64,000 nt of DNA. It comes from a virus. The translations under genes and the position numbers were made by a program. Below are positions 1 through 64,000 of this stretch, piece after piece. Within the stretch, counting starts at the first letter, position 1, and every line of letters starts with the position of its first letter. The notes beneath the pieces were generated by a model. That model worked only from the letters and a program-made list of their open reading frames with translations. It did not search any database and had not been told where the DNA came from. Location: positions 26,103 to 90,102 of IMG/VR virus record IMGVR_UViG_3300044684_000161. The stretch is one strand, 5' to 3'.

Positions 1-235
1 CAAACTTGGCGATGCGCCCGTCAATCCCGCATTGCTTGCCGCATGGCAGGCCGAGCAGGGGATGGCGGCGATGCCACCTGGGTCTTCCGATGCGGAGGTC
101 TCGGCAAGCGGCTCCGTCAGTGGCGTGAAGTCCGGTACGGATGGAGATGACGGCGAAGGGGATGATGACGACCCCGCCGATGACGAAGACATGGGCAAGG
201 CGTTCGGCCTGCCGATTTTCAAAATTGAGGCGTGA
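1..235 (+). CDS. C-terminus of probable portal protein (5'-truncated by window)
   Basis: Frame open from window edge (KLGDAPVNP...acidic tail...MGKAFGL); lies upstream of head genes. Confidence 0.45.
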   Translation, partial: KLGDAPVNPALLAAWQAEQGMAAMPPGSSDAEVSASGSVSGVKSGTDGDDGEGDDDDPADDEDMGKAFGLPIFKIEA

Positions 236-238
236 AGT

Positions 239-541
239 ATGTCAACGGTACAACTCGACGATCCGATCACCGGCGCGCCGGCGCCGCAACAGGGTCTGCA
301 TGGCGCCGCGCGCGTGAGTGATGCAGCAGTATCAGTGCAGGCCGTGACGCCCAGCAATTCGACCGCCCTGCCAGTTGGATGCAAGGGACTGTGGGTCGGC
401 GGCGCGGGCAACGTAGTAGTGACGATGTGGGATGCCACGACCGCGACGTTCAATGCAGTGCCGGCAGGGACCCTGTTGAAGGTGAGTCCGCAATATGTCA
501 ACGCTGCGACGACCGCAACGAATATCGTCGCCATTTTTTAG
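239..541 (+). CDS. Head spike base/decoration protein (RcGTA Rcc01079-like)
   Basis: AVTPS...KGLWVGGAGNVVV...TFNAVPAG...TTATNIVA pattern; RBS GAGG. Confidence 0.65.
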   Translation: MSTVQLDDPITGAPAPQQGLHGAARVSDAAVSVQAVTPSNSTALPVGCKGLWVGGAGNVVVTMWDATTATFNAVPAGTLLKVSPQYVNAATTATNIVAIF

Positions 542-619
542 CCGCATAGTGGCGTAAAAGAGACAATCGAATTGCCCAAATCCGATTAAGACCATACTCT
601 TCATAGCAACAAGCCCGTG

Positions 620-803
620 ATCTCCCGATAGCCTGATCGGGTCGGCCGGGGCTAAACGGCCGAGCTATATTTCTCCGGCGCTGCACTGGAGGCGTCTCTC
701 AGGAGGCGGCAGGCTTGCGGATAGCGCGGTTCCGAGCCCGCAAGGGTAGTCGCATCGGGACACGACGGCCCCGGTAGCGCCAACTGCCGGGGCCGATTGT
801 TTT
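620..803 (+). ncRNA. Candidate structured non-coding RNA 1
   Basis: Serial hairpins (642-663, 673-691, 693-708, 730-760 with GCAA tetraloop) ending in a terminator; no credible ORF. Confidence 0.35.
766..803 (+). terminator. Intrinsic terminator
   Basis: CGGCCCCGGTAG-loop-CTGCCGGGGCCG followed by ATTGTTTT. Confidence 0.7.
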
Positions 804-821
804 AGTTCGCTCGCGCGCGGC

Positions 822-842
822 GCGTGACAGTACCTCATTGCC
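822..842 (+). promoter_or_regulatory. Late-promoter motif variant (GCGTGAC-AG-TACCTC), ATG 6 nt downstream
   Basis: Same spacing to ATG as the other copies; -10 box is degenerate. Confidence 0.45.
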
Positions 843-1562
843 ATGATCATCGAACACTTTGAGCGCAATACCTCTGGCCGTGATCTGGTCATTGGGGACA
901 TTCATGGCTGCTTCAGCCGTGTGCAAGCGCACCTTGATCGGATCGGTTTCGATCCTGGACGCGATCGGCTGTTCAGCGTTGGCGATCTTGTGGATCGCGG
1001 GCGAGAGTCAAACCTAGTGCTTGAATGGCTCGCGAAGCCATGGTTTCATGCCGTGTGCGGCAACCATGACGATATGGCGAAGCGCTGGCCCAGCGGGCGC
1101 ATGGATGCCGGAAACTATGCGGACAATGGCGGCGGCTGGAACATCATCAATCCGCCTGCGCTCCAGCGAGAGATCGCCGACGCCATGTCCACTTTGCCGA
1201 TCGCGATCGAGGTGGAGACAGCGAACGGCCTAATCGGCATTGTGCATGCGGATTGCCCGTTCCCGTCGTGGGCGTTATTTTCGCAGGCCCTGACTGATCC
1301 GACCATTTCGAATCGCACACGCCAAGCGATCATCGACGATGCTCAATGGTCACGTGAGCGTATCACCGCGATGGATGTCGAGGAAATTGAAGGCGTGCGT
1401 GCGGTCATCGTTGGGCATACGCCCGTCAAGCAGTTCACGAGTCTCGGCAACGTGTTCTATATCGACACCGGCGCTGTGTTCCCGGGGCGTGAATTCACAA
1501 TCTTGGATGCGGAGACATTGCGTCCAGTTGACCTCAAACTGACGCTTGATTGGGCGTCGTGA
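843..1562 (+). CDS. Ser/Thr protein phosphatase (lambda NinI/PphA-like)
   Basis: GDIHG, GDLVDRG, GNHD, GHT, IDTG motifs. Confidence 0.92.
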   Translation: MIIEHFERNTSGRDLVIGDIHGCFSRVQAHLDRIGFDPGRDRLFSVGDLVDRGRESNLVLEWLAKPWFHAVCGNHDDMAKRWPSGRMDAGNYADNGGGWNIINPPALQREIADAMSTLPIAIEVETANGLIGIVHADCPFPSWALFSQALTDPTISNRTRQAIIDDAQWSRERITAMDVEEIEGVRAVIVGHTPVKQFTSLGNVFYIDTGAVFPGREFTILDAETLRPVDLKLTLDWAS

Positions 1563-1571
1563 TCGCATACT
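1557..1571 (+). promoter_or_regulatory. Late-promoter motif (TCGTGAT-CG-CATACT)
   Basis: Motif match; precedes a structured non-coding region. Confidence 0.55.
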
Positions 1572-1574
1572 GAA

Positions 1575-1745
1575 TTCGCTGCGATGAGTGGGCGGTGAGC
1601 CCCCAGCGGCGCCGTGGGGCCAAAATAACGGCCGCAGCGGCTCATAGCGAAGACGCTCAGCGTCGGTCTCCACGTTAGGGAGTCGCCGTATCCGCACGAG
1701 ACGCGGCGTTCAATGTGCCGGGATGAGGAACCGCCCGGCACCTCT
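1575..1745 (+). ncRNA. Candidate structured non-coding RNA 2
   Basis: TTCGCT/AGCGAA and ATGAGT/GCTCAT closing stems around two inner hairpins, further hairpins to 1740; promoter motif directly upstream; no ORF. Confidence 0.4.
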
Positions 1746-1748
1746 GAT

Positions 1749-1769
1749 TCGTGACGCTATTCTCGCGTC
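1749..1769 (+). promoter_or_regulatory. Late promoter TCGTGAC-GC-TATTCT, leaderless
   Basis: ATG 6 nt after -10 box; no Shine-Dalgarno. Confidence 0.75.
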
Positions 1770-2933
1770 ATGGCACTTCTTGTCGACATCAGCAGCCTTA
1801 GCGAGACGCAGAGCGATCGGGCGCTACATACCATCTATAAAGCGATCCACGATCACGGCGACGACGACGCGATCTGGAAAGAGATGGACTCGCCGTTCCT
1901 GCGCCGTCTCGTCGAACTGTTCACGCAGCGCGGTCTGATGCGTCTCGACGGCTTCCGCAAGGAACTCGTCGAATGGATTAACGGCGAGAAGCATCGCGCC
2001 GGCGAGCGGCCTTCTCGTCCGGACGGAATGATGCAGCGCTGGAGCGCAGCCGAACTCAGGCTCGTGAAGCTCTATCTCGAGACGTTGCCGCCGGAGGCAT
2101 TCACACTCGATGACTGGATGATGGTCGTCGACTATCTGACGATGCGCTACTTGCCACCGGACGATCTACGCACGGAGGCCGAGTGGCTGTCGACGCGCGC
2201 GACGCTCATGGGTCGCGTGCAGGCCAACATGGAGAGCCTGAGCACGAAGCAGGCCGATACCGTACTCGCCGCGCTCCCGTCGACCGTCGCGGAAGCCGTT
2301 TCAGAATTCGTCATGTCGACCGCTCAGCGCGCGATGCTCGACTATGCCCGCGTGCGCGCGGCCGAGAACGTGCAGAAACTCGCCGACGACACACGGCACC
2401 GCATGCGCTACGTAATCGCGCAGCACCATGAGCAGCAGATGCTCAAGATTCCCGGCACGCCGGGACAGTCGCTACAGACGCGGCTGTTGGATGAGTTCGC
2501 CACGCTCAATCGGGACTGGCGGCGTATCGCTGTGACCGAGGCGGTGGAAGATCAAAACCAGGGCGTCATCGCGAACATGAAGCCTGGATCCAAGGTCAAA
2601 CGGCTTGAGCACTACGTCGGCGCGTGCGCTTTCTGCAAGAAGATCGACGGAATGGTGTTCAACGTCGTCGATCCGGGAGCGACCGACAAAGATGACTGGA
2701 CCGACGTTTGGGTCGGCAAGACGAACGTGGGGCGCTCGGCCGCTCCGCGTAAGCGTGTGGGAAAAGAACTGATCCCGCGTGAGGCGGCGGAGATGTGGGC
2801 CCCTGCCGCAGGTGTGCAGCACCCCCACTGCCGAGGTCGCTGGTTGCCAGTGCTCGAAGCCGAGCCTGGCGACGATCCGGATTTCGCGGAATGGCTGCGC
2901 AAGAAACTGGAGAAGAAAAGTGCCGCTACTTGA
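1770..2933 (+). CDS. Head morphogenesis protein (MuF/SPP1 gp7-like)
   Basis: [10 protein letters not shown], CxxC and HPHCRG motifs. Confidence 0.75.
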
Positions 2934-4293
2934 AGGAAGTTCGGATGAAGTAGTGTCCGCGAACATCGCGGAATTGATCAGATCAGGTCACCCCAGGGAC
3001 CAAGCGGTAGCGATCGCATACAAGAAGGCTGGCCGATCGCGAGACGGCATGAACAAGGCGATCGTTTTTTTGAAGGCTGACATTTCGGAAAAGCTGGCGC
3101 GGTTGCGAGCGCGGCGTTCTGGACTCCCGTCCGTAGGACAGCGCATCGAGTTCTTGAGCGACAGGTTCTCGGATAAGGGCCCAGCAACAGGCACCGTCTC
3201 GTCGGTCGATGGCACCAAACTGACAGTGAAGTTTGCGGACGAGGAGCAGTCATTTTTGTGGCGTGACCTGCGCGACGCCGCGCAACTTACCGAAGATGGC
3301 CTGTGGATGATCAAAGCGCATCCCGCCGCGACCGGTTGGCGAGAGCCAACACCCGCGCAAGCCGAAGCAGGCAACTACCGCAAGCCGGTCGTGCGCTGGA
3401 ACGGCCTCGACATCGCGATCGAGAACCCGGCGGGGACCGTGCGGCGCGGTAATGGCTGGGAAACCCGCATGATCTACGACTACGGGTACGTGAAGCGATC
3501 CGAAGCCGTTGATGGCGACGAGGTGGACGTGTACCTCGGGCCTAACCTCGAAAACGCGCCGATGGTCTACGTCGTGCACCAGCGCAAGTACGGCGACTGG
3601 GACGCCTACGACGAGGACAAGTGCATGCTTGGCTTCGACAGCGAGGACGATGCGAGCGCGGCATACCTGCAGCACTATGACGATGCCCGGTTCCTCGGGC
3701 CGATCACGGCGATGCCGGTCGCCGAGTTCGTCGAGAAGGTTCGCGCGACGCGCGATAAACCGGCGATGATCAAAGGAGTTGGTATGTCGCAAATGGTGAT
3801 GTTCCTGAAGGCACACGGAAAGCCGCCTGCGCCCGGGAAGGTGGTCAACGAAGATGGCGAGGACAAGATCGTCGAGAACCTTGACGGATTGATCGGCGAG
3901 CACGAGCATCTTGTCGCCGTCCTCGACAAAGACAAAGATCCGGCCGCGCAGCAGGAAGCGCGCGAGGAAGGTGCCGAGCTCGACGAGTTCAAGCGCAAGA
4001 AGAAGGCGGCCGACAAGGGCGCGCCGATGTCCAAGGCGATCGTATTCTTGAAGGCTGCGAAGCTCTCGGACAGTCTGCGACGGAAGATTGGCACCGTTGG
4101 CAGTTCGAAGCGCCAGGACGAGCCGGAGGGCGTGTTTCTGGAGCCCGGCGAACGCAAGTACCCAGTGAAGATCAAGGAAGGCGATAAGTGGGTCTATTCG
4201 CCGAAGCTGCTCGAGGCGGCAGCGGCTGAAGCGCGAATGCACGGTCACGAGGACATTGCGAAGCGCGCTGACGAAATCCGAGCAGGTCTATAA
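2920..4293 (+). CDS. Multidomain head-associated protein with inorganic pyrophosphatase-like domain
   Basis: GTG start with GGAG RBS; [22 protein letters not shown] motifs; domains separated by FLKA/MIKA motifs. Confidence 0.7.
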
Positions 4294-5145
4294 CCGTTCT
4301 CGGTACTGCGCCGGCGTCATGCCCATCTCACGTTTGAACGCGGTTGTGAAGTGGCTTTGGCTTGAAAAGCCGCATTCTAGTGATATGGCCGCGATCGAGA
4401 GCGTCCGATTGCGGAGTAGAGCCTTTGAGCGTTCGATGCGGCGGCTCCAGACATATCGTATTGGCGTTATGCCCATGGATCGACTGAACGCGCGAGAGAA
4501 GTGAAATGGGCTGAGCGCAGCAACCGATGCCAATTCGTCGACCGAGATCGGACGATGCAGGTTCATCTCGACGAAATCCATGACCTTGCGCAATCTGCCG
4601 CGCGGCAATACGCCTGCATGCACGTCATTCCCTGCATTCAGGCGATCATCAAAAAGCACCATGACGCGTGCGGCGAGCGATCTTGCATTGTTCTCTATAA
4701 GTAATGGCCACTCTTCAATGCGACCAAGCGAAGTAAGTTGCCTCAAAGAATTCATGAGAGGGTAAGCTATTGGGCTTTGTCTTGCGCTTATTCTTTTAAA
4801 TGTTTCAGGCCTATATTCAAGGCCACTAGACGATATCTTTTTGAACCATGACTCTCCAACGGTTAATGTAGTTGCCTCGGCGTCATTTAAAAATTCAACC
4901 TCTAGTTTCCATCCTGCCGGCAAAAATGAATAGCTCATGCCGTGCCACTTAACCTTTACAGGTTCTTTGCCATTAACGATTTCTATCGTTTCGGCCGGTC
5001 TGTCAAGTACACAATACACGTGATTACTTAGCTGAACTTCAAATTTCTGTCCTTTAAATGTTGGAAATCTTGCAATTGCGAGTCTTGGCGAATCGTTCGC
5101 AAGGAAAAAACGCACATTCGGAAAATCTCTCATTTCTTTGTACAT
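4288..5145 (-). CDS. AraC-family transcriptional regulator (low-GC moron)
   Basis: [10 protein letters not shown]...GITP...[21 protein letters not shown] double HTH; AT-rich; start at 5145 or 5133. Confidence 0.88.
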
Positions 5146-5185
5146 GGCGTCGATCTCAACGTTGGCAGCGCTGCGGCGGCCCCGA

Positions 5186-5200
5186 TCGTGACGCGACAAT
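5186..5200 (+). promoter_or_regulatory. Late promoter TCGTGAC-GC-GACAAT
   Basis: Motif match upstream of 5233. Confidence 0.75.
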
Positions 5201-5232
5201 CCCGAGACAACATCTGAAGGCTGTCCCGACCG

Positions 5233-8200
5233 ATGCTCATCTTCTTCAGTAAAGCTACCCCGCCGCAGGTCAACATGCCTGTGCATGTTGCCGGCACAGT
5301 CCGGAAAGACGGAACGATTGTCAAACCGCACATGCGCATGCAGCGTGTCTCTCTCCACGCCACCCAGCCCCCAACGCCTGCCGCTGCGGCTCCCAAGTCG
5401 CCAGAGCGCAAGCCGGGAAAGCTCGATTCGTTTCTGGAAAAACACGGCGGTGAGCAGAGGTTCCGAGCATCCCTTCTGGATATGAAACCCGAGCAGCGGG
5501 CTAAACTGATCGATGCAATGGCGCATATCGACGGTATCGAGCCGTCCGGCGTTATGGAGCGCCTTGGGCTACATGCTTCCGACTTGAAGGAGGGTGATCC
5601 CGATGGATCGGGGGCTCATGAGATCGTCGAGCACATCACGCGCAAGGGGAAGACGCTGCGAGGTGTGATCCGGCGAGATCTCTCTCAGGATGAAGCCAAG
5701 CAGATCGACGAATATACCTTCCGCAAGGATGGCGGTTGGTTCATTCGAGAGAAGCACCTGGAGACGGCGGCGAAACTGGACGCCGCGCGCCATGCCGGCA
5801 TCATTGACGACGCGCAGCACGAAACTGCACGAGCGGCGGCGGCCAAGGATGGGCCATCCGGGGCGCTCGGCGCGCTACAGCAACAACCGTCTCCCAATGA
5901 GCCGTCTCATCCTATCGAGTCAGCGGCGCCAGCGGATCGTCCCAAGGAGCAGGCCGACAAACTGCGAGAGGCTGGCGAGAAGCTGAAGGCTGCGGCAGAA
6001 GCTGATCTAGGGCGTGACCGGCTGGCGAATACGGCGCGACGCGCGCGCATGGCTGCCGGCGCAGAAGCCGACGCCAGCCAGCGGCTCTCGATCGCCGGTA
6101 CGATGATCAATCTCGCCGATGCAATCGAGGCTGGTGATGCGCGGCATCTGAAGGGCATTACTACACGTGCGGCGGTCGAAACGCTGGATGGAATGGTGCG
6201 TCGCGCCGTGCGCGAGACGGATCGGCATCTACCATATATCGAACAACGGGCCCGCGAAGGACGGTCTCCGGAGCCAGATGACATTCGGAATGCGAGGCTG
6301 CCGAGGTTTAGCGTACACGGCAACGTGGCGGCTGATATCGCGGAGAAACTGCGCGGCGTGAAGGGTGCCGCGAAGCTTTCGGGATGGGCATATCGAATTT
6401 CGGAGCGCGTGGGCCGCGACGCGGTTGCCACGCTACCAGATGATGACGCCGAGACAATCCGCGCCGTTTTCAAAAAGCTCGCCGACATGGGCGAGAAGCA
6501 TATGGGGTGGGATTTGCGCGAAACGCTTGCCGTGCGTGACCGTCTCGCGCGGGCCGGCATCACGAGCGACCGCGACCTGCGCTTGGCTCTGACCGAGTAC
6601 CTGATTTTCCGGGATGGTCCCAAGAAGGCCGATCCGATCAAGGAAGCGGAGCGTGTTCTCGTCGGCCAGAAGGTTGGCGTCGATTTCTTCCCGACGCCGA
6701 AGCCGCTCGCCGCGAAGATGGCCGAGTTGGCCGGCGTCAAGCCTGGCATGACCGTACTTGAGCCGTCGGCGGGCAATGGGCATCTAGCAGATGCGGCGCG
6801 GGATGCTGGTGCGCAGGTCGATACGGTCGAAGTTTCCGATGCGCTGCGCAATGTGTTGCACGCTAAAGGTCACAACATCGCCGGGCACGACTTCGACACG
6901 TTCGAACCGGGCAAGCAATACGACGCGGTCATCATGAATCCGCCGTTCTCCGACCGGCGCGATGCGGCACATATCATGCGCGCCTATGACTTGCTTAAGC
7001 CCGGCGGCAAGCTGGTGGCGATCGCGGGCGAAGGCGTGTTCTTCGGCTCGGATCAGAAGGCGCAGACGTTCCGCGACTGGCTCGATGAGCGCGGCGCAGA
7101 GGTGGAGAGGCTTCCAGAAGGCACGTTTAAGGGCTCCGACCTACCGGCGCAGACGGGAGCGAACGCGCGGCTGATCGTCGTGGAGAAGCCGGCGCATGTT
7201 GCGGCCGCTCCTGTTCAGGAATCTGCTCCGTCCATGGAACGTGAACAGCCTTCCATTCATGAACAAGGCCCAAAGGAAGGCGAGACCAAATTCGAAAACG
7301 GCGTCGAATACGTGCTGCGCGACGGGCGCTGGCATCGGGCGCACGAGGATCAAGCGGACGAACGCGGCGCAGTGAGCGATGCGGTGCTTGAGGATGTCGG
7401 GCTGTTGCGAGAATTCGGTGGTAATTGGCAGTACAAGTTTGGCATCGACGGCAGGTGGATGACGGCAAACTCTAAGGAGGACGCCGTTTCCATTGCGACG
7501 AAAACGTACCACGAAACGCCTGAATCCGAGCGCATGACCAGGGACCAGCGCGACGCCAAGGCCGACGCAGATGAGTACGAGGATCTTCACCGCCGATATG
7601 GTCATCTGTCGGTCGACGATCTGCGCGATCGGCACGAAAAGATGGGCGGCGAAATTGAAGGACTGCAAGCCGCTGGCCGTCGTGAGTTCAATGGCGGTGG
7701 CCGCAGGACGAGCGCGGCCGTCAGCGCGCAGGGTGCGCGTGATGTTTCGGAGGAGCGATCGAAGCTCGATCGTTATATCGAACGTCGCGCTGCTGATGAG
7801 GCTGCTGCGCCGGTGCGAGATGCAGAGTCCGATCTCGCAAGCGATCGCGAAGAACTCGCGACCGAGCTCGCGCGTGATCCGCATAGCGAGCCCGCGAAGG
7901 AAGCCGTGCGCAAAGTGGGCCGGCGCGTCGCGGAAGACGAGGAGCCGGTCTCGGCGCTTGACGAAGACGACCCGAACAGCCCGAACTACCGGTATGCCGA
8001 TACCGGATACGTCGCTGGCTCGCGCAAGGAACTTGCCGCATCTCAGGTGATCAAGAGTGCCAAGCAGGAGGGTGCGCGCGTCTACGCGACCGCAATCGAC
8101 TGGGATCAGCTTGAGCAGAATCCGCGCGAAGCCAAGGACCTGATCACGAAGTCGAACTTATTTGGCGAAGTGGACTGGCCCGCGCTGCGCGCAGCCGGCA

Positions 8201-10062
8201 TGGAGCCGGGCGCAGGGTTCCTGGTCGACCGAATCTATGCGGCGATCGGTCAGGAGCCGAGCGAAGACAAGCCGCAGGCGCGCAAGGATTACGCTATCGG
8301 GCTTCAGACGCTGCGTGATCGGCTGGAGAGCGCCAAGACTGCCGAGGAAGTGACAACCGTTCTCGACGCGTTGCGCGAGGAATACGACGGCAAAATGCTG
8401 ACAGCCGAGGAATCGACGCGATATCAAGCTCTCGGCGATGAGGCGCGCAAGCTGTGGGAGAAAAGTAGAGCTATCGACGCGGAGAACGACAAGCGATATC
8501 AGGCGCAATCGCGTGCCCGGGCCGACGTGTATGAAGTCGAACGCGAAGTCGAGAAACGAAAGCGGCGTGGTTGGGCGCCGAAGCCCGAACTCGATGCCAA
8601 GCTGGCCGAGCTAAAGCAGATCGCCGAGGCCAAGGACAAGGAGTGGGGCGACGAACTGCGCGCGAACAAGCCTCTACGAGAGGAACTTGACCAGCAGCGG
8701 CGCGACCTGCATGGCAAGCGAGATGCGATTGTCCTGGCGGCAACCATAAGAAACAAGCTCGATAACCCTCTGCATCGTGCCTGGAACTTGATGGGAGAGC
8801 GGTTCGTGAACGTGCTGCGGTACCGTTCATTCAAAGGTTCCGATGCGTTCGCAAAGCATGTTACAGCGGCGAAGACTGGCAAGATCGCTGATTGGTCATG
8901 GGCCGAGAAGGAAACAGTGCGCGCACCGCGCGTGACGAAGGAATCTGCGCGTTTTCAGATGAGGGTGGCTGATTCATTCGAACGCGTTGGCGGTCGCACC
9001 GTAACGCCGCAGTCTACGGCTGAACTCAAGGGCATGTTCGGGTTGCGCGACGTACAGTCCGGCAACTGGGTGTTGCGTGACGTGGCGAGCGCCAAATTCC
9101 ACACCGAGCATTCGGCGGCAGCATTCGCTGATCTTGCGGACCTGATGGGCGCTCCTGACGAGCAGATCGCAATGAATGGCCGCTTGGCATTGGCGTTCGG
9201 GGCACGCGGTCACGGTGCCAAAGGATGGAAGGATGGCGCGGCCAGGGCGCACTACGAGAGTGTTCACCGCGTCATCAATCTGACGAAGATGGGCGGCGGC
9301 GGCGCGCTGGCACATGAATGGTTCCACGCGCTCGACAATATGGCTGGTGAGGCAGAGGGCGGCACAGCGGGCGTTAGCGACTACTTCACCGAGAATCCCG
9401 ACTTGCTTCCGGCCGGCGAGTTGCGTGAAGCCGTCAAGGGACTGCGCAGTGCCATGCTCGACGGCCCTCATCGTGCCACGCGGACCGAGACCTATACGCC
9501 CGAAGACGTGCGACTTGCTCGGCGTAACCTTGGTGGACAGTTCCCTAACGCGATGGCGAAGATGATCGTCAACGCTGGCAACGTACATGCTGCAGTGCAG
9601 GCGATCGAGCGACATTTCGGCCTTGACGGCACCAAGGAAGTCAGCCGCCGGTCGAAGAAACTCGCGCAGGACTGGCGCCGCATCGCGTTAGGCCATTATG
9701 GCGGAAACGCAGAGGGTGGCGATATCCTGGTGCAGAGCGGGCGTCCGATGTCTTCATTCGCCCTTGAAGCCAAGAATCTTGACCAGGGCAGTGCCGAGTA
9801 CTGGCAGCGAACGCATGAAATGGCAGCACGCGCGTTTCAGGCGTGGACCGAAGACCGCCTCGCAGACCAAGGGCGCCGTAACGACTACCTCTCGAACTTC
9901 GCCGACAACAAGTATCACGTCGATCCGCTGTTCGGCATCGAATGGAAGCCGTTCCCGGAAGGCGAGGAGCGCACCCGCATCAACACGGCTTTCGATCGGC
10001 TTGTCGCGGCCATGAAGGCGTCAAAGACGCTAGCAAAGGCGGTGGCTCTGTTCGTCGCATAA
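5233..10062 (+). CDS. Large polyvalent protein: N6-adenine methyltransferase plus C-terminal LPD1-like zincin domain
   Basis: FFPTP, LEPSAGNG, MNPPF motifs; HEWFHALD and YW..HEMAARAF; N-terminal VRKDGT.VKPH motif. Confidence 0.8.
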   Translation: MLIFFSKATPPQVNMPVHVAGTVRKDGTIVKPHMRMQRVSLHATQPPTPAAAAPKSPERKPGKLDSFLEKHGGEQRFRASLLDMKPEQRAKLIDAMAHIDGIEPSGVMERLGLHASDLKEGDPDGSGAHEIVEHITRKGKTLRGVIRRDLSQDEAKQIDEYTFRKDGGWFIREKHLETAAKLDAARHAGIIDDAQHETARAAAAKDGPSGALGALQQQPSPNEPSHPIESAAPADRPKEQADKLREAGEKLKAAAEADLGRDRLANTARRARMAAGAEADASQRLSIAGTMINLADAIEAGDARHLKGITTRAAVETLDGMVRRAVRETDRHLPYIEQRAREGRSPEPDDIRNARLPRFSVHGNVAADIAEKLRGVKGAAKLSGWAYRISERVGRDAVATLPDDDAETIRAVFKKLADMGEKHMGWDLRETLAVRDRLARAGITSDRDLRLALTEYLIFRDGPKKADPIKEAERVLVGQKVGVDFFPTPKPLAAKMAELAGVKPGMTVLEPSAGNGHLADAARDAGAQVDTVEVSDALRNVLHAKGHNIAGHDFDTFEPGKQYDAVIMNPPFSDRRDAAHIMRAYDLLKPGGKLVAIAGEGVFFGSDQKAQTFRDWLDERGAEVERLPEGTFKGSDLPAQTGANARLIVVEKPAHVAAAPVQESAPSMEREQPSIHEQGPKEGETKFENGVEYVLRDGRWHRAHEDQADERGAVSDAVLEDVGLLREFGGNWQYKFGIDGRWMTANSKEDAVSIATKTYHETPESERMTRDQRDAKADADEYEDLHRRYGHLSVDDLRDRHEKMGGEIEGLQAAGRREFNGGGRRTSAAVSAQGARDVSEERSKLDRYIERRAADEAAAPVRDAESDLASDREELATELARDPHSEPAKEAVRKVGRRVAEDEEPVSALDEDDPNSPNYRYADTGYVAGSRKELAASQVIKSAKQEGARVYATAIDWDQLEQNPREAKDLITKSNLFGEVDWPALRAAGMEPGAGFLVDRIYAAIGQEPSEDKPQARKDYAIGLQTLRDRLESAKTAEEVTTVLDALREEYDGKMLTAEESTRYQALGDEARKLWEKSRAIDAENDKRYQAQSRARADVYEVEREVEKRKRRGWAPKPELDAKLAELKQIAEAKDKEWGDELRANKPLREELDQQRRDLHGKRDAIVLAATIRNKLDNPLHRAWNLMGERFVNVLRYRSFKGSDAFAKHVTAAKTGKIADWSWAEKETVRAPRVTKESARFQMRVADSFERVGGRTVTPQSTAELKGMFGLRDVQSGNWVLRDVASAKFHTEHSAAAFADLADLMGAPDEQIAMNGRLALAFGARGHGAKGWKDGAARAHYESVHRVINLTKMGGGGALAHEWFHALDNMAGEAEGGTAGVSDYFTENPDLLPAGELREAVKGLRSAMLDGPHRATRTETYTPEDVRLARRNLGGQFPNAMAKMIVNAGNVHAAVQAIERHFGLDGTKEVSRRSKKLAQDWRRIALGHYGGNAEGGDILVQSGRPMSSFALEAKNLDQGSAEYWQRTHEMAARAFQAWTEDRLADQGRRNDYLSNFADNKYHVDPLFGIEWKPFPEGEERTRINTAFDRLVAAMKASKTLAKAVALFVA

Positions 10063-10064
10063 GG

Positions 10065-10105
10065 TCGTGACGCGACACTCGCCCCATCAAGATAGATGGG
10101 GCGAG
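10065..10105 (+). promoter_or_regulatory. Late promoter TCGTGAC-GC-GACACT with overlapping 11-bp hairpin
   Basis: CTCGCCCCATC/GATGGGGCGAG stem ends 1 nt before ATG 10107. Confidence 0.75.
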
Positions 10106-10106
10106 C

Positions 10107-10667
10107 ATGCCTGCGCATGAGCATTTGATGAAGTCGACGATCATCGAGGACGAGTACTTCCCCGATCATCCGCCGCGTACCGAGTCTGCGATATTCCGGC
10201 ACACCAAAGCTGAAGGCCATAAGGCCGGACTGCGATGCGCGATCAGCGGCCATCAAGATGGCGTCGAGTATCATCACGTCTTTTGCGAATGGGCGGACGC
10301 TGACGCCGTATGCTGGCACACCGTCAAGGGCATCGCGACGGGCGAAGTCACCGAACTTCCCATTTTGGACCTTTCCACGGATCAGCCCACGGAAAAGATG
10401 GCGCCCGTCGAAGGATTCCTCATCTATTCGATCATCAAGATCACCGAGGCGCGCGGCTTCGACTGGCGTGCCTTCGATCCAGACAAGCCCGAGCAGTTCA
10501 TCGACAGCCCGCAGAACATGCTCGTGCTGCACGAGAAATTCCACCGCGCCAAGGATCACGGCATCCACATGCGCACGGGTCCGACCTTCATGTTTCAGGC
10601 GTTTCCGCGCAAGGACGGCTTCGTGTTCACGCCGGATGAAATGGCCGGATATACAAAAAGTGCGTGA
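10107..10667 (+). CDS. His/Cys-rich hypothetical protein, HNH-like
   Basis: RCAISG...EYHH...NMLVLHEKFH...GIH. Confidence 0.55.
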   Translation: MPAHEHLMKSTIIEDEYFPDHPPRTESAIFRHTKAEGHKAGLRCAISGHQDGVEYHHVFCEWADADAVCWHTVKGIATGEVTELPILDLSTDQPTEKMAPVEGFLIYSIIKITEARGFDWRAFDPDKPEQFIDSPQNMLVLHEKFHRAKDHGIHMRTGPTFMFQAFPRKDGFVFTPDEMAGYTKSA

Positions 10668-10689
10668 TGAAGATCGCGCGGCGGCGTGG

Positions 10690-10710
10690 TCGTGACGCGA
10701 CACTCCATCC
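10690..10710 (+). promoter_or_regulatory. Late promoter TCGTGAC-GC-GACACT, leaderless
   Basis: ATG 6 nt after -10 box; no SD. Confidence 0.78.
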
Positions 10711-11604
10711 ATGATGAACGATAGCGATTTGCTCGCTTCTTGCCCTGACTATTTGAGTATCGGGGCGATGCTCAAAGCAACGCCCATGCAGGAGGGCGGG
10801 AAGCGCATCGTCTACATCGAGGCGAGCAATGAAGCGCTCGACCAGCAGAACGAAGTCGTCATGCAGAAGGCTCTGCGTGATTCGGCCGATTGGTACTTGA
10901 AGTACGGGAACTTGGATATCGACCACTTCACGCAGATCGGCGCGAAGGCCGGCATACCTGACTACGCCACATACGAAATAGGGTTGCCGTGTGACGTGCA
11001 GTTTGCCGATGGAAAGACCTTCGTGAAGGGAGAGATTTTCAGTGGCACGGGGGCATCGGCGGACAAAGCGAATCAGTTTTGGGGTTCGCTGACTGAAACT
11101 AATCCGCCTGCTCGTTGGTATCCGTCTGTCGGCGGAAGCGTGCTCGAGAAATCGGTCGAGATCGATCCCGGGACGAACACGCGCAAGGCCTTCATCAAGA
11201 AGGTGCGCTGGTCAAACATCGGTTTCAGCAAAACGCCGGTCAATCAGACTGTGCCGACGGTTGCGACGGTCCCATTCGGTGCGCTTGCGAAGAGTTGGGG
11301 TGTTGTTGGCCTGGACTTCGCCAAGGCGATCGAAGCCGGCTACGGCACGGACTCAGCCTCGCTCGAAGGCGGCGCTGCGCTGCGCGAGCAGTCACTCGAT
11401 CACGGCGTCAAAAACTACCTCGATTTCCGCGACAGGCTCGCCGACGAAATGCGCAAGGGTGTCGTCGGCAAGAACCCGGGCCTACAGGATCTCGTCAAGC
11501 ATTGCGTCAAGAAATTCAGTCTGTCGCTCGACGAAGCGGCCGAGTGGGTAGAGCGCTTCGCGCGCGATTTGAAAACTGGTCTTAACCAACGGAGTAAGCC
11601 ATGA
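10711..11604 (+). CDS. Prohead protease
   Basis: ASNEALDQQNEVV, DIDH, SVGG, TPVN motifs; upstream of scaffold and capsid. Confidence 0.75.
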   Translation: MMNDSDLLASCPDYLSIGAMLKATPMQEGGKRIVYIEASNEALDQQNEVVMQKALRDSADWYLKYGNLDIDHFTQIGAKAGIPDYATYEIGLPCDVQFADGKTFVKGEIFSGTGASADKANQFWGSLTETNPPARWYPSVGGSVLEKSVEIDPGTNTRKAFIKKVRWSNIGFSKTPVNQTVPTVATVPFGALAKSWGVVGLDFAKAIEAGYGTDSASLEGGAALREQSLDHGVKNYLDFRDRLADEMRKGVVGKNPGLQDLVKHCVKKFSLSLDEAAEWVERFARDLKTGLNQRSKP

Positions 11605-12239
11605 GTTTTGAACAACTGCTCTCCGAGATTCAGGAACTGAGCTCGGAACAGGAAACCATGAGCAAGGCACTCCCGGCGGAAGACGGCAAGGACGACAAGA
11701 TCCAAGCCGCCGCTGCGGATGGCGGCGACATGGATGGTGCCGGAAACGGCGAAGGTGACGGCGCGACCGACGACGGCGCAGGTTTGGGTGAGGGCGAGCA
11801 GATGGGCAAATCGCTCGGCACCGTAACGCTCGCGGACGGTTCGCAGGTCGAAGGCATCGACGGCACCGAACTCGTCAAGTCGCTGATGACGCGCGTCGAG
11901 ACGAGCGAGGATCAAATGCACAAGGCGCTCGAGGGCGCGCTCGGCCTGATCAAGTCCCAGAGCGCAATGCTCAAGTCGCTGACCGAGCAAGTCGGCAAGC
12001 TCTCGAACGCCGGTCGCGGCCGCAAGACGGCTGTGACGGTGCACGACAAGGTTGGCGCTGGCGCCACGATGGCGAAGTCGGAGCCGAGCGGCATGAAGCC
12101 CGAGGAGTTCTTGAGCAAGGCGCTGAGCGCGCAAGCAGCAGGAAGGATTCGCGGTCACGAGGTCGCGATGATCGAGAACTACGTGAACCGAGGCATGACG
12201 GTTCCCGAAGCGCTCGTGAACAAAGTAGTCGGTCAGTAA
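11601..12239 (+). CDS. Scaffold/internal head protein
   Basis: Between protease and capsid; helical and acidic; eight hydrophobic-x-K[AS] motifs. Confidence 0.65.
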   Translation: MSFEQLLSEIQELSSEQETMSKALPAEDGKDDKIQAAAADGGDMDGAGNGEGDGATDDGAGLGEGEQMGKSLGTVTLADGSQVEGIDGTELVKSLMTRVETSEDQMHKALEGALGLIKSQSAMLKSLTEQVGKLSNAGRGRKTAVTVHDKVGAGATMAKSEPSGMKPEEFLSKALSAQAAGRIRGHEVAMIENYVNRGMTVPEALVNKVVGQ

Positions 12240-12278
12240 CGGGCCGCCGGTCATTTCTCAACCAGGGAACACGAAACC

Positions 12279-13745
12279 ATGTTGAACCCGAATATGTTTC
12301 CCCAAATCGCCGGCGGTGCGTCCATCACCGGCCAGTTGGGATTGGATGCGGTCGAAGAGCTCAACAAAGCTCTGACGGCCGGCTACGGTACGGACGTTTC
12401 GACGTTCACCGGCGGTGCGGCGCTCCGTATCCAGTCGCTCGACAAGACGATGTACTCGACGATTCAGGAGAACGAGCACTTCCGTCTGTTCAACGCGCTG
12501 GTCAAGTCCAACGCGACCGCGACGGTCGATGAATGGACGGAACAGAACAGCGTCGGCGGCCGTCTCGGCGGCTCGACGAACTCGGAACTCGGTGTCGTCA
12601 ACGCCGCGCAGGGCAACTACGCTCGCCGTGTCGGTCAGGTCAAGTACCTGATGACCCGCCGCGAAGTGTCGTTCGTCGCCACGCTGGGCAACAACATCGT
12701 CGAAGCGGAAGCTGTCGAAGCTTCGAACGGCGCGCTGCAATTGCTGACGGATGCTGAATTTCTCGGCTTCGAAGGTGATTCGACGGTTGTGCCGACCGAG
12801 TTCGACGGTATCTACGCTCAGCAAGTTTCGGGCATCGCCTCGGGCGCGATCGACGGTCATCACGTGCTTGACGCCAAGGGATCGTCGCTCGCTTCAGTGA
12901 ACCTGATCAACCAAGCGGCCTCGATCATCTCTGGTTACGGCAACTTCGGTAAGCCGACGCACCTGTTCCTGTCGCAAGCCACGCAGGCGGATTTCGATAC
13001 GGGCCTTGACCCGGCATTCCGCGTGCCGCTGCCGGATGTTCCGAACGGCGGTATCTCGCTGGGTGCGCCGGTCGCCGGGATCCGCACTTCGTGGGGCAAC
13101 ATCAAGAACATGCCCGATGTGTTCGTGCGCGACCAGGATCAACTCCAGCCTTATCAGTTGATCAACTCGGCGGACGCGACGGCAAACGCTGGCCTCGCGC
13201 CGGCATCGGTGACGGTTGCGACCGCAAGCAACGTATCGAGCAACTTCGCTGCGTCGCAGGCCGGTAACTACTACTGGCTCGTCACCGGCGTGAACGCGAG
13301 CGGCGAATCGACAGGCACGATCACGGCGCAGACGGCCGTCGCCGCTGGTCAGGCAGCCACGCTGACGATCACGGCTTCGGCTGGCGGTCTGGAAACGGGC
13401 TACGCGATCTATCGCGGCCGCCTGAATGGCACGAATGCGCCGAGCGACTTCCGCTTGCAGGCTCGAGTCGGCAAGGCTGGTGCGACGACCACGTATGTCG
13501 ATCTGAACAACGACATCCCGGGCACGTCCAAGGCGTACATCCTGAACCTAGCTCCGTCTGCCGGTGCGATCACGTGGCGCCAGTTGCTGCCGATGATGAA
13601 GTTCCAGTTCTACCCGACGCAGACCGTCACGGTGCCCTGGGCTCAGTTGCTGTTCGGCTATCTGCGGCTCGCGAAGCGTCGTCACCACGTGGTCATCAAA
13701 AACATCCTTCCGGCGTCCGCGACGTGGCGCCCGTTCAACGTCTGA
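12279..13745 (+). CDS. Major capsid protein
   Basis: ELNKALTAGYGTD...GAALRIQSLD N-terminus; EFDGI motif; position. Confidence 0.85.
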   Translation: MLNPNMFPQIAGGASITGQLGLDAVEELNKALTAGYGTDVSTFTGGAALRIQSLDKTMYSTIQENEHFRLFNALVKSNATATVDEWTEQNSVGGRLGGSTNSELGVVNAAQGNYARRVGQVKYLMTRREVSFVATLGNNIVEAEAVEASNGALQLLTDAEFLGFEGDSTVVPTEFDGIYAQQVSGIASGAIDGHHVLDAKGSSLASVNLINQAASIISGYGNFGKPTHLFLSQATQADFDTGLDPAFRVPLPDVPNGGISLGAPVAGIRTSWGNIKNMPDVFVRDQDQLQPYQLINSADATANAGLAPASVTVATASNVSSNFAASQAGNYYWLVTGVNASGESTGTITAQTAVAAGQAATLTITASAGGLETGYAIYRGRLNGTNAPSDFRLQARVGKAGATTTYVDLNNDIPGTSKAYILNLAPSAGAITWRQLLPMMKFQFYPTQTVTVPWAQLLFGYLRLAKRRHHVVIKNILPASATWRPFNV

Positions 13746-13820
13746 TCTTCTGATCGGACGATAGGATAGATGAACGAAACATGGCGGCACCTCCGGGTGC
13801 CGCCCTTCAGGAGAGCCATC

Positions 13821-14084
13821 ATGGCAAAAGTCATCTGCACTCTGAAAACCGCATCGGAGCTGATCAACGGCGTGAAGTTCGTCACGCATCGTGACGGCAT
13901 GATCTCAGAAGAGATTAGCGACGACGTGGCCGCAAATTTCGCCAGCATTCCTGGATACGTCCTGGCGGACGCCGAGCAGCCTTCTGGCAAGAAGCAGGTC
14001 GGCGCGAAGGATTCCGCCAAGGCGGACGGCGCAACCCCGCCTGCTGATCCGGCCGCTGCTGGCGCGGACGCCGGCAAGAAGTGA
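13821..14084 (+). CDS. Hypothetical virion protein
   Basis: RBS GGAGAG; follows capsid gene and a hairpin at 13783-13804. Confidence 0.65.
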   Translation: MAKVICTLKTASELINGVKFVTHRDGMISEEISDDVAANFASIPGYVLADAEQPSGKKQVGAKDSAKADGATPPADPAAAGADAGKK

Positions 14085-14095
14085 GGTAACGAACC

Positions 14096-14485
14096 ATGAG
14101 TAACTTCGGAACCGGCAATGTTCAGGACGAATTGAACCGCTGCATGCCGGCTGCACGCGATGCCAAACTCGGCGATGTGCTGAACGATCTTCTGAATGCC
14201 GTGAACGGCATTGGCGGCACTGTGGTCGCTGTTACAATGACGGCCGCAGGCACCGGCTACACCAGCGCACCGACGGTAGCCTTCACAGGTGGCGGCGGAT
14301 CGGGTGCGACCGGCGTCGCAATTTTGAGCGGTACCACTGTCGCAGCGGTAGTCATTACCAACCCGGGCAGCGGATACACGAGCGCGCCGACGGTTGGTTT
14401 CAGCGGAGGTGCCGGATCCGGCGCAGCAGCGACTGCGGTCGTATCGTCCGCACACGCATTGCTTGGGCTGAACAACCGCTCGTAA
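14096..14485 (+). CDS. Head decoration/fibre protein with GSGYTSAPTV repeats
   Basis: Two GxGYTSAPTVxFxGGxGSGA repeats; RBS GAGG. Confidence 0.7.
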   Translation: MSNFGTGNVQDELNRCMPAARDAKLGDVLNDLLNAVNGIGGTVVAVTMTAAGTGYTSAPTVAFTGGGGSGATGVAILSGTTVAAVVITNPGSGYTSAPTVGFSGGAGSGAAATAVVSSAHALLGLNNRS

Positions 14486-14512
14486 GTCACGGCGGGGATC
14501 TCCACCTCGAAG

Positions 14513-14550
14513 CCGCCGCCGGGGCACGCTCCGCGCGGCGGTTTTTTCTT
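14513..14550 (+). terminator. Intrinsic terminator
   Basis: CCGCCGC...GCGGCGG stem followed by TTTTTTCTTT. Confidence 0.7.
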
Positions 14551-14565
14551 TGAAGCAAGACGACC

Positions 14566-15681
14566 ATGACGACCATCATCGCCGGTCAAGCGGCCCAGTT
14601 CACAGTCACGGTGCAGGTCGACGGTGCGCCCGTTGCAATCAATTCGAGCGCGACCGTCAATGCGCAGCTATTCACGATCAACGGGCTGCAGTCGCTCACT
14701 CCGATAGAAGCGTGTAGCAGTAATGCAACCGGCGCGAATTGGACAGCCGGCGTGGTCGCTGTTGCATTCACGGCCAACGATACGGCCACCATTACGACCG
14801 GACCCGCACTGCTCGTTCTCACGATCTCCAATCCGGCGCTCGTGCGACGGTTCAAGATCAATGTCGAGACGGCGACGGGACCCACGCAGTCGACGCTCTT
14901 CATCAAGGATGTCGTTGTCGAGGAACTGCGCGCCGACCAGCTACTGCTTGCTGCACAGAACTATTTTTCGGGCGTCACACTGACGGACGACTACATTTGG
15001 GAAAAGGTCGTCGCTGCTGAATCGCAGATCAAGCACACGCTGCGCGTGCCGCTCGTGCCGACACAGTTCTTCGCCTACACTCCGACTACTCCAGAGGACA
15101 TTGCGCTTGAGCAGCCTGGCGTGCCGATCGATATCGATCCCGCCTACGATTACGACCCAGAGTTCTTTCAGGGCGAGAAGTGGGGCTTCATCGTCACCCG
15201 CCAGAAGCCTGTGCAAAGCGTGCAGCGCATGCGCTTTGCCTATCCTGCGCCATCGAATCTGTTCTTCGACATTCCTCTGGACTGGATCCGCCTCGACCAG
15301 AAGTACGGCCACATCCGTCTCGTGCCGGCCACATCCGCATTCTCTGCGCCGCTTTCAGCCTTCATGATGCAGGCTCTCGGCGGCGGCCGCACTATCCCGT
15401 TCATGATCCAGTTGACCTATATCGCCGGCATTCAGAACGCGTGGACGACCTACCCGGAACTGATCGACGTGATCAAGAAGCAGGCAGTGCTAAAGGTCGT
15501 TGAGGACGGCTTCCTGCCTCAGTCGGGATCAATCAGCGCTGACGGCTTGTCGCAATCGATGAGCGTCGACATGGAAAAGTATCGTGACACGATCGACTCT
15601 ATCCTGAACGGTCCGAAGGGCTCGAACGGTGGACTGATGACCTCAATCCACGGCGTGCGCAACACGATCATGGGATGGTGA
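14566..15681 (+). CDS. Head-tail adaptor/neck protein with N-terminal beta domain
   Basis: SGSISADGLSQS motif; position. Confidence 0.65.
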   Translation: MTTIIAGQAAQFTVTVQVDGAPVAINSSATVNAQLFTINGLQSLTPIEACSSNATGANWTAGVVAVAFTANDTATITTGPALLVLTISNPALVRRFKINVETATGPTQSTLFIKDVVVEELRADQLLLAAQNYFSGVTLTDDYIWEKVVAAESQIKHTLRVPLVPTQFFAYTPTTPEDIALEQPGVPIDIDPAYDYDPEFFQGEKWGFIVTRQKPVQSVQRMRFAYPAPSNLFFDIPLDWIRLDQKYGHIRLVPATSAFSAPLSAFMMQALGGGRTIPFMIQLTYIAGIQNAWTTYPELIDVIKKQAVLKVVEDGFLPQSGSISADGLSQSMSVDMEKYRDTIDSILNGPKGSNGGLMTSIHGVRNTIMGW

Positions 15682-15682
15682 G

Positions 15683-16333
15683 ATGCGACTAAATCCCAAA
15701 GCTTTCGACGCATGGCTCGGCGGCAACATCGGCCAGTCGTTTCTCTGGCGCAAAGCCTATCGATGCCCGTGCGTCAATCTCAATTCGGGCGCCGCGACGC
15801 CCGGGTGCCCGCAGTGCGGCGGAAAGTCATGGCTCTGGACCGCGACGGCGACGCCGGGCTCGGCTGGCATGAGTGGGCAGCAGATCCAAATGCGATGGGC
15901 CCAGATGGGGCTGTGGGAGGATGGCGACGCAGTGGTCACCATCCACGAGTCATCGCCGCTTTACGAGATGGGTCAATTCGACCGCGTAACGATGCTGAAC
16001 AGCACGGATTATTTCTCGCTGCCGTTGGTTCACGGCGGATCGGAGGAGAAGCTGTTCGAGCCGATCGAGAAGATCACGCGCGTATTCTGGCTTGACGTGA
16101 ACAAGAACATCGTTGAGGGCGGCATACCGATGGTGAACTCGGACGGTACGCTGACGTGGTCGAGCGGAGCGCCGCCATCCGGTACGACCTACAGTATCAC
16201 CGGAACGCGCTACAGCCAGTACTTTTGCTGGGGGCGCTACCCGTCCGATCGCAACGAGCATTTCGGCGCGCGACTGCCTAAGCGCGTCGTGTTGCGCCGG
16301 TTCGATTTGTTCGGGCGCGACGCGCCGAACTAG
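15683..16333 (+). CDS. Neck/head-closure protein with Cys cluster
   Basis: CPC...CPQCGG; neck-region position. Confidence 0.6.
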   Translation: MRLNPKAFDAWLGGNIGQSFLWRKAYRCPCVNLNSGAATPGCPQCGGKSWLWTATATPGSAGMSGQQIQMRWAQMGLWEDGDAVVTIHESSPLYEMGQFDRVTMLNSTDYFSLPLVHGGSEEKLFEPIEKITRVFWLDVNKNIVEGGIPMVNSDGTLTWSSGAPPSGTTYSITGTRYSQYFCWGRYPSDRNEHFGARLPKRVVLRRFDLFGRDAPN

Positions 16334-17139
16334 CCGAGCGTGCGCTTCATTGCTTCGCCGAAGGCCTCTTCGGCGATCGGCTGCATGTCGTCGGCCGTCT
16401 TCTTCGCCAGATAGAGCCCTGGCTGCGCTGGAATGATCCAGCCCGGGGACCCTTCCACCATCGTGCGGAACGTAAGATACACGCTACTCCGTGCACCGCC
16501 CGGAGTCGTCGTGTCGAACCGATACATGCCTTGATGAATTCGCTTCGCGTTCGGCGCCTTTTCGAAGTTGCCGACCTTCATGAAGTCGAGACGACCGCCC
16601 CAAGAATACACGTTCTGCGGCACCGTCAGGCGCTGCCTGGATTTGATATCGAACGCGCCAGTTCCGGATAGGCGCTGCTTCTGTCCGACGATGCTCGAGG
16701 GTGCCATTTCCTTCGCGAGTTCGTACACGTCTGGCGGCATGGATTGGCCGAGCGCGTCATTGCCGGGCGTATTGTGGCGGAACGGAATGATGAGGTAGCG
16801 CTTCCCCTTCTTCGATGTACGAACCTTCAGGCTCGTGTCGAGCATCCGCTTGAGATCGCGCGGAGGGCGTCCCGTCTCGATCTCCTCGGCGTACTTGTAG
16901 TCCGACCAGACGAGCGCAGCGAACGGTCCTGTCATCTTCATCTGGATCGACGACATGTAGGCGTCTTTCTCGCCGCTCCATAGCTTGGCTTGATAGACGG
17001 CCTGCTGCCAGTTTTGCGCTGTCGCATTTGCCATGGCGCGCACGGCCTGCGTCAGCAGCGGGAAGACCTGCTGATTGACGATATCGGATGCCGTTCCGGT
17101 GACGCCGGACAGATCGACGGAGATTTTGAACTCAGCCAT
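16330..17139 (-). CDS. Putative neck/tail-completion protein in inverted orientation
   Basis: YAEEIETG, YLIIPFRH, YLTFRTM...WIIP; own promoter motif. Confidence 0.65.
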   Translation of the reverse strand: MAEFKISVDLSGVTGTASDIVNQQVFPLLTQAVRAMANATAQNWQQAVYQAKLWSGEKDAYMSSIQMKMTGPFAALVWSDYKYAEEIETGRPPRDLKRMLDTSLKVRTSKKGKRYLIIPFRHNTPGNDALGQSMPPDVYELAKEMAPSSIVGQKQRLSGTGAFDIKSRQRLTVPQNVYSWGGRLDFMKVGNFEKAPNAKRIHQGMYRFDTTTPGGARSSVYLTFRTMVEGSPGWIIPAQPGLYLAKKTADDMQPIAEEAFGEAMKRTLG

Positions 17140-17195
17140 GACGCGATCATAGCGTCACGCCAGCGCCTATCGGTCGTGACGGCATCATCATATCC
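17140..17195. promoter_or_regulatory. Back-to-back divergent leaderless late promoters
   Basis: Minus strand GCGTGAC-GC-TATGAT-N6-ATG(17139); plus strand TCGTGAC-GG-CATCAT-N7-ATG(17196). Confidence 0.78.
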
Positions 17196-18032
17196 ATGAT
17201 CGCGATGCTGGAACCCCTATCGGTTGGCAATGCTGTCCGGGTGATTCTCAGTCCCCCGGTGGGGATGCTCTATTGGAACGTTCTGCGCAACACGACAGGG
17301 ACGTTTCCGAGCGCGACAGATCCGAATTCCGTGCTGGTCTCCCAGGGCAACGAATCATCGGTCGTAGATACGACCGGCCTCGTGAACGGCACGAAGTATT
17401 ACTACTGCGCCTTCTATTGGAATGGCTCAGTGTGGACGGCAGATACACCGGCCAGCGTCACGCCGAACGCAACCTATCAGGACGGCAGCACTGATGCACT
17501 GTCCGTGGTTCGTGATCGGCTTGCGGCAGGTTTAGCGGTAGAAATATCGCGAGGGGCGCTGACGCCTCTGTCTGGCGCAATCCAAGTTCTGACTGCGCCG
17601 CCTGTATTTCAGGACACTCGCTGGCCCGTAGTAACGGTCCATTTGCTGTCTGAAACGCCAGCCGAGCGCGCACTCGGTGAAGTCTTCCCGGCACCCGCGC
17701 AAGACATAACGGCGAGTGCACTGTGGGACGAGAGCGAAGGATGGCTCGCGCGCGTGCAACTCGCGGTGATCGGATGGTCGCAGAACCCGGACGAGCGGAT
17801 TGCGATTCGCCAAGCATTGCGGCGGCTCGTCGTCGCGAACCTGTCGGTGTTCGATTCGAAAGGAATGATCGAGATCGAGTTCACGCAACAGGACGTGGAT
17901 GCGGTGAGCGGAGAGTATCCCGCCAACGTGTATCAGTCGGCCGGTACGTTTACTTGCATGGCACCGGTCATCGTCGGCGATCAGGTCGGCGAATTCTCGG
18001 ATGTGCAAGTAACTGGAACATCGCTTCGTTGA
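17196..18032 (+). CDS. Tail terminator/completion-like protein with N-terminal FN3-like domain
   Basis: Precedes sheath; DTTGLVNGTKYYY motif. Confidence 0.55.
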   Translation: MIAMLEPLSVGNAVRVILSPPVGMLYWNVLRNTTGTFPSATDPNSVLVSQGNESSVVDTTGLVNGTKYYYCAFYWNGSVWTADTPASVTPNATYQDGSTDALSVVRDRLAAGLAVEISRGALTPLSGAIQVLTAPPVFQDTRWPVVTVHLLSETPAERALGEVFPAPAQDITASALWDESEGWLARVQLAVIGWSQNPDERIAIRQALRRLVVANLSVFDSKGMIEIEFTQQDVDAVSGEYPANVYQSAGTFTCMAPVIVGDQVGEFSDVQVTGTSLR

Positions 18033-18036
18033 GAGG

Positions 18037-18261
18037 ATGAGTATGGCGAACAAAGATACGACCGCAGTCGCGCAGGCGTCGGTCGAGAGCCCCGAAGTGA
18101 CGCTCGATGAGTTCTGTACGCGCCTGTCGGACCGCAAGGTCGACGGTCGTGTCGAACTCATCCACGGCTTCGCTTTCACCGAGCGCAAGGCGGGGCACAT
18201 CAAGGACACTGAATCGAACTTTCAGGCTCGGTTCATGGCTTACGCAAACCAACCGGTCTGA
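18037..18261 (+). CDS. Small hypothetical protein
   Basis: RBS GAGG; packed in the tail operon. Confidence 0.6.
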   Translation: MSMANKDTTAVAQASVESPEVTLDEFCTRLSDRKVDGRVELIHGFAFTERKAGHIKDTESNFQARFMAYANQPV

Positions 18262-18270
18262 GGATAAAAG

Positions 18271-20010
18271 ATGGCCTACTTCTTCAATGGTCGCCTTTGG
18301 ATCTCGCCCGCCACGATGTCGGTGGTCGACGATTCCGCAATGGCGAACCAAAATCTGAGCGTCGGCAACAACGTCGCCTATCTCGGCCTCGCGACCGGTG
18401 GTCAGCCGAACACGGTGTTGGCGTTCGGCAGCCCGCAACAGGCGCAGGCGGTTCTGCGTAGCGGCGAATTGCTGACGGCCGTCATGAAGGCTTTCTCGCC
18501 GAGTGACGAGACCGGCGGTCCGGCTACGGTGTACGCGATTCGCGTTAATCCAGCCGTGCAGGCGGCGCTGACGCTGAATGACTCGACGAGCGCGGCGGCG
18601 ATCAACCTGACCTCGGCCGACTGGGGCGCATGGACGAACCAGATCCAGGTCAAAATCCAAGCCGGTTCGGTGCAGGGTCTGCAGGCCACGACGCAGTATG
18701 GCAGCAGCTACTACACGCAGGACAACATCTACCGCAACGCGTTCTCAATCCAGTACAGCGGAGCGGCAGCATCGGCCGTCATGACGATCACGGGAACGAC
18801 GGTGACGCTGCAGGCCCCGAGCGGCACGACCGTATCGACGCTAGATCTGACGCAACTCACGACGGTCCAGTTGCTCGTGAATGCGATCAACGTCGTGCCG
18901 GGCTTCGCGGCAACGGTGCTCAACGCAAACGGTCAGACGGCTGCGCTGAACGGTCTCGACTACGTGACCAATCAGGACGTGAAGACGGCGCTTTACACGG
19001 CCACCGCGAACCTCCAGGCGCTCATCGACTGGTTCAATGGCCCGTCTCAAGGGTATGTGACGGCAGCGCGCGCGACGAACGCCGGTAAGGTGCCGGTTGC
19101 GATCCCGTTCACGCCGCTGGCTGGCGGTTCCGATGGCACGACGACCAATACCAACTGGTCCAACGCGTTCACCACGCTCCAGAGCGCGGACGTGCAGTGG
19201 CTCACGCCGATCACTGGCGATCAGTCGATCGTCGCGATGGCGGATGCGCACGCGCAGTACATGTCGTCTACCGGCCGCATGGAACGGCGCGCTATCTGCG
19301 GCACTGTGCTCGGTACGACGGACTCAACGGCCGAAACGGACGCGCTTGCCATCAACAGCGATCGCACGTCGCTCGTGCATATCGGGTACTACGACTACGA
19401 CATCACGAATCAGGTGACGGGCCTGCAGTTGTATTCACCGTACCTGACGGCGGCGATTATCGCCGCGATGTTCGCCGGTTCGAATCCCGGGACGCCGATG
19501 ACGAACAAGTCGATGTCGGTCCGTGGGCTTGAGCGAAAATTGCGCAATCCGACAGACACCGATCCGCTGATCCTGGCTGGCGTGCTACCGGTCGAAGCGA
19601 CGAAGACGGGCTACAAGGTCGTCAAGTCGATTTCGACCTGGCTGAACAACAAGAACTACAACCGCGTCGAGCAGTCGGTGGGGGCGGCACTGGACTTCAC
19701 GGTGCGCAACGTGCGCAATGCGCTCGACATCCTGCGCGGCCAGACGGCGACGTCGGTCAATATGTCGCGCGCGGTCAGCATCACGGACACGCAACTACGC
19801 CAGCTTGCGCAGCCCGCTCCGGCAGGTCCTGGCGTGCTGACTGGCGATGCTGCGAACCCGGCGTACAAGAACATCACGGCGAGCATCAATGGCGACGTGC
19901 TGGCCGTCTCGTTCCAGTGCTCTCCGGTACTGCCGATCAACTACATCCCCGTCACCGTGTTCGCGGTTCCGTTCAGCGGCACAGCGACGACGACTGCGGC
20001 TGCGGCATAA
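18271..20010 (+). CDS. Tail sheath protein
   Basis: 579 aa; SGELL, LAGGSDG, PVLPINYI motifs. Confidence 0.9.
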   Translation: MAYFFNGRLWISPATMSVVDDSAMANQNLSVGNNVAYLGLATGGQPNTVLAFGSPQQAQAVLRSGELLTAVMKAFSPSDETGGPATVYAIRVNPAVQAALTLNDSTSAAAINLTSADWGAWTNQIQVKIQAGSVQGLQATTQYGSSYYTQDNIYRNAFSIQYSGAAASAVMTITGTTVTLQAPSGTTVSTLDLTQLTTVQLLVNAINVVPGFAATVLNANGQTAALNGLDYVTNQDVKTALYTATANLQALIDWFNGPSQGYVTAARATNAGKVPVAIPFTPLAGGSDGTTTNTNWSNAFTTLQSADVQWLTPITGDQSIVAMADAHAQYMSSTGRMERRAICGTVLGTTDSTAETDALAINSDRTSLVHIGYYDYDITNQVTGLQLYSPYLTAAIIAAMFAGSNPGTPMTNKSMSVRGLERKLRNPTDTDPLILAGVLPVEATKTGYKVVKSISTWLNNKNYNRVEQSVGAALDFTVRNVRNALDILRGQTATSVNMSRAVSITDTQLRQLAQPAPAGPGVLTGDAANPAYKNITASINGDVLAVSFQCSPVLPINYIPVTVFAVPFSGTATTTAAAA

Positions 20011-20024
20011 GGAGGTAACGGAAC

Positions 20025-20450
20025 ATGGCAACGCAGAACCTGAAAACCCGCTCCGGTAACCGGATCATCCCGACTTTCGATGGGAAGATCATCGGGGCGA
20101 TCCAGTCGGTCCGCATGTCGGACGACTACGCTCCCGAGGCGATGTCCGGCATCGGAGATATCCACGCTCAGGAATACGTGCCTTCGATGGCACGCCATAC
20201 CCTGACCGTGAGTCAGATGGTGCTGAACACCGGGTCGATGCGACAGGCAGGAATCGCGGCGCAGAATGGCGACGACGTGCTACAGGGCTTGGTGTTCGAC
20301 ATCGAGGTCTATTCGAAGGACGACGGCACGCTTTTGCGCAAGTACGTTGGCTGTTCGTATGCCTCTGGAGATGTGGATATCAACAAGCACGCTATCGTTA
20401 TGTCGTCCGGGACGTTCAACGCGCTCGACGTAGTAGGAACGAGCATCTAA
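20025..20450 (+). CDS. Tail tube protein
   Basis: Follows sheath; GIGDIHAQEYVP; strong RBS. Confidence 0.85.
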   Translation: MATQNLKTRSGNRIIPTFDGKIIGAIQSVRMSDDYAPEAMSGIGDIHAQEYVPSMARHTLTVSQMVLNTGSMRQAGIAAQNGDDVLQGLVFDIEVYSKDDGTLLRKYVGCSYASGDVDINKHAIVMSSGTFNALDVVGTSI

Positions 20451-20465
20451 CGCGCCCCAGGCGCG

Positions 20466-20490
20466 TCGGGACACTAGCATGTGGGTGTCC
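20466..20490 (+). promoter_or_regulatory. Late-promoter variant TCGGGAC-AC-TAGCAT with GGACAC/GTGTCC inverted repeat
   Basis: One mismatch to motif; intergenic. Confidence 0.55.
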
Positions 20491-20496
20491 ACCCCG

Positions 20497-20524
20497 GGGC
20501 CGCTTTCGGGCGGCCCTCTTCTTT
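20497..20524 (+). terminator. Terminator-like hairpin (UUCG loop)
   Basis: GGGCCGCT-TTCG-GGCGGCCC followed by TCTTCTTT. Confidence 0.55.
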
Positions 20525-20540
20525 GCACCGGAGACTTTTC

Positions 20541-20906
20541 ATGACGCGGCTACCCAACAGCACCGACTTTCAGATCACAATCGACGACATCGGAACGTTC
20601 ACGTTCGGTCGTCGACGCATGCGTGATGAACTCGCGATCGCGGCTGAGTTCTCGCGGCTGACCGAAGGCGTAGAAACGCCGACGCCGTTCCTCGCCAACG
20701 TTGCCGGCTGGATCTCGGTGCTCAAGGTCCTCACCGTTGAGGCCCCGGAAGGATGGGACATCGATGCGATGGATCCGCTCGACGACGACACCTACGCCAA
20801 ACTCGTGAAGGTACATGTCGCCCTTCGCGAAAAGGAGGGCTCTTTTCGAAGCGGATCGAAGCAAGCGAGCGAAGCGGACGGGCAGGGAGTTAGCGCAGAC
20901 GCTTGA
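20541..20906 (+). CDS. Tail assembly chaperone
   Basis: Between tube and tape measure; RBS GGAGA. Confidence 0.75.
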   Translation: MTRLPNSTDFQITIDDIGTFTFGRRRMRDELAIAAEFSRLTEGVETPTPFLANVAGWISVLKVLTVEAPEGWDIDAMDPLDDDTYAKLVKVHVALREKEGSFRSGSKQASEADGQGVSADA

Positions 20907-21144
20907 GTTCTGGTATCGGCGCACATACCAGCTTGCGCCGACCGATCCGCGTTTCCTCGATAGCACGATCGAGCAAATCGAGACGGAGTATTGGGCGCAC
21001 TACTACCTCAAGAATCCGGCTAAAGAAGAAGTCGAAGATGATGACTTCGATATCGATGCGGAAATCGCGCGCATCAATGCGGAGAACGAAGCGCGCGGGC
21101 GTGATGACTGGGAAACGGTAATCGACCACAACGGACAAGCATGA
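20815..21144 (+). CDS. Tail assembly chaperone extension (gpGT-like, +1 frame)
   Basis: LAPTDPRFL motif; overlaps chaperone in +1 frame; stop overlaps tape measure ATG. Confidence 0.65.
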   Translation: MSPFAKRRALFEADRSKRAKRTGRELAQTLEFWYRRTYQLAPTDPRFLDSTIEQIETEYWAHYYLKNPAKEEVEDDDFDIDAEIARINAENEARGRDDWETVIDHNGQA

Positions 21145-23828
21145 GCGGTGTACAGATACCAGTTGAGGCAAAGCTCAACGACGGCGATCTCGATGCGGAG
21201 TTGTCGAAACTCACAGAGAAGATCAACCGTGTCGGGCAGTCCATCGCGCAAGCGAACAAGGTCAAATTCAATCCGGTCTCGCGAGCGACCCTCGACGACC
21301 TGAAGCGCATCACGGCGCAGTTCGAGGCGATGAAGAAAGCATCGCCTAACTTCGCGCGAGAAATCAGCGGCAGCGGGCAGGGGCGAAAGTCATTCCTCGA
21401 CCTTGATTGGAACATGATGGTCGGGAACGCCGTAGCGCGGGAGGCTCGGCGCTTCGCGGCATTCAACAAAATTGTTGGATTTACAGGTGCTGGTTTCACT
21501 GCGCCGGGAGGCGTCTCCTATGTAGGAGGGGGCGTCTCATTTCCTGCTGCTCCGAACTATGGGCCGGGAGGAAATCCTTGGTGGAATGCTGGACGACAAG
21601 TCGTCGGCGCAGGACTTAAATCGATTGGTCCCGTTGGAAACGTCGCTAACAATGCGCTATCGGCAGGCCTGACGGGCGGCATCACGGCCGGCCTCGCCGG
21701 TCTGGCGGGTGGACTCGTCGCGATTGGCATCAGCAAGGCGATCGGCGCGGTTGGCGCGAAGGTTGGTGCCGCGCAAAACGACATGATCGGCTACGACACT
21801 CTCAAGCGCATGCTTGGCGATGTGAATGTCGGGTTCGATACGCTGCGTCGCAGCCTGCATGCCTCGTCGGATGCGATCGACGTGAATTACCAGGAAGTGC
21901 AGAAACTCGGCAAAGAATTCACGCACATCTCCGGGATCTCGGGCGACGCGGCCAAGTCACTCGCTGAGGAAGTGCGCGTCGGCGGCGGCTTCGGCCGCTC
22001 GTTCGGCGTCGATCCGAGCCAGTCGAACGCGTTCTTTGCGCAGATGCGCCAGTTCCGCATCACCTCGAACGAGAGCGATAGCCGGAAACTCGCGCTTTAC
22101 ATCGGCGAGGCGATCGCAAAGAGCGGAGCCTTTGCCAAGGCGGATGAGATGCTGCAGGCGATCTCGTCCTATGCCTCTCAACAAACGAGACTCGGCCTGA
22201 CGGCGGCGAATGTCGGCGATTACTCGGGTCTGCTCGCTGGATTCGTGGGATCTAAGACGCCAGGTCTTGACCCCGCTGGCGCGGCGCAATTGCTTTCGCG
22301 CGTCAATGGCGCGTTCCTGAGCGGCGGCAGCGCCGGGGAAGCGGGGCAGAACTTCATGTACATGGCGATCGGGCGTCAGCTTGGTCTGGACCCGATTCAA
22401 TCGGCCCTCCTGCGCGAGCAGGGGGCGTTCGGCACCGGTGCGGGGACGTTTGGGAAAGGATCGCTGTACTCTCAATTTGCCAGCAAATTCCACCTAAACA
22501 CGCCAGGCACAGCGGCCAACTCACGCGAGACCAATCTGCAATTCGTCATGCGCCGCATGCAATCGGTCTATGGCGGGAACCCGGAACTCATGCTCAGTGC
22601 GATGTCGAACCTTTTCGGCATCGGGACCAATCAAGCGATGGCGCTCGCTACGATCGGCCCGGACAAACTCGGCGGGTTGCAGCAGGCCCTCTCGTCAAGC
22701 GGCGTCGACCTTACGAAGATGTCAGCGACCGGCATATCCGCGCTCGCGCAAATCGTCGGCGGCAATCGCGACGTGCTGAACGCCCAAGCGAGCGCGTTGC
22801 GGCCGCGCCTGACAGCCGATGAAGCACGCGGGCTCGATGCGGCTCAAGGCGGGGGCGATATCGAGAAACTGCGCAGCACGCTCGTGCAGTTGACCGCCAA
22901 GTACGGCCAGGAGGAAACCGAAGGGCAGCAGACGCGCAAGTCGATCCAGGATCTCGACAAGGACCTGATGGACGCGGCCTCAAAGATGATCGGGCCGCTG
23001 AACACCATGCGCGACACGCTGCTCTACGCCTTCGGCAATCGCGGAAGTATGACGGCCGAGGATATGCACAATGCGGTCGTCGAAGCGCAGCGCAAGCACG
23101 TCAATGACGAGGCGGACGCACGCATCTCGAAAGCTCGCGGGCAACTCAGTGCGGTTAGTGCCGTGGACGATTTCGGGCGCCCGATCTATCCGAAGGAGCA
23201 GCAACAAGCCTATGAGAACCTGCAGTCTGAGACGGCTGCCGCAAACAAGGTGCGCGCGAACAAGCTGGCGGCGATCGCGGGGCCTGGCTTACTCCGGGAT
23301 TTGGCTGAGACCGATCGAATCGTTGGCCTGACGCCTGGAACTTCAGCCGCGCAGATAATGCAGGAAAGCTCGTTTGATCCGAACGCACGCAGCACGCGCG
23401 GCGCTATGGGATTGGCGCAAGTCATGCCGTCAACGCTAAAGGCGCTTGAAAAGCGGCTCGGCCGCACGCTTGACCCTGATGACCCGCGTGATGCCGTTCT
23501 GATTCAACGCGAACTCATGCGCGAGAACATGGCGAAATTCGGCAACCAAGCCGACGCACTGCGCGCCTACAACTCGGGATGGGATAAGTCGAAATGGAAT
23601 AATTCCGAGACGAACGACTACGTGTCGAAGATCGGTGGATACACGCCGTATTTCGCGGGCACGCCACTGCCTGACGGAGGTCAGGCGGCCTCTGCGGGCG
23701 ATCCTCACAAGCAATGGTTCGCCTTCGAGCACAACATCACTTTGCAATACCCGAACGGACAGCCGGCGGCGCCGGCGGCCACGGTGACTAAGCAGGTCAA
23801 TGCGCCGATGGCGTTCGGGGTGATGTAA
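21141..23828 (+). CDS. Tape measure protein with C-terminal lytic transglycosylase (SLT)
   Basis: Gly/Ala-rich; QESSF, GAMGLAQVMP, ALRAYNSG, ETNDYV. Confidence 0.9.
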   Translation: MSGVQIPVEAKLNDGDLDAELSKLTEKINRVGQSIAQANKVKFNPVSRATLDDLKRITAQFEAMKKASPNFAREISGSGQGRKSFLDLDWNMMVGNAVAREARRFAAFNKIVGFTGAGFTAPGGVSYVGGGVSFPAAPNYGPGGNPWWNAGRQVVGAGLKSIGPVGNVANNALSAGLTGGITAGLAGLAGGLVAIGISKAIGAVGAKVGAAQNDMIGYDTLKRMLGDVNVGFDTLRRSLHASSDAIDVNYQEVQKLGKEFTHISGISGDAAKSLAEEVRVGGGFGRSFGVDPSQSNAFFAQMRQFRITSNESDSRKLALYIGEAIAKSGAFAKADEMLQAISSYASQQTRLGLTAANVGDYSGLLAGFVGSKTPGLDPAGAAQLLSRVNGAFLSGGSAGEAGQNFMYMAIGRQLGLDPIQSALLREQGAFGTGAGTFGKGSLYSQFASKFHLNTPGTAANSRETNLQFVMRRMQSVYGGNPELMLSAMSNLFGIGTNQAMALATIGPDKLGGLQQALSSSGVDLTKMSATGISALAQIVGGNRDVLNAQASALRPRLTADEARGLDAAQGGGDIEKLRSTLVQLTAKYGQEETEGQQTRKSIQDLDKDLMDAASKMIGPLNTMRDTLLYAFGNRGSMTAEDMHNAVVEAQRKHVNDEADARISKARGQLSAVSAVDDFGRPIYPKEQQQAYENLQSETAAANKVRANKLAAIAGPGLLRDLAETDRIVGLTPGTSAAQIMQESSFDPNARSTRGAMGLAQVMPSTLKALEKRLGRTLDPDDPRDAVLIQRELMRENMAKFGNQADALRAYNSGWDKSKWNNSETNDYVSKIGGYTPYFAGTPLPDGGQAASAGDPHKQWFAFEHNITLQYPNGQPAAPAATVTKQVNAPMAFGVM

Positions 23829-25345
23829 TGGTCGGTCGCGTCAAAATCTATCAGCCGAGCGTGAGCGTCACGCTCTACAAAACGATCAGTCGCACGACGC
23901 TCGACAACGGCACGCCGGTTTCGCAGCGGTTTCAGGGGACCGCGCACACAATCGATCTAACACCGTTTCTTGGTGAGAACAGCGTATTGCGGACATCGAA
24001 GTCCGTCCGCGAGGCGGCTGGCGGCTTCAGCCTGACGCTCGCGGATAAGCCATACAAGGGAAACTACGCCGGCGCCACCACGCTCGAGAGTCTGTATGGA
24101 CTCGTTGAGCCGATGGATTTCATCGAAATCCGCATGCGTCATGATCCTCCGTCCTCGCAGGGACAGAAGCCGACAATCATCATGCGCGGGTTCGTCTCGG
24201 AGATCACGCGCAGCGAGTCGATGGGCTCAGACGGGCGCCCGCAGCGCTTCGTCATCATCAACGGCCAGGACTACGGGAAACTGTGGCAGATGCTGCAGAT
24301 CATCTACCTTCCTGGCTACGTCATCGGCGAAGACATAATTTCGGGGTTCAAGCTGTTTGAGCGCTTCGGAGGCGCCGTCAACATCCTCAAGTCGGCCGAC
24401 TTCGTCACGCAGATCATTCAGACCATCCTCAACCCGTATCTCGCCAATCTGATGCCGAGCAATTCTCCGAATCCGGCGACGATCCAGTTGGATATGACGG
24501 TCTCGCATGGAGTAACCAGCATACAGGGACCGCAGAACCAGGAGGGCTCGATCTACAACCTGCTTCGCACATATGGCGACGTGGGGATTTGGAACGAGCT
24601 CTATCTCGATGATCGGGAGGATGGCGTCTACTGCGTCTATCGACCAGTGCCAGCGCTTGATGCAAGCGGCAACCTGATCCAGTCGGACGCACCGAATCCT
24701 GTGTATTGGGATCTGCCCGACACTGACGTGATTAGCCTCAATGTGTCGCGATCGGATGCGAACGTCGCGAATTATTACTGGGTGCGCGCGCCGCGCTTCG
24801 ATTTGGTCGACAGCCTATATCAGCAGCAATTCGCGATTCAAGGAGCGGCCGCCGATACCGTGTTGCTCGGGACCTATGCGAATTCGTCGTCCAACCTTTA
24901 CGGAACGCGCGTCATGTACGGCGAGACGCAGCAAGGCGGCGATGAAGTGGGTTCGATGGCGAGCGGGCTGCCTAAAGCGCAGCAGGCAACTCGCAACGCT
25001 TCGATGGCGAATTGGACCGCTGATCGCCGCGCGATCATGGTCAACCAAAACAAGGACAATGTGCTGTTTGAACGTGGCGCAATCCGAGTGCGTGGGAACG
25101 AGAATATCAAGGCCGGCATGTATGTTCGCCTGCGGCGCGGCCAGTTCCGCTCAAGCTATTACGTCGTCCAAGTCGACCACGAATTCATCCCGTTTCAGGG
25201 ATTCTTTTCTACGCTGATCGTCGAGCGCGGCACCGGCTTCATCGAGCGAGCCAAACGCAACGGCAGCGGCGGTGATTCGCCATACTTGGCGGAAATGGCG
25301 CCGACGCCCTCTCTTTCTGATCTTGTGAGTAGCGGCAATGGCTAG
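23828..25345 (+). CDS. Baseplate hub protein
   Basis: Follows tape measure; YYVVQVDH...RG C-terminal pattern. Confidence 0.65.
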   Translation: MVGRVKIYQPSVSVTLYKTISRTTLDNGTPVSQRFQGTAHTIDLTPFLGENSVLRTSKSVREAAGGFSLTLADKPYKGNYAGATTLESLYGLVEPMDFIEIRMRHDPPSSQGQKPTIIMRGFVSEITRSESMGSDGRPQRFVIINGQDYGKLWQMLQIIYLPGYVIGEDIISGFKLFERFGGAVNILKSADFVTQIIQTILNPYLANLMPSNSPNPATIQLDMTVSHGVTSIQGPQNQEGSIYNLLRTYGDVGIWNELYLDDREDGVYCVYRPVPALDASGNLIQSDAPNPVYWDLPDTDVISLNVSRSDANVANYYWVRAPRFDLVDSLYQQQFAIQGAAADTVLLGTYANSSSNLYGTRVMYGETQQGGDEVGSMASGLPKAQQATRNASMANWTADRRAIMVNQNKDNVLFERGAIRVRGNENIKAGMYVRLRRGQFRSSYYVVQVDHEFIPFQGFFSTLIVERGTGFIERAKRNGSGGDSPYLAEMAPTPSLSDLVSSGNG

Positions 25346-26213
25346 CCTGCGCTGGGGCCGCGTCGCGGCGATTCATCCTGAAGACTACTCAGTCGACTTA
25401 GTCATGACCGATGACGGCTCGCAGCTTGCCGGCGTTCAAGTGCTTACGCCTCATGCGAGCACGAACAGCGGCTCAAATTGCCTGCCTCAACCATCGACGC
25501 CGGCGAGTGGCAACGTATGGGACTTGACCGAGGCGACTGACCGCGACGTGCTCGCTGGCGTGGCATTCTTTGGGCAATACCCGGTCGTCATCGGCTTTCG
25601 GTATCCCCAGGTCTGTCAGATGCTATTCACTGACCTGCAGCGCGCGATCAACCGGCATCCGTCCGATTTCTATACGTCGACCGACGCGGCGGCCAACTTC
25701 GAGGCGTACCATCCGAGCGGCACGTATTTCCGCATCGGCGCATCGTCTGCACACGAAGACCTGACGGGCAAGGACTTCGACGGTAACTGGAAGATCACGA
25801 AGAACACATCGAGCGCGCCGCACGTGCATCTGACGGTCGCCAATGCGGGTTCACCCGTGGCAAGCGTCGACATCGATTCGAACGGAAACGTCTCGCTCCA
25901 GTGCAACGGCAATCTGTCGGCGACGGTCGGCGGCAACGTGACGGCCAACGTTCAGGGCACCGTCACGGGGACCGTGCAAGGCGCGGTAACGCTCAATGCA
26001 TCAGCGGGAACGACGATCAATGGTCCTCTCACCGTGAATGGACTCTTCACGTTCACGAAAGGCATGGCGGGTTCGGGTGGGACTGGCTCGACGGCGACAA
26101 TCACCGGCAACGTCACGGTCACGAGCGGCGAAGTGACGGTCGACGGCATTGGCGTGAAGGCGCACCATCACGACGATCCGCAGGGCGGTGAGACGAGTGC
26201 CGCGCGAGCGTAA
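25338..26213 (+). CDS. Baseplate central spike (gpV-like)
   Basis: N-terminal OB-fold pattern, VxG beta-helix repeats, C-terminal His cluster. Confidence 0.85.
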   Translation: MASLRWGRVAAIHPEDYSVDLVMTDDGSQLAGVQVLTPHASTNSGSNCLPQPSTPASGNVWDLTEATDRDVLAGVAFFGQYPVVIGFRYPQVCQMLFTDLQRAINRHPSDFYTSTDAAANFEAYHPSGTYFRIGASSAHEDLTGKDFDGNWKITKNTSSAPHVHLTVANAGSPVASVDIDSNGNVSLQCNGNLSATVGGNVTANVQGTVTGTVQGAVTLNASAGTTINGPLTVNGLFTFTKGMAGSGGTGSTATITGNVTVTSGEVTVDGIGVKAHHHDDPQGGETSAARA

Positions 26214-26217
26214 CCGA

Positions 26218-26550
26218 CTATCTCGCGGCCTCGACAAGCTTGAGTGCGATCTCACACGTGGATTGCCCGCGCGCCATCGCGATGGTATCCGTGCGCCCGG
26301 TGGGATCTACCATCAGCGCCATGTCGGGGCCGTTGTAGCGGAGGCGTGATGCCTCGCCGGAGGCGATCGCAAGGCGCTGGATGTCCTCTGGCGCATTTGC
26401 GCCGGGCATCGCCACATTCAGTGCGACGCATCCACCAGCGCTAGGAGCAACGATATACCATGCTCGATCCACTCCATGGGAGTTGTCCTGAGCATGAGCG
26501 GCTGTCGCGAAGGAGATCAAGGCGGCAGCAATCAAAATGAGGGGTTTCAT
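26218..26550 (-). CDS. Exported hypothetical protein (moron)
   Basis: Signal peptide ending AHA-Q; RBS GGAG; antisense in the tail operon. Confidence 0.7.
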   Translation of the reverse strand: MKPLILIAAALISFATAAHAQDNSHGVDRAWYIVAPSAGGCVALNVAMPGANAPEDIQRLAIASGEASRLRYNGPDMALMVDPTGRTDTIAMARGQSTCEIALKLVEAAR

Positions 26551-26621
26551 TAACCATCTCCAAAGTTCTTGCTGTCTTCAGCATAGTACATGTCTCGTAA
26601 ATGATCAAATAACGCGTGTTG

Positions 26622-26642
26622 TCGTGACGCCACAATGGCGGC
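26622..26642 (+). promoter_or_regulatory. Late promoter TCGTGAC-GC-CACAAT, leaderless
   Basis: ATG 6 nt after -10 box; no SD. Confidence 0.78.
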
Positions 26643-27806
26643 ATGTCCACGCCGCCGACCAGTCAAAAGGCCGACCAGCGTCCGATTAGCTTCGTCCTAG
26701 ACGACCAGACGACGCTGGGCGGCTCGCCCGTCTCCGTGAATCTGGCAATCCGTCCGGAGGATTTGACGCGCTCGGACGCATCCCGCCTAAACGTCCAGCA
26801 GACGCTTGGTGGCGCATGGGGCGATAACTTCGGCGCCGGCATTCCGACAATCTCGATCAGCGGTACAACTGGCTGGCGCCCCGGCGCTGATGGGCTCGAC
26901 GGCGGCGAACGCTTTCAGCAGTTGTTCGATCAGGTCTATAGCGGATGGCATACCGCGCGCTTGAATGCGGTCACGGCCGGCCAAGATCCTGACAAGGTTC
27001 AACTCGTTTTTTCTGACGCGCTCGATGGCTTCACCGTCGTCGTGGCTCCGAACAACTTCGTGCTACGGCGCTCGCGCTCGCGTCCGCTCATCTACCAGTA
27101 CCAGATCGCGATGACTGTGCTCGATCAGGATGTCGATCCTGGCGCGGGTCTCTCGCTGTTCAACGGTAGCGACCTGCTTAATGCTGCGACGACACAGCAG
27201 CTTGGGCTGGCGAGCCTGACGCAATCGATCAACGACATCACGGCGCAGATCAGCAACATCTCGGGCGCGATCCAAAGCACGCTCGTTGCTCCAGTTCAGG
27301 CGTTCATGAACGAGACCTCTGCTCTTTACTCGGCAGTTCAAGGTGCGATCACTGCGGGAACGGGTATCGCCGGTCAACTGATTTCCGTGGCTCGCATGAC
27401 GGCGCAGGCCGGCTTGAACATTTTCCACACGTGCGCCGCCGTCGCGAACCTGCCTACTCTTTCGAAAGGGCTGCTGCTGCAGGTCGCCGGCGCGTACATG
27501 AACGTCTGGTGCGTGCTGAAGAACGCGCTGAATCAGCAGCTTTACTACCCGGATTACTCGCCGCTGTTCGGCGCATCAAACTGCTCGTCAACGAATGGCG
27601 GCCGACCGATCAGTGCGCTTGCTGGCACGAACCCGTTTTATTCAGTCGCGCCGACGACGCCTGCACTGCCTGTGCAACTTACGCAGTCCGCGCAACTGAA
27701 CCTATCCGCGCTCGCCAGTAATGATCCTGTGCTGGCGCCGATGACGACCTCCGCGCTCGGCGCTGCACTTCAAGAAGTCACGAATGGCATGACCGTCGCC
27801 GCATGA
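26643..27806 (+). CDS. Baseplate/tube-initiator-like protein
   Basis: IRPEDL...QTLGG...ISGTTG; position. Confidence 0.55.
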   Translation: MSTPPTSQKADQRPISFVLDDQTTLGGSPVSVNLAIRPEDLTRSDASRLNVQQTLGGAWGDNFGAGIPTISISGTTGWRPGADGLDGGERFQQLFDQVYSGWHTARLNAVTAGQDPDKVQLVFSDALDGFTVVVAPNNFVLRRSRSRPLIYQYQIAMTVLDQDVDPGAGLSLFNGSDLLNAATTQQLGLASLTQSINDITAQISNISGAIQSTLVAPVQAFMNETSALYSAVQGAITAGTGIAGQLISVARMTAQAGLNIFHTCAAVANLPTLSKGLLLQVAGAYMNVWCVLKNALNQQLYYPDYSPLFGASNCSSTNGGRPISALAGTNPFYSVAPTTPALPVQLTQSAQLNLSALASNDPVLAPMTTSALGAALQEVTNGMTVAA

Positions 27807-28429
27807 GTACGCCTCCGATCAATCTCAATAAGCCGCTGTATGGCTTTCGTTTTGTTTCCACGCAGCGCGGCGACTCGCTGCAGCTTATCGCGGCGCGCGA
27901 ACTCGGTGATGCGACGTTGTGGCAGCAACTCATCGACTACAACGGTTTGGTGCCGCCGTACATCACGGACGATCCGACCCAAGCCAGCGCCGGCGTCGTT
28001 CTCACCGGGGCAACGATCAAAGTCCCTGCGCCGCAGCCGGTCGTCACCACGACAACGGATCCAGCGCAAGTGTTCGGCACCGATATCGCGCTCAAGAATG
28101 GCCGCTTCTCTTTCTCAAGCGGCGATTTCGCCACTGTGTCGGGACGGGACAATCTCAAGCAGGCGGTTGAGAACCGGCTCAACACTGAGCGCGGCGACCT
28201 GCTGATGCATCAGAATTACGGGTCGTTGCATCCGCGCATGATCGGCGCGGTGAATGGCCCGACTGCTGGTCAGCTTGTGGCTCAGTACGCCAAGGCTGCT
28301 GTGAAGGCGGACCCGCGCATTCAGGCCGTCAAGTCCGCCAATGCAGTCGTCGCCAACGATGCGGCAGTCGTGCAGATCGAGGCGCAACCCGTTTCCGGCC
28401 AAACGCTCACCGTCAGCGCAACGACGTAA
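27803..28429 (+). CDS. Baseplate wedge protein (LysM-like plus gp25/gpW-like)
   Basis: GDSLQLIAARELG; GRDNLKQA, TERG, YGS, DPRI. Confidence 0.8.
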   Translation: MSTPPINLNKPLYGFRFVSTQRGDSLQLIAARELGDATLWQQLIDYNGLVPPYITDDPTQASAGVVLTGATIKVPAPQPVVTTTTDPAQVFGTDIALKNGRFSFSSGDFATVSGRDNLKQAVENRLNTERGDLLMHQNYGSLHPRMIGAVNGPTAGQLVAQYAKAAVKADPRIQAVKSANAVVANDAAVVQIEAQPVSGQTLTVSATT

Positions 28430-28440
28430 GGAAGAAGAAA

Positions 28441-29883
28441 TTGAGCTTTCAGTTGAAAGACTTCGTGTCGATCGTCGCCTCGATGATCAACTGGATGAAG
28501 TCGACGCAAACGGCGGTGACCGACTTCAATGAAGGAGCGATCGCGCGCACGCTCGTTGAGGCGCCGGCGGCCGAGATCGAGGAACTGTACCGCCGCATGC
28601 TCGACGGGCTGAAAGAAGCCATTCCCGTCGCGACGTACAATTCATTTAATTTCAATGCGCTGCCAGCGGAGCCGACGACAGGCCTTGTGCGCGTAGTGAT
28701 CTCGTCGCAATCGAGCGCTGTTTTGATCCAGGGCGGCACAGTCTTCACCTATCAGAATGGGGCTGTCTCCTACACGTCCGAGCAGACCGTCACGATTCCG
28801 GCCGGCAACACCTATGCTGACGTGTTGGTGAGCGCCGCGACGGCAGGATCAATCGGCAATCTGGCAGCGAATACTGCGTTCACGCTATCGCCCGTGCCGA
28901 CCGGGTTCGTCAGTGCGTCGAATCTGTCGCAGTGGATCAACGGCACGGACGCCGAGACCGACGACCAGCGTCAATTGCGCTTCGCAGCCTACATCCAGTC
29001 TCTCGCGCGAGCTACCGTCCCCGCACTGCAATATGGACTGAGCACCGTTTCGCTTACTGACTCAAGCGGGAACGTGATCGAGCGCGTTGCGTCATCGCAG
29101 ATCATCGAACCCTACGAGACGGACAACACGCAGCCGATCGGACTGGTCAACTGCTACATCCACAATGGCGTGGGGAACACATCGGCGGCGCTCGTGGCGC
29201 AAGCGAAGACGGTACTGTACGGCTACACCGATTCCCATGGGAACAAGGTGCCGGGGTGGAAGGCGGCTGGCGTCCACGTAGAGACATACGCCGCTACCGA
29301 ACTCGCCATGAACCTAAAGGGAACCGTCACTGCGCTCCCCGGGTATGATCAACCCACGCTCGCGGCAAGCGCGACTCAGACGGCCGACGCCTACATCATT
29401 GGGCTCGGCACTGGCGCGCCGTTCGAAGTGTCAGAAGTGATCAAGCGGGTCAAACTGATCACTGGCGTCGATGACTTCTTGCCGTCTGACGTGACACCTC
29501 CACTTTCTCCGACGCTTGGCTCTACTGCTGGCGGGACGTTGGCGGCGACGACGTACTATGTCGCGATCACCTATGTGACCGCGCAAGGCGAAACACTTGC
29601 ATCACCCACGGCTTCTCTCGCAGTTGCGGCGAATAACCTTCTCACGGTCGCATCGCCATCGATCTTGGCTGGCGTGACGGGCTGGAATGTCTACGTCGGC
29701 ACCGCTGCGAATAATCTGCAAAAGCAGAACGCCGCCTTTATTGCCATCGGAACCGGCTATACGGAGCCCACGAGCGGACTCATTTCCGGCGCCGCGCCGC
29801 CGACCATTTCGACCGCTCGGTTCGTCAACATCGTGCCCGCGCTCACTCAGAAATTGATGCCGGGTACCGTCTTGATTTCATGA
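28441..29883 (+). CDS. Baseplate J-like protein with C-terminal FN3-like insert
   Basis: GSIGN, GTDAETDD, KAAGV motifs; TTG start. Confidence 0.85.
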   Translation: MSFQLKDFVSIVASMINWMKSTQTAVTDFNEGAIARTLVEAPAAEIEELYRRMLDGLKEAIPVATYNSFNFNALPAEPTTGLVRVVISSQSSAVLIQGGTVFTYQNGAVSYTSEQTVTIPAGNTYADVLVSAATAGSIGNLAANTAFTLSPVPTGFVSASNLSQWINGTDAETDDQRQLRFAAYIQSLARATVPALQYGLSTVSLTDSSGNVIERVASSQIIEPYETDNTQPIGLVNCYIHNGVGNTSAALVAQAKTVLYGYTDSHGNKVPGWKAAGVHVETYAATELAMNLKGTVTALPGYDQPTLAASATQTADAYIIGLGTGAPFEVSEVIKRVKLITGVDDFLPSDVTPPLSPTLGSTAGGTLAATTYYVAITYVTAQGETLASPTASLAVAANNLLTVASPSILAGVTGWNVYVGTAANNLQKQNAAFIAIGTGYTEPTSGLISGAAPPTISTARFVNIVPALTQKLMPGTVLIS

Positions 29884-29884
29884 C

Positions 29885-30997
29885 ATGCTGCTGACGCAAA
29901 AGCTTCTCTCGTTCTTGCACGGGGTCTTCGATAAGGATCCCGGGCAGTTCCTCGCGTTGCGACTGCAATACAACGGCGGTCTGACGTGGCAAGTCTCCGA
30001 CGGCACGTTGACAACGACCGTGATGGGAGGAACAGGGAGCAATCTATCGATCAACCTATCACAGTACACGGTCGCGTCGCTCGCGAACTATTTGGGCGTT
30101 CAGCCGGGGTATTCGATCGCATACGTTGATATGTCGAACCTTGCGTCGCTGTCGGCGCTGGTGCTGCTCGATGCATCGAATGACATCTCGCTATCGAACG
30201 GTGACCATCTCTACGGTTACACGTCCGAGTTATGGTCCTACATGGAGTCGCAAGCCAACGAGCTAGAGCAGGCCGAAACGCAGATCGGCAACATGCTCCA
30301 GCAGATGAGCACGACGACCGCCGCCGACCAATGGCTCGATTATCTCGGCGGATATTACGGCGTTCCGCGCCTGCAGGGGGAAACTGACACCAACTACGGG
30401 CCGCGCATCATTGCCGAAGTGCTGCGTCCGCGCTCGAACAACGTCGCGCTCGAAATGGCGATTTCGGCGTACACCAACCAGCCAACGACGGTGACCGATG
30501 TCATCGAGTATGGCCCAACGTTCCCGCTGTATAACGGCGCGATCGTGCGAAATGGCGCGCATACGTATAGCGCGTCAGCCAAACCTCTCTATGGGCTATT
30601 CGATGTTCAGTATGCCTATGACCTGCTCAATGGCAGCGATGAAACAGCGTTCGCTCAAACGGTCATCGGCATCATCAACCGATATCGCGCGGCAGGCACG
30701 CATCTACGTCAACTCGCGCTGACGTTGGCCGGCAGTGGGCTGACTGATTCGCTGACGCCGCCGACGGATGGCTTCTCGACGATCGCCATCAGCATGCCGC
30801 TCGCGGATACGCTCACGTCGCCAACGGACAATTCGTTCGGCATGGCAGGAGCGATCGCGGGTTTCGCCGACACGTTGAGCGCGCCGACCGACGCTGAGTC
30901 GATCACGATCACGTACAACTATAAGTACAACAGCGTCCGGACTTACAACAGCCAGATCTACCATATGGGCGGCCAGACGGTAACAGAATCGCTCTGA
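29885..30997 (+). CDS. Baseplate wedge/tail protein I-like
   Basis: WLDYLGGYYGVPRLQGETD..Y..RI; RAAGT. Confidence 0.7.
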   Translation: MLLTQKLLSFLHGVFDKDPGQFLALRLQYNGGLTWQVSDGTLTTTVMGGTGSNLSINLSQYTVASLANYLGVQPGYSIAYVDMSNLASLSALVLLDASNDISLSNGDHLYGYTSELWSYMESQANELEQAETQIGNMLQQMSTTTAADQWLDYLGGYYGVPRLQGETDTNYGPRIIAEVLRPRSNNVALEMAISAYTNQPTTVTDVIEYGPTFPLYNGAIVRNGAHTYSASAKPLYGLFDVQYAYDLLNGSDETAFAQTVIGIINRYRAAGTHLRQLALTLAGSGLTDSLTPPTDGFSTIAISMPLADTLTSPTDNSFGMAGAIAGFADTLSAPTDAESITITYNYKYNSVRTYNSQIYHMGGQTVTESL

Positions 30998-31000
30998 TGG

Positions 31001-31035
31001 TCGTGACGCGACAATCCAGAAACAAGACTGGAGAA
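31001..31035 (+). promoter_or_regulatory. Late promoter TCGTGAC-GC-GACAAT with TCCAG/CTGGA hairpin over the RBS
   Basis: Motif match; inverted repeat covers GGAG. Confidence 0.75.
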
Positions 31036-31039
31036 CCGC

Positions 31040-31504
31040 GTGGGCCTTTCTTTTTTAGATAAATTGGAGCGTTCACCGAGCGGGCTTTTCGTTCTGCGTG
31101 TCTATCGCAAGGGCGAGCTCGTCGAGGTGATGGAAGAGCCGAACCTAATCGTGGTGGGCTCTCAGAGCATGCACGCACATTTGCTCGGCGGTGCCGTCAC
31201 GAATCAAAGCGTCACGCAGATCGGATTTGGCACGAACGCGATCGCACCCGCATTCAGCAATACGGCGCTGACGGGCGCATACACGAAAGCGATCGATTCC
31301 GTCTCGTATCCCGCATCGAACCAAGTGCAGTTCAATTTCTCGCTCGGAATCGCCGGCGCAGACTCCGGTGCATACGGGCTCGCCATCAGCGAGTTCGGGC
31401 TACTGACGCCGAGCACGACGCTATATGCCCGCAAGACGCGGAGCGCGCCCCTGAATTTCAATTCGGACCTGAGCTTCACTGGGTCCTGGACCATAAGCTT
31501 CTAA
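31040..31504 (+). CDS. Tail fibre attachment/baseplate protein
   Basis: NLIV, ISEFGL, LYARK, WTISF. Confidence 0.7.
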   Translation: MGLSFLDKLERSPSGLFVLRVYRKGELVEVMEEPNLIVVGSQSMHAHLLGGAVTNQSVTQIGFGTNAIAPAFSNTALTGAYTKAIDSVSYPASNQVQFNFSLGIAGADSGAYGLAISEFGLLTPSTTLYARKTRSAPLNFNSDLSFTGSWTISF

Positions 31505-31515
31505 AGGCCGGATAG

Positions 31516-34140
31516 ATGGCAAATCAGCCCGAAAGCCCAACCTATGATGCTGGCGTCTATCAGATCGAAGCAACCGATCCGGTAGACGGTGGCGTCGGTG
31601 CTGTAACGAATAAGCCGCTGCTGAACCTCGCGGACCGAACAGCGTACCTCAAGCAACACGTCGACAATCTAGAAAACGGGACGACGCAGCCGCCAGGAAT
31701 GGCGCCGCTGAATTCGCCGAACTTTACCGGTTCGCCGACGGCTCCGACTCAGGCTTTTGGCGACGCATCGACGAAGCTCGCGAACGATGCTTTCGTGCAG
31801 GGCACCGTCAATGGCGTGTCGACGATCAACGTCGCCGGCGGCGCGAATGTCACGCTGACGGCGGCGCAGGCCGGTCAGGGTACGCTCGTTTTTACGGGCG
31901 CCATCACGGCAAACATTGCGGTGATCGTGCCGAACACGGCCGCCAAGTGGGAAGTGTCGAACCAGACGACAGGCGCCTTTACGCTCACAGTCAAGACGGC
32001 AGCCGGTACTGGCATCGTGGTCACGCAAGGCAAGAACACGAGCCTGTGGTGTGATACGACGAATGTCAACGATGGCAAGACCGATTTCATCAGCCCGGCT
32101 TTCACTGGTTCGCCAACGGCACCCACTGCGGCGAGCGGTGATAATTCGAACCTCGTCTCGGACACTGCGTTCGTTTTCAACGCTGCTGACGGCATGGCGT
32201 CCGTCAATGTGGCTGGCAACACCGACGTTACGCTGACGCAGGCACAGTATGGTTGTGCGATTCTGAACCTGACCGGCGCGCTGACGGGCAACATCAACCT
32301 GAAGTTCCCGCAGCAGACGGGGCAATGGATCGTCGCGAACAACTCGACGGGGGCATTCGCGATCACTGGAAAGACGACCGCAAGTGGGACGCCGGCTACT
32401 GTCACGCTCCCGCAAGGATCGGCGGTGCTCATCTATGGAGATGGCACCAATTTGGCCCTGGCAAGTTCGGCCGGAAATCAAGCGTCGCTCACGCGCACGT
32501 CTTTCGCGCCGACTGCCGGCACCAAGACGCTGACGGTGCCGACTGGGTACACGCCGGGCAATGTGCTTCTTGAGAAGAACGGCGCACTCCTCGAGCCGGC
32601 AGACTTCGCACAGGCAATCCCGGCGCCGACGCAAAACGCTGCGAGCACTGCTGTTAGCGGCGGCTCGCTGGCCTCCGGCACCTACTACTACGAAGTGACG
32701 GCACTCACTTCGGCTGGCGAGACGACTGCTTCGAACGAAGTGTCGATCGCCACGTCGCATCTTGCTGTGCCAGCGGCAAACACGCCGACCACCTCAACGA
32801 CTGGCGGCACACTGGGTGCGGCGACGTACTACTACGTAGTGACCGCCCTCGGTTCCTCTGGCGAGACGACGAAATCGAACGAAGTTTCGATCACGACGAC
32901 CGGCACGACCTCGAGCAATACGGTTACGTGGGGCGCCGTGGCGGGCGCAACCGGCTATCGCATCTATCGCGGCACGGCAGCCGGCGCCGAGAGTGTCTAC
33001 TACTCGGTCGGCGCCGTGACGACGTTCACCGACACTGGCGCGGCGAACACATCCGGCACGCCTCCGGCAAGCAATACGGCTGTCTCGTCGACGAATGCCA
33101 ATACGGTCAATTGGACAGCCGTGACGAATGCCACTGGATACCGTGTGTATCGCGGCACAGCGTCGGGCAGCGAGAACGTCTACTATGCGCCCGGCAATGT
33201 GACTTCCTACACGGACACTGGTGCCGCAAGCACTTCCGGTACGCCGCCGACCGTAAACACCGCCGCCGATGGCTCGACGATCACGCTGACGACGGCGACT
33301 GTCACCAACGACTCGTTCAATCTCTACGCTTTCAAGACCTTCACGGTCGCGAACGCAGTGCAGAAGTCTGGCGACACGATGGCGGGTCCGCTCGCGCTGT
33401 TTGGTGGCGATACAATCGCGACTGACCCTGCCGCCAGCGATAGCAGCGGTAAGATTCCGAGCACTCGGTGGGTGGGGTCGAACACGCCTGGGCGATTGCT
33501 AAATGTTCAGGTAGTTACAGGAAGCACCACATACAACAAGACAGCGGGAACAAATTCGCAGATCGTCGAAGCGGTTGGCGGTGGTGGCGGCGGCGGCGGA
33601 TGCGTGACGAATGGCTGCGGCGGTGGCGGTGGTGCTGGCGCGTTTGCTCGCGTGTACATTCCCTCAGCCGTAACGGGTGTTACCGTCACGATTGGTGCTG
33701 CCGGGACTGCGGGAGCGGCGGGCAGCAATAATGGCGGAAACGGTGGGACTACATCATTCGGCTCGTTGATTAGTTGCCCTGGTGGTGGGGGAGGGTCTGG
33801 CGGCGCATCGGTGGGCGCATCTACCGCAGTTTTCACGGCGGGTGGCAATCCCTCTGCTGCTCCGACTATATCTGGCGCTACGAACTTGGGCAGCGCAATT
33901 GGAAGAACAGGCTTTTATGGGTTGAGTGGCCAAAATGGTCTAGCTGGCGGCGCGGGAGCAGAATCGAAATTTGGCTCAGGCGGTCAACAGACCTTCGCCG
34001 CCGGCGCCGCCACGCAAGCTGGTATCGCGGGCTCAGCATCTGGTAGCGGGGGTAGCGGAGCCGCGTCGGGAAATTCGGGCTCTAGCGCGGCAGGAGGCGC
34101 CGGCGCGGCAGGTATCGTATATGTTTTCGAATATGCCTAA
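31516..34140 (+). CDS. Tail fibre protein
   Basis: LADRTAYLK, SPxFTGSPTAPT repeats, FN3-like inserts, Gly-rich C-terminal domain. Confidence 0.88.
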   Translation: MANQPESPTYDAGVYQIEATDPVDGGVGAVTNKPLLNLADRTAYLKQHVDNLENGTTQPPGMAPLNSPNFTGSPTAPTQAFGDASTKLANDAFVQGTVNGVSTINVAGGANVTLTAAQAGQGTLVFTGAITANIAVIVPNTAAKWEVSNQTTGAFTLTVKTAAGTGIVVTQGKNTSLWCDTTNVNDGKTDFISPAFTGSPTAPTAASGDNSNLVSDTAFVFNAADGMASVNVAGNTDVTLTQAQYGCAILNLTGALTGNINLKFPQQTGQWIVANNSTGAFAITGKTTASGTPATVTLPQGSAVLIYGDGTNLALASSAGNQASLTRTSFAPTAGTKTLTVPTGYTPGNVLLEKNGALLEPADFAQAIPAPTQNAASTAVSGGSLASGTYYYEVTALTSAGETTASNEVSIATSHLAVPAANTPTTSTTGGTLGAATYYYVVTALGSSGETTKSNEVSITTTGTTSSNTVTWGAVAGATGYRIYRGTAAGAESVYYSVGAVTTFTDTGAANTSGTPPASNTAVSSTNANTVNWTAVTNATGYRVYRGTASGSENVYYAPGNVTSYTDTGAASTSGTPPTVNTAADGSTITLTTATVTNDSFNLYAFKTFTVANAVQKSGDTMAGPLALFGGDTIATDPAASDSSGKIPSTRWVGSNTPGRLLNVQVVTGSTTYNKTAGTNSQIVEAVGGGGGGGGCVTNGCGGGGGAGAFARVYIPSAVTGVTVTIGAAGTAGAAGSNNGGNGGTTSFGSLISCPGGGGGSGGASVGASTAVFTAGGNPSAAPTISGATNLGSAIGRTGFYGLSGQNGLAGGAGAESKFGSGGQQTFAAGAATQAGIAGSASGSGGSGAASGNSGSSAAGGAGAAGIVYVFEYA

Positions 34141-34260
34141 TCAATTGTGCATGCATGTATGGACTGTCCGCAGCGGAACTGATTGCTCTGCATCAGTAAC
34201 GACTGATTGATTCGCAATAACAAAGAACTCAGCATTTAAGCGAAAGGTTTGGGACGATGA

Positions 34261-34665
34261 TTGAATAATGCTTCGAATCTTGCGGCGCTGGCACTTGCCG
34301 CTTCTGTTGATAGTGCTCTTGGGATCGCCTTTCAAAAGAAAATCTCGGCACCTCCGGTCAATCTCGGCAACCTTGGCGCCACGCCAGCGCTCGATTTCTC
34401 GACCGGCAACAATTTCTACGGCACTGCGAACGCGAACTTCACGCTGCCGTTCCCGACCAATCTGTCTGCCGGGCAGGCTGGGTCGATCGAGATCACTCAA
34501 GACGGCACCGGTAGCCGGACCATTACATACGCCAGCGGATGGCTGTTCCCCGGCGGCACGCGCCCGGCGCTCTCGACTGCGGCAGGCTCTATCGATGTCA
34601 TCTCGTATTTCGTGCGGCCCGGTGCCACGCAGATCGAGGCGACGATCAATAAGGCGTTCGCATAA
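34261..34665 (+). CDS. Tail fibre-associated protein
   Basis: ITQDGTGSRT...FPGGT.P.LST...DVISY; TTG start. Confidence 0.65.
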   Translation: MNNASNLAALALAASVDSALGIAFQKKISAPPVNLGNLGATPALDFSTGNNFYGTANANFTLPFPTNLSAGQAGSIEITQDGTGSRTITYASGWLFPGGTRPALSTAAGSIDVISYFVRPGATQIEATINKAFA

Positions 34666-35450
34666 TGCTCGCCGGCGTCCCTCCGCTCAACACCGGCATC
34701 AAACTGTTCGTCGTGCCGATTACCGCCAATGTGAACGAGTACAACCTGCACAATGTGCTGACCGCATCCCCGTATAACTGGGACGGCAGCACTCAGGTGA
34801 TGGTGACCGTCAACGTCTCCGCCAGCGTGGTGATCGGCGGCACCGATCGAAGCAGCACGACGGCGAGTTCGGCGACTGGCGCGTTCAACATCGGCGCAGC
34901 TTTCCCAGTTGGATCCGAGATTGATCTGAACATCGGCTCGGGCGCGAAGATTCAAGGATATGGCGGCGATGGCGCGCCGACTGGTGGCGGCGGTCCTGGC
35001 TGCTACGGCGGCCACGCAATCGTGTTGCCGGCCAGCATGAATGCGCTGCTCAAGATCAACAACCAGGGCAGCATCTTGGGCGGCGGCGGCGGCGGCGCAA
35101 GCAATTCCGGTAGCGACGGCGGTGCGGGTGCCGGCGGCGGCGCTGGTACGCCCGGGGGCGCCGGCGGACCGTGCCAGAGTTCGTTGTCTCCATACGGCGC
35201 GACCAATGGCTCGGCTGGCACGGCGACAGCAGGGGGCGCGGCTGGGGCCAGCGCTCCAGTGAATGGTTCGATTGGCGTGACAACTGCTGGCTATGCGGGG
35301 GCGGGCGGCAATCCAGGGCAACAAGGCGGCTACAACAACAGAGGTGTCAGCGGCGCCGCGCCGGGGCCGGCCGGGTATGCGATCGCTCTCAACGGCAACG
35401 CCGCGCCAACCTTCATCGCATCAGGCACGATCACCGGATCAATTGCCTGA
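34665..35450 (+). CDS. Gly-rich adhesin-like protein (T-even gp38-like pattern)
   Basis: IQGYGGDG, INNQGSILGGGGGG, Gly-rich loops. Confidence 0.6.
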   Translation: MLAGVPPLNTGIKLFVVPITANVNEYNLHNVLTASPYNWDGSTQVMVTVNVSASVVIGGTDRSSTTASSATGAFNIGAAFPVGSEIDLNIGSGAKIQGYGGDGAPTGGGGPGCYGGHAIVLPASMNALLKINNQGSILGGGGGGASNSGSDGGAGAGGGAGTPGGAGGPCQSSLSPYGATNGSAGTATAGGAAGASAPVNGSIGVTTAGYAGAGGNPGQQGGYNNRGVSGAAPGPAGYAIALNGNAAPTFIASGTITGSIA

Positions 35451-35453
35451 TTG

Positions 35454-35491
35454 TCGTGACTATAGGATTGCCTTGTACTAACTCGCAATCC
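35454..35491 (+). promoter_or_regulatory. Late promoter TCGTGAC-TA-TAGGAT with GGATTGC/GCAATCC hairpin
   Basis: Motif match upstream of lysis cassette. Confidence 0.7.
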
Positions 35492-35540
35492 GAAGAGACA
35501 AGAAACCGTCCTCGGTTGCATTGATTACCGGGGACGGCGG

Positions 35541-35873
35541 ATGGAAGTAAGCAGCGGTGCTTTCCAAATCATCGCAGTAGTGGTGAGTATGTTGTGCTCA
35601 GCGATGGGCACGATTCTTTGGTTCCTGTTTCAGAGCGTGCGACACGACGTGCAAGCGGCACGTACAGAAGCAGAGTCCGCCAAGGACGAACTTGCGAAAT
35701 TCAAACTGCAAGCGGCCGAGCATTACGTCACGCGAAACGATCTCACCTCGACAGTGACCGACCTAAAGCGTTCGATCGAGCGCCTGATTGAATCCGTCGA
35801 CCGTAGCTCTCAAGAGACGCGCGACGCATTCAATAAGATCCACGAGCGCATCGATAGAAAGGCCGACAAGTGA
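35541..35873 (+). CDS. Holin-like protein (one TM plus coiled coil)
   Basis: N-terminal TM; YVTRND, IDRKADK; upstream of endolysin. Confidence 0.55.
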   Translation: MEVSSGAFQIIAVVVSMLCSAMGTILWFLFQSVRHDVQAARTEAESAKDELAKFKLQAAEHYVTRNDLTSTVTDLKRSIERLIESVDRSSQETRDAFNKIHERIDRKADK

Positions 35874-36232
35874 ACAAGCACGAAATCCATTGGCTCGATG
35901 CTCCAGAAGAGCACGACTATCCAGCCGCGCTTTCCTATCTCTCCCTAATCTTTGAAGCGTCGCACGCCGAGAGCATCGTCAAGGCGCTTGAGCATGCCGA
36001 GATGTGCGCTTTCAAGGCGAAGGACATCTTCAGGGCTTCAGCACTCCCTCTTCTAGGCATCAGCAACAGCCACGTAGCGAAGAACGAAGCAAAGATCGAC
36101 AGCGGCAAAAAGCTGTCGCCGATCCTGCTCGTGCGCAGCCACGGCAAGGTGATTTTAGCCGACGGCTACCATCGACTCTGCGCGGTCTATCGCCATGACG
36201 AGGACGCGGAGATTCCCTGCAAGATCGTATAG
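35870..36232 (+). CDS. ParB/Srx-like hypothetical protein
   Basis: PILL...ILADGYHRL. Confidence 0.6.
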   Translation: MNKHEIHWLDAPEEHDYPAALSYLSLIFEASHAESIVKALEHAEMCAFKAKDIFRASALPLLGISNSHVAKNEAKIDSGKKLSPILLVRSHGKVILADGYHRLCAVYRHDEDAEIPCKIV

Positions 36233-36239
36233 CGATGCC

Positions 36240-36788
36240 ATGAACTTGACGCCCGCAATCGTAGCCGTCGGCACCGGTGCATCTCCCGTGACCTCGGCGA
36301 AGTGGCTCGGCGTATTGCAGTCGACATGCGACCAGTACGTCATCAACACGCCCGAGCGGATCGCCGCGTTCCTCGCGCAGATCGGCCATGAGTCGATGCA
36401 CTTGATCTACACGCGCGAACTATGGGGCCCGACGGCCGCGCAACGCGCATACGAGCCGCCATCGGCGAAGTCGAAGGAACTCGGCAATACGCAGCCCGGC
36501 GACGGCAAGCGATTCTGCGGACGCGGTCTGATTCAGATTACGGGCCGAGGCATGTATATGCGGGCCGGCGCAGCGCTCAAACTCGACCTGCTTGCGCATC
36601 CCGAATTGCTCGAGGCGCCGTCAAATGCCGCACAGTCCGCCGGCTGGTTCTGGTCGATACACGGGCTAAACGCGCTGGCCGACGCTGGTGAGTTCGAAAC
36701 CATCACGCGCAAGATCAATGGGGGCCTCAATGGTGAGGCCGATCGCTTGGCGCTCTACGATTCAGCAAAGAAAGCGCTGGGGATCTGA
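36240..36788 (+). CDS. Endolysin, glycoside hydrolase family 19
   Basis: AAFLAQIGHES, GRGLIQITG, SAGWFW, TRKINGG. Confidence 0.93.
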   Translation: MNLTPAIVAVGTGASPVTSAKWLGVLQSTCDQYVINTPERIAAFLAQIGHESMHLIYTRELWGPTAAQRAYEPPSAKSKELGNTQPGDGKRFCGRGLIQITGRGMYMRAGAALKLDLLAHPELLEAPSNAAQSAGWFWSIHGLNALADAGEFETITRKINGGLNGEADRLALYDSAKKALGI

Positions 36789-37018
36789 CGACTCCGACGC
36801 TCGCCGCGCTCAGTGCAGTAAGTGCACAGATGTCGTCCCATCGCGCGCCGTAGCGGCGGCATCTCGATCTCGCATTCCTCGCACTCGGCCGGCCCGTAGC
36901 CGGGTTCGTCTGGCTCAAGAAGGCGGCGCTGCACGCGCGGTCGGTTGTTACGCTCCCAGTCCAGGGCCTCGAGCTCTTGTGCGATATCTTCGGTCGACAT
37001 TTTTCCCCCAGTCGTCAT
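36755..37018 (-). CDS. DksA/TraR C4 zinc-finger protein
   Basis: CEEC...RR...CTYC with acidic N-terminal helix (EDIA). Confidence 0.7.
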   Translation of the reverse strand: MTTGGKMSTEDIAQELEALDWERNNRPRVQRRLLEPDEPGYGPAECEECEIEMPPLRRAMGRHLCTYCTERGERRSRQIPSAFFAES

Positions 37019-37209
37019 TCCGGCCGATAGACCTGACGGCCCTTCGGCTGTGTCTTTGCAATCGCGAGGCGTGACTCGTTCCGCTTGCGCAGTTCGAGCA
37101 GTTCGTTCGCAGTGCCGATCACGTACATCGCGCGCACGGTGCCGAACATCAGTCTCTCGCGTTGTACGTTGGCATCATTGTGCTGTTCCGACCGGCGGTC
37201 TTGTGGCAT
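37015..37209 (-). CDS. Hypothetical protein
   Basis: RBS GGAG; stop overlaps next ATG. Confidence 0.45.
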   Translation of the reverse strand: MPQDRRSEQHNDANVQRERLMFGTVRAMYVIGTANELLELRKRNESRLAIAKTQPKGRQVYRPE

Positions 37210-37241
37210 TGCCTGCTCCGTTTGTTGGTGTGAGGCAATGA

Positions 37242-37257
37242 TAATCAAATTTGATTA
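37242..37257. promoter_or_regulatory. Perfect 16-bp palindrome TAATCAAATTTGATTA (operator candidate)
   Basis: Degenerate copies at other early intergenic regions. Confidence 0.55.
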
Positions 37258-37275
37258 AATGACGTTGGGATGTGC

Positions 37276-37310
37276 AAAAAAACAACGCCAGGAATCTGTC
37301 CTGGCGCTGC
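37276..37310 (-). terminator. Intrinsic terminator of the integrase transcript
   Basis: CGCCAGGA/TCCTGGCG stem followed by a T-run on the minus strand. Confidence 0.75.
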
Positions 37311-37313
37311 TTA

Positions 37314-37493
37314 CTACTCACGTTCGACGGTCCAGCCGTCCGGCGTTCGCTCTCGATCCGTTTCGGGGTTCTCCTTGAGCCGACGCATCGCGGCGCTCAC
37401 GTCGAGGAGAGGAACATTGCGTTCCGTGACGCCACCGGTGATGAGCTCGCCGTCAGCATCAAGGACACGATACGTCACAGGTGCGACGATCAT
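37314..37493 (-). CDS. Small hypothetical protein (59 aa, not in ORF track)
   Basis: ATG overlaps integrase stop; RBS GAGGAGG. Confidence 0.55.
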   Translation of the reverse strand: MIVAPVTYRVLDADGELITGGVTERNVPLLDVSAAMRRLKENPETDRERTPDGWTVERE

Positions 37494-38662
37494 ATAGCCT
37501 CCTCGGGCTGCCGGGCCCAGTTCTGCGTAATCACGCTGGCGACCGTATTGATTGCGCGCGCCTGATCGGTTGCGAGGCCGTGCAGGTAGCGTTCAGTCGT
37601 CGATAGCTGGCGGTGGCCGAGCATCGTCGCGACCTGCTTTTGCGTCAGGCCAGCCATATGCGCGAGCGAGCCGGCGGTGTGCCGCAGATCATGGATGCGC
37701 ATCTCCGGCGGCAACTCGGCGCGCTGCTTAATGCGCTTCCAGATGCCTTGCGGGTGCATCATGTGCTCGCCAGCAATGCGGCCCGGGATGAGCCATTTGC
37801 CTTCCTCGATGCCGTTGATAATCTCCATCGCTGCTGACGACAGGGCGATACGCCGCTGACCGACTTTGCTGTCCGGCAGCAGCAGCAGCGAGCGCTCGCG
37901 ATCGATCCATTCCTGTTTCGACGACATGATCTCGTTGAGGCGACAACCGGTGATCAGCAGCAGACGGATAAGGTCAGCCATCGACTTCATGATTTCGTGC
38001 TGCTCGACCATCTCGGTCAGCGTGGCGTCGAGGCGCTGGATCTGCTCGGGCGCAAGGATCGTCTCGCGCTCCCGGATTTTGTACTTTTTGATGTGGCGGC
38101 ACGGATTGCCATCCTTGCGCCACTTCCATAGGTCCGCAAGATTGAAGGCCTTGCTCAGCAGCGCGACGCAGGCATTCGCAGTCGCCGGGTGCTCGGACAG
38201 CGATCCCATGAGCGCCAACACATCGGCCTGTGTCACGCTGTCGACGCGCTTCTTGCCGAGTGCCGGCAGCACGTAGATGCGCCACAGTGCCTCGTCGCGA
38301 GCGACACTGCCGGCCTTCTTGAACGGCCGCGCGTGCTCCTTCATGTAGCGCTGCTCGAGATCGGCGACCGTGGGTGCTTCCTTGAGTTCGGTTTTTTCCA
38401 TCGCCGGGTCGCGGCCTTCGGCGACGGCGCCGAATATCTTGCGCGCGAGATCGCGGGCCTTGTCCGGCACGATGTCCGTGCAACGCCCGATTGTTTGCTT
38501 GCGCTGGATGCCAGCGTGTGTACGATACCGCGCGACGTAGGTTTTGCGGCCGCTGCTCTGGATGCGGACGCCGAAGCTCGGGAGTTCGTTGTCCCACAGC
38601 CACGCGTCACCCTTTAGAGGGGGCTGAGCGGCATCGACTGCGGTTTTGGTCAGCTTGGGCAT
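37490..38662 (-). CDS. int: Tyrosine integrase with N-terminal arm-binding domain
   Basis: TGCRLNE, SK, HDLRH, LGH, TERY catalytic residues. Confidence 0.95.
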   Translation of the reverse strand: MPKLTKTAVDAAQPPLKGDAWLWDNELPSFGVRIQSSGRKTYVARYRTHAGIQRKQTIGRCTDIVPDKARDLARKIFGAVAEGRDPAMEKTELKEAPTVADLEQRYMKEHARPFKKAGSVARDEALWRIYVLPALGKKRVDSVTQADVLALMGSLSEHPATANACVALLSKAFNLADLWKWRKDGNPCRHIKKYKIRERETILAPEQIQRLDATLTEMVEQHEIMKSMADLIRLLLITGCRLNEIMSSKQEWIDRERSLLLLPDSKVGQRRIALSSAAMEIINGIEEGKWLIPGRIAGEHMMHPQGIWKRIKQRAELPPEMRIHDLRHTAGSLAHMAGLTQKQVATMLGHRQLSTTERYLHGLATDQARAINTVASVITQNWARQPEEAI

Positions 38663-38689
38663 TTTGAAAGTTCTCCAGGGTGAGTGTGA

Positions 38690-38933
38690 TGCGCCCGAAT
38701 TTCCCGGGCGCAACTAGGGCGCAAAAGGGACATAACAAGCGTGATCTTCACTGATCTCCTGAGCCGCTGATAGACGGCTAAGTGGTTGGAATCGTGCAGA
38801 CTAATGACCCAACGTGAAGTTGCATGAAGCCCTATTTTTCACACTCAAAATCTGGTTGTCAACTCAAAAAAGATCAAGTTTTATGCGGTTGCAGCGAAGG
38901 CGAGACAGAATTTCGGGCGCAGGTCGGGCGCAA
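38690..38933. other. Putative attP
   Basis: GGGCGCA arm-like repeats at 38690 (inverted), 38706, 38717, 38915, 38926 flank CACTCAAAAT (38842-38851). Confidence 0.6.
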
Positions 38934-38969
38934 GATCAGACGGGAAGGACCGTGACGGTCCGTGAAGAT

Positions 38970-39056
38970 GCGAGAGTGGTGGAACTGGTAGACACACGGC
39001 ACTCAAAATGCCGCACCCGAAAGGGTATAGGGGTTCGACTCCCCTCTCTCGCACCA
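38970..39056 (+). tRNA. tRNA-Leu (CAA)
   Basis: GCGAGAG/CTCTCGC acceptor stem, CGGCA-CTCAAAA-TGCCG anticodon arm, long variable arm, GTTCGA, encoded CCA. Confidence 0.93.
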
Positions 39057-39063
39057 CGCGCCA

Positions 39064-39825
39064 TCACGCAGCCTTCTCTTCAGCCGGTCGAGGAAACAGC
39101 GACAACGCCTCATCGCAGTGTTTGAGGATCGACTCTGCCTGCCTTCGCAGGCCGTCGAGGCTTCCATATGTGCTGAGCACCCCAGCGGTCATGACGGCGT
39201 GCACAGCGCGCCCAACATGCTCCGCATTCCAGCTTTCGATCTTCACTCCACTGACGCGCTCAACCTCCTCGACGGCTTTGGTCAGCTCGCTGGCGCGGCG
39301 AGTGCGGAACTCAATCTCACGCACGATGCGCTGCTCGTCGCTCTGGCGTAACCGTTTGATCTCGGTGGCGACGGCCGATCGAACGATGTCCTCGTCGGCC
39401 GCGCTCGCTCGGCGCAGCATCGCCGCGACGAAGTCGCGTGTGACCGGCTGAGCTTCGAGCTTTGGTGCAGCGACGGACTGCCGCAGCGTCCCGCCCGGTT
39501 TCGCTTCGAAGTGTCCCCACGTCGGAGGTAACTCGCCCTCGGCAATAACGCCGGCCGGCGCGACGATCCACCAGCGGTCGCAGTATCGCTGCACCGGGGC
39601 CGATTTCTCAGGATTCTTCAGTTCGCGCACCCAGTCTGATCGGCTGGCCTTAAGCTCGAACCCGTGAATCTCGAGTCCGCGCGAAGGGAAGAGGTTGATC
39701 GCCACGGCGTCGGCCCAGCGGCGCTGATGTGCGCCGGTTGCGTCCGCTACCTCGAAGAAGAGCGCCCACTCCGGGGCGCAGAAGCGGGCCCGAAGCGCCG
39801 CCTTGATGTCGGGCGTCTTCATCAT
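39064..39825 (-). CDS. MmcB-like PD-(D/E)XK protein
   Basis: ADAV...GFELKASRSDW...CDRWW. Confidence 0.6.
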   Translation of the reverse strand: MMKTPDIKAALRARFCAPEWALFFEVADATGAHQRRWADAVAINLFPSRGLEIHGFELKASRSDWVRELKNPEKSAPVQRYCDRWWIVAPAGVIAEGELPPTWGHFEAKPGGTLRQSVAAPKLEAQPVTRDFVAAMLRRASAADEDIVRSAVATEIKRLRQSDEQRIVREIEFRTRRASELTKAVEEVERVSGVKIESWNAEHVGRAVHAVMTAGVLSTYGSLDGLRRQAESILKHCDEALSLFPRPAEEKAA

Positions 39826-40382
39826 AGGTCACCTACGCCAGGCACGTGCGTCGTCGTGCACCCTTCGCGCAGATTGGACGGCAGGGTAGCCCATTCGCGG
39901 TCAGACATCGCACGCTGACCGGTGCTGCCAAAGCCACCCGTGCCGCGCGCCGTCTCCGACAGAGCCTCGACGATCTCGAACTCGACGCGGGGCGTCTCGA
40001 TGAGCTTCGCCTGCGCGATTCGGTCTCCGTCGAACACGCGTATGCCACCATAGCCGTCGGCTACGAGCTTCACGTGAACTTCGCCTCGATAGTCCGCGTC
40101 GATGACTCCGACGCAATTGGCGAGCCGCGTATTGCCTTTGAATCCGTGCCCGCTACGGCTGTAGATCAGCATGGCCCAGCCGGGGGGAATCTCGAACGCC
40201 AAGCCGGTACGGAACACGTGTCCGCTGCTGGGCTCAATCTTGATTCCGTCCCGCTTGGCGATGTCCGTCCACTCGGCCCCCAGCGCGTGCAGGTCAAAAC
40301 ACGCCGCGCCGTCGGTGGCGTAACACGGCACGATCGCGGCCGGATGTAGCTTCATGATCTTGATCTTCAAAACATTCTCCAT
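39822..40382 (-). CDS. dut: dUTPase
   Basis: ACFDL, RSG, GVIDADYRG, RIAQ, RGTGGFGSTG. Confidence 0.95.
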   Translation of the reverse strand: MENVLKIKIMKLHPAAIVPCYATDGAACFDLHALGAEWTDIAKRDGIKIEPSSGHVFRTGLAFEIPPGWAMLIYSRSGHGFKGNTRLANCVGVIDADYRGEVHVKLVADGYGGIRVFDGDRIAQAKLIETPRVEFEIVEALSETARGTGGFGSTGQRAMSDREWATLPSNLREGCTTTHVPGVGDL

Positions 40383-41500
40383 TAGATGACAACCGTGACG
40401 CGCTCGGCGGCGCGCGTCAGCGCCGTATATCGCCACTTCGCCGCGTCCTCTCGGAACACGCTGCTCTCGTCGAAGACAAGCACGTGATCGTACTGGCTGC
40501 CTTGGGCCTTGTGGCAGGTTAGGACTTGTCCATACGTGAATTGGTCCGAAAAGCGCTTGACCTTCCACTCAAGCTCGCCCTCGGTGCCGAGGAAGAAGTG
40601 TTCCAGCACCTCCACGTCGACATGCTCTTGCTGCAGCACGTCGAGAGACTTCACACGGATCTTGAACTTGTTGCCGCGCACGGCGCACTCCGTCGCTTCC
40701 CATAGGCCGCCATTGAGCAAGCCCTTGGTGCGGTCGTTCTTTAGGCAGACGAGCCGATCTCCGGGCGTCGGGTGCCACGACGCGACCGTACCGCAGATGC
40801 CCTTGATCTCGCGTGCGCGCAGGTTGAACGTCTGCCGGGTACGGTTGAGACCGCACAGAACCTGATCGGCGCGCAACACTTCGTGCGCCAATTCCTCCTT
40901 GCTGATCTCTGGCCGACGCACGATGCGGCTCTCGCCATAGGTGCCAGGTCGCAGGCCGCGCCCTTCGCGTACATCGATGCTCAGGCGAATGATTGGATTT
41001 TCGGCCGCTTGACGGTGCACCTCCGTCAGCATGAAATCCGGTTCGGCATTGATGAAGAATCCTTCGCCCTTTACGGGTGGCAACTGTGCCGGGTCGCCGA
41101 GCACGAGAATCTTGGTGCCGAACTGCAGGAGATCGCGCGCCAGGTCCTCGCCGACCATCGACACCTCGTCGATGATGATAAGCGCAGCGCCGGTGGCGTC
41201 GCTGTCGTAGTTGAGCTCAAACGTGACGATGCCGGTGTCCGGGTCCTCTACCGGCTTGTAGATCAGGCTGTGAATCGTGCATGCGCCGATGCAGCCTTTT
41301 GAGCGCAGCACGAGTGCCGCTTTGCCAGTGAAACAAGCGAAGCACACACGACCCTCGATCCCTTGCGCGAGGTGCTTGGCGAGTGTCGTCTTACCGCTCC
41401 CGGCGTAGCCAAACAGGCGGAATATCTGCGGCGCCTTCGGATTGCGAATCCACTTAGCTACGGCATCGAGCGCCGCGCTCTGTTGTGGTGACCAAGCCAT
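40382..41500 (-). CDS. SF1B helicase (Dda/RecD-like)
   Basis: GYAGSGKTT, DEVSM, GDPAQLPPV, TCHKAQGS, YTALTRA. Confidence 0.92.
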   Translation of the reverse strand: MAWSPQQSAALDAVAKWIRNPKAPQIFRLFGYAGSGKTTLAKHLAQGIEGRVCFACFTGKAALVLRSKGCIGACTIHSLIYKPVEDPDTGIVTFELNYDSDATGAALIIIDEVSMVGEDLARDLLQFGTKILVLGDPAQLPPVKGEGFFINAEPDFMLTEVHRQAAENPIIRLSIDVREGRGLRPGTYGESRIVRRPEISKEELAHEVLRADQVLCGLNRTRQTFNLRAREIKGICGTVASWHPTPGDRLVCLKNDRTKGLLNGGLWEATECAVRGNKFKIRVKSLDVLQQEHVDVEVLEHFFLGTEGELEWKVKRFSDQFTYGQVLTCHKAQGSQYDHVLVFDESSVFREDAAKWRYTALTRAAERVTVVI

Positions 41501-41543
41501 AAATGTCCTTGTTGTGCGGTTTGGACCCGCACTTGGTTTCTTG

Positions 41544-41849
41544 TCACGCCGGAACTGCGTCCATAGGCGGCATGATGATCTCAAGGCCGAGCGCTACCGC
41601 GATGTGATGCTCAAGCGTCGCGCCGCGCGAACACCGCCAGCCAGGAAGCAATTGAATCGCGTCACACGTCACGAGTTCGCGGATGTCGTCGCGCATGCAC
41701 GCTGCCCAGCCCTTCGCCGGATCGGCGTTGATCTCGGCCGGGTTCACGGCATCGTGGCCTAGGGCGCGCAGGCGCGCGGCTTCGGCGTGGAAGGCGGGAA
41801 AATTCAGAAGGGGCAAACCTGTCATCGGCCCCGCGATGTAGATGCGCAT
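41544..41849 (-). CDS. DUF4406-like (nucleoside deoxyribosyltransferase fold) protein
   Basis: IYIAGPMTG...NPA...CDAI.LLPGW..SRGA.LE. Confidence 0.8.
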   Translation of the reverse strand: MRIYIAGPMTGLPLLNFPAFHAEAARLRALGHDAVNPAEINADPAKGWAACMRDDIRELVTCDAIQLLPGWRCSRGATLEHHIAVALGLEIIMPPMDAVPA

Positions 41850-41897
41850 AATTGTTCCTGAATCAGAAGCGGCGGGGTTTGTGGCCCCGCCGCCGTG

Positions 41898-42107
41898 CTA
41901 GTGATCGCTTCGGTACTCGCCCGTGTGGGTGACAGTTCGTCGCTGTTCCCACGCCTCCAGAGCCTCCGAGGGGTAGAGGATGCGCCCTCCTACTCGAGTG
42001 AACTTTGGCCCTGTTCCTGCTGATCTCCAATTGGCAAGCGTGCCTATCGAGATCCGTCCGCCCCAGCGTTCATACACCTGGGCTGGCGTAAAATACTTGG
42101 GGGTCAA
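41898..42107 (-). CDS. Excisionase-like HTH protein
   Basis: TLANWRS.G.GP.F...GRILY. Confidence 0.75.
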   Translation of the reverse strand: MTPKYFTPAQVYERWGGRISIGTLANWRSAGTGPKFTRVGGRILYPSEALEAWEQRRTVTHTGEYRSDH

Positions 42108-43186
42108 AACACATCGCCTTCCTGATTAGACTCGGGGTCCGGCGCACCATCGGCTTTTGCATTGCCCGGCGGAGCGTCATCCACCGACGGTTTCGCCGTG
42201 TCATCTTTGTGGCTCGATTCGCGCTTGGACTCTTGCGCCGCTTTGCCGTCCTTTTTCTCCGGCTTGCTGTCCTGCTGTGCGGCGGGTTCCGCCTCAGCCT
42301 TCTTTGCGCTAGCGGCCTTAGCAGACCCGGCAGCGGCCTTCGCCTGCTGCGTGATAGCGGCGGCGGCGCTGGCGGATTCTGACTGCTCCTCGGTGGCACC
42401 GAAGAACTCGGAAGGCTTACCGCCGTCTCGCAGTGCGTTGAATACGCCAGTGAGATCGACGAGTTCGTCCGCGAGCGTCTTGTCGAGCGGATGGCCCAAA
42501 TACTTTTCGAGGTGTTCCGTGGTCACGCCGAACTGTGCGAAAGCTTGAGTCATCTTGCGCACGCGCTCCGCGAGCGGCACAGAGTTGTCGCCGGCGAGCG
42601 TCTTCTTGCACTCCTCGATTGCCGATTCGACCATCCACTTCGGCATGAGCGCGAGGATCCGGCCGCGCACCTGCTTGCTAGCGACATTCGCGATCCGGTC
42701 GTCCACCTCGCGCTGGTCGCGCAGCTTACGCGGGCCGTCCTTCGTGTCGATGGTGTGCTGCACGGTGATCTGTCGGATGGAGCGGTTATTCTTCTCCTTG
42801 TCCCAAGCGTAGACCTCGACCTCCGACTTGCCGTCGCCGCGCGAAAGTTCGCGATGCCCGTATTCGAAATTGCCGTAGCAGCGAGCGATTTCCTCCGCGA
42901 GGCGGATGGACGGACCTGTAACGGTCTTGCCGCCTTGCGGGCGAGAATAGAACGCCACTCCGGCCAGAGCCGGCAGTTTGCAGGCGTCCATCAGTTCGGC
43001 AAAGGCGGCGTTGTTGTCGCGCGGGAACATCTTAGCGAGTTGCATCTGCCCGCGCGCTTCGGCGATCGCACGCTCGGACTCAATCGCGACTGCTCCGGCG
43101 TTCAGGCTCGAGCCTGCGGCCATCATCTTGCCGAAGGGGGCGGCCGCGAGTGCGGCGCCGTTTTGCTGTACCAGTTCGTTACTCAA
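42104..43186 (-). CDS. Putative single-strand annealing/recombination protein
   Basis: GPSIRLAE motif; downstream of the exonuclease and ATPase genes. Confidence 0.55.
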   Translation of the reverse strand: MSNELVQQNGAALAAAPFGKMMAAGSSLNAGAVAIESERAIAEARGQMQLAKMFPRDNNAAFAELMDACKLPALAGVAFYSRPQGGKTVTGPSIRLAEEIARCYGNFEYGHRELSRGDGKSEVEVYAWDKEKNNRSIRQITVQHTIDTKDGPRKLRDQREVDDRIANVASKQVRGRILALMPKWMVESAIEECKKTLAGDNSVPLAERVRKMTQAFAQFGVTTEHLEKYLGHPLDKTLADELVDLTGVFNALRDGGKPSEFFGATEEQSESASAAAAITQQAKAAAGSAKAASAKKAEAEPAAQQDSKPEKKDGKAAQESKRESSHKDDTAKPSVDDAPPGNAKADGAPDPESNQEGDVF

Positions 43187-43212
43187 AATTCTCTCCGTGG
43201 TGGTGAGGGTGA

Positions 43213-44487
43213 TTACTCGGATTTGATGCTGAATTCGTCGTCGCGGACGCGGGTGACGAAAAGCTGGATATCGCTTTCAAGCGCGCGTTCGCGGAATGTC
43301 TCGTAGGTAGTGCTGTCCATGAGTTCGATGCCATCGACACACACAATCCCAAGATCGCCTGCCCGCAATTTTGCAATCTCGACCGCGATATCGACCTGTT
43401 GGCTCGTGTTCAATCGATCGAATGGCACGTCCGCGCGGTATATCTCGCCGTCCTTCACCTCAAGTCCCGGGATGGGCAGGCTCGCAAGCAGGTCTGACTT
43501 GTACCGCTCGATTTCATCAAGCGCGGCAGACTGACGCTCGGCCTCCGCCTTCGCCTCTTCGAGCTCGGTGCGCATCACGCCGATTGTTTCCAGCGTCTGC
43601 GCGCGGCGCGCGGCGGCGTCGCGGTTGTTCCGAATCGCCAGGAGTTGCTCGGCGATCGGCGCGCGCGCGTCGACATGCTTCTGGATCGTCTTCTCACGCT
43701 GCGCGGCCGCCTTGCGCTCCCACTCGGCGAAGTCTTCGTTCAGCTTGTCGATTTGCTTGCGCAGGGATTCGATCTTGTCGCCGAGATCCTTGCGAAGCCC
43801 ATCGAGTTTGGTGCTGATCCGATCGAGTTCGGCATCCTTCGTGTCATTCAGTTCGGACAGCTTCGCCTCAAGTTCCTGCTCGTCGCCCTCGGCGCTGGTC
43901 GGCGCCGGCGGAACAGCCGCCTCAAGCTGGCGGATCGTCGCTTCCTTGTCTCGCACCGCGCGATTGGTGCCAGTGCGCGCGTCATAGACCTGTGTGTGAA
44001 CCTGCTGGATCAGGTGCAGCGCATGCACACCCGGCATCGCTTTCACCTCGAATCCGGCGATCCCCGACAGTTTCTCGGCGTCTGCTTCGAGTGGCATTGC
44101 TTCGAGCAGCACACGCACGCGGTCCTTTTTCGGCGCGCGCAGGAAATCGACCGGATTAACCGACAGCATGTCGGTGAGCGCCTTGATCGCCTCGCCGGGC
44201 CGCGTGATCTTCTTGCCATCGCGGCGCACATCGGTCGTGCTGCTGGCTTCCGTGACGCGGCGCTTAATCTGGGTGCCATCGTCGAGCACGATGACTGTTT
44301 CGCCCTTGTCGGCACCCTTGCGCAGCAGTGTCGCGTCATGGCCGCCAGACAGGACGGATTTGATTGCCTCGAGCACTGACGTTTTGCCGCTGCCGTTCGG
44401 CCCGGCGATCTCATTGAAGCCGCCGGGCGTGAATTCTAGCTCGGACACGCCGAGCACGTTCGATATCTTGATCTTTGCGATTTTCAT
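43213..44487 (-). CDS. SMC/Rad50-like coiled-coil ATPase
   Basis: GPNGSGKTS, long coiled coil, degenerate signature and Walker B (VDGIE). Confidence 0.8.
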   Translation of the reverse strand: MKIAKIKISNVLGVSELEFTPGGFNEIAGPNGSGKTSVLEAIKSVLSGGHDATLLRKGADKGETVIVLDDGTQIKRRVTEASSTTDVRRDGKKITRPGEAIKALTDMLSVNPVDFLRAPKKDRVRVLLEAMPLEADAEKLSGIAGFEVKAMPGVHALHLIQQVHTQVYDARTGTNRAVRDKEATIRQLEAAVPPAPTSAEGDEQELEAKLSELNDTKDAELDRISTKLDGLRKDLGDKIESLRKQIDKLNEDFAEWERKAAAQREKTIQKHVDARAPIAEQLLAIRNNRDAAARRAQTLETIGVMRTELEEAKAEAERQSAALDEIERYKSDLLASLPIPGLEVKDGEIYRADVPFDRLNTSQQVDIAVEIAKLRAGDLGIVCVDGIELMDSTTYETFRERALESDIQLFVTRVRDDEFSIKSE

Positions 44488-44569
44488 GATGGTCAGAAGA
44501 GGTAGAGAACGGACAGGATCGCGGACATGCCGGCCGCGAAGGCGATGAACTCAAGGGCGACGCGGCGCA

Positions 44570-45412
44570 TCAGCGTTTGGCCCATGCGGGCAATTCGAGC
44601 GGCAGGACTTCCTCTGCGTAGTCCGGCCAACGGTTCGCGCGCTTCGCCTCGATGATGCGTAGGAACTGCCTGCGCGCCAGCGCGCGGCCGCGCTCCATGT
44701 CCGCCGGCTGCGCGAAGTAGAGTCCCATCGCATAAGGGGGTTCTTTCTCCAGCGCGAGAAAGATGAAGTGCTCCGGCGTCTCGCCGTAGAGCGTTTCGAG
44801 CACATCGAAGTACCATGGCGGCGATACGTGGTAGTGGTAGTTCGCCGCGTCCTTGGCGAATGCGCTTGGCGCCGCGTTCTTCGTCGTCTTCACGTCGATC
44901 ATCGCGAAGCCGTTATCGTGCAGATAGTCCGGGCGACACTTGATTAACTCGCCCGTTTCGTTGTCGATCGCAAAGAACGACTGCTCTGCCTTCCCGCCGG
45001 TCAGGAGCCCCGACACGACTGGATGCGCATGCACACGGTCGCGGATCTTCAGGACCGACTCGTACTCATCCGGCAGCAGAATGATCTTGCCGGCGTTCTC
45101 TTCGGCGAAGTTGTCACGCTCGGCGCGGCCGTCCTTCGTGCGCAGATTGAACGGCGGTGCTTTGACAACGGTGCTGGTGAGTAGATCTGGTTCTAGGACT
45201 GCCGTGTGCGTCGCCTGCCCGAAGTTGTACGCGTCCTTTTCTTCCGGCTCCCGGTTCGGGTTTTCATGCATGTGCCAAAAGTGCAGTAGCGACAGATCGA
45301 TCGCGTCTTTGATGTGACTGCTCGAATAGCCGATCGCTGCGTGATACTCGTCGTTTGTCATGTTCACGAGCCCGTGCAGCACGCGCCCGCTCGCATCGAT
45401 GGTCTTTTCCAC
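44570..45412 (-). CDS. RecE/exonuclease VIII-like PD-(D/E)XK nuclease
   Basis: YH...SSS, GQATHT..LEP, KCRPD, DVKT. Confidence 0.85.
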   Translation of the reverse strand: MEKTIDASGRVLHGLVNMTNDEYHAAIGYSSSHIKDAIDLSLLHFWHMHENPNREPEEKDAYNFGQATHTAVLEPDLLTSTVVKAPPFNLRTKDGRAERDNFAEENAGKIILLPDEYESVLKIRDRVHAHPVVSGLLTGGKAEQSFFAIDNETGELIKCRPDYLHDNGFAMIDVKTTKNAAPSAFAKDAANYHYHVSPPWYFDVLETLYGETPEHFIFLALEKEPPYAMGLYFAQPADMERGRALARRQFLRIIEAKRANRWPDYAEEVLPLELPAWAKR

Positions 45413-45425
45413 TGTCGCCTCATGT

Positions 45426-45580
45426 TGATCAAAAATGTTCGTCAGGGCGCATTTTCGATCAAATTCGAGTAGACGGCAAGGCTCCGCTCACGAATACTAT
45501 GTCGTATTCTTACAACATCACGCGCATTCACGCCCAATCACTTTGATCAAGTTTGCGCCATTGATCGAATACAGTACAAT
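45426..45580. promoter_or_regulatory. Divergent control region with operator-like repeats and a sigma70-like promoter
   Basis: GATCAA-containing boxes at 45426, 45456, 45544; TTGCGC-N16-TACAAT. Confidence 0.5.
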
Positions 45581-45607
45581 CGCTTCAATTGACGGCAAGG
45601 AGTCACT

Positions 45608-45832
45608 ATGAGTAAGCCGACGTTCGGCGAAGTTTTCCGCGAGCGCATCGACAAGATCGAGCAGGACGCGCACGCCAAGGGCATCAATCTGACGGTCGTA
45701 TGCAAGGAGTCGGGCGTCTCACGCGCGACTCCAGATCGCTGGCGTCGGCGTCTGCCGAAGACGATTGAGATCATCGACAACATGGAGCGCGTCGTCGAGC
45801 AGCACAAAGCGCCGGTGGCGGAAGAGTCGTGA
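45608..45832 (+). CDS. Cro-like HTH regulator
   Basis: LTVVCKESGVSRATPDRW; first gene of rightward operon. Confidence 0.65.
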   Translation: MSKPTFGEVFRERIDKIEQDAHAKGINLTVVCKESGVSRATPDRWRRRLPKTIEIIDNMERVVEQHKAPVAEES

Positions 45833-45906
45833 GCTATTAGTTCCCGTATAGATACGCCCAACAATTGGGCGCGGACCGAACGCTAGAGCCGCGCTTACGA
45901 GGATCC

Positions 45907-47544
45907 ATGTCGACCATTCAACTTCGCGACTATCAGCAGGTCGCTGTCGATGAAGTGCGCGCCGAGTTCCGCGCAAAAAACTTTCCGGTTCTGTTCGTCT
46001 TGGCAACGGGCGGCGGTAAAACTTACACGTTCAGTTATATCGCATCGAACGCCGCCGCGCTCGGCAACCACGTCATCATCATCGTGCATCGCAAGGAGCT
46101 ATTGCTCCAGGCCTCGGCGTCTCTACGCAATCTTGGAATAGAGCATGGGCTGATTAGCCCATTCTTCACGCCAGATCCAACGAAGCTCATTCAAGTCGCG
46201 TCGATCGATACGCTGATTCTTCGCCTTGAAAAGAGGAAGTATCCTTGCCGACTACTCATCGTTGATGAGGCCCATCACGTCGTCGAGGGCAACAAATGGG
46301 GACGTCTCCACGAAATGTTGGGGCGGCCGCCGATGCTAGGAGTTACAGCGACTCCCGTCCGAACTGATGGAAAGGGACTCGGCGAGCACGCTGCTGGCCT
46401 ATTCAAGACGATGGTGCTCGGGCCCAGCATTACCGAACTCATAGCGCGCGGGATGCTGATCAAGCCGGAAGTCTACACGTCGCTTGAGACACCGGACTTG
46501 CAGGGCCTGAAAAAGAAAAAAGACGGCGATTACAACGAACGCGAACTCGCCGCGCGCGTCGACAAACCGAAAATAACGGGTTCTGCTGTTGAGCAGTATT
46601 CGAAGATCTGCCCGGCCGCACGAGCGATCGTGTTCTGCGCCAGCATCGAGCACGCAAAGCACGTGCGCGACGAGTTCAACGCCGCCGGCTATCGCTTCGA
46701 ACTGCTCGTCGGGGCACCGCAGATGTCGGACGCCGAACGAACGGCGGTCAACAAAAAGCTGCGGCGCGGAGAGATCGACGGCGCGTGTACTGTCGATTTG
46801 GTGAGCGAGGGATACGACCTCCCGGACCTTGAGTGCTGCATCATGCTCCGGCCGACGGCATCCGAGGCTCTGTTTCTGCAGCAAATCGGGCGCGTAATGC
46901 GGCCGTCGGAGGGAAAGCGCGGCTGCTGGCTGCTCGATCACGTCGGTAACGTCGGGCAGATGATCGACGGCGAGTTCAAGGCCAAGCACGGCTTTCCCCA
47001 TTGGGAGCGCGAGTGGTCGCTCGACGGCCGCAAAAAGAAGGGGCGAGGCAAGAAGCAGGCGGACGAACCGACGATACCCGTAAAGCAATGTCCGAAGTGC
47101 TTCTTCTGTCACGAGCCCGAGCCGGCATGTCCGAAATGCGGCTATGAGTACCCGGTCAACAATCGACAGCTTGAGCAGGTCGAGGGCGAACTCCATCAGA
47201 TCACAGATGAGATGGAGGAGAAGATTCGCGCGCGCCAACGCGCCGAGCAAGGCCGCGCGCAGACGAAAGAGGCATTGATGGCGATCGGCTACTCAGAGGG
47301 CCGTGCCGATAAGGTCATCGCCGCGCGCAAGGAAAAAGAAGAACTGCGCGTCTCGCTGATTTTTGACTTGCAGGAATGGCGCAAAGAGACCGGGCAAACT
47401 CCTCTCGGCACGTTCGGCGTCGCGATCGCCGACCTCAAGCACTACAAGCCGAAGGCTTTGAAAGAACTGCGCGCGCGCTTCGACGCGCACCGCGCAGCGC
47501 ATCAATCCGCGAACCCCGAATTGGTTGAGGGCGAGCAATTCTAG
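45907..47544 (+). CDS. SF2 DEAH helicase with Zn finger
   Basis: LRDYQ, TGGGKT, DEAH, TAT, QQIGR, CPKC. Confidence 0.92.
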
Positions 47545-47575
47545 CGGCTCGGCCGCATTACCACGTGAGGAACAT

Positions 47576-48049
47576 ATGGCTTCGGTCAACAAAGTAATCC
47601 TGGTTGGCAATCTCGGCGCCGATCCGGAAAGTCGTTTCATGCAGTCTGGCGATCAGGTCACAAACATTCGCGTCGCGACTACGGAGACGTGGAAGGACAA
47701 GGGCTCTGGCGAGAAGAAAGAAGTTACCGAATGGCATTCGGTCGAGTTTTGGGGGCGCCTTGCGGAAGTGGCCGCCGAGTATTTGCGCAAAGGCTCCTCG
47801 GTGTATATCGAGGGGTCGCTTAAGACGCAGAAATGGCAGGACCAAGCCGGCAATGATCGCTACACGACGAAGATTCGCGCCGATGTAATGAAGATGCTCG
47901 GCGGTAAGCCTGATGGCGATGGTGGTGGCAGCGGCTCTCGCGGTCGTGACGCAAATAATGGTCGCCAGCAGCCGCGTCCCGCGCAAGGTCAATCCCAACG
48001 TCAGCAGTCGTCGAAACAACAGGACGATGACGGAGACGTGCCGTTCTAG
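47576..48049 (+). CDS. ssb: Single-stranded DNA-binding protein
   Basis: [14 protein letters not shown]; C-terminal DVPF. Confidence 0.96.
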
Positions 48050-48094
48050 GAACTGACGCTCGGGGCGCGCCCATCCACTTACGCGCCCCGAGAC

Positions 48095-48601
48095 ATGACC
48101 GATACCAAGCCCACCAACCCCAAAGACGCGATCGGCAGCGGCAAACTACCGCTCCACCTATGGCCCAATACCGCGACAGCCCTTGGCTGTCTCGGTCTCC
48201 TCGACGGGATGCTCAAGTACGGCCGCACCAATTGGCGCGTCGCTGGAGTTCGGGCATCCATCTACATCGATGCGGCGAAGCGGCACCTCGACAAATGGTT
48301 CGAGGGGCAAGACTGCGACGAGGATAGCGGACTGCCCCATTTCGCGCACGCGCTCGCGTGCATCGCAATCCTCGTCGACGCTCAGGCCGCCGGCAAACTG
48401 AACGATGACCGCATGGTGGCTGGTGGCTATCTCGAAATGCTCAAGGCGATAACGCCACACGTCGATCGGCTGAAAGTGCTTCACGCGGGCAAGGATCCCA
48501 AGCATTACACGATCGCCGACTCGCATGCCGACGGCATGGTCGAGCACGGCGCCCTCGAAGCCGACGCGCGACTGATCGCCGATTCGAACGCGAGCGCCTG
48601 A
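48095..48601 (+). CDS. dATP/dGTP diphosphohydrolase-domain protein (DUF5664-like)
   Basis: NPKD...KYG..NWR...D.DSGLPH.AHA. Confidence 0.8.
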   Translation: MTDTKPTNPKDAIGSGKLPLHLWPNTATALGCLGLLDGMLKYGRTNWRVAGVRASIYIDAAKRHLDKWFEGQDCDEDSGLPHFAHALACIAILVDAQAAGKLNDDRMVAGGYLEMLKAITPHVDRLKVLHAGKDPKHYTIADSHADGMVEHGALEADARLIADSNASA

Positions 48602-48602
48602 C

Positions 48603-49031
48603 ATGCGCGAGTCGAACGTTTTGCGAGCGACTTGGCTCGCTGTCGCCGCGCTCGGCTGCACGCTATTCCGCGTCAATACCGGGAAGGGATACGTAGGCAA
48701 GGGCGTGCGCCAACCTGACGGCAACGTGCTCGTCATCGGCGGCCGCCCGGTCGCACTCGGATTCGGCATGCCTAATGGCGATCCTTTAGTCGGCACCTCC
48801 GACCTGATCGGCTGGACGACTGTCGAGATTACGCCGGAAATGGTCGGCCACCACGTTGCCGTGTTCACAGCGATCGAGACGAAAGAATCCGGCGGCGGCA
48901 ACAAGCGCGAGGAGCAAATCAACTTCGTCGACCGTGTGCGCGCCGCCGGCGGCATCGCCGGCTTTGCCAATTCTCCGGCCGTCGCGCAAGGGCTCGTTCG
49001 TGACTTTTGCGTGAAAGCAACGCTGCCATAA
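48603..49031 (+). CDS. VRR-NUC nuclease
   Basis: GTSDLIG, IETK, EQINF...GGIAG. Confidence 0.85.
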   Translation: MRESNVLRATWLAVAALGCTLFRVNTGKGYVGKGVRQPDGNVLVIGGRPVALGFGMPNGDPLVGTSDLIGWTTVEITPEMVGHHVAVFTAIETKESGGGNKREEQINFVDRVRAAGGIAGFANSPAVAQGLVRDFCVKATLP

Positions 49032-49296
49032 GTCATCGGACCATTGCTCAAAAACGCGGATACAATCTGCAACATTCCGGGCGCATTTTCCGGCGTTTTG
49101 CGTCATGGCGCGAACAGACGGAATTTAATGCTTGTAGTCAACGGATCGGTTCACTCGTTCTCACGGTAAATTTGCGCACCGCAGCATTTGCGCAAGGTAA
49201 GTTTTACTGCGCGACCTAGGTTAGCTACCGAAGCGCTCCCTGCTGGCGCGTGGTCGCGCACCCCAATGCATCAGCGGGCTTCTTTGCAGGAGAAGT

Positions 49297-52164
49297 ATGG
49301 CGAACTTGCCTTCGCACGTTATTGAACAGGCGAAGTCGAGCGGCTTGGTGCCCCTCATCGAAGGATACGGGGTCAAGCTCGCGAAACAGGGTGCGGACTA
49401 TTTCGGTTTGTGCCCGTTCCATAACGAAAAATCAGAAAGTTTTACCGTGAGGCCCGACAAGGGCTTCTATCACTGTTTTGGCTGTGGAGCTCATGGAGAT
49501 CCAATCGCGTTCGTGCGAGAGTTCGAGGGCATCGGCTTCCGCGATGCCGTGCAAAAGCTGGCTGGCGGTCTTCCGGCAGATGCGACGCCGCGCGAGAAGC
49601 GCGATATCGAACACGCGGAAACAGAAGAGTGGATTGCCATCAATCCGGTTCCGGCAAGCGCGCCGGCGCCCAAGGATGTGCTGAATCGAAAGATCGGCGG
49701 CAATTGGCAAAAACTCGTCGGCAAGCAGCGCTGGGAATACCGCAATGCTGATGGCTCGCTGATCGGCTACGTCTACCGTTTTGACAAGCCAGGCGGCGGC
49801 AAGGAGGTAATGCCGCAGGTCTATTGCACGAACCAACAGACGGGCGAGATGGAATGGCGCTGGCTGTCGTTTCCAAAGCCGCGCCCGCTGTACGGGCTCG
49901 ACAAACTGGCACGCAATCCCAATGCGCAGGTCATCGTTGTCGAAGGCGAGAAGACGTGCGACGCGGCCCAGGTTCGATTTATCGAGGCCGGTGTTCCAGA
50001 GTCCAAGCTCGTTGTCGTTTCGTGGCCCGGCGGCGGCAAAGCCGTCAAGCACGCCGATTTCTCTCCGCTGTGGGGGCGCCGCGTTGGCCTGTGGCCCGAT
50101 GCTGACCTGAAGACCTACATCGACAAGCACCCGAAGGCCGGCGAGTTGATGCCTTTTCTCGAGCAACCAGGCACGATTGCTATGCTCGACGTGTTTGAGG
50201 CGATTCGCGCTAAATGCGAAGGTGTGAAGTTCTTCGTGCCTCCGCCGGGTGTACCTGATGGCTGGGACTTGGCGGACCCGTTTCCGGATGGGTTCGACCT
50301 GCTCGCGCACGCGAAGACAGCGCGGCTCGCGGAGAATATCCACGATGAGTTCAGCGTGTCCGAGCCGGAACCTGTGCTAGTTGAGGCGCGCGCCGACGAC
50401 ATCCCGCCGTGGGAAGGGAAGCCGAATTTCCCGACGCCTGATGAGAAGGCGCGCAAACCATCCAATGAGGGCGGCTCTGATGACGGCCGTGACGACGAAG
50501 AGGACGGCCCGGCGCGCAATGGACATTTCACAATTCTCGGCTACAACCGAGGCGAGTACTTCATCTTCCAGCACGACCAAGGACAGATTCAGCGGTGCAC
50601 GAAGGGGGACTTCACCGACGCAGGCTTGATCGAGCTTGCGCCGCTTAACTGGTGGGAAGCGAATTTCTCTGGCGGCGACAAGGGCGGCATCAACAAACGC
50701 GCCGCGCAGAACTTCATCATGCGCACAGCCGAGGCGCGCGGCATCTACGACATCGGCCGCATTCGCGGACGCGGAGCGTGGATCGACGAAGGGCGCTTCG
50801 TGTTCCATCACGGGGCCCGGTTATCAGTCGATGGCGAAACGACCGATATCACGAAGATCAAGTCGCGCTACGTATACGAACTCGACGCGGATTTGCCTGA
50901 GCCGGCTGATGAGCCGTTGTCCGACGAGGAAGGCGCTCAATTGCTCGAAGTGGCGAAATCATTTCGATGGACCAAGCCAGGATCTGCGGCGCTGCTCGCA
51001 GGTTGGGTTGTCCTTGCACCGCTCTGTGGCGCGCTGAAATGGCGCCCTCACATTTGGTGTACGGGGGGCGCTGGATCGGGCAAGACAACGGTGTTGAACG
51101 AGTTCGTCCAACCGCTTATGTGCGGCATGGAGGTATTCGCGCAAGGCAATAGTTCGGAGGCCGGCATCCGACAGACGCTGCGCGCCGACGCTCGCCCGGT
51201 GCTGTTCGATGAGTCCGAGCAGAACGACGAGCGCGAAAAAAACCGCGTTCAAGCGATCATTTCGCTGATCCGCCAAGCATCGACCGAATCGCAGGCGCGC
51301 ACGTTGAAGGGCACCGCCGGCGGCGAAGCGATGTCGTTTCACATTCGCTCAATGTTCTGCCTAGCGTCGATCCAGGTGGGCTTGAAGCACCAGGCCGACA
51401 TGGAGCGCTTGACCGTCCTGGCGCTGCGCCCGAAGCGCGACGACAAGGACGCTGCAGGGACATGGGAGAAGATCAAGGCGGCACTCTACACGATCCAGCG
51501 CGATCGAAATCTGCCAGCTAAGCTGTTCCGGCGATCGCTCGATCTACTGCCGATCATCCGCGAGAACATCGAAACGTTCTCGGCTGTCGCTGCTCGTCGC
51601 TTCGGTTCCCAGCGCGAAGGCGATCAATACGGAACCTTGCTCGCAGGGACTTGGGCGCTCACTTCCAGCGCTCTCGTCACATTTCCCGAGGCCGAGGCCA
51701 TGATCGACAGCTACGACTGGTCGGAGCATGTCGAAAACAATGAGACAGACGAAGCGCAGCGTGCGCTCGCGGCGCTCATGGAGTCACACGTGCGCCTTAA
51801 CGGAATCGAGGTGACGGTGCATGAACTCGTGCGCGCAGCCGCCAATGCGCCGACGGAGGTGGTCGACCTTGCATCCCCGAAAGCCAATGCGATCCTTGAG
51901 CGCCACGGCATGAAGGTGCGTAATAACCGGCTTCTGTTCTCGAACAATTCGAACGAACTCAAACGGCTGATGGAAGGTACTTCGTTTGAGGCTGATTTGC
52001 GCGGCGTGCTTCTTCGGCTTGAAGGCGCTGACCGGTTCGGTAACCTCACGGTGAAATTCAACGGCGTCCCGGGAAAATGCATTAGCCTCCCGCTTGATCC
52101 TTTGATCGACGATGATGTCCGCTCTCCGACGATTTCATACAGTAACGAGACGGAGGAATTCTGA
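49297..52164 (+). CDS. Primase-helicase (CHC2 Zn finger, TOPRIM, P-loop)
   Basis: CPFH...CFGC; VEGEK, DAD; GGAGSGKTT, LFDE. Confidence 0.9.
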   Translation: MANLPSHVIEQAKSSGLVPLIEGYGVKLAKQGADYFGLCPFHNEKSESFTVRPDKGFYHCFGCGAHGDPIAFVREFEGIGFRDAVQKLAGGLPADATPREKRDIEHAETEEWIAINPVPASAPAPKDVLNRKIGGNWQKLVGKQRWEYRNADGSLIGYVYRFDKPGGGKEVMPQVYCTNQQTGEMEWRWLSFPKPRPLYGLDKLARNPNAQVIVVEGEKTCDAAQVRFIEAGVPESKLVVVSWPGGGKAVKHADFSPLWGRRVGLWPDADLKTYIDKHPKAGELMPFLEQPGTIAMLDVFEAIRAKCEGVKFFVPPPGVPDGWDLADPFPDGFDLLAHAKTARLAENIHDEFSVSEPEPVLVEARADDIPPWEGKPNFPTPDEKARKPSNEGGSDDGRDDEEDGPARNGHFTILGYNRGEYFIFQHDQGQIQRCTKGDFTDAGLIELAPLNWWEANFSGGDKGGINKRAAQNFIMRTAEARGIYDIGRIRGRGAWIDEGRFVFHHGARLSVDGETTDITKIKSRYVYELDADLPEPADEPLSDEEGAQLLEVAKSFRWTKPGSAALLAGWVVLAPLCGALKWRPHIWCTGGAGSGKTTVLNEFVQPLMCGMEVFAQGNSSEAGIRQTLRADARPVLFDESEQNDEREKNRVQAIISLIRQASTESQARTLKGTAGGEAMSFHIRSMFCLASIQVGLKHQADMERLTVLALRPKRDDKDAAGTWEKIKAALYTIQRDRNLPAKLFRRSLDLLPIIRENIETFSAVAARRFGSQREGDQYGTLLAGTWALTSSALVTFPEAEAMIDSYDWSEHVENNETDEAQRALAALMESHVRLNGIEVTVHELVRAAANAPTEVVDLASPKANAILERHGMKVRNNRLLFSNNSNELKRLMEGTSFEADLRGVLLRLEGADRFGNLTVKFNGVPGKCISLPLDPLIDDDVRSPTISYSNETEEF

Positions 52165-52610
52165 TGGCTGCCCAAATCACGGTGCCGAAGGGTTTCAAGA
52201 GTGACTTCGATCTCGTTTGCGACCGCCTCAGCGCCACGCCAGAAGAGATCGAGGACATTCGCCAGAAGGTGCGTGCCGACTTTGAGGATTGGGGACGCGT
52301 CGTGCAGCGTATGGCGGCTATCTGGCGCTACGTTGACCGCGTGTGGGCGTCGTTCCTCGGTGGCGTCGGCGTGTTGCCATCACGCGAGCAGTGTGAGACT
52401 TGCATCAGGGCTATGGCGTGGATGCCGGCCGATCCGATCCTCTTCGATCGGCTTGAACATATCGAGCTCGTTGAACTGTGCGGGCAGATCGACGGCGCGA
52501 TCTTAGGGCCGATCCCATACGAAGAAGCCCCACATTTCAGTACGATGCGAGATATGATGGAATATCGCGCGCTCGAGGCGCGGATGCGCGCGGAGCTTAC
52601 CGCGACTTGA
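52164..52610 (+). CDS. Hypothetical protein
   Basis: Coupled to primase stop; RBS GGAGG. Confidence 0.6.
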   Translation: MAAQITVPKGFKSDFDLVCDRLSATPEEIEDIRQKVRADFEDWGRVVQRMAAIWRYVDRVWASFLGGVGVLPSREQCETCIRAMAWMPADPILFDRLEHIELVELCGQIDGAILGPIPYEEAPHFSTMRDMMEYRALEARMRAELTAT

Positions 52611-52785
52611 GACAAGCCTCGCGCGTCTCGTGGATGACTTGCAGGACGAGGTCGATCACTTCGCTGTATGGCACCCAGCGACAGGATTCGGCGACGACGC
52701 GGTCCTCGTCGTTCGACACATTGATCATGTCTACGCCTTCGCACTCCGGCTCAAAGATGCGTACTGAGAAAGGCGGAAGGCTCAT
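52597..52785 (-). CDS. Small hypothetical protein
   Basis: Preceded by promoter motif variant and hairpin. Confidence 0.45.
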   Translation of the reverse strand: MSLPPFSVRIFEPECEGVDMINVSNDEDRVVAESCRWVPYSEVIDLVLQVIHETREACLKSR

Positions 52786-52787
52786 GG

Positions 52788-52831
52788 CAATCTGACCGGA
52801 GGAGGACTCTAGTCAGATTGTCGTGTCGCGA
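52788..52831 (-). promoter_or_regulatory. Late-promoter variant TCGCGAC-AC-GACAAT with 9-bp hairpin
   Basis: CAATCTGAC/GTCAGATTG stem ends 2 nt before ATG. Confidence 0.6.
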
Positions 52832-52838
52832 CGGCGTG

Positions 52839-54050
52839 TCAGGCGGCCCACGATACCCAGTTCGCCGCTGGGGCCGCGCGCGGCTCGTCTACGTTCACCG
52901 GCATGCTGAACGTAATCCCATGCACCGGGTGGGTAATCCAGAGCGCTTGACGCGGCGGCTCGAAGCCGAAGTTGTTCGAGAAGGCGTACTCGTCGTATCC
53001 CTTCAGCGAGCCGTTGACGATGAGACGTTGCAATTGGATCAATTGATGCCAGTGACCGAGCAGCATCGTGTCATAGCTGGCCCCGATCTGCGTCTGACGA
53101 CTACGCTTTTTGTGGTCGCCTCGGATGATAGGCCCAAGCGCGCCGATCATGCCATCGCCGCCGCGAAATTGATCACCATGCGTGAGCAGATAGCGATGTT
53201 CGAAAACCTTGTAGATCGCATCCGGGCCATTCGGAATGAGGAATGAGATGCGTTTGTCTTGCTCGAACCGCTTGGCGAGGAAGCAATAGAGCAACCAATC
53301 GAACGAAGTGTAATTGCGCCCCTTCGCCCGGATTTTGTGTGTGTTGCGGCCGTGGTTGCCGGATACACACGGCACGAAGACTTTCCCAAACCGATCTGCC
53401 AGGGTTTCGATGCACCAACACAACACGCCAAACAGATCAAGCACCGTTGGCATGATCTCGACCTCATTGGTCGCCATCAACTCTTCGTGGATATCGCCCG
53501 ACACGAGGTCTCCACCGAGGGCAAATACGATACCCGGATAGGTCGGATTGACCATATGGTTGTTGAGGAGATTGATCGCTGTCTCGATCAATCGGCGCGC
53601 CCGGCGATGCGCTATTTCAAGATTGTATTCATTCACACCGTTGATTTGCAGTGGATCGACGACCTCCGCCCAATGCCAGTCAGATGCGAATAGGGTGGGG
53701 ACGCCTGGAGCATCTTTGGCGAACCGCTTCGGCACAAGCCATTTTGGCGGCTCTACAGATTCGGCTACCAGCTTTAGAATTTTTCGCTTTACGTATTCTT
53801 CGTCTAGCGCTTCCTGTCGGGCAGAGGAAATTGCGGACCTTAATGTGCGAACTTCACTCTCGAGTTCGGCAAGTCGACCAGGGTCATTTGATTGTGCCGG
53901 GCTTTCGACGAGCGCCGACTGCATCCCCATCTTCTTCATCCGGCGCAGGCACCAGGAACTGTCTATGCCGAGATCGCGGGCCGTTGCTCGATGGTCGTAG
54001 TTGTTCTTGCGCGTGGCCGCTTCGAATTGTTCGTCTGAAATTGTAGGCAT
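52839..54050 (-). CDS. Calcineurin-like metallophosphoesterase with N-terminal HTH/coiled coil
   Basis: SDWH, GGD, GNHGR, THGD, GHWH. Confidence 0.85.
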   Translation of the reverse strand: MPTISDEQFEAATRKNNYDHRATARDLGIDSSWCLRRMKKMGMQSALVESPAQSNDPGRLAELESEVRTLRSAISSARQEALDEEYVKRKILKLVAESVEPPKWLVPKRFAKDAPGVPTLFASDWHWAEVVDPLQINGVNEYNLEIAHRRARRLIETAINLLNNHMVNPTYPGIVFALGGDLVSGDIHEELMATNEVEIMPTVLDLFGVLCWCIETLADRFGKVFVPCVSGNHGRNTHKIRAKGRNYTSFDWLLYCFLAKRFEQDKRISFLIPNGPDAIYKVFEHRYLLTHGDQFRGGDGMIGALGPIIRGDHKKRSRQTQIGASYDTMLLGHWHQLIQLQRLIVNGSLKGYDEYAFSNNFGFEPPRQALWITHPVHGITFSMPVNVDEPRAAPAANWVSWAA

Positions 54051-54058
54051 AGCTCGGC

Positions 54059-54117
54059 CCCGAAAGTGTGGTCTGCTGCACATTTTCGGGTCACGACTTT
54101 GGGCTATACGGTCACGA
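54059..54117 (-). promoter_or_regulatory. Tandem late-promoter motifs with a 12-bp hairpin
   Basis: TCGTGAC-CG-TATAGC and TCGTGAC-CC-GAAAAT; CCCGAAAATGTG/CACACTTTCGGG. Confidence 0.7.
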
Positions 54118-54289
54118 TCTTCTGCGGGCGGTGACTGCGGGCCGGCGGGAGGATCGAGAAGTTTTCCGGCAGTATCCATACGCCGCCGACCATTTTGGCG
54201 GCCGGAATGCGGCCCTGCTGGATGAGCTTTTGAATGCGGCGGGGCGTCACACCAAATCGCGCGGCCGCTTCGGCGGTGCTGATCGTCAT
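54104..54289 (-). CDS. Excisionase-family HTH protein
   Basis: STAEAAARFGVTPRRIQKLI..GRIPA...GGVW. Confidence 0.7.
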   Translation of the reverse strand: MTISTAEAAARFGVTPRRIQKLIQQGRIPAAKMVGGVWILPENFSILPPARSHRPQKIVTV

Positions 54290-54548
54290 CAAAATCCCCC
54301 GAAAGAGTGAATCGTGAGCAGCGCCGTGAAGGCTACGATGGAGGCGGCGACGCATGCGCCGAGTACCTGCTTAGATGCTGCGCTCATGACGGTTGCTCCA
54401 TTCGGAAATTGTTTCCCAGCAGTTACGCTCGTCCATCGGGCGGCTCTGGTTGATGCGCACGATACACAGGCAAATGACAGTCGCGACAATCATGAACCCT
54501 AGATAGATCGCCGCGATTTCCCCAAATACGTCCATAGTTCATCTCCTA

Positions 54549-54980
54549 TTATTGGACCGCTTCTGCCAGGACTACGTTGAGCGCGTCGCGAATCTCACGG
54601 CGCGTGCTGATGTCCTGAATCTCATTTGAAAGCGTCAGCGCCTCGCCGATCGCGCGGAACTCGTCGCCGGATACGCCCCAGCGTCCAGACGCTGCTGCGC
54701 GTGCGCGCACCTCGACTATCGCCTCAAGTGCGCGCGACATGACGGCCTGCGCTTCGGCTGGCTGCTGCCGCGCAAGCACAGCACCGAGGTTCAGTGCACA
54801 CGCCAGGGTATGCCATCCTGGTTCGTCGCCAACACCGCGCCGGAACGCATCGAGCACCGTGTGCGGCGGCAGTTGCAGATTCGTCATTGCCTCCTTTGGC
54901 ACTGCGAACGTCATCGGCAGGTAGCCCGGGAGCAGCTTGCGCGGGCGGTATGGCTTGCGGGGCCTGGTGCTCTTAGGCAT
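54549..54980 (-). CDS. Hypothetical protein
   Basis: MPKSTRPRK start with RBS GGAGG. Confidence 0.6.
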   Translation of the reverse strand: MPKSTRPRKPYRPRKLLPGYLPMTFAVPKEAMTNLQLPPHTVLDAFRRGVGDEPGWHTLACALNLGAVLARQQPAEAQAVMSRALEAIVEVRARAAASGRWGVSGDEFRAIGEALTLSNEIQDISTRREIRDALNVVLAEAVQ

Positions 54981-55530
54981 GCTCCGCCTCCCCAGCGATC
55001 TCGGCGCGCAGGTGCTCGACGAATGGCATCCAAACGTGATCGTAGAAGCCGACCAGAGCGGGCCTCTCGCGCTGCTCGACGAAGTGCCATGGTTCGTCTC
55101 CAAGCGGTTCGCAGCCGAACAGCGCATTGATGAATAGGTCTTTGCCGCAGTCCTCGCATGGAATCTGATGCCATGCCTCGCGCGCTTCTTCCGCGTCGAT
55201 GGAGCGGTCGCGTCGCTCACGAATGATTTCGCGCCTCACGCGCGCGACCGATGCGTCGAAGTCGAATTCGTAGAGCGACAGGCCGGCCAGCTTGTCGAGC
55301 AGGTAGCCGCGATCGATTGACACGAGGAACCATTTAAGTGTCGATCCCATGTTGCCCCATGAGTAGGCGTAATTTCCGTAGTCGGAATTGATCAGGATTT
55401 CACCGCCGTGCATGATTCCGCTCGTGCTCGGGCGCTCCCATCCGCGTAGCGCGATAGTCGCCCAGCATCCGTGCTCGCCGCGCAAGCTGTAGCGCTCCAT
55501 CGGCGGTTCTTTGGTGATTGTCGTGGTCAT
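54973..55530 (-). CDS. Hypothetical protein
   Basis: SDYGNY.Y.W...YLLDKL pattern; coupled to next gene. Confidence 0.6.
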   Translation of the reverse strand: MTTTITKEPPMERYSLRGEHGCWATIALRGWERPSTSGIMHGGEILINSDYGNYAYSWGNMGSTLKWFLVSIDRGYLLDKLAGLSLYEFDFDASVARVRREIIRERRDRSIDAEEAREAWHQIPCEDCGKDLFINALFGCEPLGDEPWHFVEQRERPALVGFYDHVWMPFVEHLRAEIAGEAEHA

Positions 55531-55576
55531 GGTGTTCTGGCCCGGCGCGGCCGGGCGTTGGTTTGCGATTTGCGAT

Positions 55577-55759
55577 TCAGGCTGCGATTGACGGGGGCGC
55601 CGACACGATCCCGATCGCACGCTCAGCGAAGTTGCAAACGTCGAGCACGTCATCGACCCATGCCGGGTACGGCGGCTCGCCACCGGCATCGATCTCCGCG
55701 CGGAATTGCTCAAGCGCTTCTTTCGCCAGTGCACGCAGGCGTTCGATTTGGTTTTTCAT
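55577..55759 (-). CDS. Small hypothetical protein
   Basis: Part of leftward small-gene array. Confidence 0.5.
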   Translation of the reverse strand: MKNQIERLRALAKEALEQFRAEIDAGGEPPYPAWVDDVLDVCNFAERAIGIVSAPPSIAA

Positions 55760-55767
55760 GGTCGTAT

Positions 55768-55998
55768 TTATTGGTTGTATATCGAAGGCTCCCAGCCGTC
55801 GCGGAGCACAATGTGCTGGGAGGCAAACGGGGCTTCATGAGGCTCGTTTCGATCAATCCGCCTTGTCGAGCCAGCCGGGATTCTTTGTGGCGCGTCAAGA
55901 CATCCGGAGCCGTCCTCACCACAGATATCCACGCATTTGAACTGCGCGCTCATGCGACGATCGTAATAGACGGCATCGTAGTAGGTTCGATCGAACAT
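55768..55998 (-). CDS. Small hypothetical protein
   Basis: Part of leftward small-gene array. Confidence 0.45.
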   Translation of the reverse strand: MFDRTYYDAVYYDRRMSAQFKCVDICGEDGSGCLDAPQRIPAGSTRRIDRNEPHEAPFASQHIVLRDGWEPSIYNQ

Positions 55999-56464
55999 GG
56001 CTGTCTCAGCGGGTAGCATCCAAGTAACCCAGCGCGTAGCCGGAGCTCTGCTCGCGCGGCGCGCGGCCTCTCATCGCGTCGTTCCAGCCGCGCGCCCACG
56101 CGCGGATGCGGTATTGTTCGATGTTCTGCATGTTCATGGTCTCAGTGGGCCCGGCGGACCGGGCGGGTTGTTAAATGGATTTGCGGCCGCGAAGTTGATC
56201 GACGTACCACTTAGCGTCAGCCAGCGTGCTTTCGCGCCCGATGAACTCGCCGGCCTTCGTGATAGCCCAGCGACGCCCATTCTTGGCAATGGAACGGCAA
56301 TGCGTCGCGCATCAGGTCCAGCAGGTCGCGTGCTGTAGTGCTCATGGTGGCATCCCCGTTTGAAGTCGTGCGCCGCGACGATGACAAGCGACGCGATGCA
56401 CACGCCGATTGCTACGCCCAGCGCAAGGCCGATTTGAAATGTGGTCATGGTATTGTAATTAGTT

Positions 56465-56683
56465 TTAGAGTCGATTGATTGCTGCGCCTATCAATTCCTT
56501 CGCAAGTGCCATTGCCTCGCGCGGCGTCAGGTGAAGTGAAATTTTTCGACCATCATCGTAGTCGGTTGGGAAAAATTGCACCTTGATCCCAAGCGCACTG
56601 CCAGGCCCGGAATATACGGCGGCCGTCGATTGGCACTCGATAAGCTTTGCCGATTTCAGATTGAACTTTTCCTCGATTCTCAT
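56465..56683 (-). CDS. Small hypothetical protein
   Basis: MRIEEKF...LTPREAMALA; follows 22-bp repeat. Confidence 0.5.
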   Translation of the reverse strand: MRIEEKFNLKSAKLIECQSTAAVYSGPGSALGIKVQFFPTDYDDGRKISLHLTPREAMALAKELIGAAINRL

Positions 56684-56699
56684 GGTATCAATGCCCGCC

Positions 56700-56924
56700 G
56701 AAGCGGGAGTGGTTAGGCGGATTGCTTGCAGTGATAGCAACGGTACTGCGCGCCTTTCTGCGGCATCGAAACGTGCGGTGCCCATGTGCTCATGTGACCG
56801 CAAGCTCCAAAGACGTACACGCCTTTCTCGTCGCGCTCGACATGGGACACAGTTACGAGTGGGCCGCGTGGGTCAGGGTTGCTCTGCATCATCGTTCTCC
56901 TAGAAGCGGGAGTGGTTAGGCGGA
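56700..56924. repeat. 22-bp perfect direct repeat GAAGCGGGAGTGGTTAGGCGGA (56700-56721, 56903-56924)
   Basis: Flanks one small gene; each copy contains the upstream gene's stop codon. Confidence 0.85.
56713..56892 (-). CDS. Small Zn-binding protein (CGH...CYHC)
   Basis: RBS AGGAG; between the repeats. Confidence 0.55.
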   Translation of the reverse strand: MMQSNPDPRGPLVTVSHVERDEKGVYVFGACGHMSTWAPHVSMPQKGAQYRCYHCKQSA

Positions 56925-57122
56925 AGCGAGCGCAATGCGTTCTGCCGTGCGATACGCGGCATAAAGCTCTGGTTCGTTCGCGTACCAGTACCCCGACGCT
57001 CGGCCAGCACAGTAGCCAGCACCTTTCCCCAGCGCCCAATCAAAATGGTCCGGTCCGAGACGGTCGCGCGCATCGGCTTCGCTCATTTCTTCGCGCCAGT
57101 AGTCTTTCGTTGCCATCGTCAT
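56916..57122 (-). CDS. Small hypothetical protein
   Basis: RBS AAGGGG; leftward array. Confidence 0.55.
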   Translation of the reverse strand: MTMATKDYWREEMSEADARDRLGPDHFDWALGKGAGYCAGRASGYWYANEPELYAAYRTAERIALASA

Positions 57123-57141
57123 CCCCTTCGTGATTGCGTTG

Positions 57142-57318
57142 TTAGTCTGCCTTGACCCAGGCGTCGAATTGCTCATCCAAGCCGGCCTCATGAATCAGCG
57201 ACAGCGGATGCACAAACGGGGCGAAGATGCCTTCCGCCTTTAGGCCATGAGCATCGGCGAATTCCTTAGCAACCGCGAAGATTTCAGCGTCGGTGCTCAT
57301 GTCGTTCAGCTTGCTCAT
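57142..57318 (-). CDS. Small hypothetical protein (58 aa, not in ORF track)
   Basis: MSKLNDMSTD...; RBS AAGGGG. Confidence 0.5.
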   Translation of the reverse strand: MSKLNDMSTDAEIFAVAKEFADAHGLKAEGIFAPFVHPLSLIHEAGLDEQFDAWVKAD

Positions 57319-57568
57319 TTTGCTGCCCCTTTGTGTTCGCGTTGTCGATGTACGTAATGTACGCCAAAACGAACACTTAGGAGCACTTGGGGCGATTGAT
57401 ATTTATTAATCGAATTTGAGTAATCGATAGCTTTCGCTATGCGTTCAGCAGCCGGACATCTGGCTCGCTACTCCGGCAGCGATCAACGCAAGCGCGAGCC
57501 TGCGCAACTCAAGCGATTGAGGATGCTCGGCGCGTAGCTCGAGCAGGTCGCGTGCGGTCTGGCTCATC

Positions 57569-57766
57569 TCAGTCCTCGTCGGCGTCGATCGCGAGCAGCA
57601 GGTCCACGTCGTCAGCCGTAATGTGTAGCGACTTGGCGGCGTCGATCTGGCCGCGCATGGCGCTCAATCCATCCAGCGCTGCCGCATGCGTGCTGAACGT
57701 TCCGAGCCAGCGGTCGTCAGCGTATAGACGGCCATCGATGACCGTCATGTCGCGGTTCCAATCCAT
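57569..57766 (-). CDS. Small hypothetical protein
   Basis: RBS GGGAG. Confidence 0.55.
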   Translation of the reverse strand: MDWNRDMTVIDGRLYADDRWLGTFSTHAAALDGLSAMRGQIDAAKSLHITADDVDLLLAIDADED

Positions 57767-57778
57767 GATGGCGTCTCC

Positions 57779-58108
57779 CTATGCCGCGCCGAACAACGCG
57801 CGTCCGAGCGCGACGAATGCGTCGGACTGCTCCTCACAAGGGCGAGCGCGACGAATGCGCACAGAGGTCGCCCAGCGCGAGAACTCGGCCTGATCGAACG
57901 GTACCGCGCCGAGCCGATAGATCGGCGATAGACGCGGTCCACCCTCTCGCCGGTACTTACCCGTGGGTTCGGCCATGCGAAGGCTGACGAGCTTGCGCAT
58001 CGCACTCTCAACCGCCTTCTCGTTCAAGTTGAGCTCGCGCTGCAACTCGGGCCGCGTCGCAGTTTCGTGCGCGGACAAATACGCGCAGATTTCGGCGGCG
58101 GCGCTCAT
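57779..58108 (-). CDS. Winged-HTH-like protein
   Basis: ATRPELQRELNL...AMRKL...IYRL. Confidence 0.55.
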   Translation of the reverse strand: MSAAAEICAYLSAHETATRPELQRELNLNEKAVESAMRKLVSLRMAEPTGKYRREGGPRLSPIYRLGAVPFDQAEFSRWATSVRIRRARPCEEQSDAFVALGRALFGAA

Positions 58109-58326
58109 CCCTCTGTCACCACAGCATGAGCCTCGGACTCACGCCGACGCTTGGCGTCCTCAAAGCATCGCTCGCACGAGTGCAGTTTGAAGAGGGCGCC
58201 GTAGCCATGGAGCCGACCCTCGCGCTTTTTCACGCCTTCTTTGAGCACTTTGCACTCAAGACATAGCTCCACCACGCGCACGGTCATCGGCCGGCTATTC
58301 CACGCTTGCCGTTCCTTCGGTGTCAT
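58105..58326 (-). CDS. Small Zn-finger protein
   Basis: CLEC...CERC; RBS GGAG. Confidence 0.55.
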   Translation of the reverse strand: MTPKERQAWNSRPMTVRVVELCLECKVLKEGVKKREGRLHGYGALFKLHSCERCFEDAKRRRESEAHAVVTEG

Positions 58327-58702
58327 TGTGCGGTCTCCTACCTAGCACCAGAGCACGTCGTCATAGGCGACGTAGTGCGTTTCCAGGAGGTGCCCACTGT
58401 GGCTGAACACGTCGACGCGGAAAAATGGCCGCAGCCCCATCGCGAGCGCGCGGTTCCTCGGGTCGAATATCGTCAGCGTGCGATGCATGGTGCCCTCCTG
58501 CTCGAAAGTGTGGTGTCACGAAGCGGGAGGCGATTGGTCGAACAGAGCCGTATTTCCCCGTCTGTTCGCTGTCCCACGCTTCGATCAAAAATGATCAACC
58601 ACGCTCAGAGTCTAGGGCATGTACAAAATATGATGATTGTATTTGATGATCGGATTTGAGGAATGGATAGACGAAACGGCCGGAAGCTCCCGGCCGCGCC
58701 TA

Positions 58703-59365
58703 TCAGGCAGTGCGGGTGATGCGGTGTGGGGTGGTAGGGCGCCACGGCTCAATCTCGGTGACTGAGAATTTCCGCCCCAAACGACGGCCGTGGTAAAAGC
58801 AGCGCTGCTGCAAATTGACCCGCATTGGCTCGACCTCGAACGGCACAACGAATGATTCACCGATCTCCAATTGATCGAACGGATACTTCGTTTTATATGG
58901 CTGTGGCGTCCATTCTATGTCGCGTGTCTGAGCAGGAATGTTCGGCGATGACACGGCTTCAGGATCAAGTCGAATCACGGTCATTCCGGTGATTGAACTG
59001 CGGCAACTGAGTTTCCAGCCGTGCCGCCTCGCGAATCCCTTAGCCGCTTGTCGCACTCGGTCACGTTCCCTCGGCGAAGCGGGAACTGTCATCGACTCTC
59101 CGACGCGCAGCGAACGAAAGTTGTACTTTGACTCACGCATATCCTCGCCATCACCAACATCAGATCGAGGGCGTGGCGTGCGCGTGATGATGAGGTACGT
59201 CCCATCATAGACAGAATCGAACTTGGTTTGCCGAGCGCGCCCCATCTTGCGTAGGAGCGTCATCGCCGATGGGACGACGCCACCGCCCATCTTCACCTTA
59301 TCGGTTTGACCAACCTCAAGTTTGCCGGCGATTCGTCGGATCAATACGGTTAATTCAGTGTTCAT
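58703..59365 (-). CDS. Basic protein with two KY.F..L..GES repeats (putative DNA-binding)
   Basis: KYNFRSLRVGES and KYPFDQLEIGES; next to putative origin. Confidence 0.6.
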   Translation of the reverse strand: MNTELTVLIRRIAGKLEVGQTDKVKMGGGVVPSAMTLLRKMGRARQTKFDSVYDGTYLIITRTPRPRSDVGDGEDMRESKYNFRSLRVGESMTVPASPRERDRVRQAAKGFARRHGWKLSCRSSITGMTVIRLDPEAVSSPNIPAQTRDIEWTPQPYKTKYPFDQLEIGESFVVPFEVEPMRVNLQQRCFYHGRRLGRKFSVTEIEPWRPTTPHRITRTA

Positions 59366-59393
59366 AGGTGTCCTTTGATGGATTGGCATGCTC

Positions 59394-59685
59394 GTAACCG
59401 CCATACGGTTACTCGCCGAGCACACGGTTTCTAATATTTTCCTTAAAAATCAAAGACGTAACCAGGAAACCGGCGTTGGCTCGGAAGGAGATTAAGAACC
59501 ACGAACACTATACCACACATATTATATTCAATTGTTGGGTATGTATGTGTAAGCAGTATTGTGTGTCTCTCCTTATATATCTATGGTTACTTGGTTACAT
59601 ATACATACAGAATCCTTATGCAGCAAGGGTTTGAGGCGGTAACCAAAGGGTAACCATGGCTCGAAATTTCGGTTACCTCGGTTAC
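59394..59685. repeat. Putative replication origin: nine GTAACC/GGTTAC boxes around an AT-rich tract
   Basis: Boxes at 59394, 59407, 59458, 59585, 59593, 59639, 59650, 59671, 59680; mostly non-coding. Confidence 0.6.
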
Positions 59686-59834
59686 GCAAGTCATCGTGCT
59701 TCACGAGCGCTCACGACCCCTCACTTATGTTGCGTCAAAGCCACGGTAATTCTTACCTATCCAGCATTGACCGGTTGTAAGGCTTAGGCCGTCTCGTGAT
59801 ACCATTAGTCAAATACGGTTAACGAGGTCGCAAC

Positions 59835-60359
59835 GTGGTCGATTACTTCGAAATGCCGGAGATTCCAGGCCGCAAGTATTTCCGGTGCGAACGACTGCGC
59901 GCAACGCTTGCTATCCCGGCGTGCGCGGGAATGTGGAAGCAGGCCAATCACGAGAACAACGAGGAGCGGCTGCGGTGCAAGTGCTGCCCTCTCGGCGCTG
60001 TGCACGCCGGTGAGACTGCGGCGTCGATGTCGCCGCTCAAAGGCACGTTGATCTGCGGGCGCTGCCACAATCGCGCGTCCCGGCTGATCGGCAAGCACCT
60101 GTGCGTGTCGTGTCAGAACAGGCAGTACGAGTGGCTGAAGGGCAAGAACGCGAAGGGCAGCAAGCCGATCAAGTTGAAGTCGCTCGAGCCGCGCACACTG
60201 CATTACCTGCACGGCCGTGATCCGCGATCGATCTACCTGCCCCTGTCGGCCGACCTCGACGAGCTCATCGTCGCCGCACTCCGCGACTCGATCAACCGCG
60301 TGCGCTTCGCGTATCACGGCGCCATGCGCGGCACGCCTCAGCAACTCAGGCTCTTTTGA
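59835..60359 (+). CDS. Multi-Cys zinc-finger protein
   Basis: CxxC pairs (CKCC, CGRC, CVSC); RBS GAGG. Confidence 0.7.
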   Translation: MVDYFEMPEIPGRKYFRCERLRATLAIPACAGMWKQANHENNEERLRCKCCPLGAVHAGETAASMSPLKGTLICGRCHNRASRLIGKHLCVSCQNRQYEWLKGKNAKGSKPIKLKSLEPRTLHYLHGRDPRSIYLPLSADLDELIVAALRDSINRVRFAYHGAMRGTPQQLRLF

Positions 60360-60365
60360 AAATCA

Positions 60366-60643
60366 TGAGTGACACCGATCAACAGCCACAGTGGACACTC
60401 ACCGAGCATTGCTGCAGGTGCTGCTTCGGGCGCGTGCTGTTTCGCAAGACATTCGATGGGCGCAAGCTGTACCGCTGCGCGAACTGTGGCGTCGAGCGGG
60501 AAGGGAAGGATGAGACATCGATTTGCAGTTGCGGCATCAAACTCAAGACGCGGATCGACGCCGGCATTCGCTGCGTGCGCAATGACCAGCCCTCGCCTGA
60601 GTGCCCGGTCGAGATCGTGGCCGAACAAGTCAAACCGGTTTGA
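60366..60643 (+). CDS. Cys-rich small protein
   Basis: HCCRCCFGR, CANCG, CSCG. Confidence 0.65.
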
Positions 60644-60673
60644 GCATGCGCACAAGCGCGAACAGGAAGGAGT

Positions 60674-60799
60674 ATGAGCAAGGGATTGGTACAGGTATCG
60701 GTCGTCGTGCCGTGCATTGCTGGCATGGTGTATCTCGCGTCGCATGGAAATTCGGGTTGGGGATGGTTAGTCGCGATCGCGATCATTGCGATACTCTAA
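60674..60799 (+). CDS. Small membrane protein (41 aa)
   Basis: RBS AAGGAG; two hydrophobic segments. Confidence 0.5.
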   Translation: MSKGLVQVSVVVPCIAGMVYLASHGNSGWGWLVAIAIIAIL

Positions 60800-60904
60800 T
60801 CAGATTGTAAATCTGGTGATTTGGTCGCGTTGAGCCTTATTCGGCGCGTGTTTCTTGAGTTTTAGGCCGAGCGTCGGGCGCAAATCGGACGCGGCGAATC
60901 AAAA

Positions 60905-61180
60905 ATGAACAATATTTCAATCTGGAAATTCGACTTAGCCGTCACCGACCGTCAATTGGTGACGATGCCTATCGGCGCGAAGATACTATCGATTCAGTTT
61001 CAAGGCGGCAGCCTGAAGCTGTGGGCTCTCGTCGACCCTGAGGCGGAAACCATAGGCCGTGAGATTGTTATGTACGGCACGGGATGGCCGATGCGGGAAC
61101 ATCCAGGTCAACACCTCGGCACCGTCCAACAAGCAGACGGATACTTCGTCTGGCACTTCTTCGAGCCGGAGAACGAATGA
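60905..61180 (+). CDS. Phage hypothetical protein
   Basis: IWKF.L...GA.IL...LWA.VD...GTG...VWH.F pattern. Confidence 0.7.
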   Translation: MNNISIWKFDLAVTDRQLVTMPIGAKILSIQFQGGSLKLWALVDPEAETIGREIVMYGTGWPMREHPGQHLGTVQQADGYFVWHFFEPENE

Positions 61181-61623
61181 TGACGATCTCCAAACTCGAA
61201 GCCTTCTGCAGAATGGCAGAGGCGAACCAAGCTGGCGTAGAAGCCGACATTCTCACCCCGGATCACGAGTACACCCTCGTGGGCGCCGACATGGCCGCGC
61301 TGGCGGCCGAGATACGCGAGCTACAGCGCCGGGCGGAGATAGTTTCGGCGCCGGGCGTCGATATCGATCGCGCCCATGATGTCGGCCGCCCGTCTTTCAC
61401 TGGCACATTCACAATGCCGTCAGCGTCAAGCAACGCCATCCCCGATGCTGACGGCTGGATCGAGTGGAAGGGCGGGAAATGTCCGGTAGCTGATAGCGCC
61501 GTCGTCGATGTGAGGTTGGGTGATGGTCGCCATTTTTTGAAATGGAAAGCCGACTATTTGAGATGGACCCATTTTCACTGCATGACTGACATCGTCGCCT
61601 ACCGTATTCCTCGTAGCGCCTGA
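61177..61623 (+). CDS. Hypothetical protein with WIEWxGG.CPV...DIVAYR domain
   Basis: ATGA overlap with previous stop; common phage motif. Confidence 0.65.
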   Translation: MMTISKLEAFCRMAEANQAGVEADILTPDHEYTLVGADMAALAAEIRELQRRAEIVSAPGVDIDRAHDVGRPSFTGTFTMPSASSNAIPDADGWIEWKGGKCPVADSAVVDVRLGDGRHFLKWKADYLRWTHFHCMTDIVAYRIPRSA

Positions 61624-61687
61624 CTAATCTGGCCGTGTGAATTCGCGCGGCTATGATGTAGCAATTTTTACTACACACGGAGCAAAA

Positions 61688-61978
61688 ATGGACACGAAGA
61701 AACTGGAATCTCTGAAGCTGGCTCTCAAACGCGGTGCGCCGATTGACCCCGAACTCGTCGGCGAACTGATTCAGAACTACGAAGGCGTCGTGCGGGCTGA
61801 GGAGTATTGGGGCGATCGCGCGCCGAAGTTGGTCGACGAGATCAACGCGCTGCGCCCACTTGAGACGTCGCTGCGCGCGATGGTCACGCATTCAAGGCTC
61901 GTGACTGACGCGGCTGAAGCCGCGACGATCGCGCTGGTCGAACTCGATGCGGTGCGGTCGAAGCAGGCGGCATCATGA
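61688..61978 (+). CDS. Hypothetical protein
   Basis: RBS GGAG. Confidence 0.6.
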   Translation: MDTKKLESLKLALKRGAPIDPELVGELIQNYEGVVRAEEYWGDRAPKLVDEINALRPLETSLRAMVTHSRLVTDAAEAATIALVELDAVRSKQAAS

Positions 61979-62163
61979 AGCGGTTCCTTTGGGCGGCGTT
62001 CAATTTCGCGACGAGCCCAGTCAACGGGCTCATTTTTTACTTTCTGTTTATCGGGGTCGCACTCGTTGAGACGAGCCCACCTATTGATGTTTGGCTGTCC
62101 ATGTTTCTGCTCATGGGTGGACCCGCGTGGATGGGATACAGGATCGGGAGGGGCGACCGATGA
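61975..62163 (+). CDS. Small membrane protein
   Basis: Two TM segments; ATGA overlaps. Confidence 0.55.
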   Translation: MKRFLWAAFNFATSPVNGLIFYFLFIGVALVETSPPIDVWLSMFLLMGGPAWMGYRIGRGDR

Positions 62164-62714
62164 TCAACTGGCTCAAGCGGCGCATCGCTTGGCGGGAACT
62201 CGACGAGCTCGAACGGTGGAAGGTGGCCGAGAGTTCGCTGCGGCAATGGCTCGCTGAGTTCCCCGACGTGCGGGATACCCTTGATCATTTGCGCGTGGTC
62301 GCTGCCGGTAGCGTCGGCTTGAACGAGTCGAAGCTGCGTGAGCGGCTGCGCGTGCGTCGGGACTTCATGCGCAAGTTCGATGAGACGATTGCCTCGCTGA
62401 CGCCGCGCACGATGACGGCGACCGAACTCGACTGGCTGGCGTCAATACCGCCCGTCGATCGCGACGAGGCATACCGCCGTTGTGGCGTGAAGTCGATGCG
62501 CCAAGTCAAAATTGAAGATGAAGGGTGGACGGACGGAGCCGTAGCGGACGCGGAGCGAAAAGTGGCGACAGATTGGGACGTTGCCAACGTCAACGATGCG
62601 ATGCTGGCTCACATCCATAGCACGTCCGAGTGGCTAGCCTGCAACGTGCATTCCGAACCTGCACCCGGCCGTATCGACTACCGCTTCCTTGGCGTCACCG
62701 GCGAAGAATCGTGA
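62160..62714 (+). CDS. Hypothetical protein
   Basis: ATGA overlap; RBS GGAGG. Confidence 0.55.
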   Translation: MINWLKRRIAWRELDELERWKVAESSLRQWLAEFPDVRDTLDHLRVVAAGSVGLNESKLRERLRVRRDFMRKFDETIASLTPRTMTATELDWLASIPPVDRDEAYRRCGVKSMRQVKIEDEGWTDGAVADAERKVATDWDVANVNDAMLAHIHSTSEWLACNVHSEPAPGRIDYRFLGVTGEES

Positions 62715-62746
62715 CGCCATCATGTCCGCATGGAGGTGCGGATATG
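62709..62746 (+). promoter_or_regulatory. Late promoter TCGTGAC-GC-CATCAT with hairpin enclosing RBS and ATG
   Basis: CATGTCCGCA-TGGAGG-TGCGGATATG. Confidence 0.75.
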
Positions 62747-62845
62747 GGCAAGGTCTTCGATTTCATCATCGGCGCGGTCCGCGCGGCGGCCGTCGTCGTG
62801 TTCCTGCTCAGCATCGTCTATGTCGTTGCGAGGGCGTACTGGTGA
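62744..62845 (+). CDS. Small single-TM protein
   Basis: RBS GGAGG; MGKVFDF... Confidence 0.55.
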   Translation: MGKVFDFIIGAVRAAAVVVFLLSIVYVVARAYW

Positions 62846-63378
62846 GTGAAGCCGATGTCGACGACGCGATCCTGAGCGCCTTCGCGGTACCGGAAGGCGC
62901 CGATCATCCGGCCATCATCGCCGAACGGCTGATGAACGACCCGGAGCACAAGCATCTGCGCGAGAACGAGATCAAGATCGAGTACCTGTTCCGCGCGGAC
63001 GGCAAGGTCAAGGGCGGAAAGCTTGTGCTCGGATCGGTGCACGAGCCGACCTGTCAGGGCGAAATGCGGCCGGTGTTCGAGTGGCTGCTCGCGCGCCTAT
63101 TCGGCTACCTGCCCGACTTCGTGATCATTCTCGACCAAGGGTTTTGGGAGAGCGTCCCGCCGATCACACGTGAGGCGCTTCTTTTCCACGAGCTCGCGCA
63201 TGTGAAACAGAAGCTCGACGCATATGGCGCGCCGCGCTTCAACGCACAGACCGGTCTGCCTATCTACGGACTCGTCTCGCATGATATCGAGGAATTCCGG
63301 TCTGTCGTCGAGCGCTACGGGGCGTGGTCCCCCGACGTGGCCGATTTCGTGGCATCCGTGAAACGAGGTGGACTATGA
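62842..63378 (+). CDS. Putative phage metallopeptidase
   Basis: LFHELAH...HDIEEF..VVERYG. Confidence 0.8.
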   Translation: MSEADVDDAILSAFAVPEGADHPAIIAERLMNDPEHKHLRENEIKIEYLFRADGKVKGGKLVLGSVHEPTCQGEMRPVFEWLLARLFGYLPDFVIILDQGFWESVPPITREALLFHELAHVKQKLDAYGAPRFNAQTGLPIYGLVSHDIEEFRSVVERYGAWSPDVADFVASVKRGGL

Positions 63379-63490
63379 CTCGTCTCGTTTGGGCCATCTT
63401 CGGCCCGCTGCTCGCCCTGGCAGTGCTTGCACTATTCGCCGGCATGATGCTCGCCGAGTTGCTACGCAGCGATGACTACACATTGGAGCA

Positions 63491-63805
63491 ATGATGGAAA
63501 AGGACTGGAACGAGCGGATGAACGCGATCGAGGATCGCATGCGCAAGCTCGAGGAGCAGCGCGAGCACCGCAATGGCGAGGTGCCCACGCCGCCGATCCC
63601 GTGGAACCAGGGACAGTCGTATGGACCCGCTCAATGCGGAAAGTGCGGGTTAAAGCTCTCTGGCGTGATGTCCTACTGCTGCCCTAATGGCGATTGCCCG
63701 TGCGGTCTCGGTCCGGTCATGTGCGGGGTGAGCGGCGCGATTGGAACCAACGCCGAACCGCTCACCAAGGTCTTTCCCACCGGCGGCCCGCTGATCGGCG
63801 GTTGA
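63491..63805 (+). CDS. Cys-containing hypothetical protein
   Basis: CGKCG...CC...CPCG; RBS GGAG. Confidence 0.55.
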   Translation: MMEKDWNERMNAIEDRMRKLEEQREHRNGEVPTPPIPWNQGQSYGPAQCGKCGLKLSGVMSYCCPNGDCPCGLGPVMCGVSGAIGTNAEPLTKVFPTGGPLIGG

Positions 63806-64000
63806 CAGATTTCGCTGTACCGCGCCGGCCGGTCGCCGGCATCCAATGGAGCAAACGAGCATGCATTACAGAAACGGCCGCGAGGCCAAGAATGGCGACA
63901 AAATCGTGTCCTTGGGCGGCTGGGGTAGCGGTCCAGTGAACATCAACGCCATCGGCATCTTGTTCGACGCCGTGCCCGGCAATGACTACTGCAACGGCAA

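Follow-up and report, generated by a model that had tools for sequence, protein, structure and literature searches.

A promoter-like signal, TCGTGAC next to a sigma70-type -10 hexamer, in a family of phages of Proteobacteria

The closest known systems to the signal described here are the Lpa-dependent late promoters of phage P1 and the late promoters of Thermus phage Lalka27a. P1 is described as having 11 late promoters, each carrying the Lpa site in the form of a 9-bp inverted repeat (PMC10695390). In the P1 RefSeq record, LPpac comprises a 9-bp "-22 region", 4 nt and then the -10, and the Lpa gene is driven from a sigma70 promoter subject to a repressor operator (Plpa/Olpa). For Lalka27a, the preprint account gives sixteen putative late promoters with the special -10 TAGGGT, a single conserved upstream base (C at -25) and no -35, and describes dense promoters, a divergent late pair at the protease gene and mostly leaderless transcripts; its authors infer a phage factor that alters RNA polymerase specificity (bioRxiv 10.64898/2026.04.20.719267). 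The Lalka27a protease gene starts 7 nt after the hexamer, and Lalka27a is a structural relative of the phage studied here, the capsid proteins of the two being ~37% identical.

Leaderless mRNAs are common in Thermus. T4 middle promoters consist of a MotA box and a sigma70 -10 and depend on sigma appropriation by MotA/AsiA, and extended -10 (TGn) promoters are -35-independent, with extra contacts just 5' of the -10.

The window analysed in this study is a 64,000-nt stretch (positions 26,103 to 90,102) of the viral record IMGVR_UViG_3300044684_000161, a temperate phage with an integrase. A preliminary description of this DNA had proposed that TCGTGAC, 2 nt and a -10-like hexamer (NANNNT) recur at ten exact sites (1749, 5186, 10065, 10690, 17174, 26622, 31001, 35454, 54096 on the minus strand, and 62709), and the coordinates and hexamers of all ten were confirmed. 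The five one-mismatch heptamers that it named are also present (GCGTGAC at 822, TCGTGAT at 1557, GCGTGAC at 17160 minus, TCGGGAC at 20466 and TCGCGAC at 52831 minus), but site 822 is a weaker variant because its hexamer, TACCTC, ends in C instead of T. The named sites are thus real, but the list had omitted an exact site at 58521 (minus), an exact intragenic one at 13889 and a one-mismatch intragenic one at 28139. The sites are as follows (PWM, position weight score).

822..836, plus: weak variant GCGTGAC-ag-TACCTC, below the PWM list threshold; ATG 843 of a NinI-like phosphatase 6 nt on
1557..1571, plus: variant TCGTGAT-cg-CATACT at the 3' end of the phosphatase gene; PWM 17.7
1749..1763, plus: promoter-like, leaderless geometry; ATG 1770 of a 387-aa head-morphogenesis-like protein at 6 nt
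5186..5200, plus: promoter-like with a leader; precedes a 1609-aa virion/cargo protein, ATG 5233
10065..10079, plus: promoter-like; precedes an HNH endonuclease gene (10107), with a strong hairpin beginning directly 3' of the hexamer
10690..10704, plus: promoter-like, leaderless geometry; ATG 10711 of the prohead protease at 6 nt, syntenic in relatives
13889..13903, plus: exact motif within ORF 13770-14084; either a chance match or, possibly, an internal promoter serving the next gene
17146..17160, minus: promoter-like GCGTGAC-gc-TATGAT; ATG 17139 of a 269-aa gene at 6 nt; divergent partner of 17174
17174..17188, plus: promoter-like; ATG 17196 of a 278-aa protein at 7 nt; divergent pair kept in relatives
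20466..20480, plus: doubtful variant TCGGGAC-ac-TAGCAT among tail genes, with an ORF GTG immediately 3'; PWM 16.1
26622..26636, plus: promoter-like, top PWM score; ATG 26643 of a 387-aa virion protein at 6 nt
28139..28153, plus: one-mismatch TCGGGAC-gg-GACAAT within ORF 27803-28429; possible internal promoter; PWM 21.5
31001..31015, plus: promoter-like; precedes a 154-aa gene (GTG 31040) and tail-fibre genes, with GGAG in the leader
35454..35468, plus: promoter-like TCGTGAC-ta-TAGGAT; precedes gene 35541
52817..52831, minus: promoter-like TCGCGAC-ac-GACAAT; precedes a 62-aa gene from 52785, with an inverted repeat across the predicted start; PWM 21.8
54082..54096, minus: promoter-like; precedes an exonuclease gene, probable ATG near 54050
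58507..58521, minus: promoter-like; leader with AGGAGG, ATG 58488; leftward small-gene operon
62709..62723, plus: promoter-like; precedes a metallopeptidase-like gene; an out-of-frame ATG lies at the predicted +1, and an in-frame ATG (62743) has GGAGG upstream

The pattern TCGTGAC-N2-NANNNT was found 12 times in the window, against 0.50 ± 0.67 in 100 dinucleotide-preserving shuffles, while bare TCGTGAC matched 26 times (13.0 ± 3.8 in the shuffles) and CGTGAC-N2-NANNNT-N6-ATG five times (0.04 shuffled). Comparison with coding DNA bore out the mostly intergenic placement: on an ORF map from a crude GC3-based caller, in which ORFs cover 90% of the DNA, the remaining ~10% of the 90,102-bp phage genome holds 14 of its 18 CGTGAC-N2-NANNNT sites, and all 14 have a same-strand gene start 4–73 nt downstream. 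In an unbiased ranking of 7-mers enriched upstream of ORFs, GTCGTGA came first and TCGTGAC sixth. A few high-scoring sites are intragenic or antisense to ORFs (13889, 28139, 15592 minus and 33379 minus), and 15592 (minus) and 31011 (minus) are among the opposite-strand matches that are by-products of partial palindromy.

The full 16-bp signal begins with (G)TCGTGAC, an asymmetric 8-bp element spanning -22 to -15, and continues with 2 nt and a sigma70-type -10 of consensus C/G-A-N-A-A-T, in which A-11 and T-7, the sigma70 signature positions, would be essential. A is enriched at -9 and -8, and the hexamers are near TATAAT in AT-rich relatives. The 2-nt gap is strict: across nine genomes NANNNT follows 89 of 168 heptamers at this distance and only 1–12 at each gap of 0, 1 or 3–8. 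The heptamer centre is GT in 89 sites and AC in 6. In 108 aligned sites, C at -15 is universal by construction of the search pattern (a single-variant test gave C 49 vs T 9), -14 is G in 58%, and no TG extension at -15/-14 was found. A conserved -35 had been reported to be missing, and no position from -60 to -23 carries more than 0.08 bit in these 108 sites.

The ATGs at 843, 1770, 10711, 17139 (minus), 17196 and 26643 do lie 6–7 nt 3' of the hexamer, as previously described. Among 112 sites of ten related genomes, an ATG lies 6 nt after the hexamer in 38 and 7 nt in 14, with 0–7 cases at each other spacing. ORFs of at least 40 codons are opened by 58 of the 64 ATGs at such spacing, and orthologous N-termini are conserved from the Met across phages of alpha-, beta- and gamma-proteobacteria. 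At the 6-nt spacing, the TGA of the heptamer is an in-frame stop 5 codons upstream of the ATG. RefSeq starts of Bordetella phage PHB04 match this geometry (portal 39176, protease 20517, gp005 4718, gp015 14037, gp030 34449, gp049 49318 and gp064 57999). Roughly half of the sites lack a Shine-Dalgarno sequence. In 53 of 108 sites there is no ATG 5–7 nt past the hexamer; the first long ORF then mostly begins 15–140 nt downstream, and many of these have their own GGAG-type Shine-Dalgarno. At leader-type promoters, the 5' arm of a hairpin or terminator often overlaps the predicted start site. Sites come after terminators and are also found back to back in divergent pairs that lack a same-strand upstream gene. 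Searches for transcript 5' ends of this phage or its relatives, and for RNA sequencing runs containing the sequence, returned none; from sequence features we infer a promoter role, a start point at +1 and leaderless mRNAs.

These putative promoters share with the P1 late promoters (Lpa/gp10, host SspA) a -10 without a -35, a short element just upstream and many copies per genome. They differ in having an asymmetric 8-mer at -22 to -15 with a 2-nt gap, whereas P1 has a 9-bp inverted repeat and a 4-nt gap. Leaderless geometry occurs at about half of the units here, and we know of no such feature in P1. With the Lalka27a promoters, as far as the preprint describes them, they have in common the missing -35, leaderless transcripts (predicted for the phage studied here), a divergent pair and the protease-gene geometry, while in Lalka27a the specificity is reported to lie within the -10 itself and the host is Thermus. 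The Lalka27a record contains neither the TCGTGAC heptamer nor a homologue of the 174-aa protein discussed below (E ≤ 1). As in T4 middle promoters, a host sigma70 -10 appears to be kept and the -35 replaced by a phage box, and the candidate factors form an early pair of one large and one ~90-aa protein; however, the centre of the MotA box is near -30 and that of the element here near -18.5, and the candidates here are cysteine-rich. Extended -10 promoters resemble the signal in -35 independence and in contacts immediately upstream of the -10, but here TG at -15/-14 is lacking and the conserved block reaches out to -22 and is phage-specific.

A large family of proteobacterial phages shares the signal. 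Four complete IMG/VR relatives gave motif counts of 11/0, 8/0, 9/0 and 13/0 (strand-locked), with 0 for a reversed-pattern control. Cultured phages of Bordetella, Pseudomonas, Yersinia and E. coli carry it as well as the IMG/VR relatives, and it was found in phages Dolphis, Touem01, fHe-Yen8-01, ECML-606-1 and ST4. The heptamer is invariant across alpha-, beta- and gamma-proteobacterial phages whose GC contents range from 41 to 70%. Three host genomes of 3.8–5.0 Mb (G001, G002 and G003) were scanned with the 16-mer pattern, and confinement to phage DNA was apparent: prophage DNA holds 9 of 11 matches in G002 and 8 of 10 in G003, leaving 2 outside in each, and the 21 matches in G001 comprise 10 in the prophage, 3 in a second element and 8 elsewhere (1 for the control). 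Because the signal clusters in the prophage DNA of these genomes, the factor that reads it is most likely phage-encoded.

A candidate for this factor lies in the rightward early operon.

59440..59834, no strand: control region, richer in AT, in which GGTTAC/GGTAACC words recur and an extended -10-like box, TG-n-TACCAT, lies ahead of the 174-aa gene; probably a repressor-controlled early promoter
59835..60359, plus: candidate motif reader, a 174-aa cysteine-rich protein in which 8 Cys and one His are invariant; its gene opens the operon
60356..60643, plus: 95-aa Cys-rich zinc-ribbon-like protein, possible partner; adjoins the 174-aa gene and is co-present in 7 of 8 motif-bearing genomes

On the basis of co-occurrence, the 174-aa protein is the best candidate reader, perhaps together with the 95-aa zinc-ribbon protein. 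Just two non-structural genes, those for the 174-aa protein and for a RecE-like exonuclease, are present in all eight genomes with the motif and missing from the motif-less G008; G008 is the sole motif-less relative serving as a negative and also lacks many other genes. The 174-aa protein is 41–59% identical across hosts of three classes, where the heptamer is invariant. Among 79 IMG/VR loci with a homologue (35–66% identity), 69 have the motif, with 150 copies against 22 for the control. The second small element of G001 carries the 174- and 95-aa pair, a primase and 5 motif copies, and has neither a capsid module nor a RecE homologue. Domain and profile searches recognised no DNA-binding or RNA polymerase-binding domain in the 174-aa protein, while 3 of 10 longer fused homologues gave sub-threshold HTH hits. 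An Lpa homologue was not found (hhalign probability 0.1% against the 174-aa family; tblastn E of at least 0.58 against this genome). PHROG scans of 70 ORFs assigned no sigma, RNA polymerase, MotA, AsiA or other transcription-factor family. No TCGTGAC site was found upstream of the 174-aa gene, and the Plpa/Olpa layout of P1 parallels the region upstream of it.

We consider it probable that the sites form a phage-specific promoter class, at which host RNA polymerase acts with a phage protein on the heptamer, the 174-aa protein being the candidate, and whose first genes are often leaderless. A phage sigma-like subunit too divergent to recognise, maybe the 174-aa protein itself, might instead replace the host sigma and read both heptamer and hexamer. 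A contiguous 16-bp signal fits a single reader, 174 aa is within the size range of small sigmas, and phage sigmas such as T4 gp55 elude profile searches. We nevertheless regard this as unlikely: in six frames PF04542 and PF00623 gave no hit and PF08281 only a sub-threshold one of 14.7 bits, so that Sigma70_r2/r4 is nowhere above the cut-off (a very divergent sigma of the gp55 kind would escape the Pfam models used), and the eight invariant cysteines are not a feature known from sigmas, with no named relative of the protein in the ESM Atlas. It is quite unlikely that the host holoenzyme alone reads the element as an unusual upstream -10 extension, through sigma region 3 or the beta' zipper. The sigma70 signature of the hexamer, the existence of -35-independent extended -10 promoters and the still putative status of the phage factor would suit such reading by the host, but the canonical TG is missing, the three host genomes have the signal sparsely at most beyond their prophage DNA, and one heptamer is kept in phages of three proteobacterial classes despite their range of GC content.

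That the heptamer is a repressor operator on ordinary weak promoters, in the style of the L5 stoperators, seems very improbable, although a short, asymmetric, orientation-locked intergenic site in a temperate phage would be compatible with it. Without the heptamer only a weak -10 is left, and since -35 and TG are both lacking there would be no promoter to repress. The fixed gap to the -10 and the fixed ATG distance are unexpected for stoperators, and the operator-like repeats by the gene of the putative 240-aa repressor are of another word, GGTTAC, which varies among relatives while the heptamer does not. We give hardly any credence to a signal acting on RNA, for translation initiation or processing in place of a Shine-Dalgarno. 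The fixed ATG distance and the frequent lack of Shine-Dalgarno sequences would fit it, but it is at odds with the 53 sites that have no nearby ATG, many with their own Shine-Dalgarno, with conserved positions that follow sigma70 -10 rules and not 16S rRNA pairing, and with sites after terminators or in divergent pairs.

The earlier proposal of a compact promoter that lacks a -35, is read via a phage factor beside the -10 and often gives leaderless mRNAs is supported by computed evidence from spacing, the ATG peak, conserved N-termini and prophage clustering. Its designation as a late promoter is too narrow, because in this phage the genes of two DNA methyltransferases and of an exonuclease, a metallopeptidase-like gene and small non-structural genes likewise have the signal in front of them. 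In the proposed mechanism, the host's core RNA polymerase, carrying the primary sigma, would melt the -10, and a phage protein bound at the heptamer would stand in for -35 recognition, following the logic of the P1 "-22 region" or the T4 MotA box. The 174-aa gene comes first in the early operon, behind operator-like repeats and a host-type -10, which suggests a cascade in which the early promoter yields the factor and the factor activates ~20 TCGTGAC promoters of virion, packaging, lysis, methylase and nuclease genes. In roughly half of these promoters the A of the ATG is at the predicted +1, so that translation of the unit's first gene would begin on a leaderless mRNA; at the remainder the transcript would have a leader, usually with a Shine-Dalgarno sequence.

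The phage record (90,102 bp, direct terminal repeats, rated 100% complete), of which the window comprises bases 26103-90102 with a GC content of 60%, is that of a contractile-tailed phage. PHROG scans assigned genes for terminase, portal, prohead protease, major head protein, sheath, baseplate and fibres, together with an integrase, a replication and recombination block and two DNA methyltransferases. A T7-lysozyme-type amidase (48095-48601; PHROG label "endolysin; inhibits RNA polymerase") lies within the replication operon, distant from the lysis genes, and is kept in PHB04. Capsid proteins with 44-50% identity to the one encoded here occur in Bordetella phage PHB04, the Pseudomonas phages Touem01, Dolphis and Jeremy, Aeromonas phage ST4, and Yersinia, Escherichia, Enterobacter and Morganella phages of 86-95 kb. 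The identity to the capsid protein of the Thermus Lalka phages is 37%. The nearer, uncultured relatives are IMG/VR contigs and MAG contigs, labelled mostly as Alphaproteobacteria, and one of them is embedded in a 2.95-Mb contig.

The signal consists of the heptamer TCGTGAC, 2 nt and a -10-like hexamer NANNNT, whose last T is counted as -7. The ten exact sites and five one-mismatch heptamers listed in the preliminary description were all found in the sequence. The list had missed several others in the window, and further sites lie beyond it:

58521, minus strand: exact site
13889: exact site, intragenic
28139: one-mismatch heptamer, intragenic
Beyond the window: sites that precede the portal gene, both methyltransferase genes, a cassette of small genes and the gene for the likely small terminase

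The window contains 12 copies of TCGTGAC-N2-NANNNT, compared with 0.50 ± 0.67 in shuffled sequences, and 5 copies of the motif followed by N6-ATG, compared with 0.04, which confirms the recurrence of the motif and of the ATG at 6 nt. Its mostly intergenic placement was also confirmed: 14 of the 18 CGTGAC-N2-NANNNT sites in the whole genome lie in the 10% of the DNA outside ORF calls, and all 14 are directed at a gene on the same strand, 4-73 nt away. Genome-wide, the hexamer follows 11 of 12 intergenic TCGTGAC heptamers versus 3 of the 21 heptamers in ORFs. A blind 7-mer enrichment upstream of ORFs ranked GTCGTGA first and TCGTGAC sixth. The heptamer and its flank are partly palindromic, which generates opposite-strand PWM matches (31001-31015 with 31011 on the minus strand; 15582 with 15592 on the minus strand), and those at 31011 and 15592 look like by-products and not separate sites.

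The anatomy of the signal was analyzed in 108 sites pooled from nine genomes. The consensus is G (78%)-T (81%)-CGTGAC, G/A-C, C/G-A-N-A (46%)-A (58%)-T, and GTCGTGAC occupies positions -22 to -15. The spacer is strictly 2 nt: NANNNT is present at this distance in 89 of 168 heptamers, while spacers of 0, 1 and 3-8 nt gave 1-12 each. As in a sigma70-type -10, the hexamer has A at position 2 and T at position 6, and A is enriched at -9/-8. No -35 hexamer was found 16-18 nt upstream of the -10, and every position from -60 to -23 carries 0.08 bit or less in the 108 sites, as had been claimed. The TG of an extended -10 is absent at -15/-14. Position -14 is G in 58% and A in 25%, and in a single-variant test the base at -15 was C in 49, T in 9, A in 1 and G in 1 (C is fixed by the pattern in the 108-site set). 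The heptamer is asymmetric, with a central GT in 89 sites and AC in 6, and its single-base variants occur almost solely at -21 (G) and -15 (T). Among 264 cases in which NANNNT-N6-ATG opens an ORF of at least 100 codons, the 8-mer at -22 to -15 was GTCGTGAC in 24, GTCGTGAT in 7 and GGCGTGAC in 4, and each remaining 8-mer occurred at most twice.

CGTGAC resembles CTTGAC and might be taken for a -35 element. This assignment was rejected in view of its 2-nt spacing to the hexamer; moreover, a -10 placed 17 nt downstream of it would sit within conserved coding sequence. A methyltransferase target site was also considered and rejected, because a target of that kind would show neither the intergenic placement, nor the orientation, nor the constant distance to the ATG. 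The results support the prediction that the signal is an activator-dependent, -35-less phage promoter. The earlier proposal of a compact promoter read by a phage factor, with leaderless starts, is supported as well, although "late" is too narrow a label.

The distance from the hexamer to an ATG was examined in 112 sites from ten genomes. It is 6 nt in 38 sites and 7 nt in 14, while every other spacing from 0 to 29 nt was found in 0-7 sites each. The 52 of 112 sites with a spacing of 6-7 nt have the geometry of a leaderless mRNA, judged from the sequence geometry alone, since this spacing places the A of the ATG at the usual sigma70-type start position. The 6-nt spacing also puts the TGA of the heptamer in frame, five codons upstream, so a longer ORF is impossible. 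At all sites with this spacing (e.g. 26622-26645), the TGA shares the frame of the ATG, which lies 15 nt further downstream, and a ribosome reading that frame on a read-through transcript would halt directly ahead of the start codon. Termination-reinitiation at the in-frame TGA was rejected as an explanation, because many sites follow terminators or form divergent pairs without an upstream gene. In the portal, the protease, the 387-aa and 278-aa virion proteins and others, N-terminal conservation begins at that methionine, across phages with hosts of three proteobacterial classes. Seven RefSeq gene starts of PHB04 match such ATGs. Both the promoter role and the leaderless starts are predictions that the DNA sequence supports.

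At the other sites, the stretch 5-7 nt after the hexamer lacks an ATG; the first long ORF begins mostly 15-140 nt downstream, and many of these leadered sites carry GGAG-type ribosome sites. A strong hairpin often starts right after or inside the hexamer at leadered sites (10080-10106; 52785-52822 on the minus strand). Like hairpins are present at leadered sites of relatives (e.g. sequence pieces L056-L060 and L049). A T run follows some of the hairpins in this set as a whole. At the hairpin sites, the predicted start falls within the 5' arm, and the hairpin or terminator would form in read-through RNA, not in RNA begun at the promoter. The mean fold z was -1.41 for 39 leadered sites versus -0.52 for 49 leaderless ones. 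At one site in each of two enterobacterial phages, ECML-606-1 (34489, minus strand; L071-L075) and fHe-Yen8-01 (3728, plus strand; L066-L070), the ATG at the predicted +1 opens a reading frame of only two codons (ATG TTT TGA), and a second ATG lies about 20 nt beyond.

Four complete IMG/VR relatives carry 8-13 exact copies each, all on the structural-gene strand (11/0, 8/0, 9/0 and 13/0), and a reversed-pattern control gave 0. Syntenic sites across the relatives include one ahead of the protease gene and a divergent pair that precedes the neck and tail genes. The cultured relatives also carry the signal. G008, a structural relative whose capsid protein is 54% identical, has one exact copy and four CGTGAC-N2-NANNNT matches in all, none of the four followed by an ATG at 5-7 nt; the words that rank highest upstream of its ORFs are Shine-Dalgarno sequences. 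The pattern GTCGTGAC-N3-A-N3-T was then used to scan three host genomes, 3.8-5.0 Mb in size. Prophage DNA contains 9 of the 11 matches in G002 (reversed control, 1) and 8 of the 10 in G003 (reversed control, 4), while G001 has 21 matches, 10 in the prophage and 3 in a second element (reversed control, 1). This concentration in prophage DNA indicates that the signal is not a host promoter type. Considering it together with the hosts of three classes, we infer that the signal would be read by a phage-encoded factor.

Such a factor was searched for among known families and by gene distribution. The relevant features are as follows:

54209-54280, minus strand: small ORF with a Sigma70_r4_2-like HTH, just upstream of the exonuclease promoter sites
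59440-59830: AT-richer intergenic region between the divergent 240-aa and 174-aa genes, with about ten GGTTAC/GGTAACC words
59835-60359, plus strand: 174-aa protein, candidate reader of the motif
60356-60643, plus strand: 95-aa zinc-ribbon-like protein

Six-frame searches gave no match to Sigma70_r2 (PF04542), and the sole match to PF08281, the Sigma70_r4_2-like HTH, was sub-threshold (14.7 bits, E 0.0024); its ORF is not among the genes common to five or more relatives. The RNA polymerase large-subunit family PF00623 had no match in six frames, and its control matched in 14 of 14 genomes. T7-type polymerase (PF00940) was likewise unmatched, yet its control matched nowhere either, so that this search says nothing on such an enzyme. 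PHROG scans assigned none of the 70 ORFs covered to a sigma or RNA polymerase family. A scan of 44000-63900 for the sigma70 consensus gave 3 matches versus 6.5 expected, a simple-consensus result that says nothing on early promoters.

All predicted proteins were then profiled for presence or absence in eight motif-bearing genomes and G008. The only non-structural genes present in all eight and absent in G008 encode a RecE-like exonuclease and the 174-aa protein; the adjacent 95-aa protein is present in seven of the eight. The 174-aa protein has eight invariant cysteines and one invariant histidine and matched nothing in Pfam, PHROG or PDB. Pfam was empty for both proteins at E<=0.1, the PDB profile search of the 174-aa protein returned only spurious cytochrome c matches (E 0.4-0.7), and the ESM Atlas linked the former to unnamed clusters alone and its neighbor to generic zinc-ribbon leads. 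Among phage records, the 174-aa protein is distributed in exactly the ten that are capsid relatives, and a profile search placed 892 cluster representatives in its family. Across hosts the protein is 41-59% identical while the heptamer is invariant, and the heptamer is unchanged down to 35% identity of the homologues. The motif is present in 69 of 79 IMG/VR loci encoding a homologue (35-66% identity, 41-70% GC), with 150 copies versus 22 for the control, and the hexamers drift toward TATAAT in AT-rich genomes.

The second small element of G001 (G001:C1:2390000-2402000; L156, L157) has five TCGTGAC sites and its own pair of 174-aa and 95-aa proteins, 43% identical, as well as a primase and a lysozyme-domain protein. 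No capsid genes and no RecE homologue were found in this element, so the pair is separable from the structural genes; the element may be a satellite or prophage remnant on the same promoter system. The 174-aa gene is not preceded by a TCGTGAC site. Its upstream region instead has host-type -10 boxes and operator-like words in several copies, and the words differ among relatives at the same place. This arrangement is as would be expected of a repressor-controlled early gene, and the region 59440-59830 is probably the operator array of a lysogeny switch. The 174-aa protein is a candidate reader, its link to the motif being co-occurrence and not proof.

The nearest known architecture is that of the P1 late promoters activated by Lpa (gp10), which likewise combine a -10 without a -35 and a conserved element just upstream. 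Published work describes 11 P1 late promoters bound by Lpa (PMC10695390) and the action of Lpa with host SspA (PMC1891329). In the RefSeq record, P1 LPpac has a 9-bp "-22 region", 4 nt and then the -10, compared with GTCGTGAC at -22 to -15 and a 2-nt gap here, and the lpa gene has a repressor-controlled sigma70 promoter. The P1 element is a 9-bp inverted repeat, whereas the element described here is asymmetric, of other sequence and 3-4 bp nearer the -10. No Lpa homologue was found by hhalign of A1, the alignment of the 174-aa family, against P1 Lpa (probability 0.1%) or by tblastn against the genome (best E 0.58). T4 late promoters (gp55) have the consensus TATAAATA at -10 as their sole element, in contrast to the C/G-A-N-A-A-T hexamers and obligatory upstream heptamer here. 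P2 Ogr and P4 Delta late promoters have a dyad, TGT-N12-ACA, near -55 and an Ogr_Delta zinc-finger activator; here nothing is conserved upstream of -23, and no Ogr_Delta domain was found in the 174-aa or 95-aa protein (Pfam, E<=0.1). T4 MotA/AsiA middle promoters share the logic of the signal, but the position is different. For the Thermus phage Lalka27a, a preprint describes sixteen putative late promoters that lack a -35, have TAGGGT as the -10 and share a conserved C at -25; half of them have 5' ends mapped 6 nt downstream of the -10, and most transcripts of the phage are leaderless (bioRxiv 10.64898/2026.04.20.719267). Lalka27a is a structural relative whose protease gene likewise begins 7 nt after the hexamer, but it has neither the heptamer nor the 174-aa protein. 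No published account of the TCGTGAC signal was found in the literature outside subscription journals and supplementary files. No transcription study of the cultured relatives was found under their names, and the Mecenats66 paper does not contain the word "promoter".

The apparent family-wide tie of the promoter to leaderless starts is unusual, and the candidate reader would represent an undescribed protein family. We tentatively propose, while considering it somewhat improbable as a whole, that the 174-aa protein and its 95-aa neighbor form a new class of transcription factor, which would bind GTCGTGAC at -22 to -15 against the -10 and appropriate the host sigma70 holoenzyme without -35 contact. 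It would act on the RNA polymerases of alpha-, beta- and gamma-proteobacteria, and in this family its action would be tied to leaderless translation of the gene that opens each unit, E. coli included; with such translation, read-through transcripts would not express these genes, which would depend wholly on their own promoter. Should the factor be confirmed, the few known -35-free redirections of RNA polymerase by phages would gain both a protein family and a geometry that are new. A promoter that is short, portable and independent of the host, with a single cognate factor, would be useful as an orthogonal expression part. Leaderless starts of virion genes, if widespread in phages of Proteobacteria (E. 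coli among them), would be out of the ordinary and would give a tractable system for leaderless initiation. For a large and little-studied family of contractile-tailed phages of ~90 kb, with cultured members from E. coli, Yersinia, Pseudomonas, Bordetella, Aeromonas and Morganella, the signal provides a ready map of transcription units.

Follow-up and report, generated by a model that had tools for sequence, protein, structure and literature searches.

Introduction

The satellite phage P4 carries an integrase of the same Pfam arm-binding family as the integrase studied here, and its target is the tRNA-Leu(CAA) gene leuX. The P4 crossover lies near the 3' end of leuX and the gene is rebuilt, unlike in the layout described below. 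Classical integration into the anticodon loop of a tRNA gene, reportedly set out by Williams in 2002, is accompanied by a duplicated 3' half of the gene.

A mode of integration termed tRNA-dependent lysogeny has been defined for actinobacteriophages (Guerrero-Bustamante and Hatfull, mBio 2024, PMC10865867). According to that report, it involves a tyrosine integrase and a common core of about 10 bp that attP shares with an attB in a tRNA gene; integration does not restore the tRNA, and lysogens are viable only with a phage tRNA of that isotype. Integration junctions were sequenced in that work for Fionnbharth (10-bp core, Lys-TTT) and Gaia (8-bp core, Leu-CAA), and integrating plasmids from Fionnbharth and Cluster L phages needed the phage tRNA gene to yield transformants. 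Prophages resembling Mesorhizobium phage vB_MloP_Lo5R7ANS in two Sinorhizobium meliloti strains are described as having inactivated tRNA-Leu(UAG) and as carrying a copy with the same anticodon (PMC11476347, PMC12429752). How common tRNA-dependent lysogeny is beyond actinobacteriophages is a question that the report on these phages itself raises (PMC10865867).

In this study, we analysed a 64,000-nucleotide stretch of phage DNA (the window) and, within it, the region 38690-39056. The three features by which tRNA-dependent lysogeny can be recognised in sequence were found together, namely an arm-type integrase with its repeats, a short core and a cognate tRNA. The mechanism itself is already published, and the present work extends it to a clade of large phages.

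Results

Phage genome, integrase and tRNA

The window comprises bases 26103-90102 of a 90,102-bp virus record, which has direct terminal repeats and is rated 100% complete. The sequencing runs in which it occurs are soil and rhizosphere metagenomes. The integrase encoded next to the studied region (Table 1) matches the Pfam families Arm-DNA-bind_3 (E 3.7e-14), Phage_int_M and Phage_integrase (E 1.4e-17). In an alignment of 33 integrases, residues R241, K266, H324, R327, H350 and Y359 were invariant, and we take these to be the catalytic residues of the tyrosine-recombinase motif. The start of the integrase gene (int) faces a 304-nt stretch without genes, after which the tRNA-Leu(CAA) gene follows. 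The neighbouring genes belong to replication and nucleotide metabolism (dUTPase, Dda-like helicase), and the nine nearby ORFs tested yielded neither a repressor nor an excisionase.

The tRNA-Leu(CAA) scored 54.8 bits against RF00005 (cut-off 29; model positions 1-71) and is the sole tRNA in the 90,102-bp genome. It begins 119 nt past the anticodon-loop copy described below and is co-oriented with the core. When it was used as a DNA query against four genomes holding relatives, only partial matches were obtained.

Table 1. Features of the region in the window, insert-bearing tRNAs of relatives, and relatives grouped by attP layout and anticodon.
Feature	Position or loci	Strand	Basis or remark
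Tyrosine integrase, 391 aa, P4-type	37490-38665	-	Pfam domains and alignment
Inverted GGGCGCA copy (fifth)	38690-38696	-	Repeat search
P-arm pair GGGCGCA-N4-GGGCGCA, putative arm-type integrase sites	38706-38723	+	Repeats, conserved position
Sigma-70-like promoter facing int, core in spacer	38834-38862	-	Consensus match only
Proposed attP core	38843-38857	+	Phage tRNA identity, bacterial tRNA-Leu(CAA) identity, conserved position between arms
P'-arm pair GGGCGCA-N4-GGGCGCA, putative	38915-38932	+	Repeats, conserved position
Complete tRNA-Leu(CAA), encoded CCA	38970-39056	+	ARAGORN; Rfam RF00005
Insert-bearing putative rescue tRNA-Lys(CTT)	L007:3405-3691 (also L008, L168)		Coordinates approximate
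Insert-bearing putative rescue tRNA-Lys(TTT)	L161:2375-2668		Coordinates approximate
Layout B, Leu-CAA	window, L005, L019, L025
Layout B, Leu-TAA	L187
Layout B, Lys-TTT	L002 (Aeromonas phage ST4), L017, L161		L002 core ACTTTTAAT
Layout B, Lys-CTT	L007, L167, L169
Layout A, Arg-ACG	L006, L011, L012, L082, L173
Layout A, Lys-CTT	L015, L165
Layout A, Leu-CAA	L022, L083
Layout A, Leu-TAA	L175
Layout A, Lys-TTT	L028

Arm repeats

The initial annotation of this region, made from the sequence alone, had described paired GGGCGCA repeats with 11-bp spacing on both sides of a copy of the anticodon loop. Both pairs are present at 38706-38712/38717-38723 and 38915-38921/38926-38932, 11 bp from start to start and all on the plus strand. 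Together with an inverted copy, they place five of the 29 GGGCGCA copies of the window within 243 bp, where about 0.1 would be expected from the window-wide density. The inverted copy recurs about 153 nt before the loop in L007, L167 and L169, that is, with the window, in 4 of the 11 loop-only loci described below. The pairs are predicted to be bound by the integrase. Because GGGCGC pairs also occur elsewhere in the phage genome, we use the label of integrase arm sites as a putative one; the assignment of the core is independent of it.

Seven such further pairs, of the form GGGCGC-N5-GGGCGC, were seen. Six are on the minus strand at G000:C1 3483, 5638, 9280, 12039, 17758 and 24410, in the first 25 kb and before the start of the window; they are mostly intergenic, and one of them, read in reverse complement, is identical to the P' pair. 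On the plus strand there is a single further pair, within an 874-aa ORF. The motif may belong to another protein, or its reader may act beyond attP. Pairs of a second motif, CGTGA(A/C/T), are located at 38813-38829 and 38944-38967 of the window and in the same places in L002, L005, L019 and L083. They stand 15-35 nt from the core on the int side, and again ahead of the tRNA in some loci, and may be sites for accessory proteins.

The core and its match to bacterial tRNA-Leu(CAA) genes

The 10-nt CACTCAAAAT was found at 38842-38851 and again at 39000-39009 within the tRNA-Leu(CAA), in agreement with the initial annotation. By itself this match is only modestly unusual: when the 307 nt upstream were shuffled by mononucleotides, 18 of 1000 shuffles matched the tRNA over the same length (p ~0.02). 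Since the 10-mer is weak alone, the case rests on relatives, in which the feature recurs at this position.

After the loop only TCTGGT(T) follows, with no T arm and no acceptor strand, and a search of 38600-39150 (E<=1) gave no second tRNA-like element. The 3' half that marks a classical attP is thus absent. Besides the anticodon loop CTCAAAA (38844-38850), the proposed core takes in the last base of the 5' stem strand, all of the 3' stem strand and one or two further bases. Accordingly, the earlier description of the core as the anticodon loop only was right about the missing 3' half and too narrow in extent, as the likely common core exceeds the loop and reads ACTCAAAATCTGGT(T) at 38843-38856/7.

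This wider core is found in real bacterial genes. The 14-nt ACTCAAAATCTGGT (38843-38856) is common to the window attP and bacterial tRNA-Leu(CAA) genes, and 15 nt are shared with the GGTT variants, so that the identity with the bacterial genes extends over 14-15 bp and that with the phage's own tRNA over only 10 bp. The anticodon stem of the phage tRNA, CGGCA/TGCCG, differs from that of the bacterial genes matched by the core. For the search, a 19-nt pattern with up to 3 mismatches was run against 401 genomes from the class of the Caballeronia genome mentioned below. This pattern also matched randomly, as a reversed-pattern control indicated, and we counted only the recurrent GACTCAAAATCTGGT class, which was present in at least 23 of the 401 sampled genomes among the 150 of 257 matches listed. 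Three GACTCAAAATCTGGT sites that were checked with ARAGORN (L260, L263, L264) are tRNA-Leu(CAA) genes.

A third ACTCAAAA occurs at 38862 and is not derived from the tRNA. Aeromonas phage ST4 has the TGTCAACTCAAAAA stretch of this place as well, although the loop copied in its core is that of a lysine tRNA.

The core also lies in the spacer of a promoter-like site facing int, with a -35 element TTGACA (38862-38857), a 17-nt spacer and a -10 element AAAAAT (38839-38834), in total 10 of 12 consensus matches. Sites of this kind with the loop in the spacer and at least 8 of 12 matches were seen in 9 of 11 loop-only loci versus 2 of 11 classical ones. Judged from this arrangement, integration would split the site and part the -35 from the -10 element.

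Relatives of the integrase

Among 8000 candidates scored, 1107 integrase relatives were obtained at E<=0.001, and many of the best are on contigs of 88-95 kb, a size like that of the window phage. Single-protein scans for integrase relatives in genomic and viral contigs gave no match. Loci were gathered with the alignment of 33 integrases (77 viral, 80 genomic and 79 metagenomic), and the 600-1400 nt upstream of int were read where the integrase was about 46% or more identical, plus three more distant loci; this reading leaves out the two closest relatives, P0002 (88% identity) and P0003 (87%). A contig present in two collections was counted once (L005=L162, L007=L168, L011=L171, L012=L013=L174, L010=L172, L022=L180, L083=L179, L003=L081), and L008, a near-copy of L007, was left out of the counts.

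The clade members are phages of about 90 kb from soil, compost and water metagenomes. One relative, Aeromonas phage ST4 (OR261032; 90,646 bp), has an integrase 61% identical to that of the window; our literature search found no paper naming it. ST4 (W01, OR261032.1) has three more tRNA genes clustered at 71343-71673, far from its attP. In the four closest loci that were read (L003, L004, L080 and L160; integrases 69-73% identical), int is accompanied by neither arm pairs nor a core nor a tRNA. L003/L081 is a contig of Caballeronia pedi LMG 29323 (49,207 bp), and in both L003 and L160 a palindrome of the TCAAATTTGA type is located directly upstream of int.

Two attP layouts in one integrase clade

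The att sites of the relatives showed two layouts, each in 11 loci. In layout A, which is classical, a complete tRNA 3' half stands between the loop and the P' arms. In layout B, to which the window belongs, there is a loop-only core, and the P' arms are closely followed by a whole tRNA.

Core and adjacent tRNA agree in their anticodon throughout layout B (11 of 11 loci, four different anticodons). In 10 of these loci they agree over all 7 nt of the loop, the remaining one being L187, with CTTAAAA in the core and TTTAAAA in the tRNA. The distances are also conserved. Counted from the first base of the loop, the P pair is at -138/-127, -139/-128 or -150/-139 in 10 of the 11 loci and the P' pair at +71/+82, +72/+83 or +73/+84 in 9, and the tRNA always stands 84-130 nt past the loop, on the same strand and on the side away from int. 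These comparisons come from a position-based table, which replaced a longest-common-substring test; that test was weak for some loci because their shared segment is the 7-nt loop only.

On the side of the P arms, the two layouts agree: the P pair of layout A is found at layout-B distances in 8 of 11 loci. The P' pair of layout A is further out, at +108 to +148, which leaves room for the 3' half. Since the loop has the same distance from the P arms in both layouts, the loop copy of layout B holds the place of the loop in a classical attP. In addition, the 11 classical relatives, with a loop and a 3' half at this same distance, indicate that integrases of this clade cross over in anticodon loops.

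In a maximum-likelihood tree of 39 integrases, layouts A and B are interleaved. Near-identical integrases can have opposite layouts, as in L007 (B) and L015 (A), with branches of 0.02 and 0.01, and in L165 (A) and L167 (B), with branches of 0 and 0.005. The DNA of L007 and L015 is 90% identical flanking the cassette, and the difference is confined to the stretch from the loop to the next gene.

Several loci showed other arrangements. L170, on a 7,969-bp contig, has a loop-only Lys-CTT core ACTCTTAATCAG and P' arms at +71/+82, with no tRNA in the 600 nt beyond; either its tRNA is located elsewhere or the host gene would be broken without a spare copy. In L018, L034 and L177, arm pairs surround a conserved core, GATAA.TG.CTCATTGT..., which is unlike any tRNA anticodon arm, and from this core we consider that the sub-clade probably targets something other than a tRNA gene. 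L176 was assigned to neither layout, and the rest of the loci read have no recognisable att site beside int.

Inserts in the adjacent tRNAs

With the intron option of ARAGORN, the tRNA-Lys(CTT) of L007/L008 was found to have a 211-nt insert in the anticodon loop, and the tRNA-Lys(TTT) of L161 a 219-nt insert. Against the Rfam group I intron model, the inserts scored 38.2 bits (E 2.7e-8) and 39.4 bits (E 1.6e-8), both under the gathering threshold of 50. Splicing would give the L161 tRNA a 14-nt match to its own attP core, the longest of the set. In ST4, a sister of L161, the tRNA has no intron and a different anticodon stem.

Search for integrated copies

We found no attL or attR for the window phage or for any loop-only relative in the genomic, viral and soil-run contigs searched. 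Among contigs from four soil runs, one spans the whole stretch, and none has a joint or a loose end at the core; runs with a small share of the sequence yielded only fragments of other organisms and carry no weight. Two exact-pattern scans of viral contigs gave no new junction. In 401 Burkholderiales genomes, a close integrase was present in one only, the already known Caballeronia pedi contig. The close relatives among genomic contigs are all on contigs of 49-95 kb, and those that were placed are on contigs of at most 98 kb, none of them chromosome-sized (P0070, whose longest contig is 121,868 bp, was left out). PLSDB holds no close relative, the best match being 40.6% identical, and thus these phages are not known as plasmids.

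To represent the integrated state, the att halves of the window were joined to one bacterial tRNA-Leu(CAA) gene. ARAGORN detected no tRNA across either model junction; the only one it detected was that of the phage, which begins 120 nt beyond the attL junction on its downstream side.

One integrated element was seen in a tRNA-Leu(CAA) gene, a 38.6-kb island of the classical type (G517:C1:1065143-1103752; L264, L265) with a 56-nt direct repeat starting at ACTCAAAA. It was rejected as a relative, as its integrase lacks the arm domain and shows only 26% identity across 142 residues.

Discussion

Based on the anatomy of the region and on the co-variation of core and tRNA in its relatives, we consider it probable that 38690-39056 is the attP of a temperate 90-kb phage together with a replacement tRNA, and that it works by tRNA-dependent lysogeny. 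In this mechanism, the P4-type integrase would bind both GGGCGCA pairs as its arms and the core at 38843-38857, and strand exchange with a host tRNA-Leu(CAA) gene would take place inside its 7-nt anticodon loop, CTCAAAA. Because the attP has no T arm or acceptor 3' strand past the loop, the host gene would end as two dead halves. The phage tRNA-Leu(CAA) would then follow the host promoter and 5' half at a distance of about 120 nt, oriented as they are, and would supply the lost function. Here we infer the point of crossover, the loss of the host tRNA, and the expression and necessity of the phage tRNA. The initial annotation had already proposed that the phage disrupts the host gene and complements it with its own copy; the anatomy it described is borne out by the relatives, while disruption and complementation are predictions, with the loss of the host tRNA a modelled one.

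The attP and the rescue tRNA could further form one compact, swappable cassette with three built-in features (read-through, promoter and attB protection), which we put forward tentatively and regard as doubtful. As the first feature, the host tRNA promoter and dead 5' half would be read into the co-oriented tRNA; in L005, L019 and L025 there is almost no space for a promoter of the tRNA's own. As the second, the int promoter would straddle the core, so that integration would remove its -35 element and alter int expression. As the third, the rescue tRNA would be barred from serving as a second attB by its differing anticodon stem or by a group I-like intron (L007/L008, L161).

On the other hand, the att-int module might be a relic, or be unused for chromosomal integration, in a phage that is effectively lytic or episomal. 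The tRNA would then serve translation or anti-defence against tRNA cleavage, and its position would be historical. No integrated copy was found in the contigs and genomes searched, the placed relatives are on contigs of limited size, the nearest integrases that were read have no att site beside int, and the flanking genes are those of replication and nucleotide metabolism, all of which would fit such a phage. An anti-defence role of phage tRNAs has also been raised (PMC10865867). However, the arm pairs, the position of the core and the anticodon of the tRNA have stayed together even where the integrase is only 52-61% identical to that of the window, which is not expected of a decaying relic, and the anticodon of the tRNA changes along with the core in 11 of 11 loci. 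In addition, the phage has no tRNA other than this tRNA-Leu(CAA), and no close relative is recorded as a plasmid. We therefore think it unlikely that the module has fallen out of use.

It is very unlikely, in our view, that the true crossover is inside the phage's complete tRNA and rebuilds whole genes, with the loop copy at 38842-38851 being, for example, part of the int promoter. The arm pairs flank the loop copy, and the tRNA is outside them, with the next GGGCGCA only at 39774. Moreover, the classical relatives have their loop and 3' half at the position of the loop copy and not at that of the tRNA, the stem of the phage tRNA is unlike the bacterial genes matching the core, and in L007 and L161 the loop of the tRNA is interrupted by an intron. 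These observations outweigh the facts that the phage tRNA has the same loop, that the loop copy sits in the spacer of a promoter-like site, and that a phage tRNA gene as attB has been speculated upon (PMC10865867). A chance resemblance, in which a 10-nt repeat in an A-rich promoter region would merely stand beside an unrelated tRNA gene, is scarcely credible despite the shuffle result given above and longest exact tRNA matches that lie away from the loop in L005, L019, L025 and L167 and overlap it partly in L187, since the anticodons agree in 11 of 11 loci at a fixed position and for four anticodons, and nine lineages paired randomly would all agree about 2 times in 10,000, a figure uncorrected for shared ancestry.

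Accordingly, we keep tRNA-dependent lysogeny as the preferred reading of this locus. The same design recurs in a clade of about 90-kb phages and with at least four tRNA species, and it is interleaved with the classical form among near-identical integrases. Since Aeromonas phage ST4 is in culture, the prediction is directly testable. For annotation, a lone tRNA beside an integrase can belong to the integration module and not be an aid to codon usage, and the prediction of attB by long identity fails for such phages.

[quoted passage not shown] Both sets include sisters of the classical form (Ximenita/Cain and Omega/Gaia in that report; L015/L007 and L165/L167 here), and both include Lys-TTT and Leu-CAA among their isoacceptors (PMC10865867). 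The hosts given in that report are Actinobacteria (PMC10865867), whereas the window clade includes phage ST4, isolated on Aeromonas hydrophila, and contigs binned with Paraburkholderia and Mesorhizobium, and has a P4-type integrase (Arm-DNA-bind_3). Furthermore, the tRNA of Fionnbharth and the Cluster L phages is described as located at another place in the genome, with a promoter of its own in Fionnbharth (PMC10865867), whereas here it always starts 84-130 nt past the core and is co-oriented with it. That system has been established by experiments, including a Leu-CAA case (PMC10865867), whereas the present reading comes from sequence comparison. The Sinorhizobium prophages are like the window in their proteobacterial host, central tRNA-Leu site and same-anticodon tRNA, and differ from it in their target, Leu(UAG), in having been seen integrated, and in belonging to another phage type, as far as these reports describe them (PMC11476347, PMC12429752). 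With classical anticodon-loop integration, finally, the window shares the location within the tRNA gene, whereas its attP has nothing past the 3' strand of the anticodon stem.
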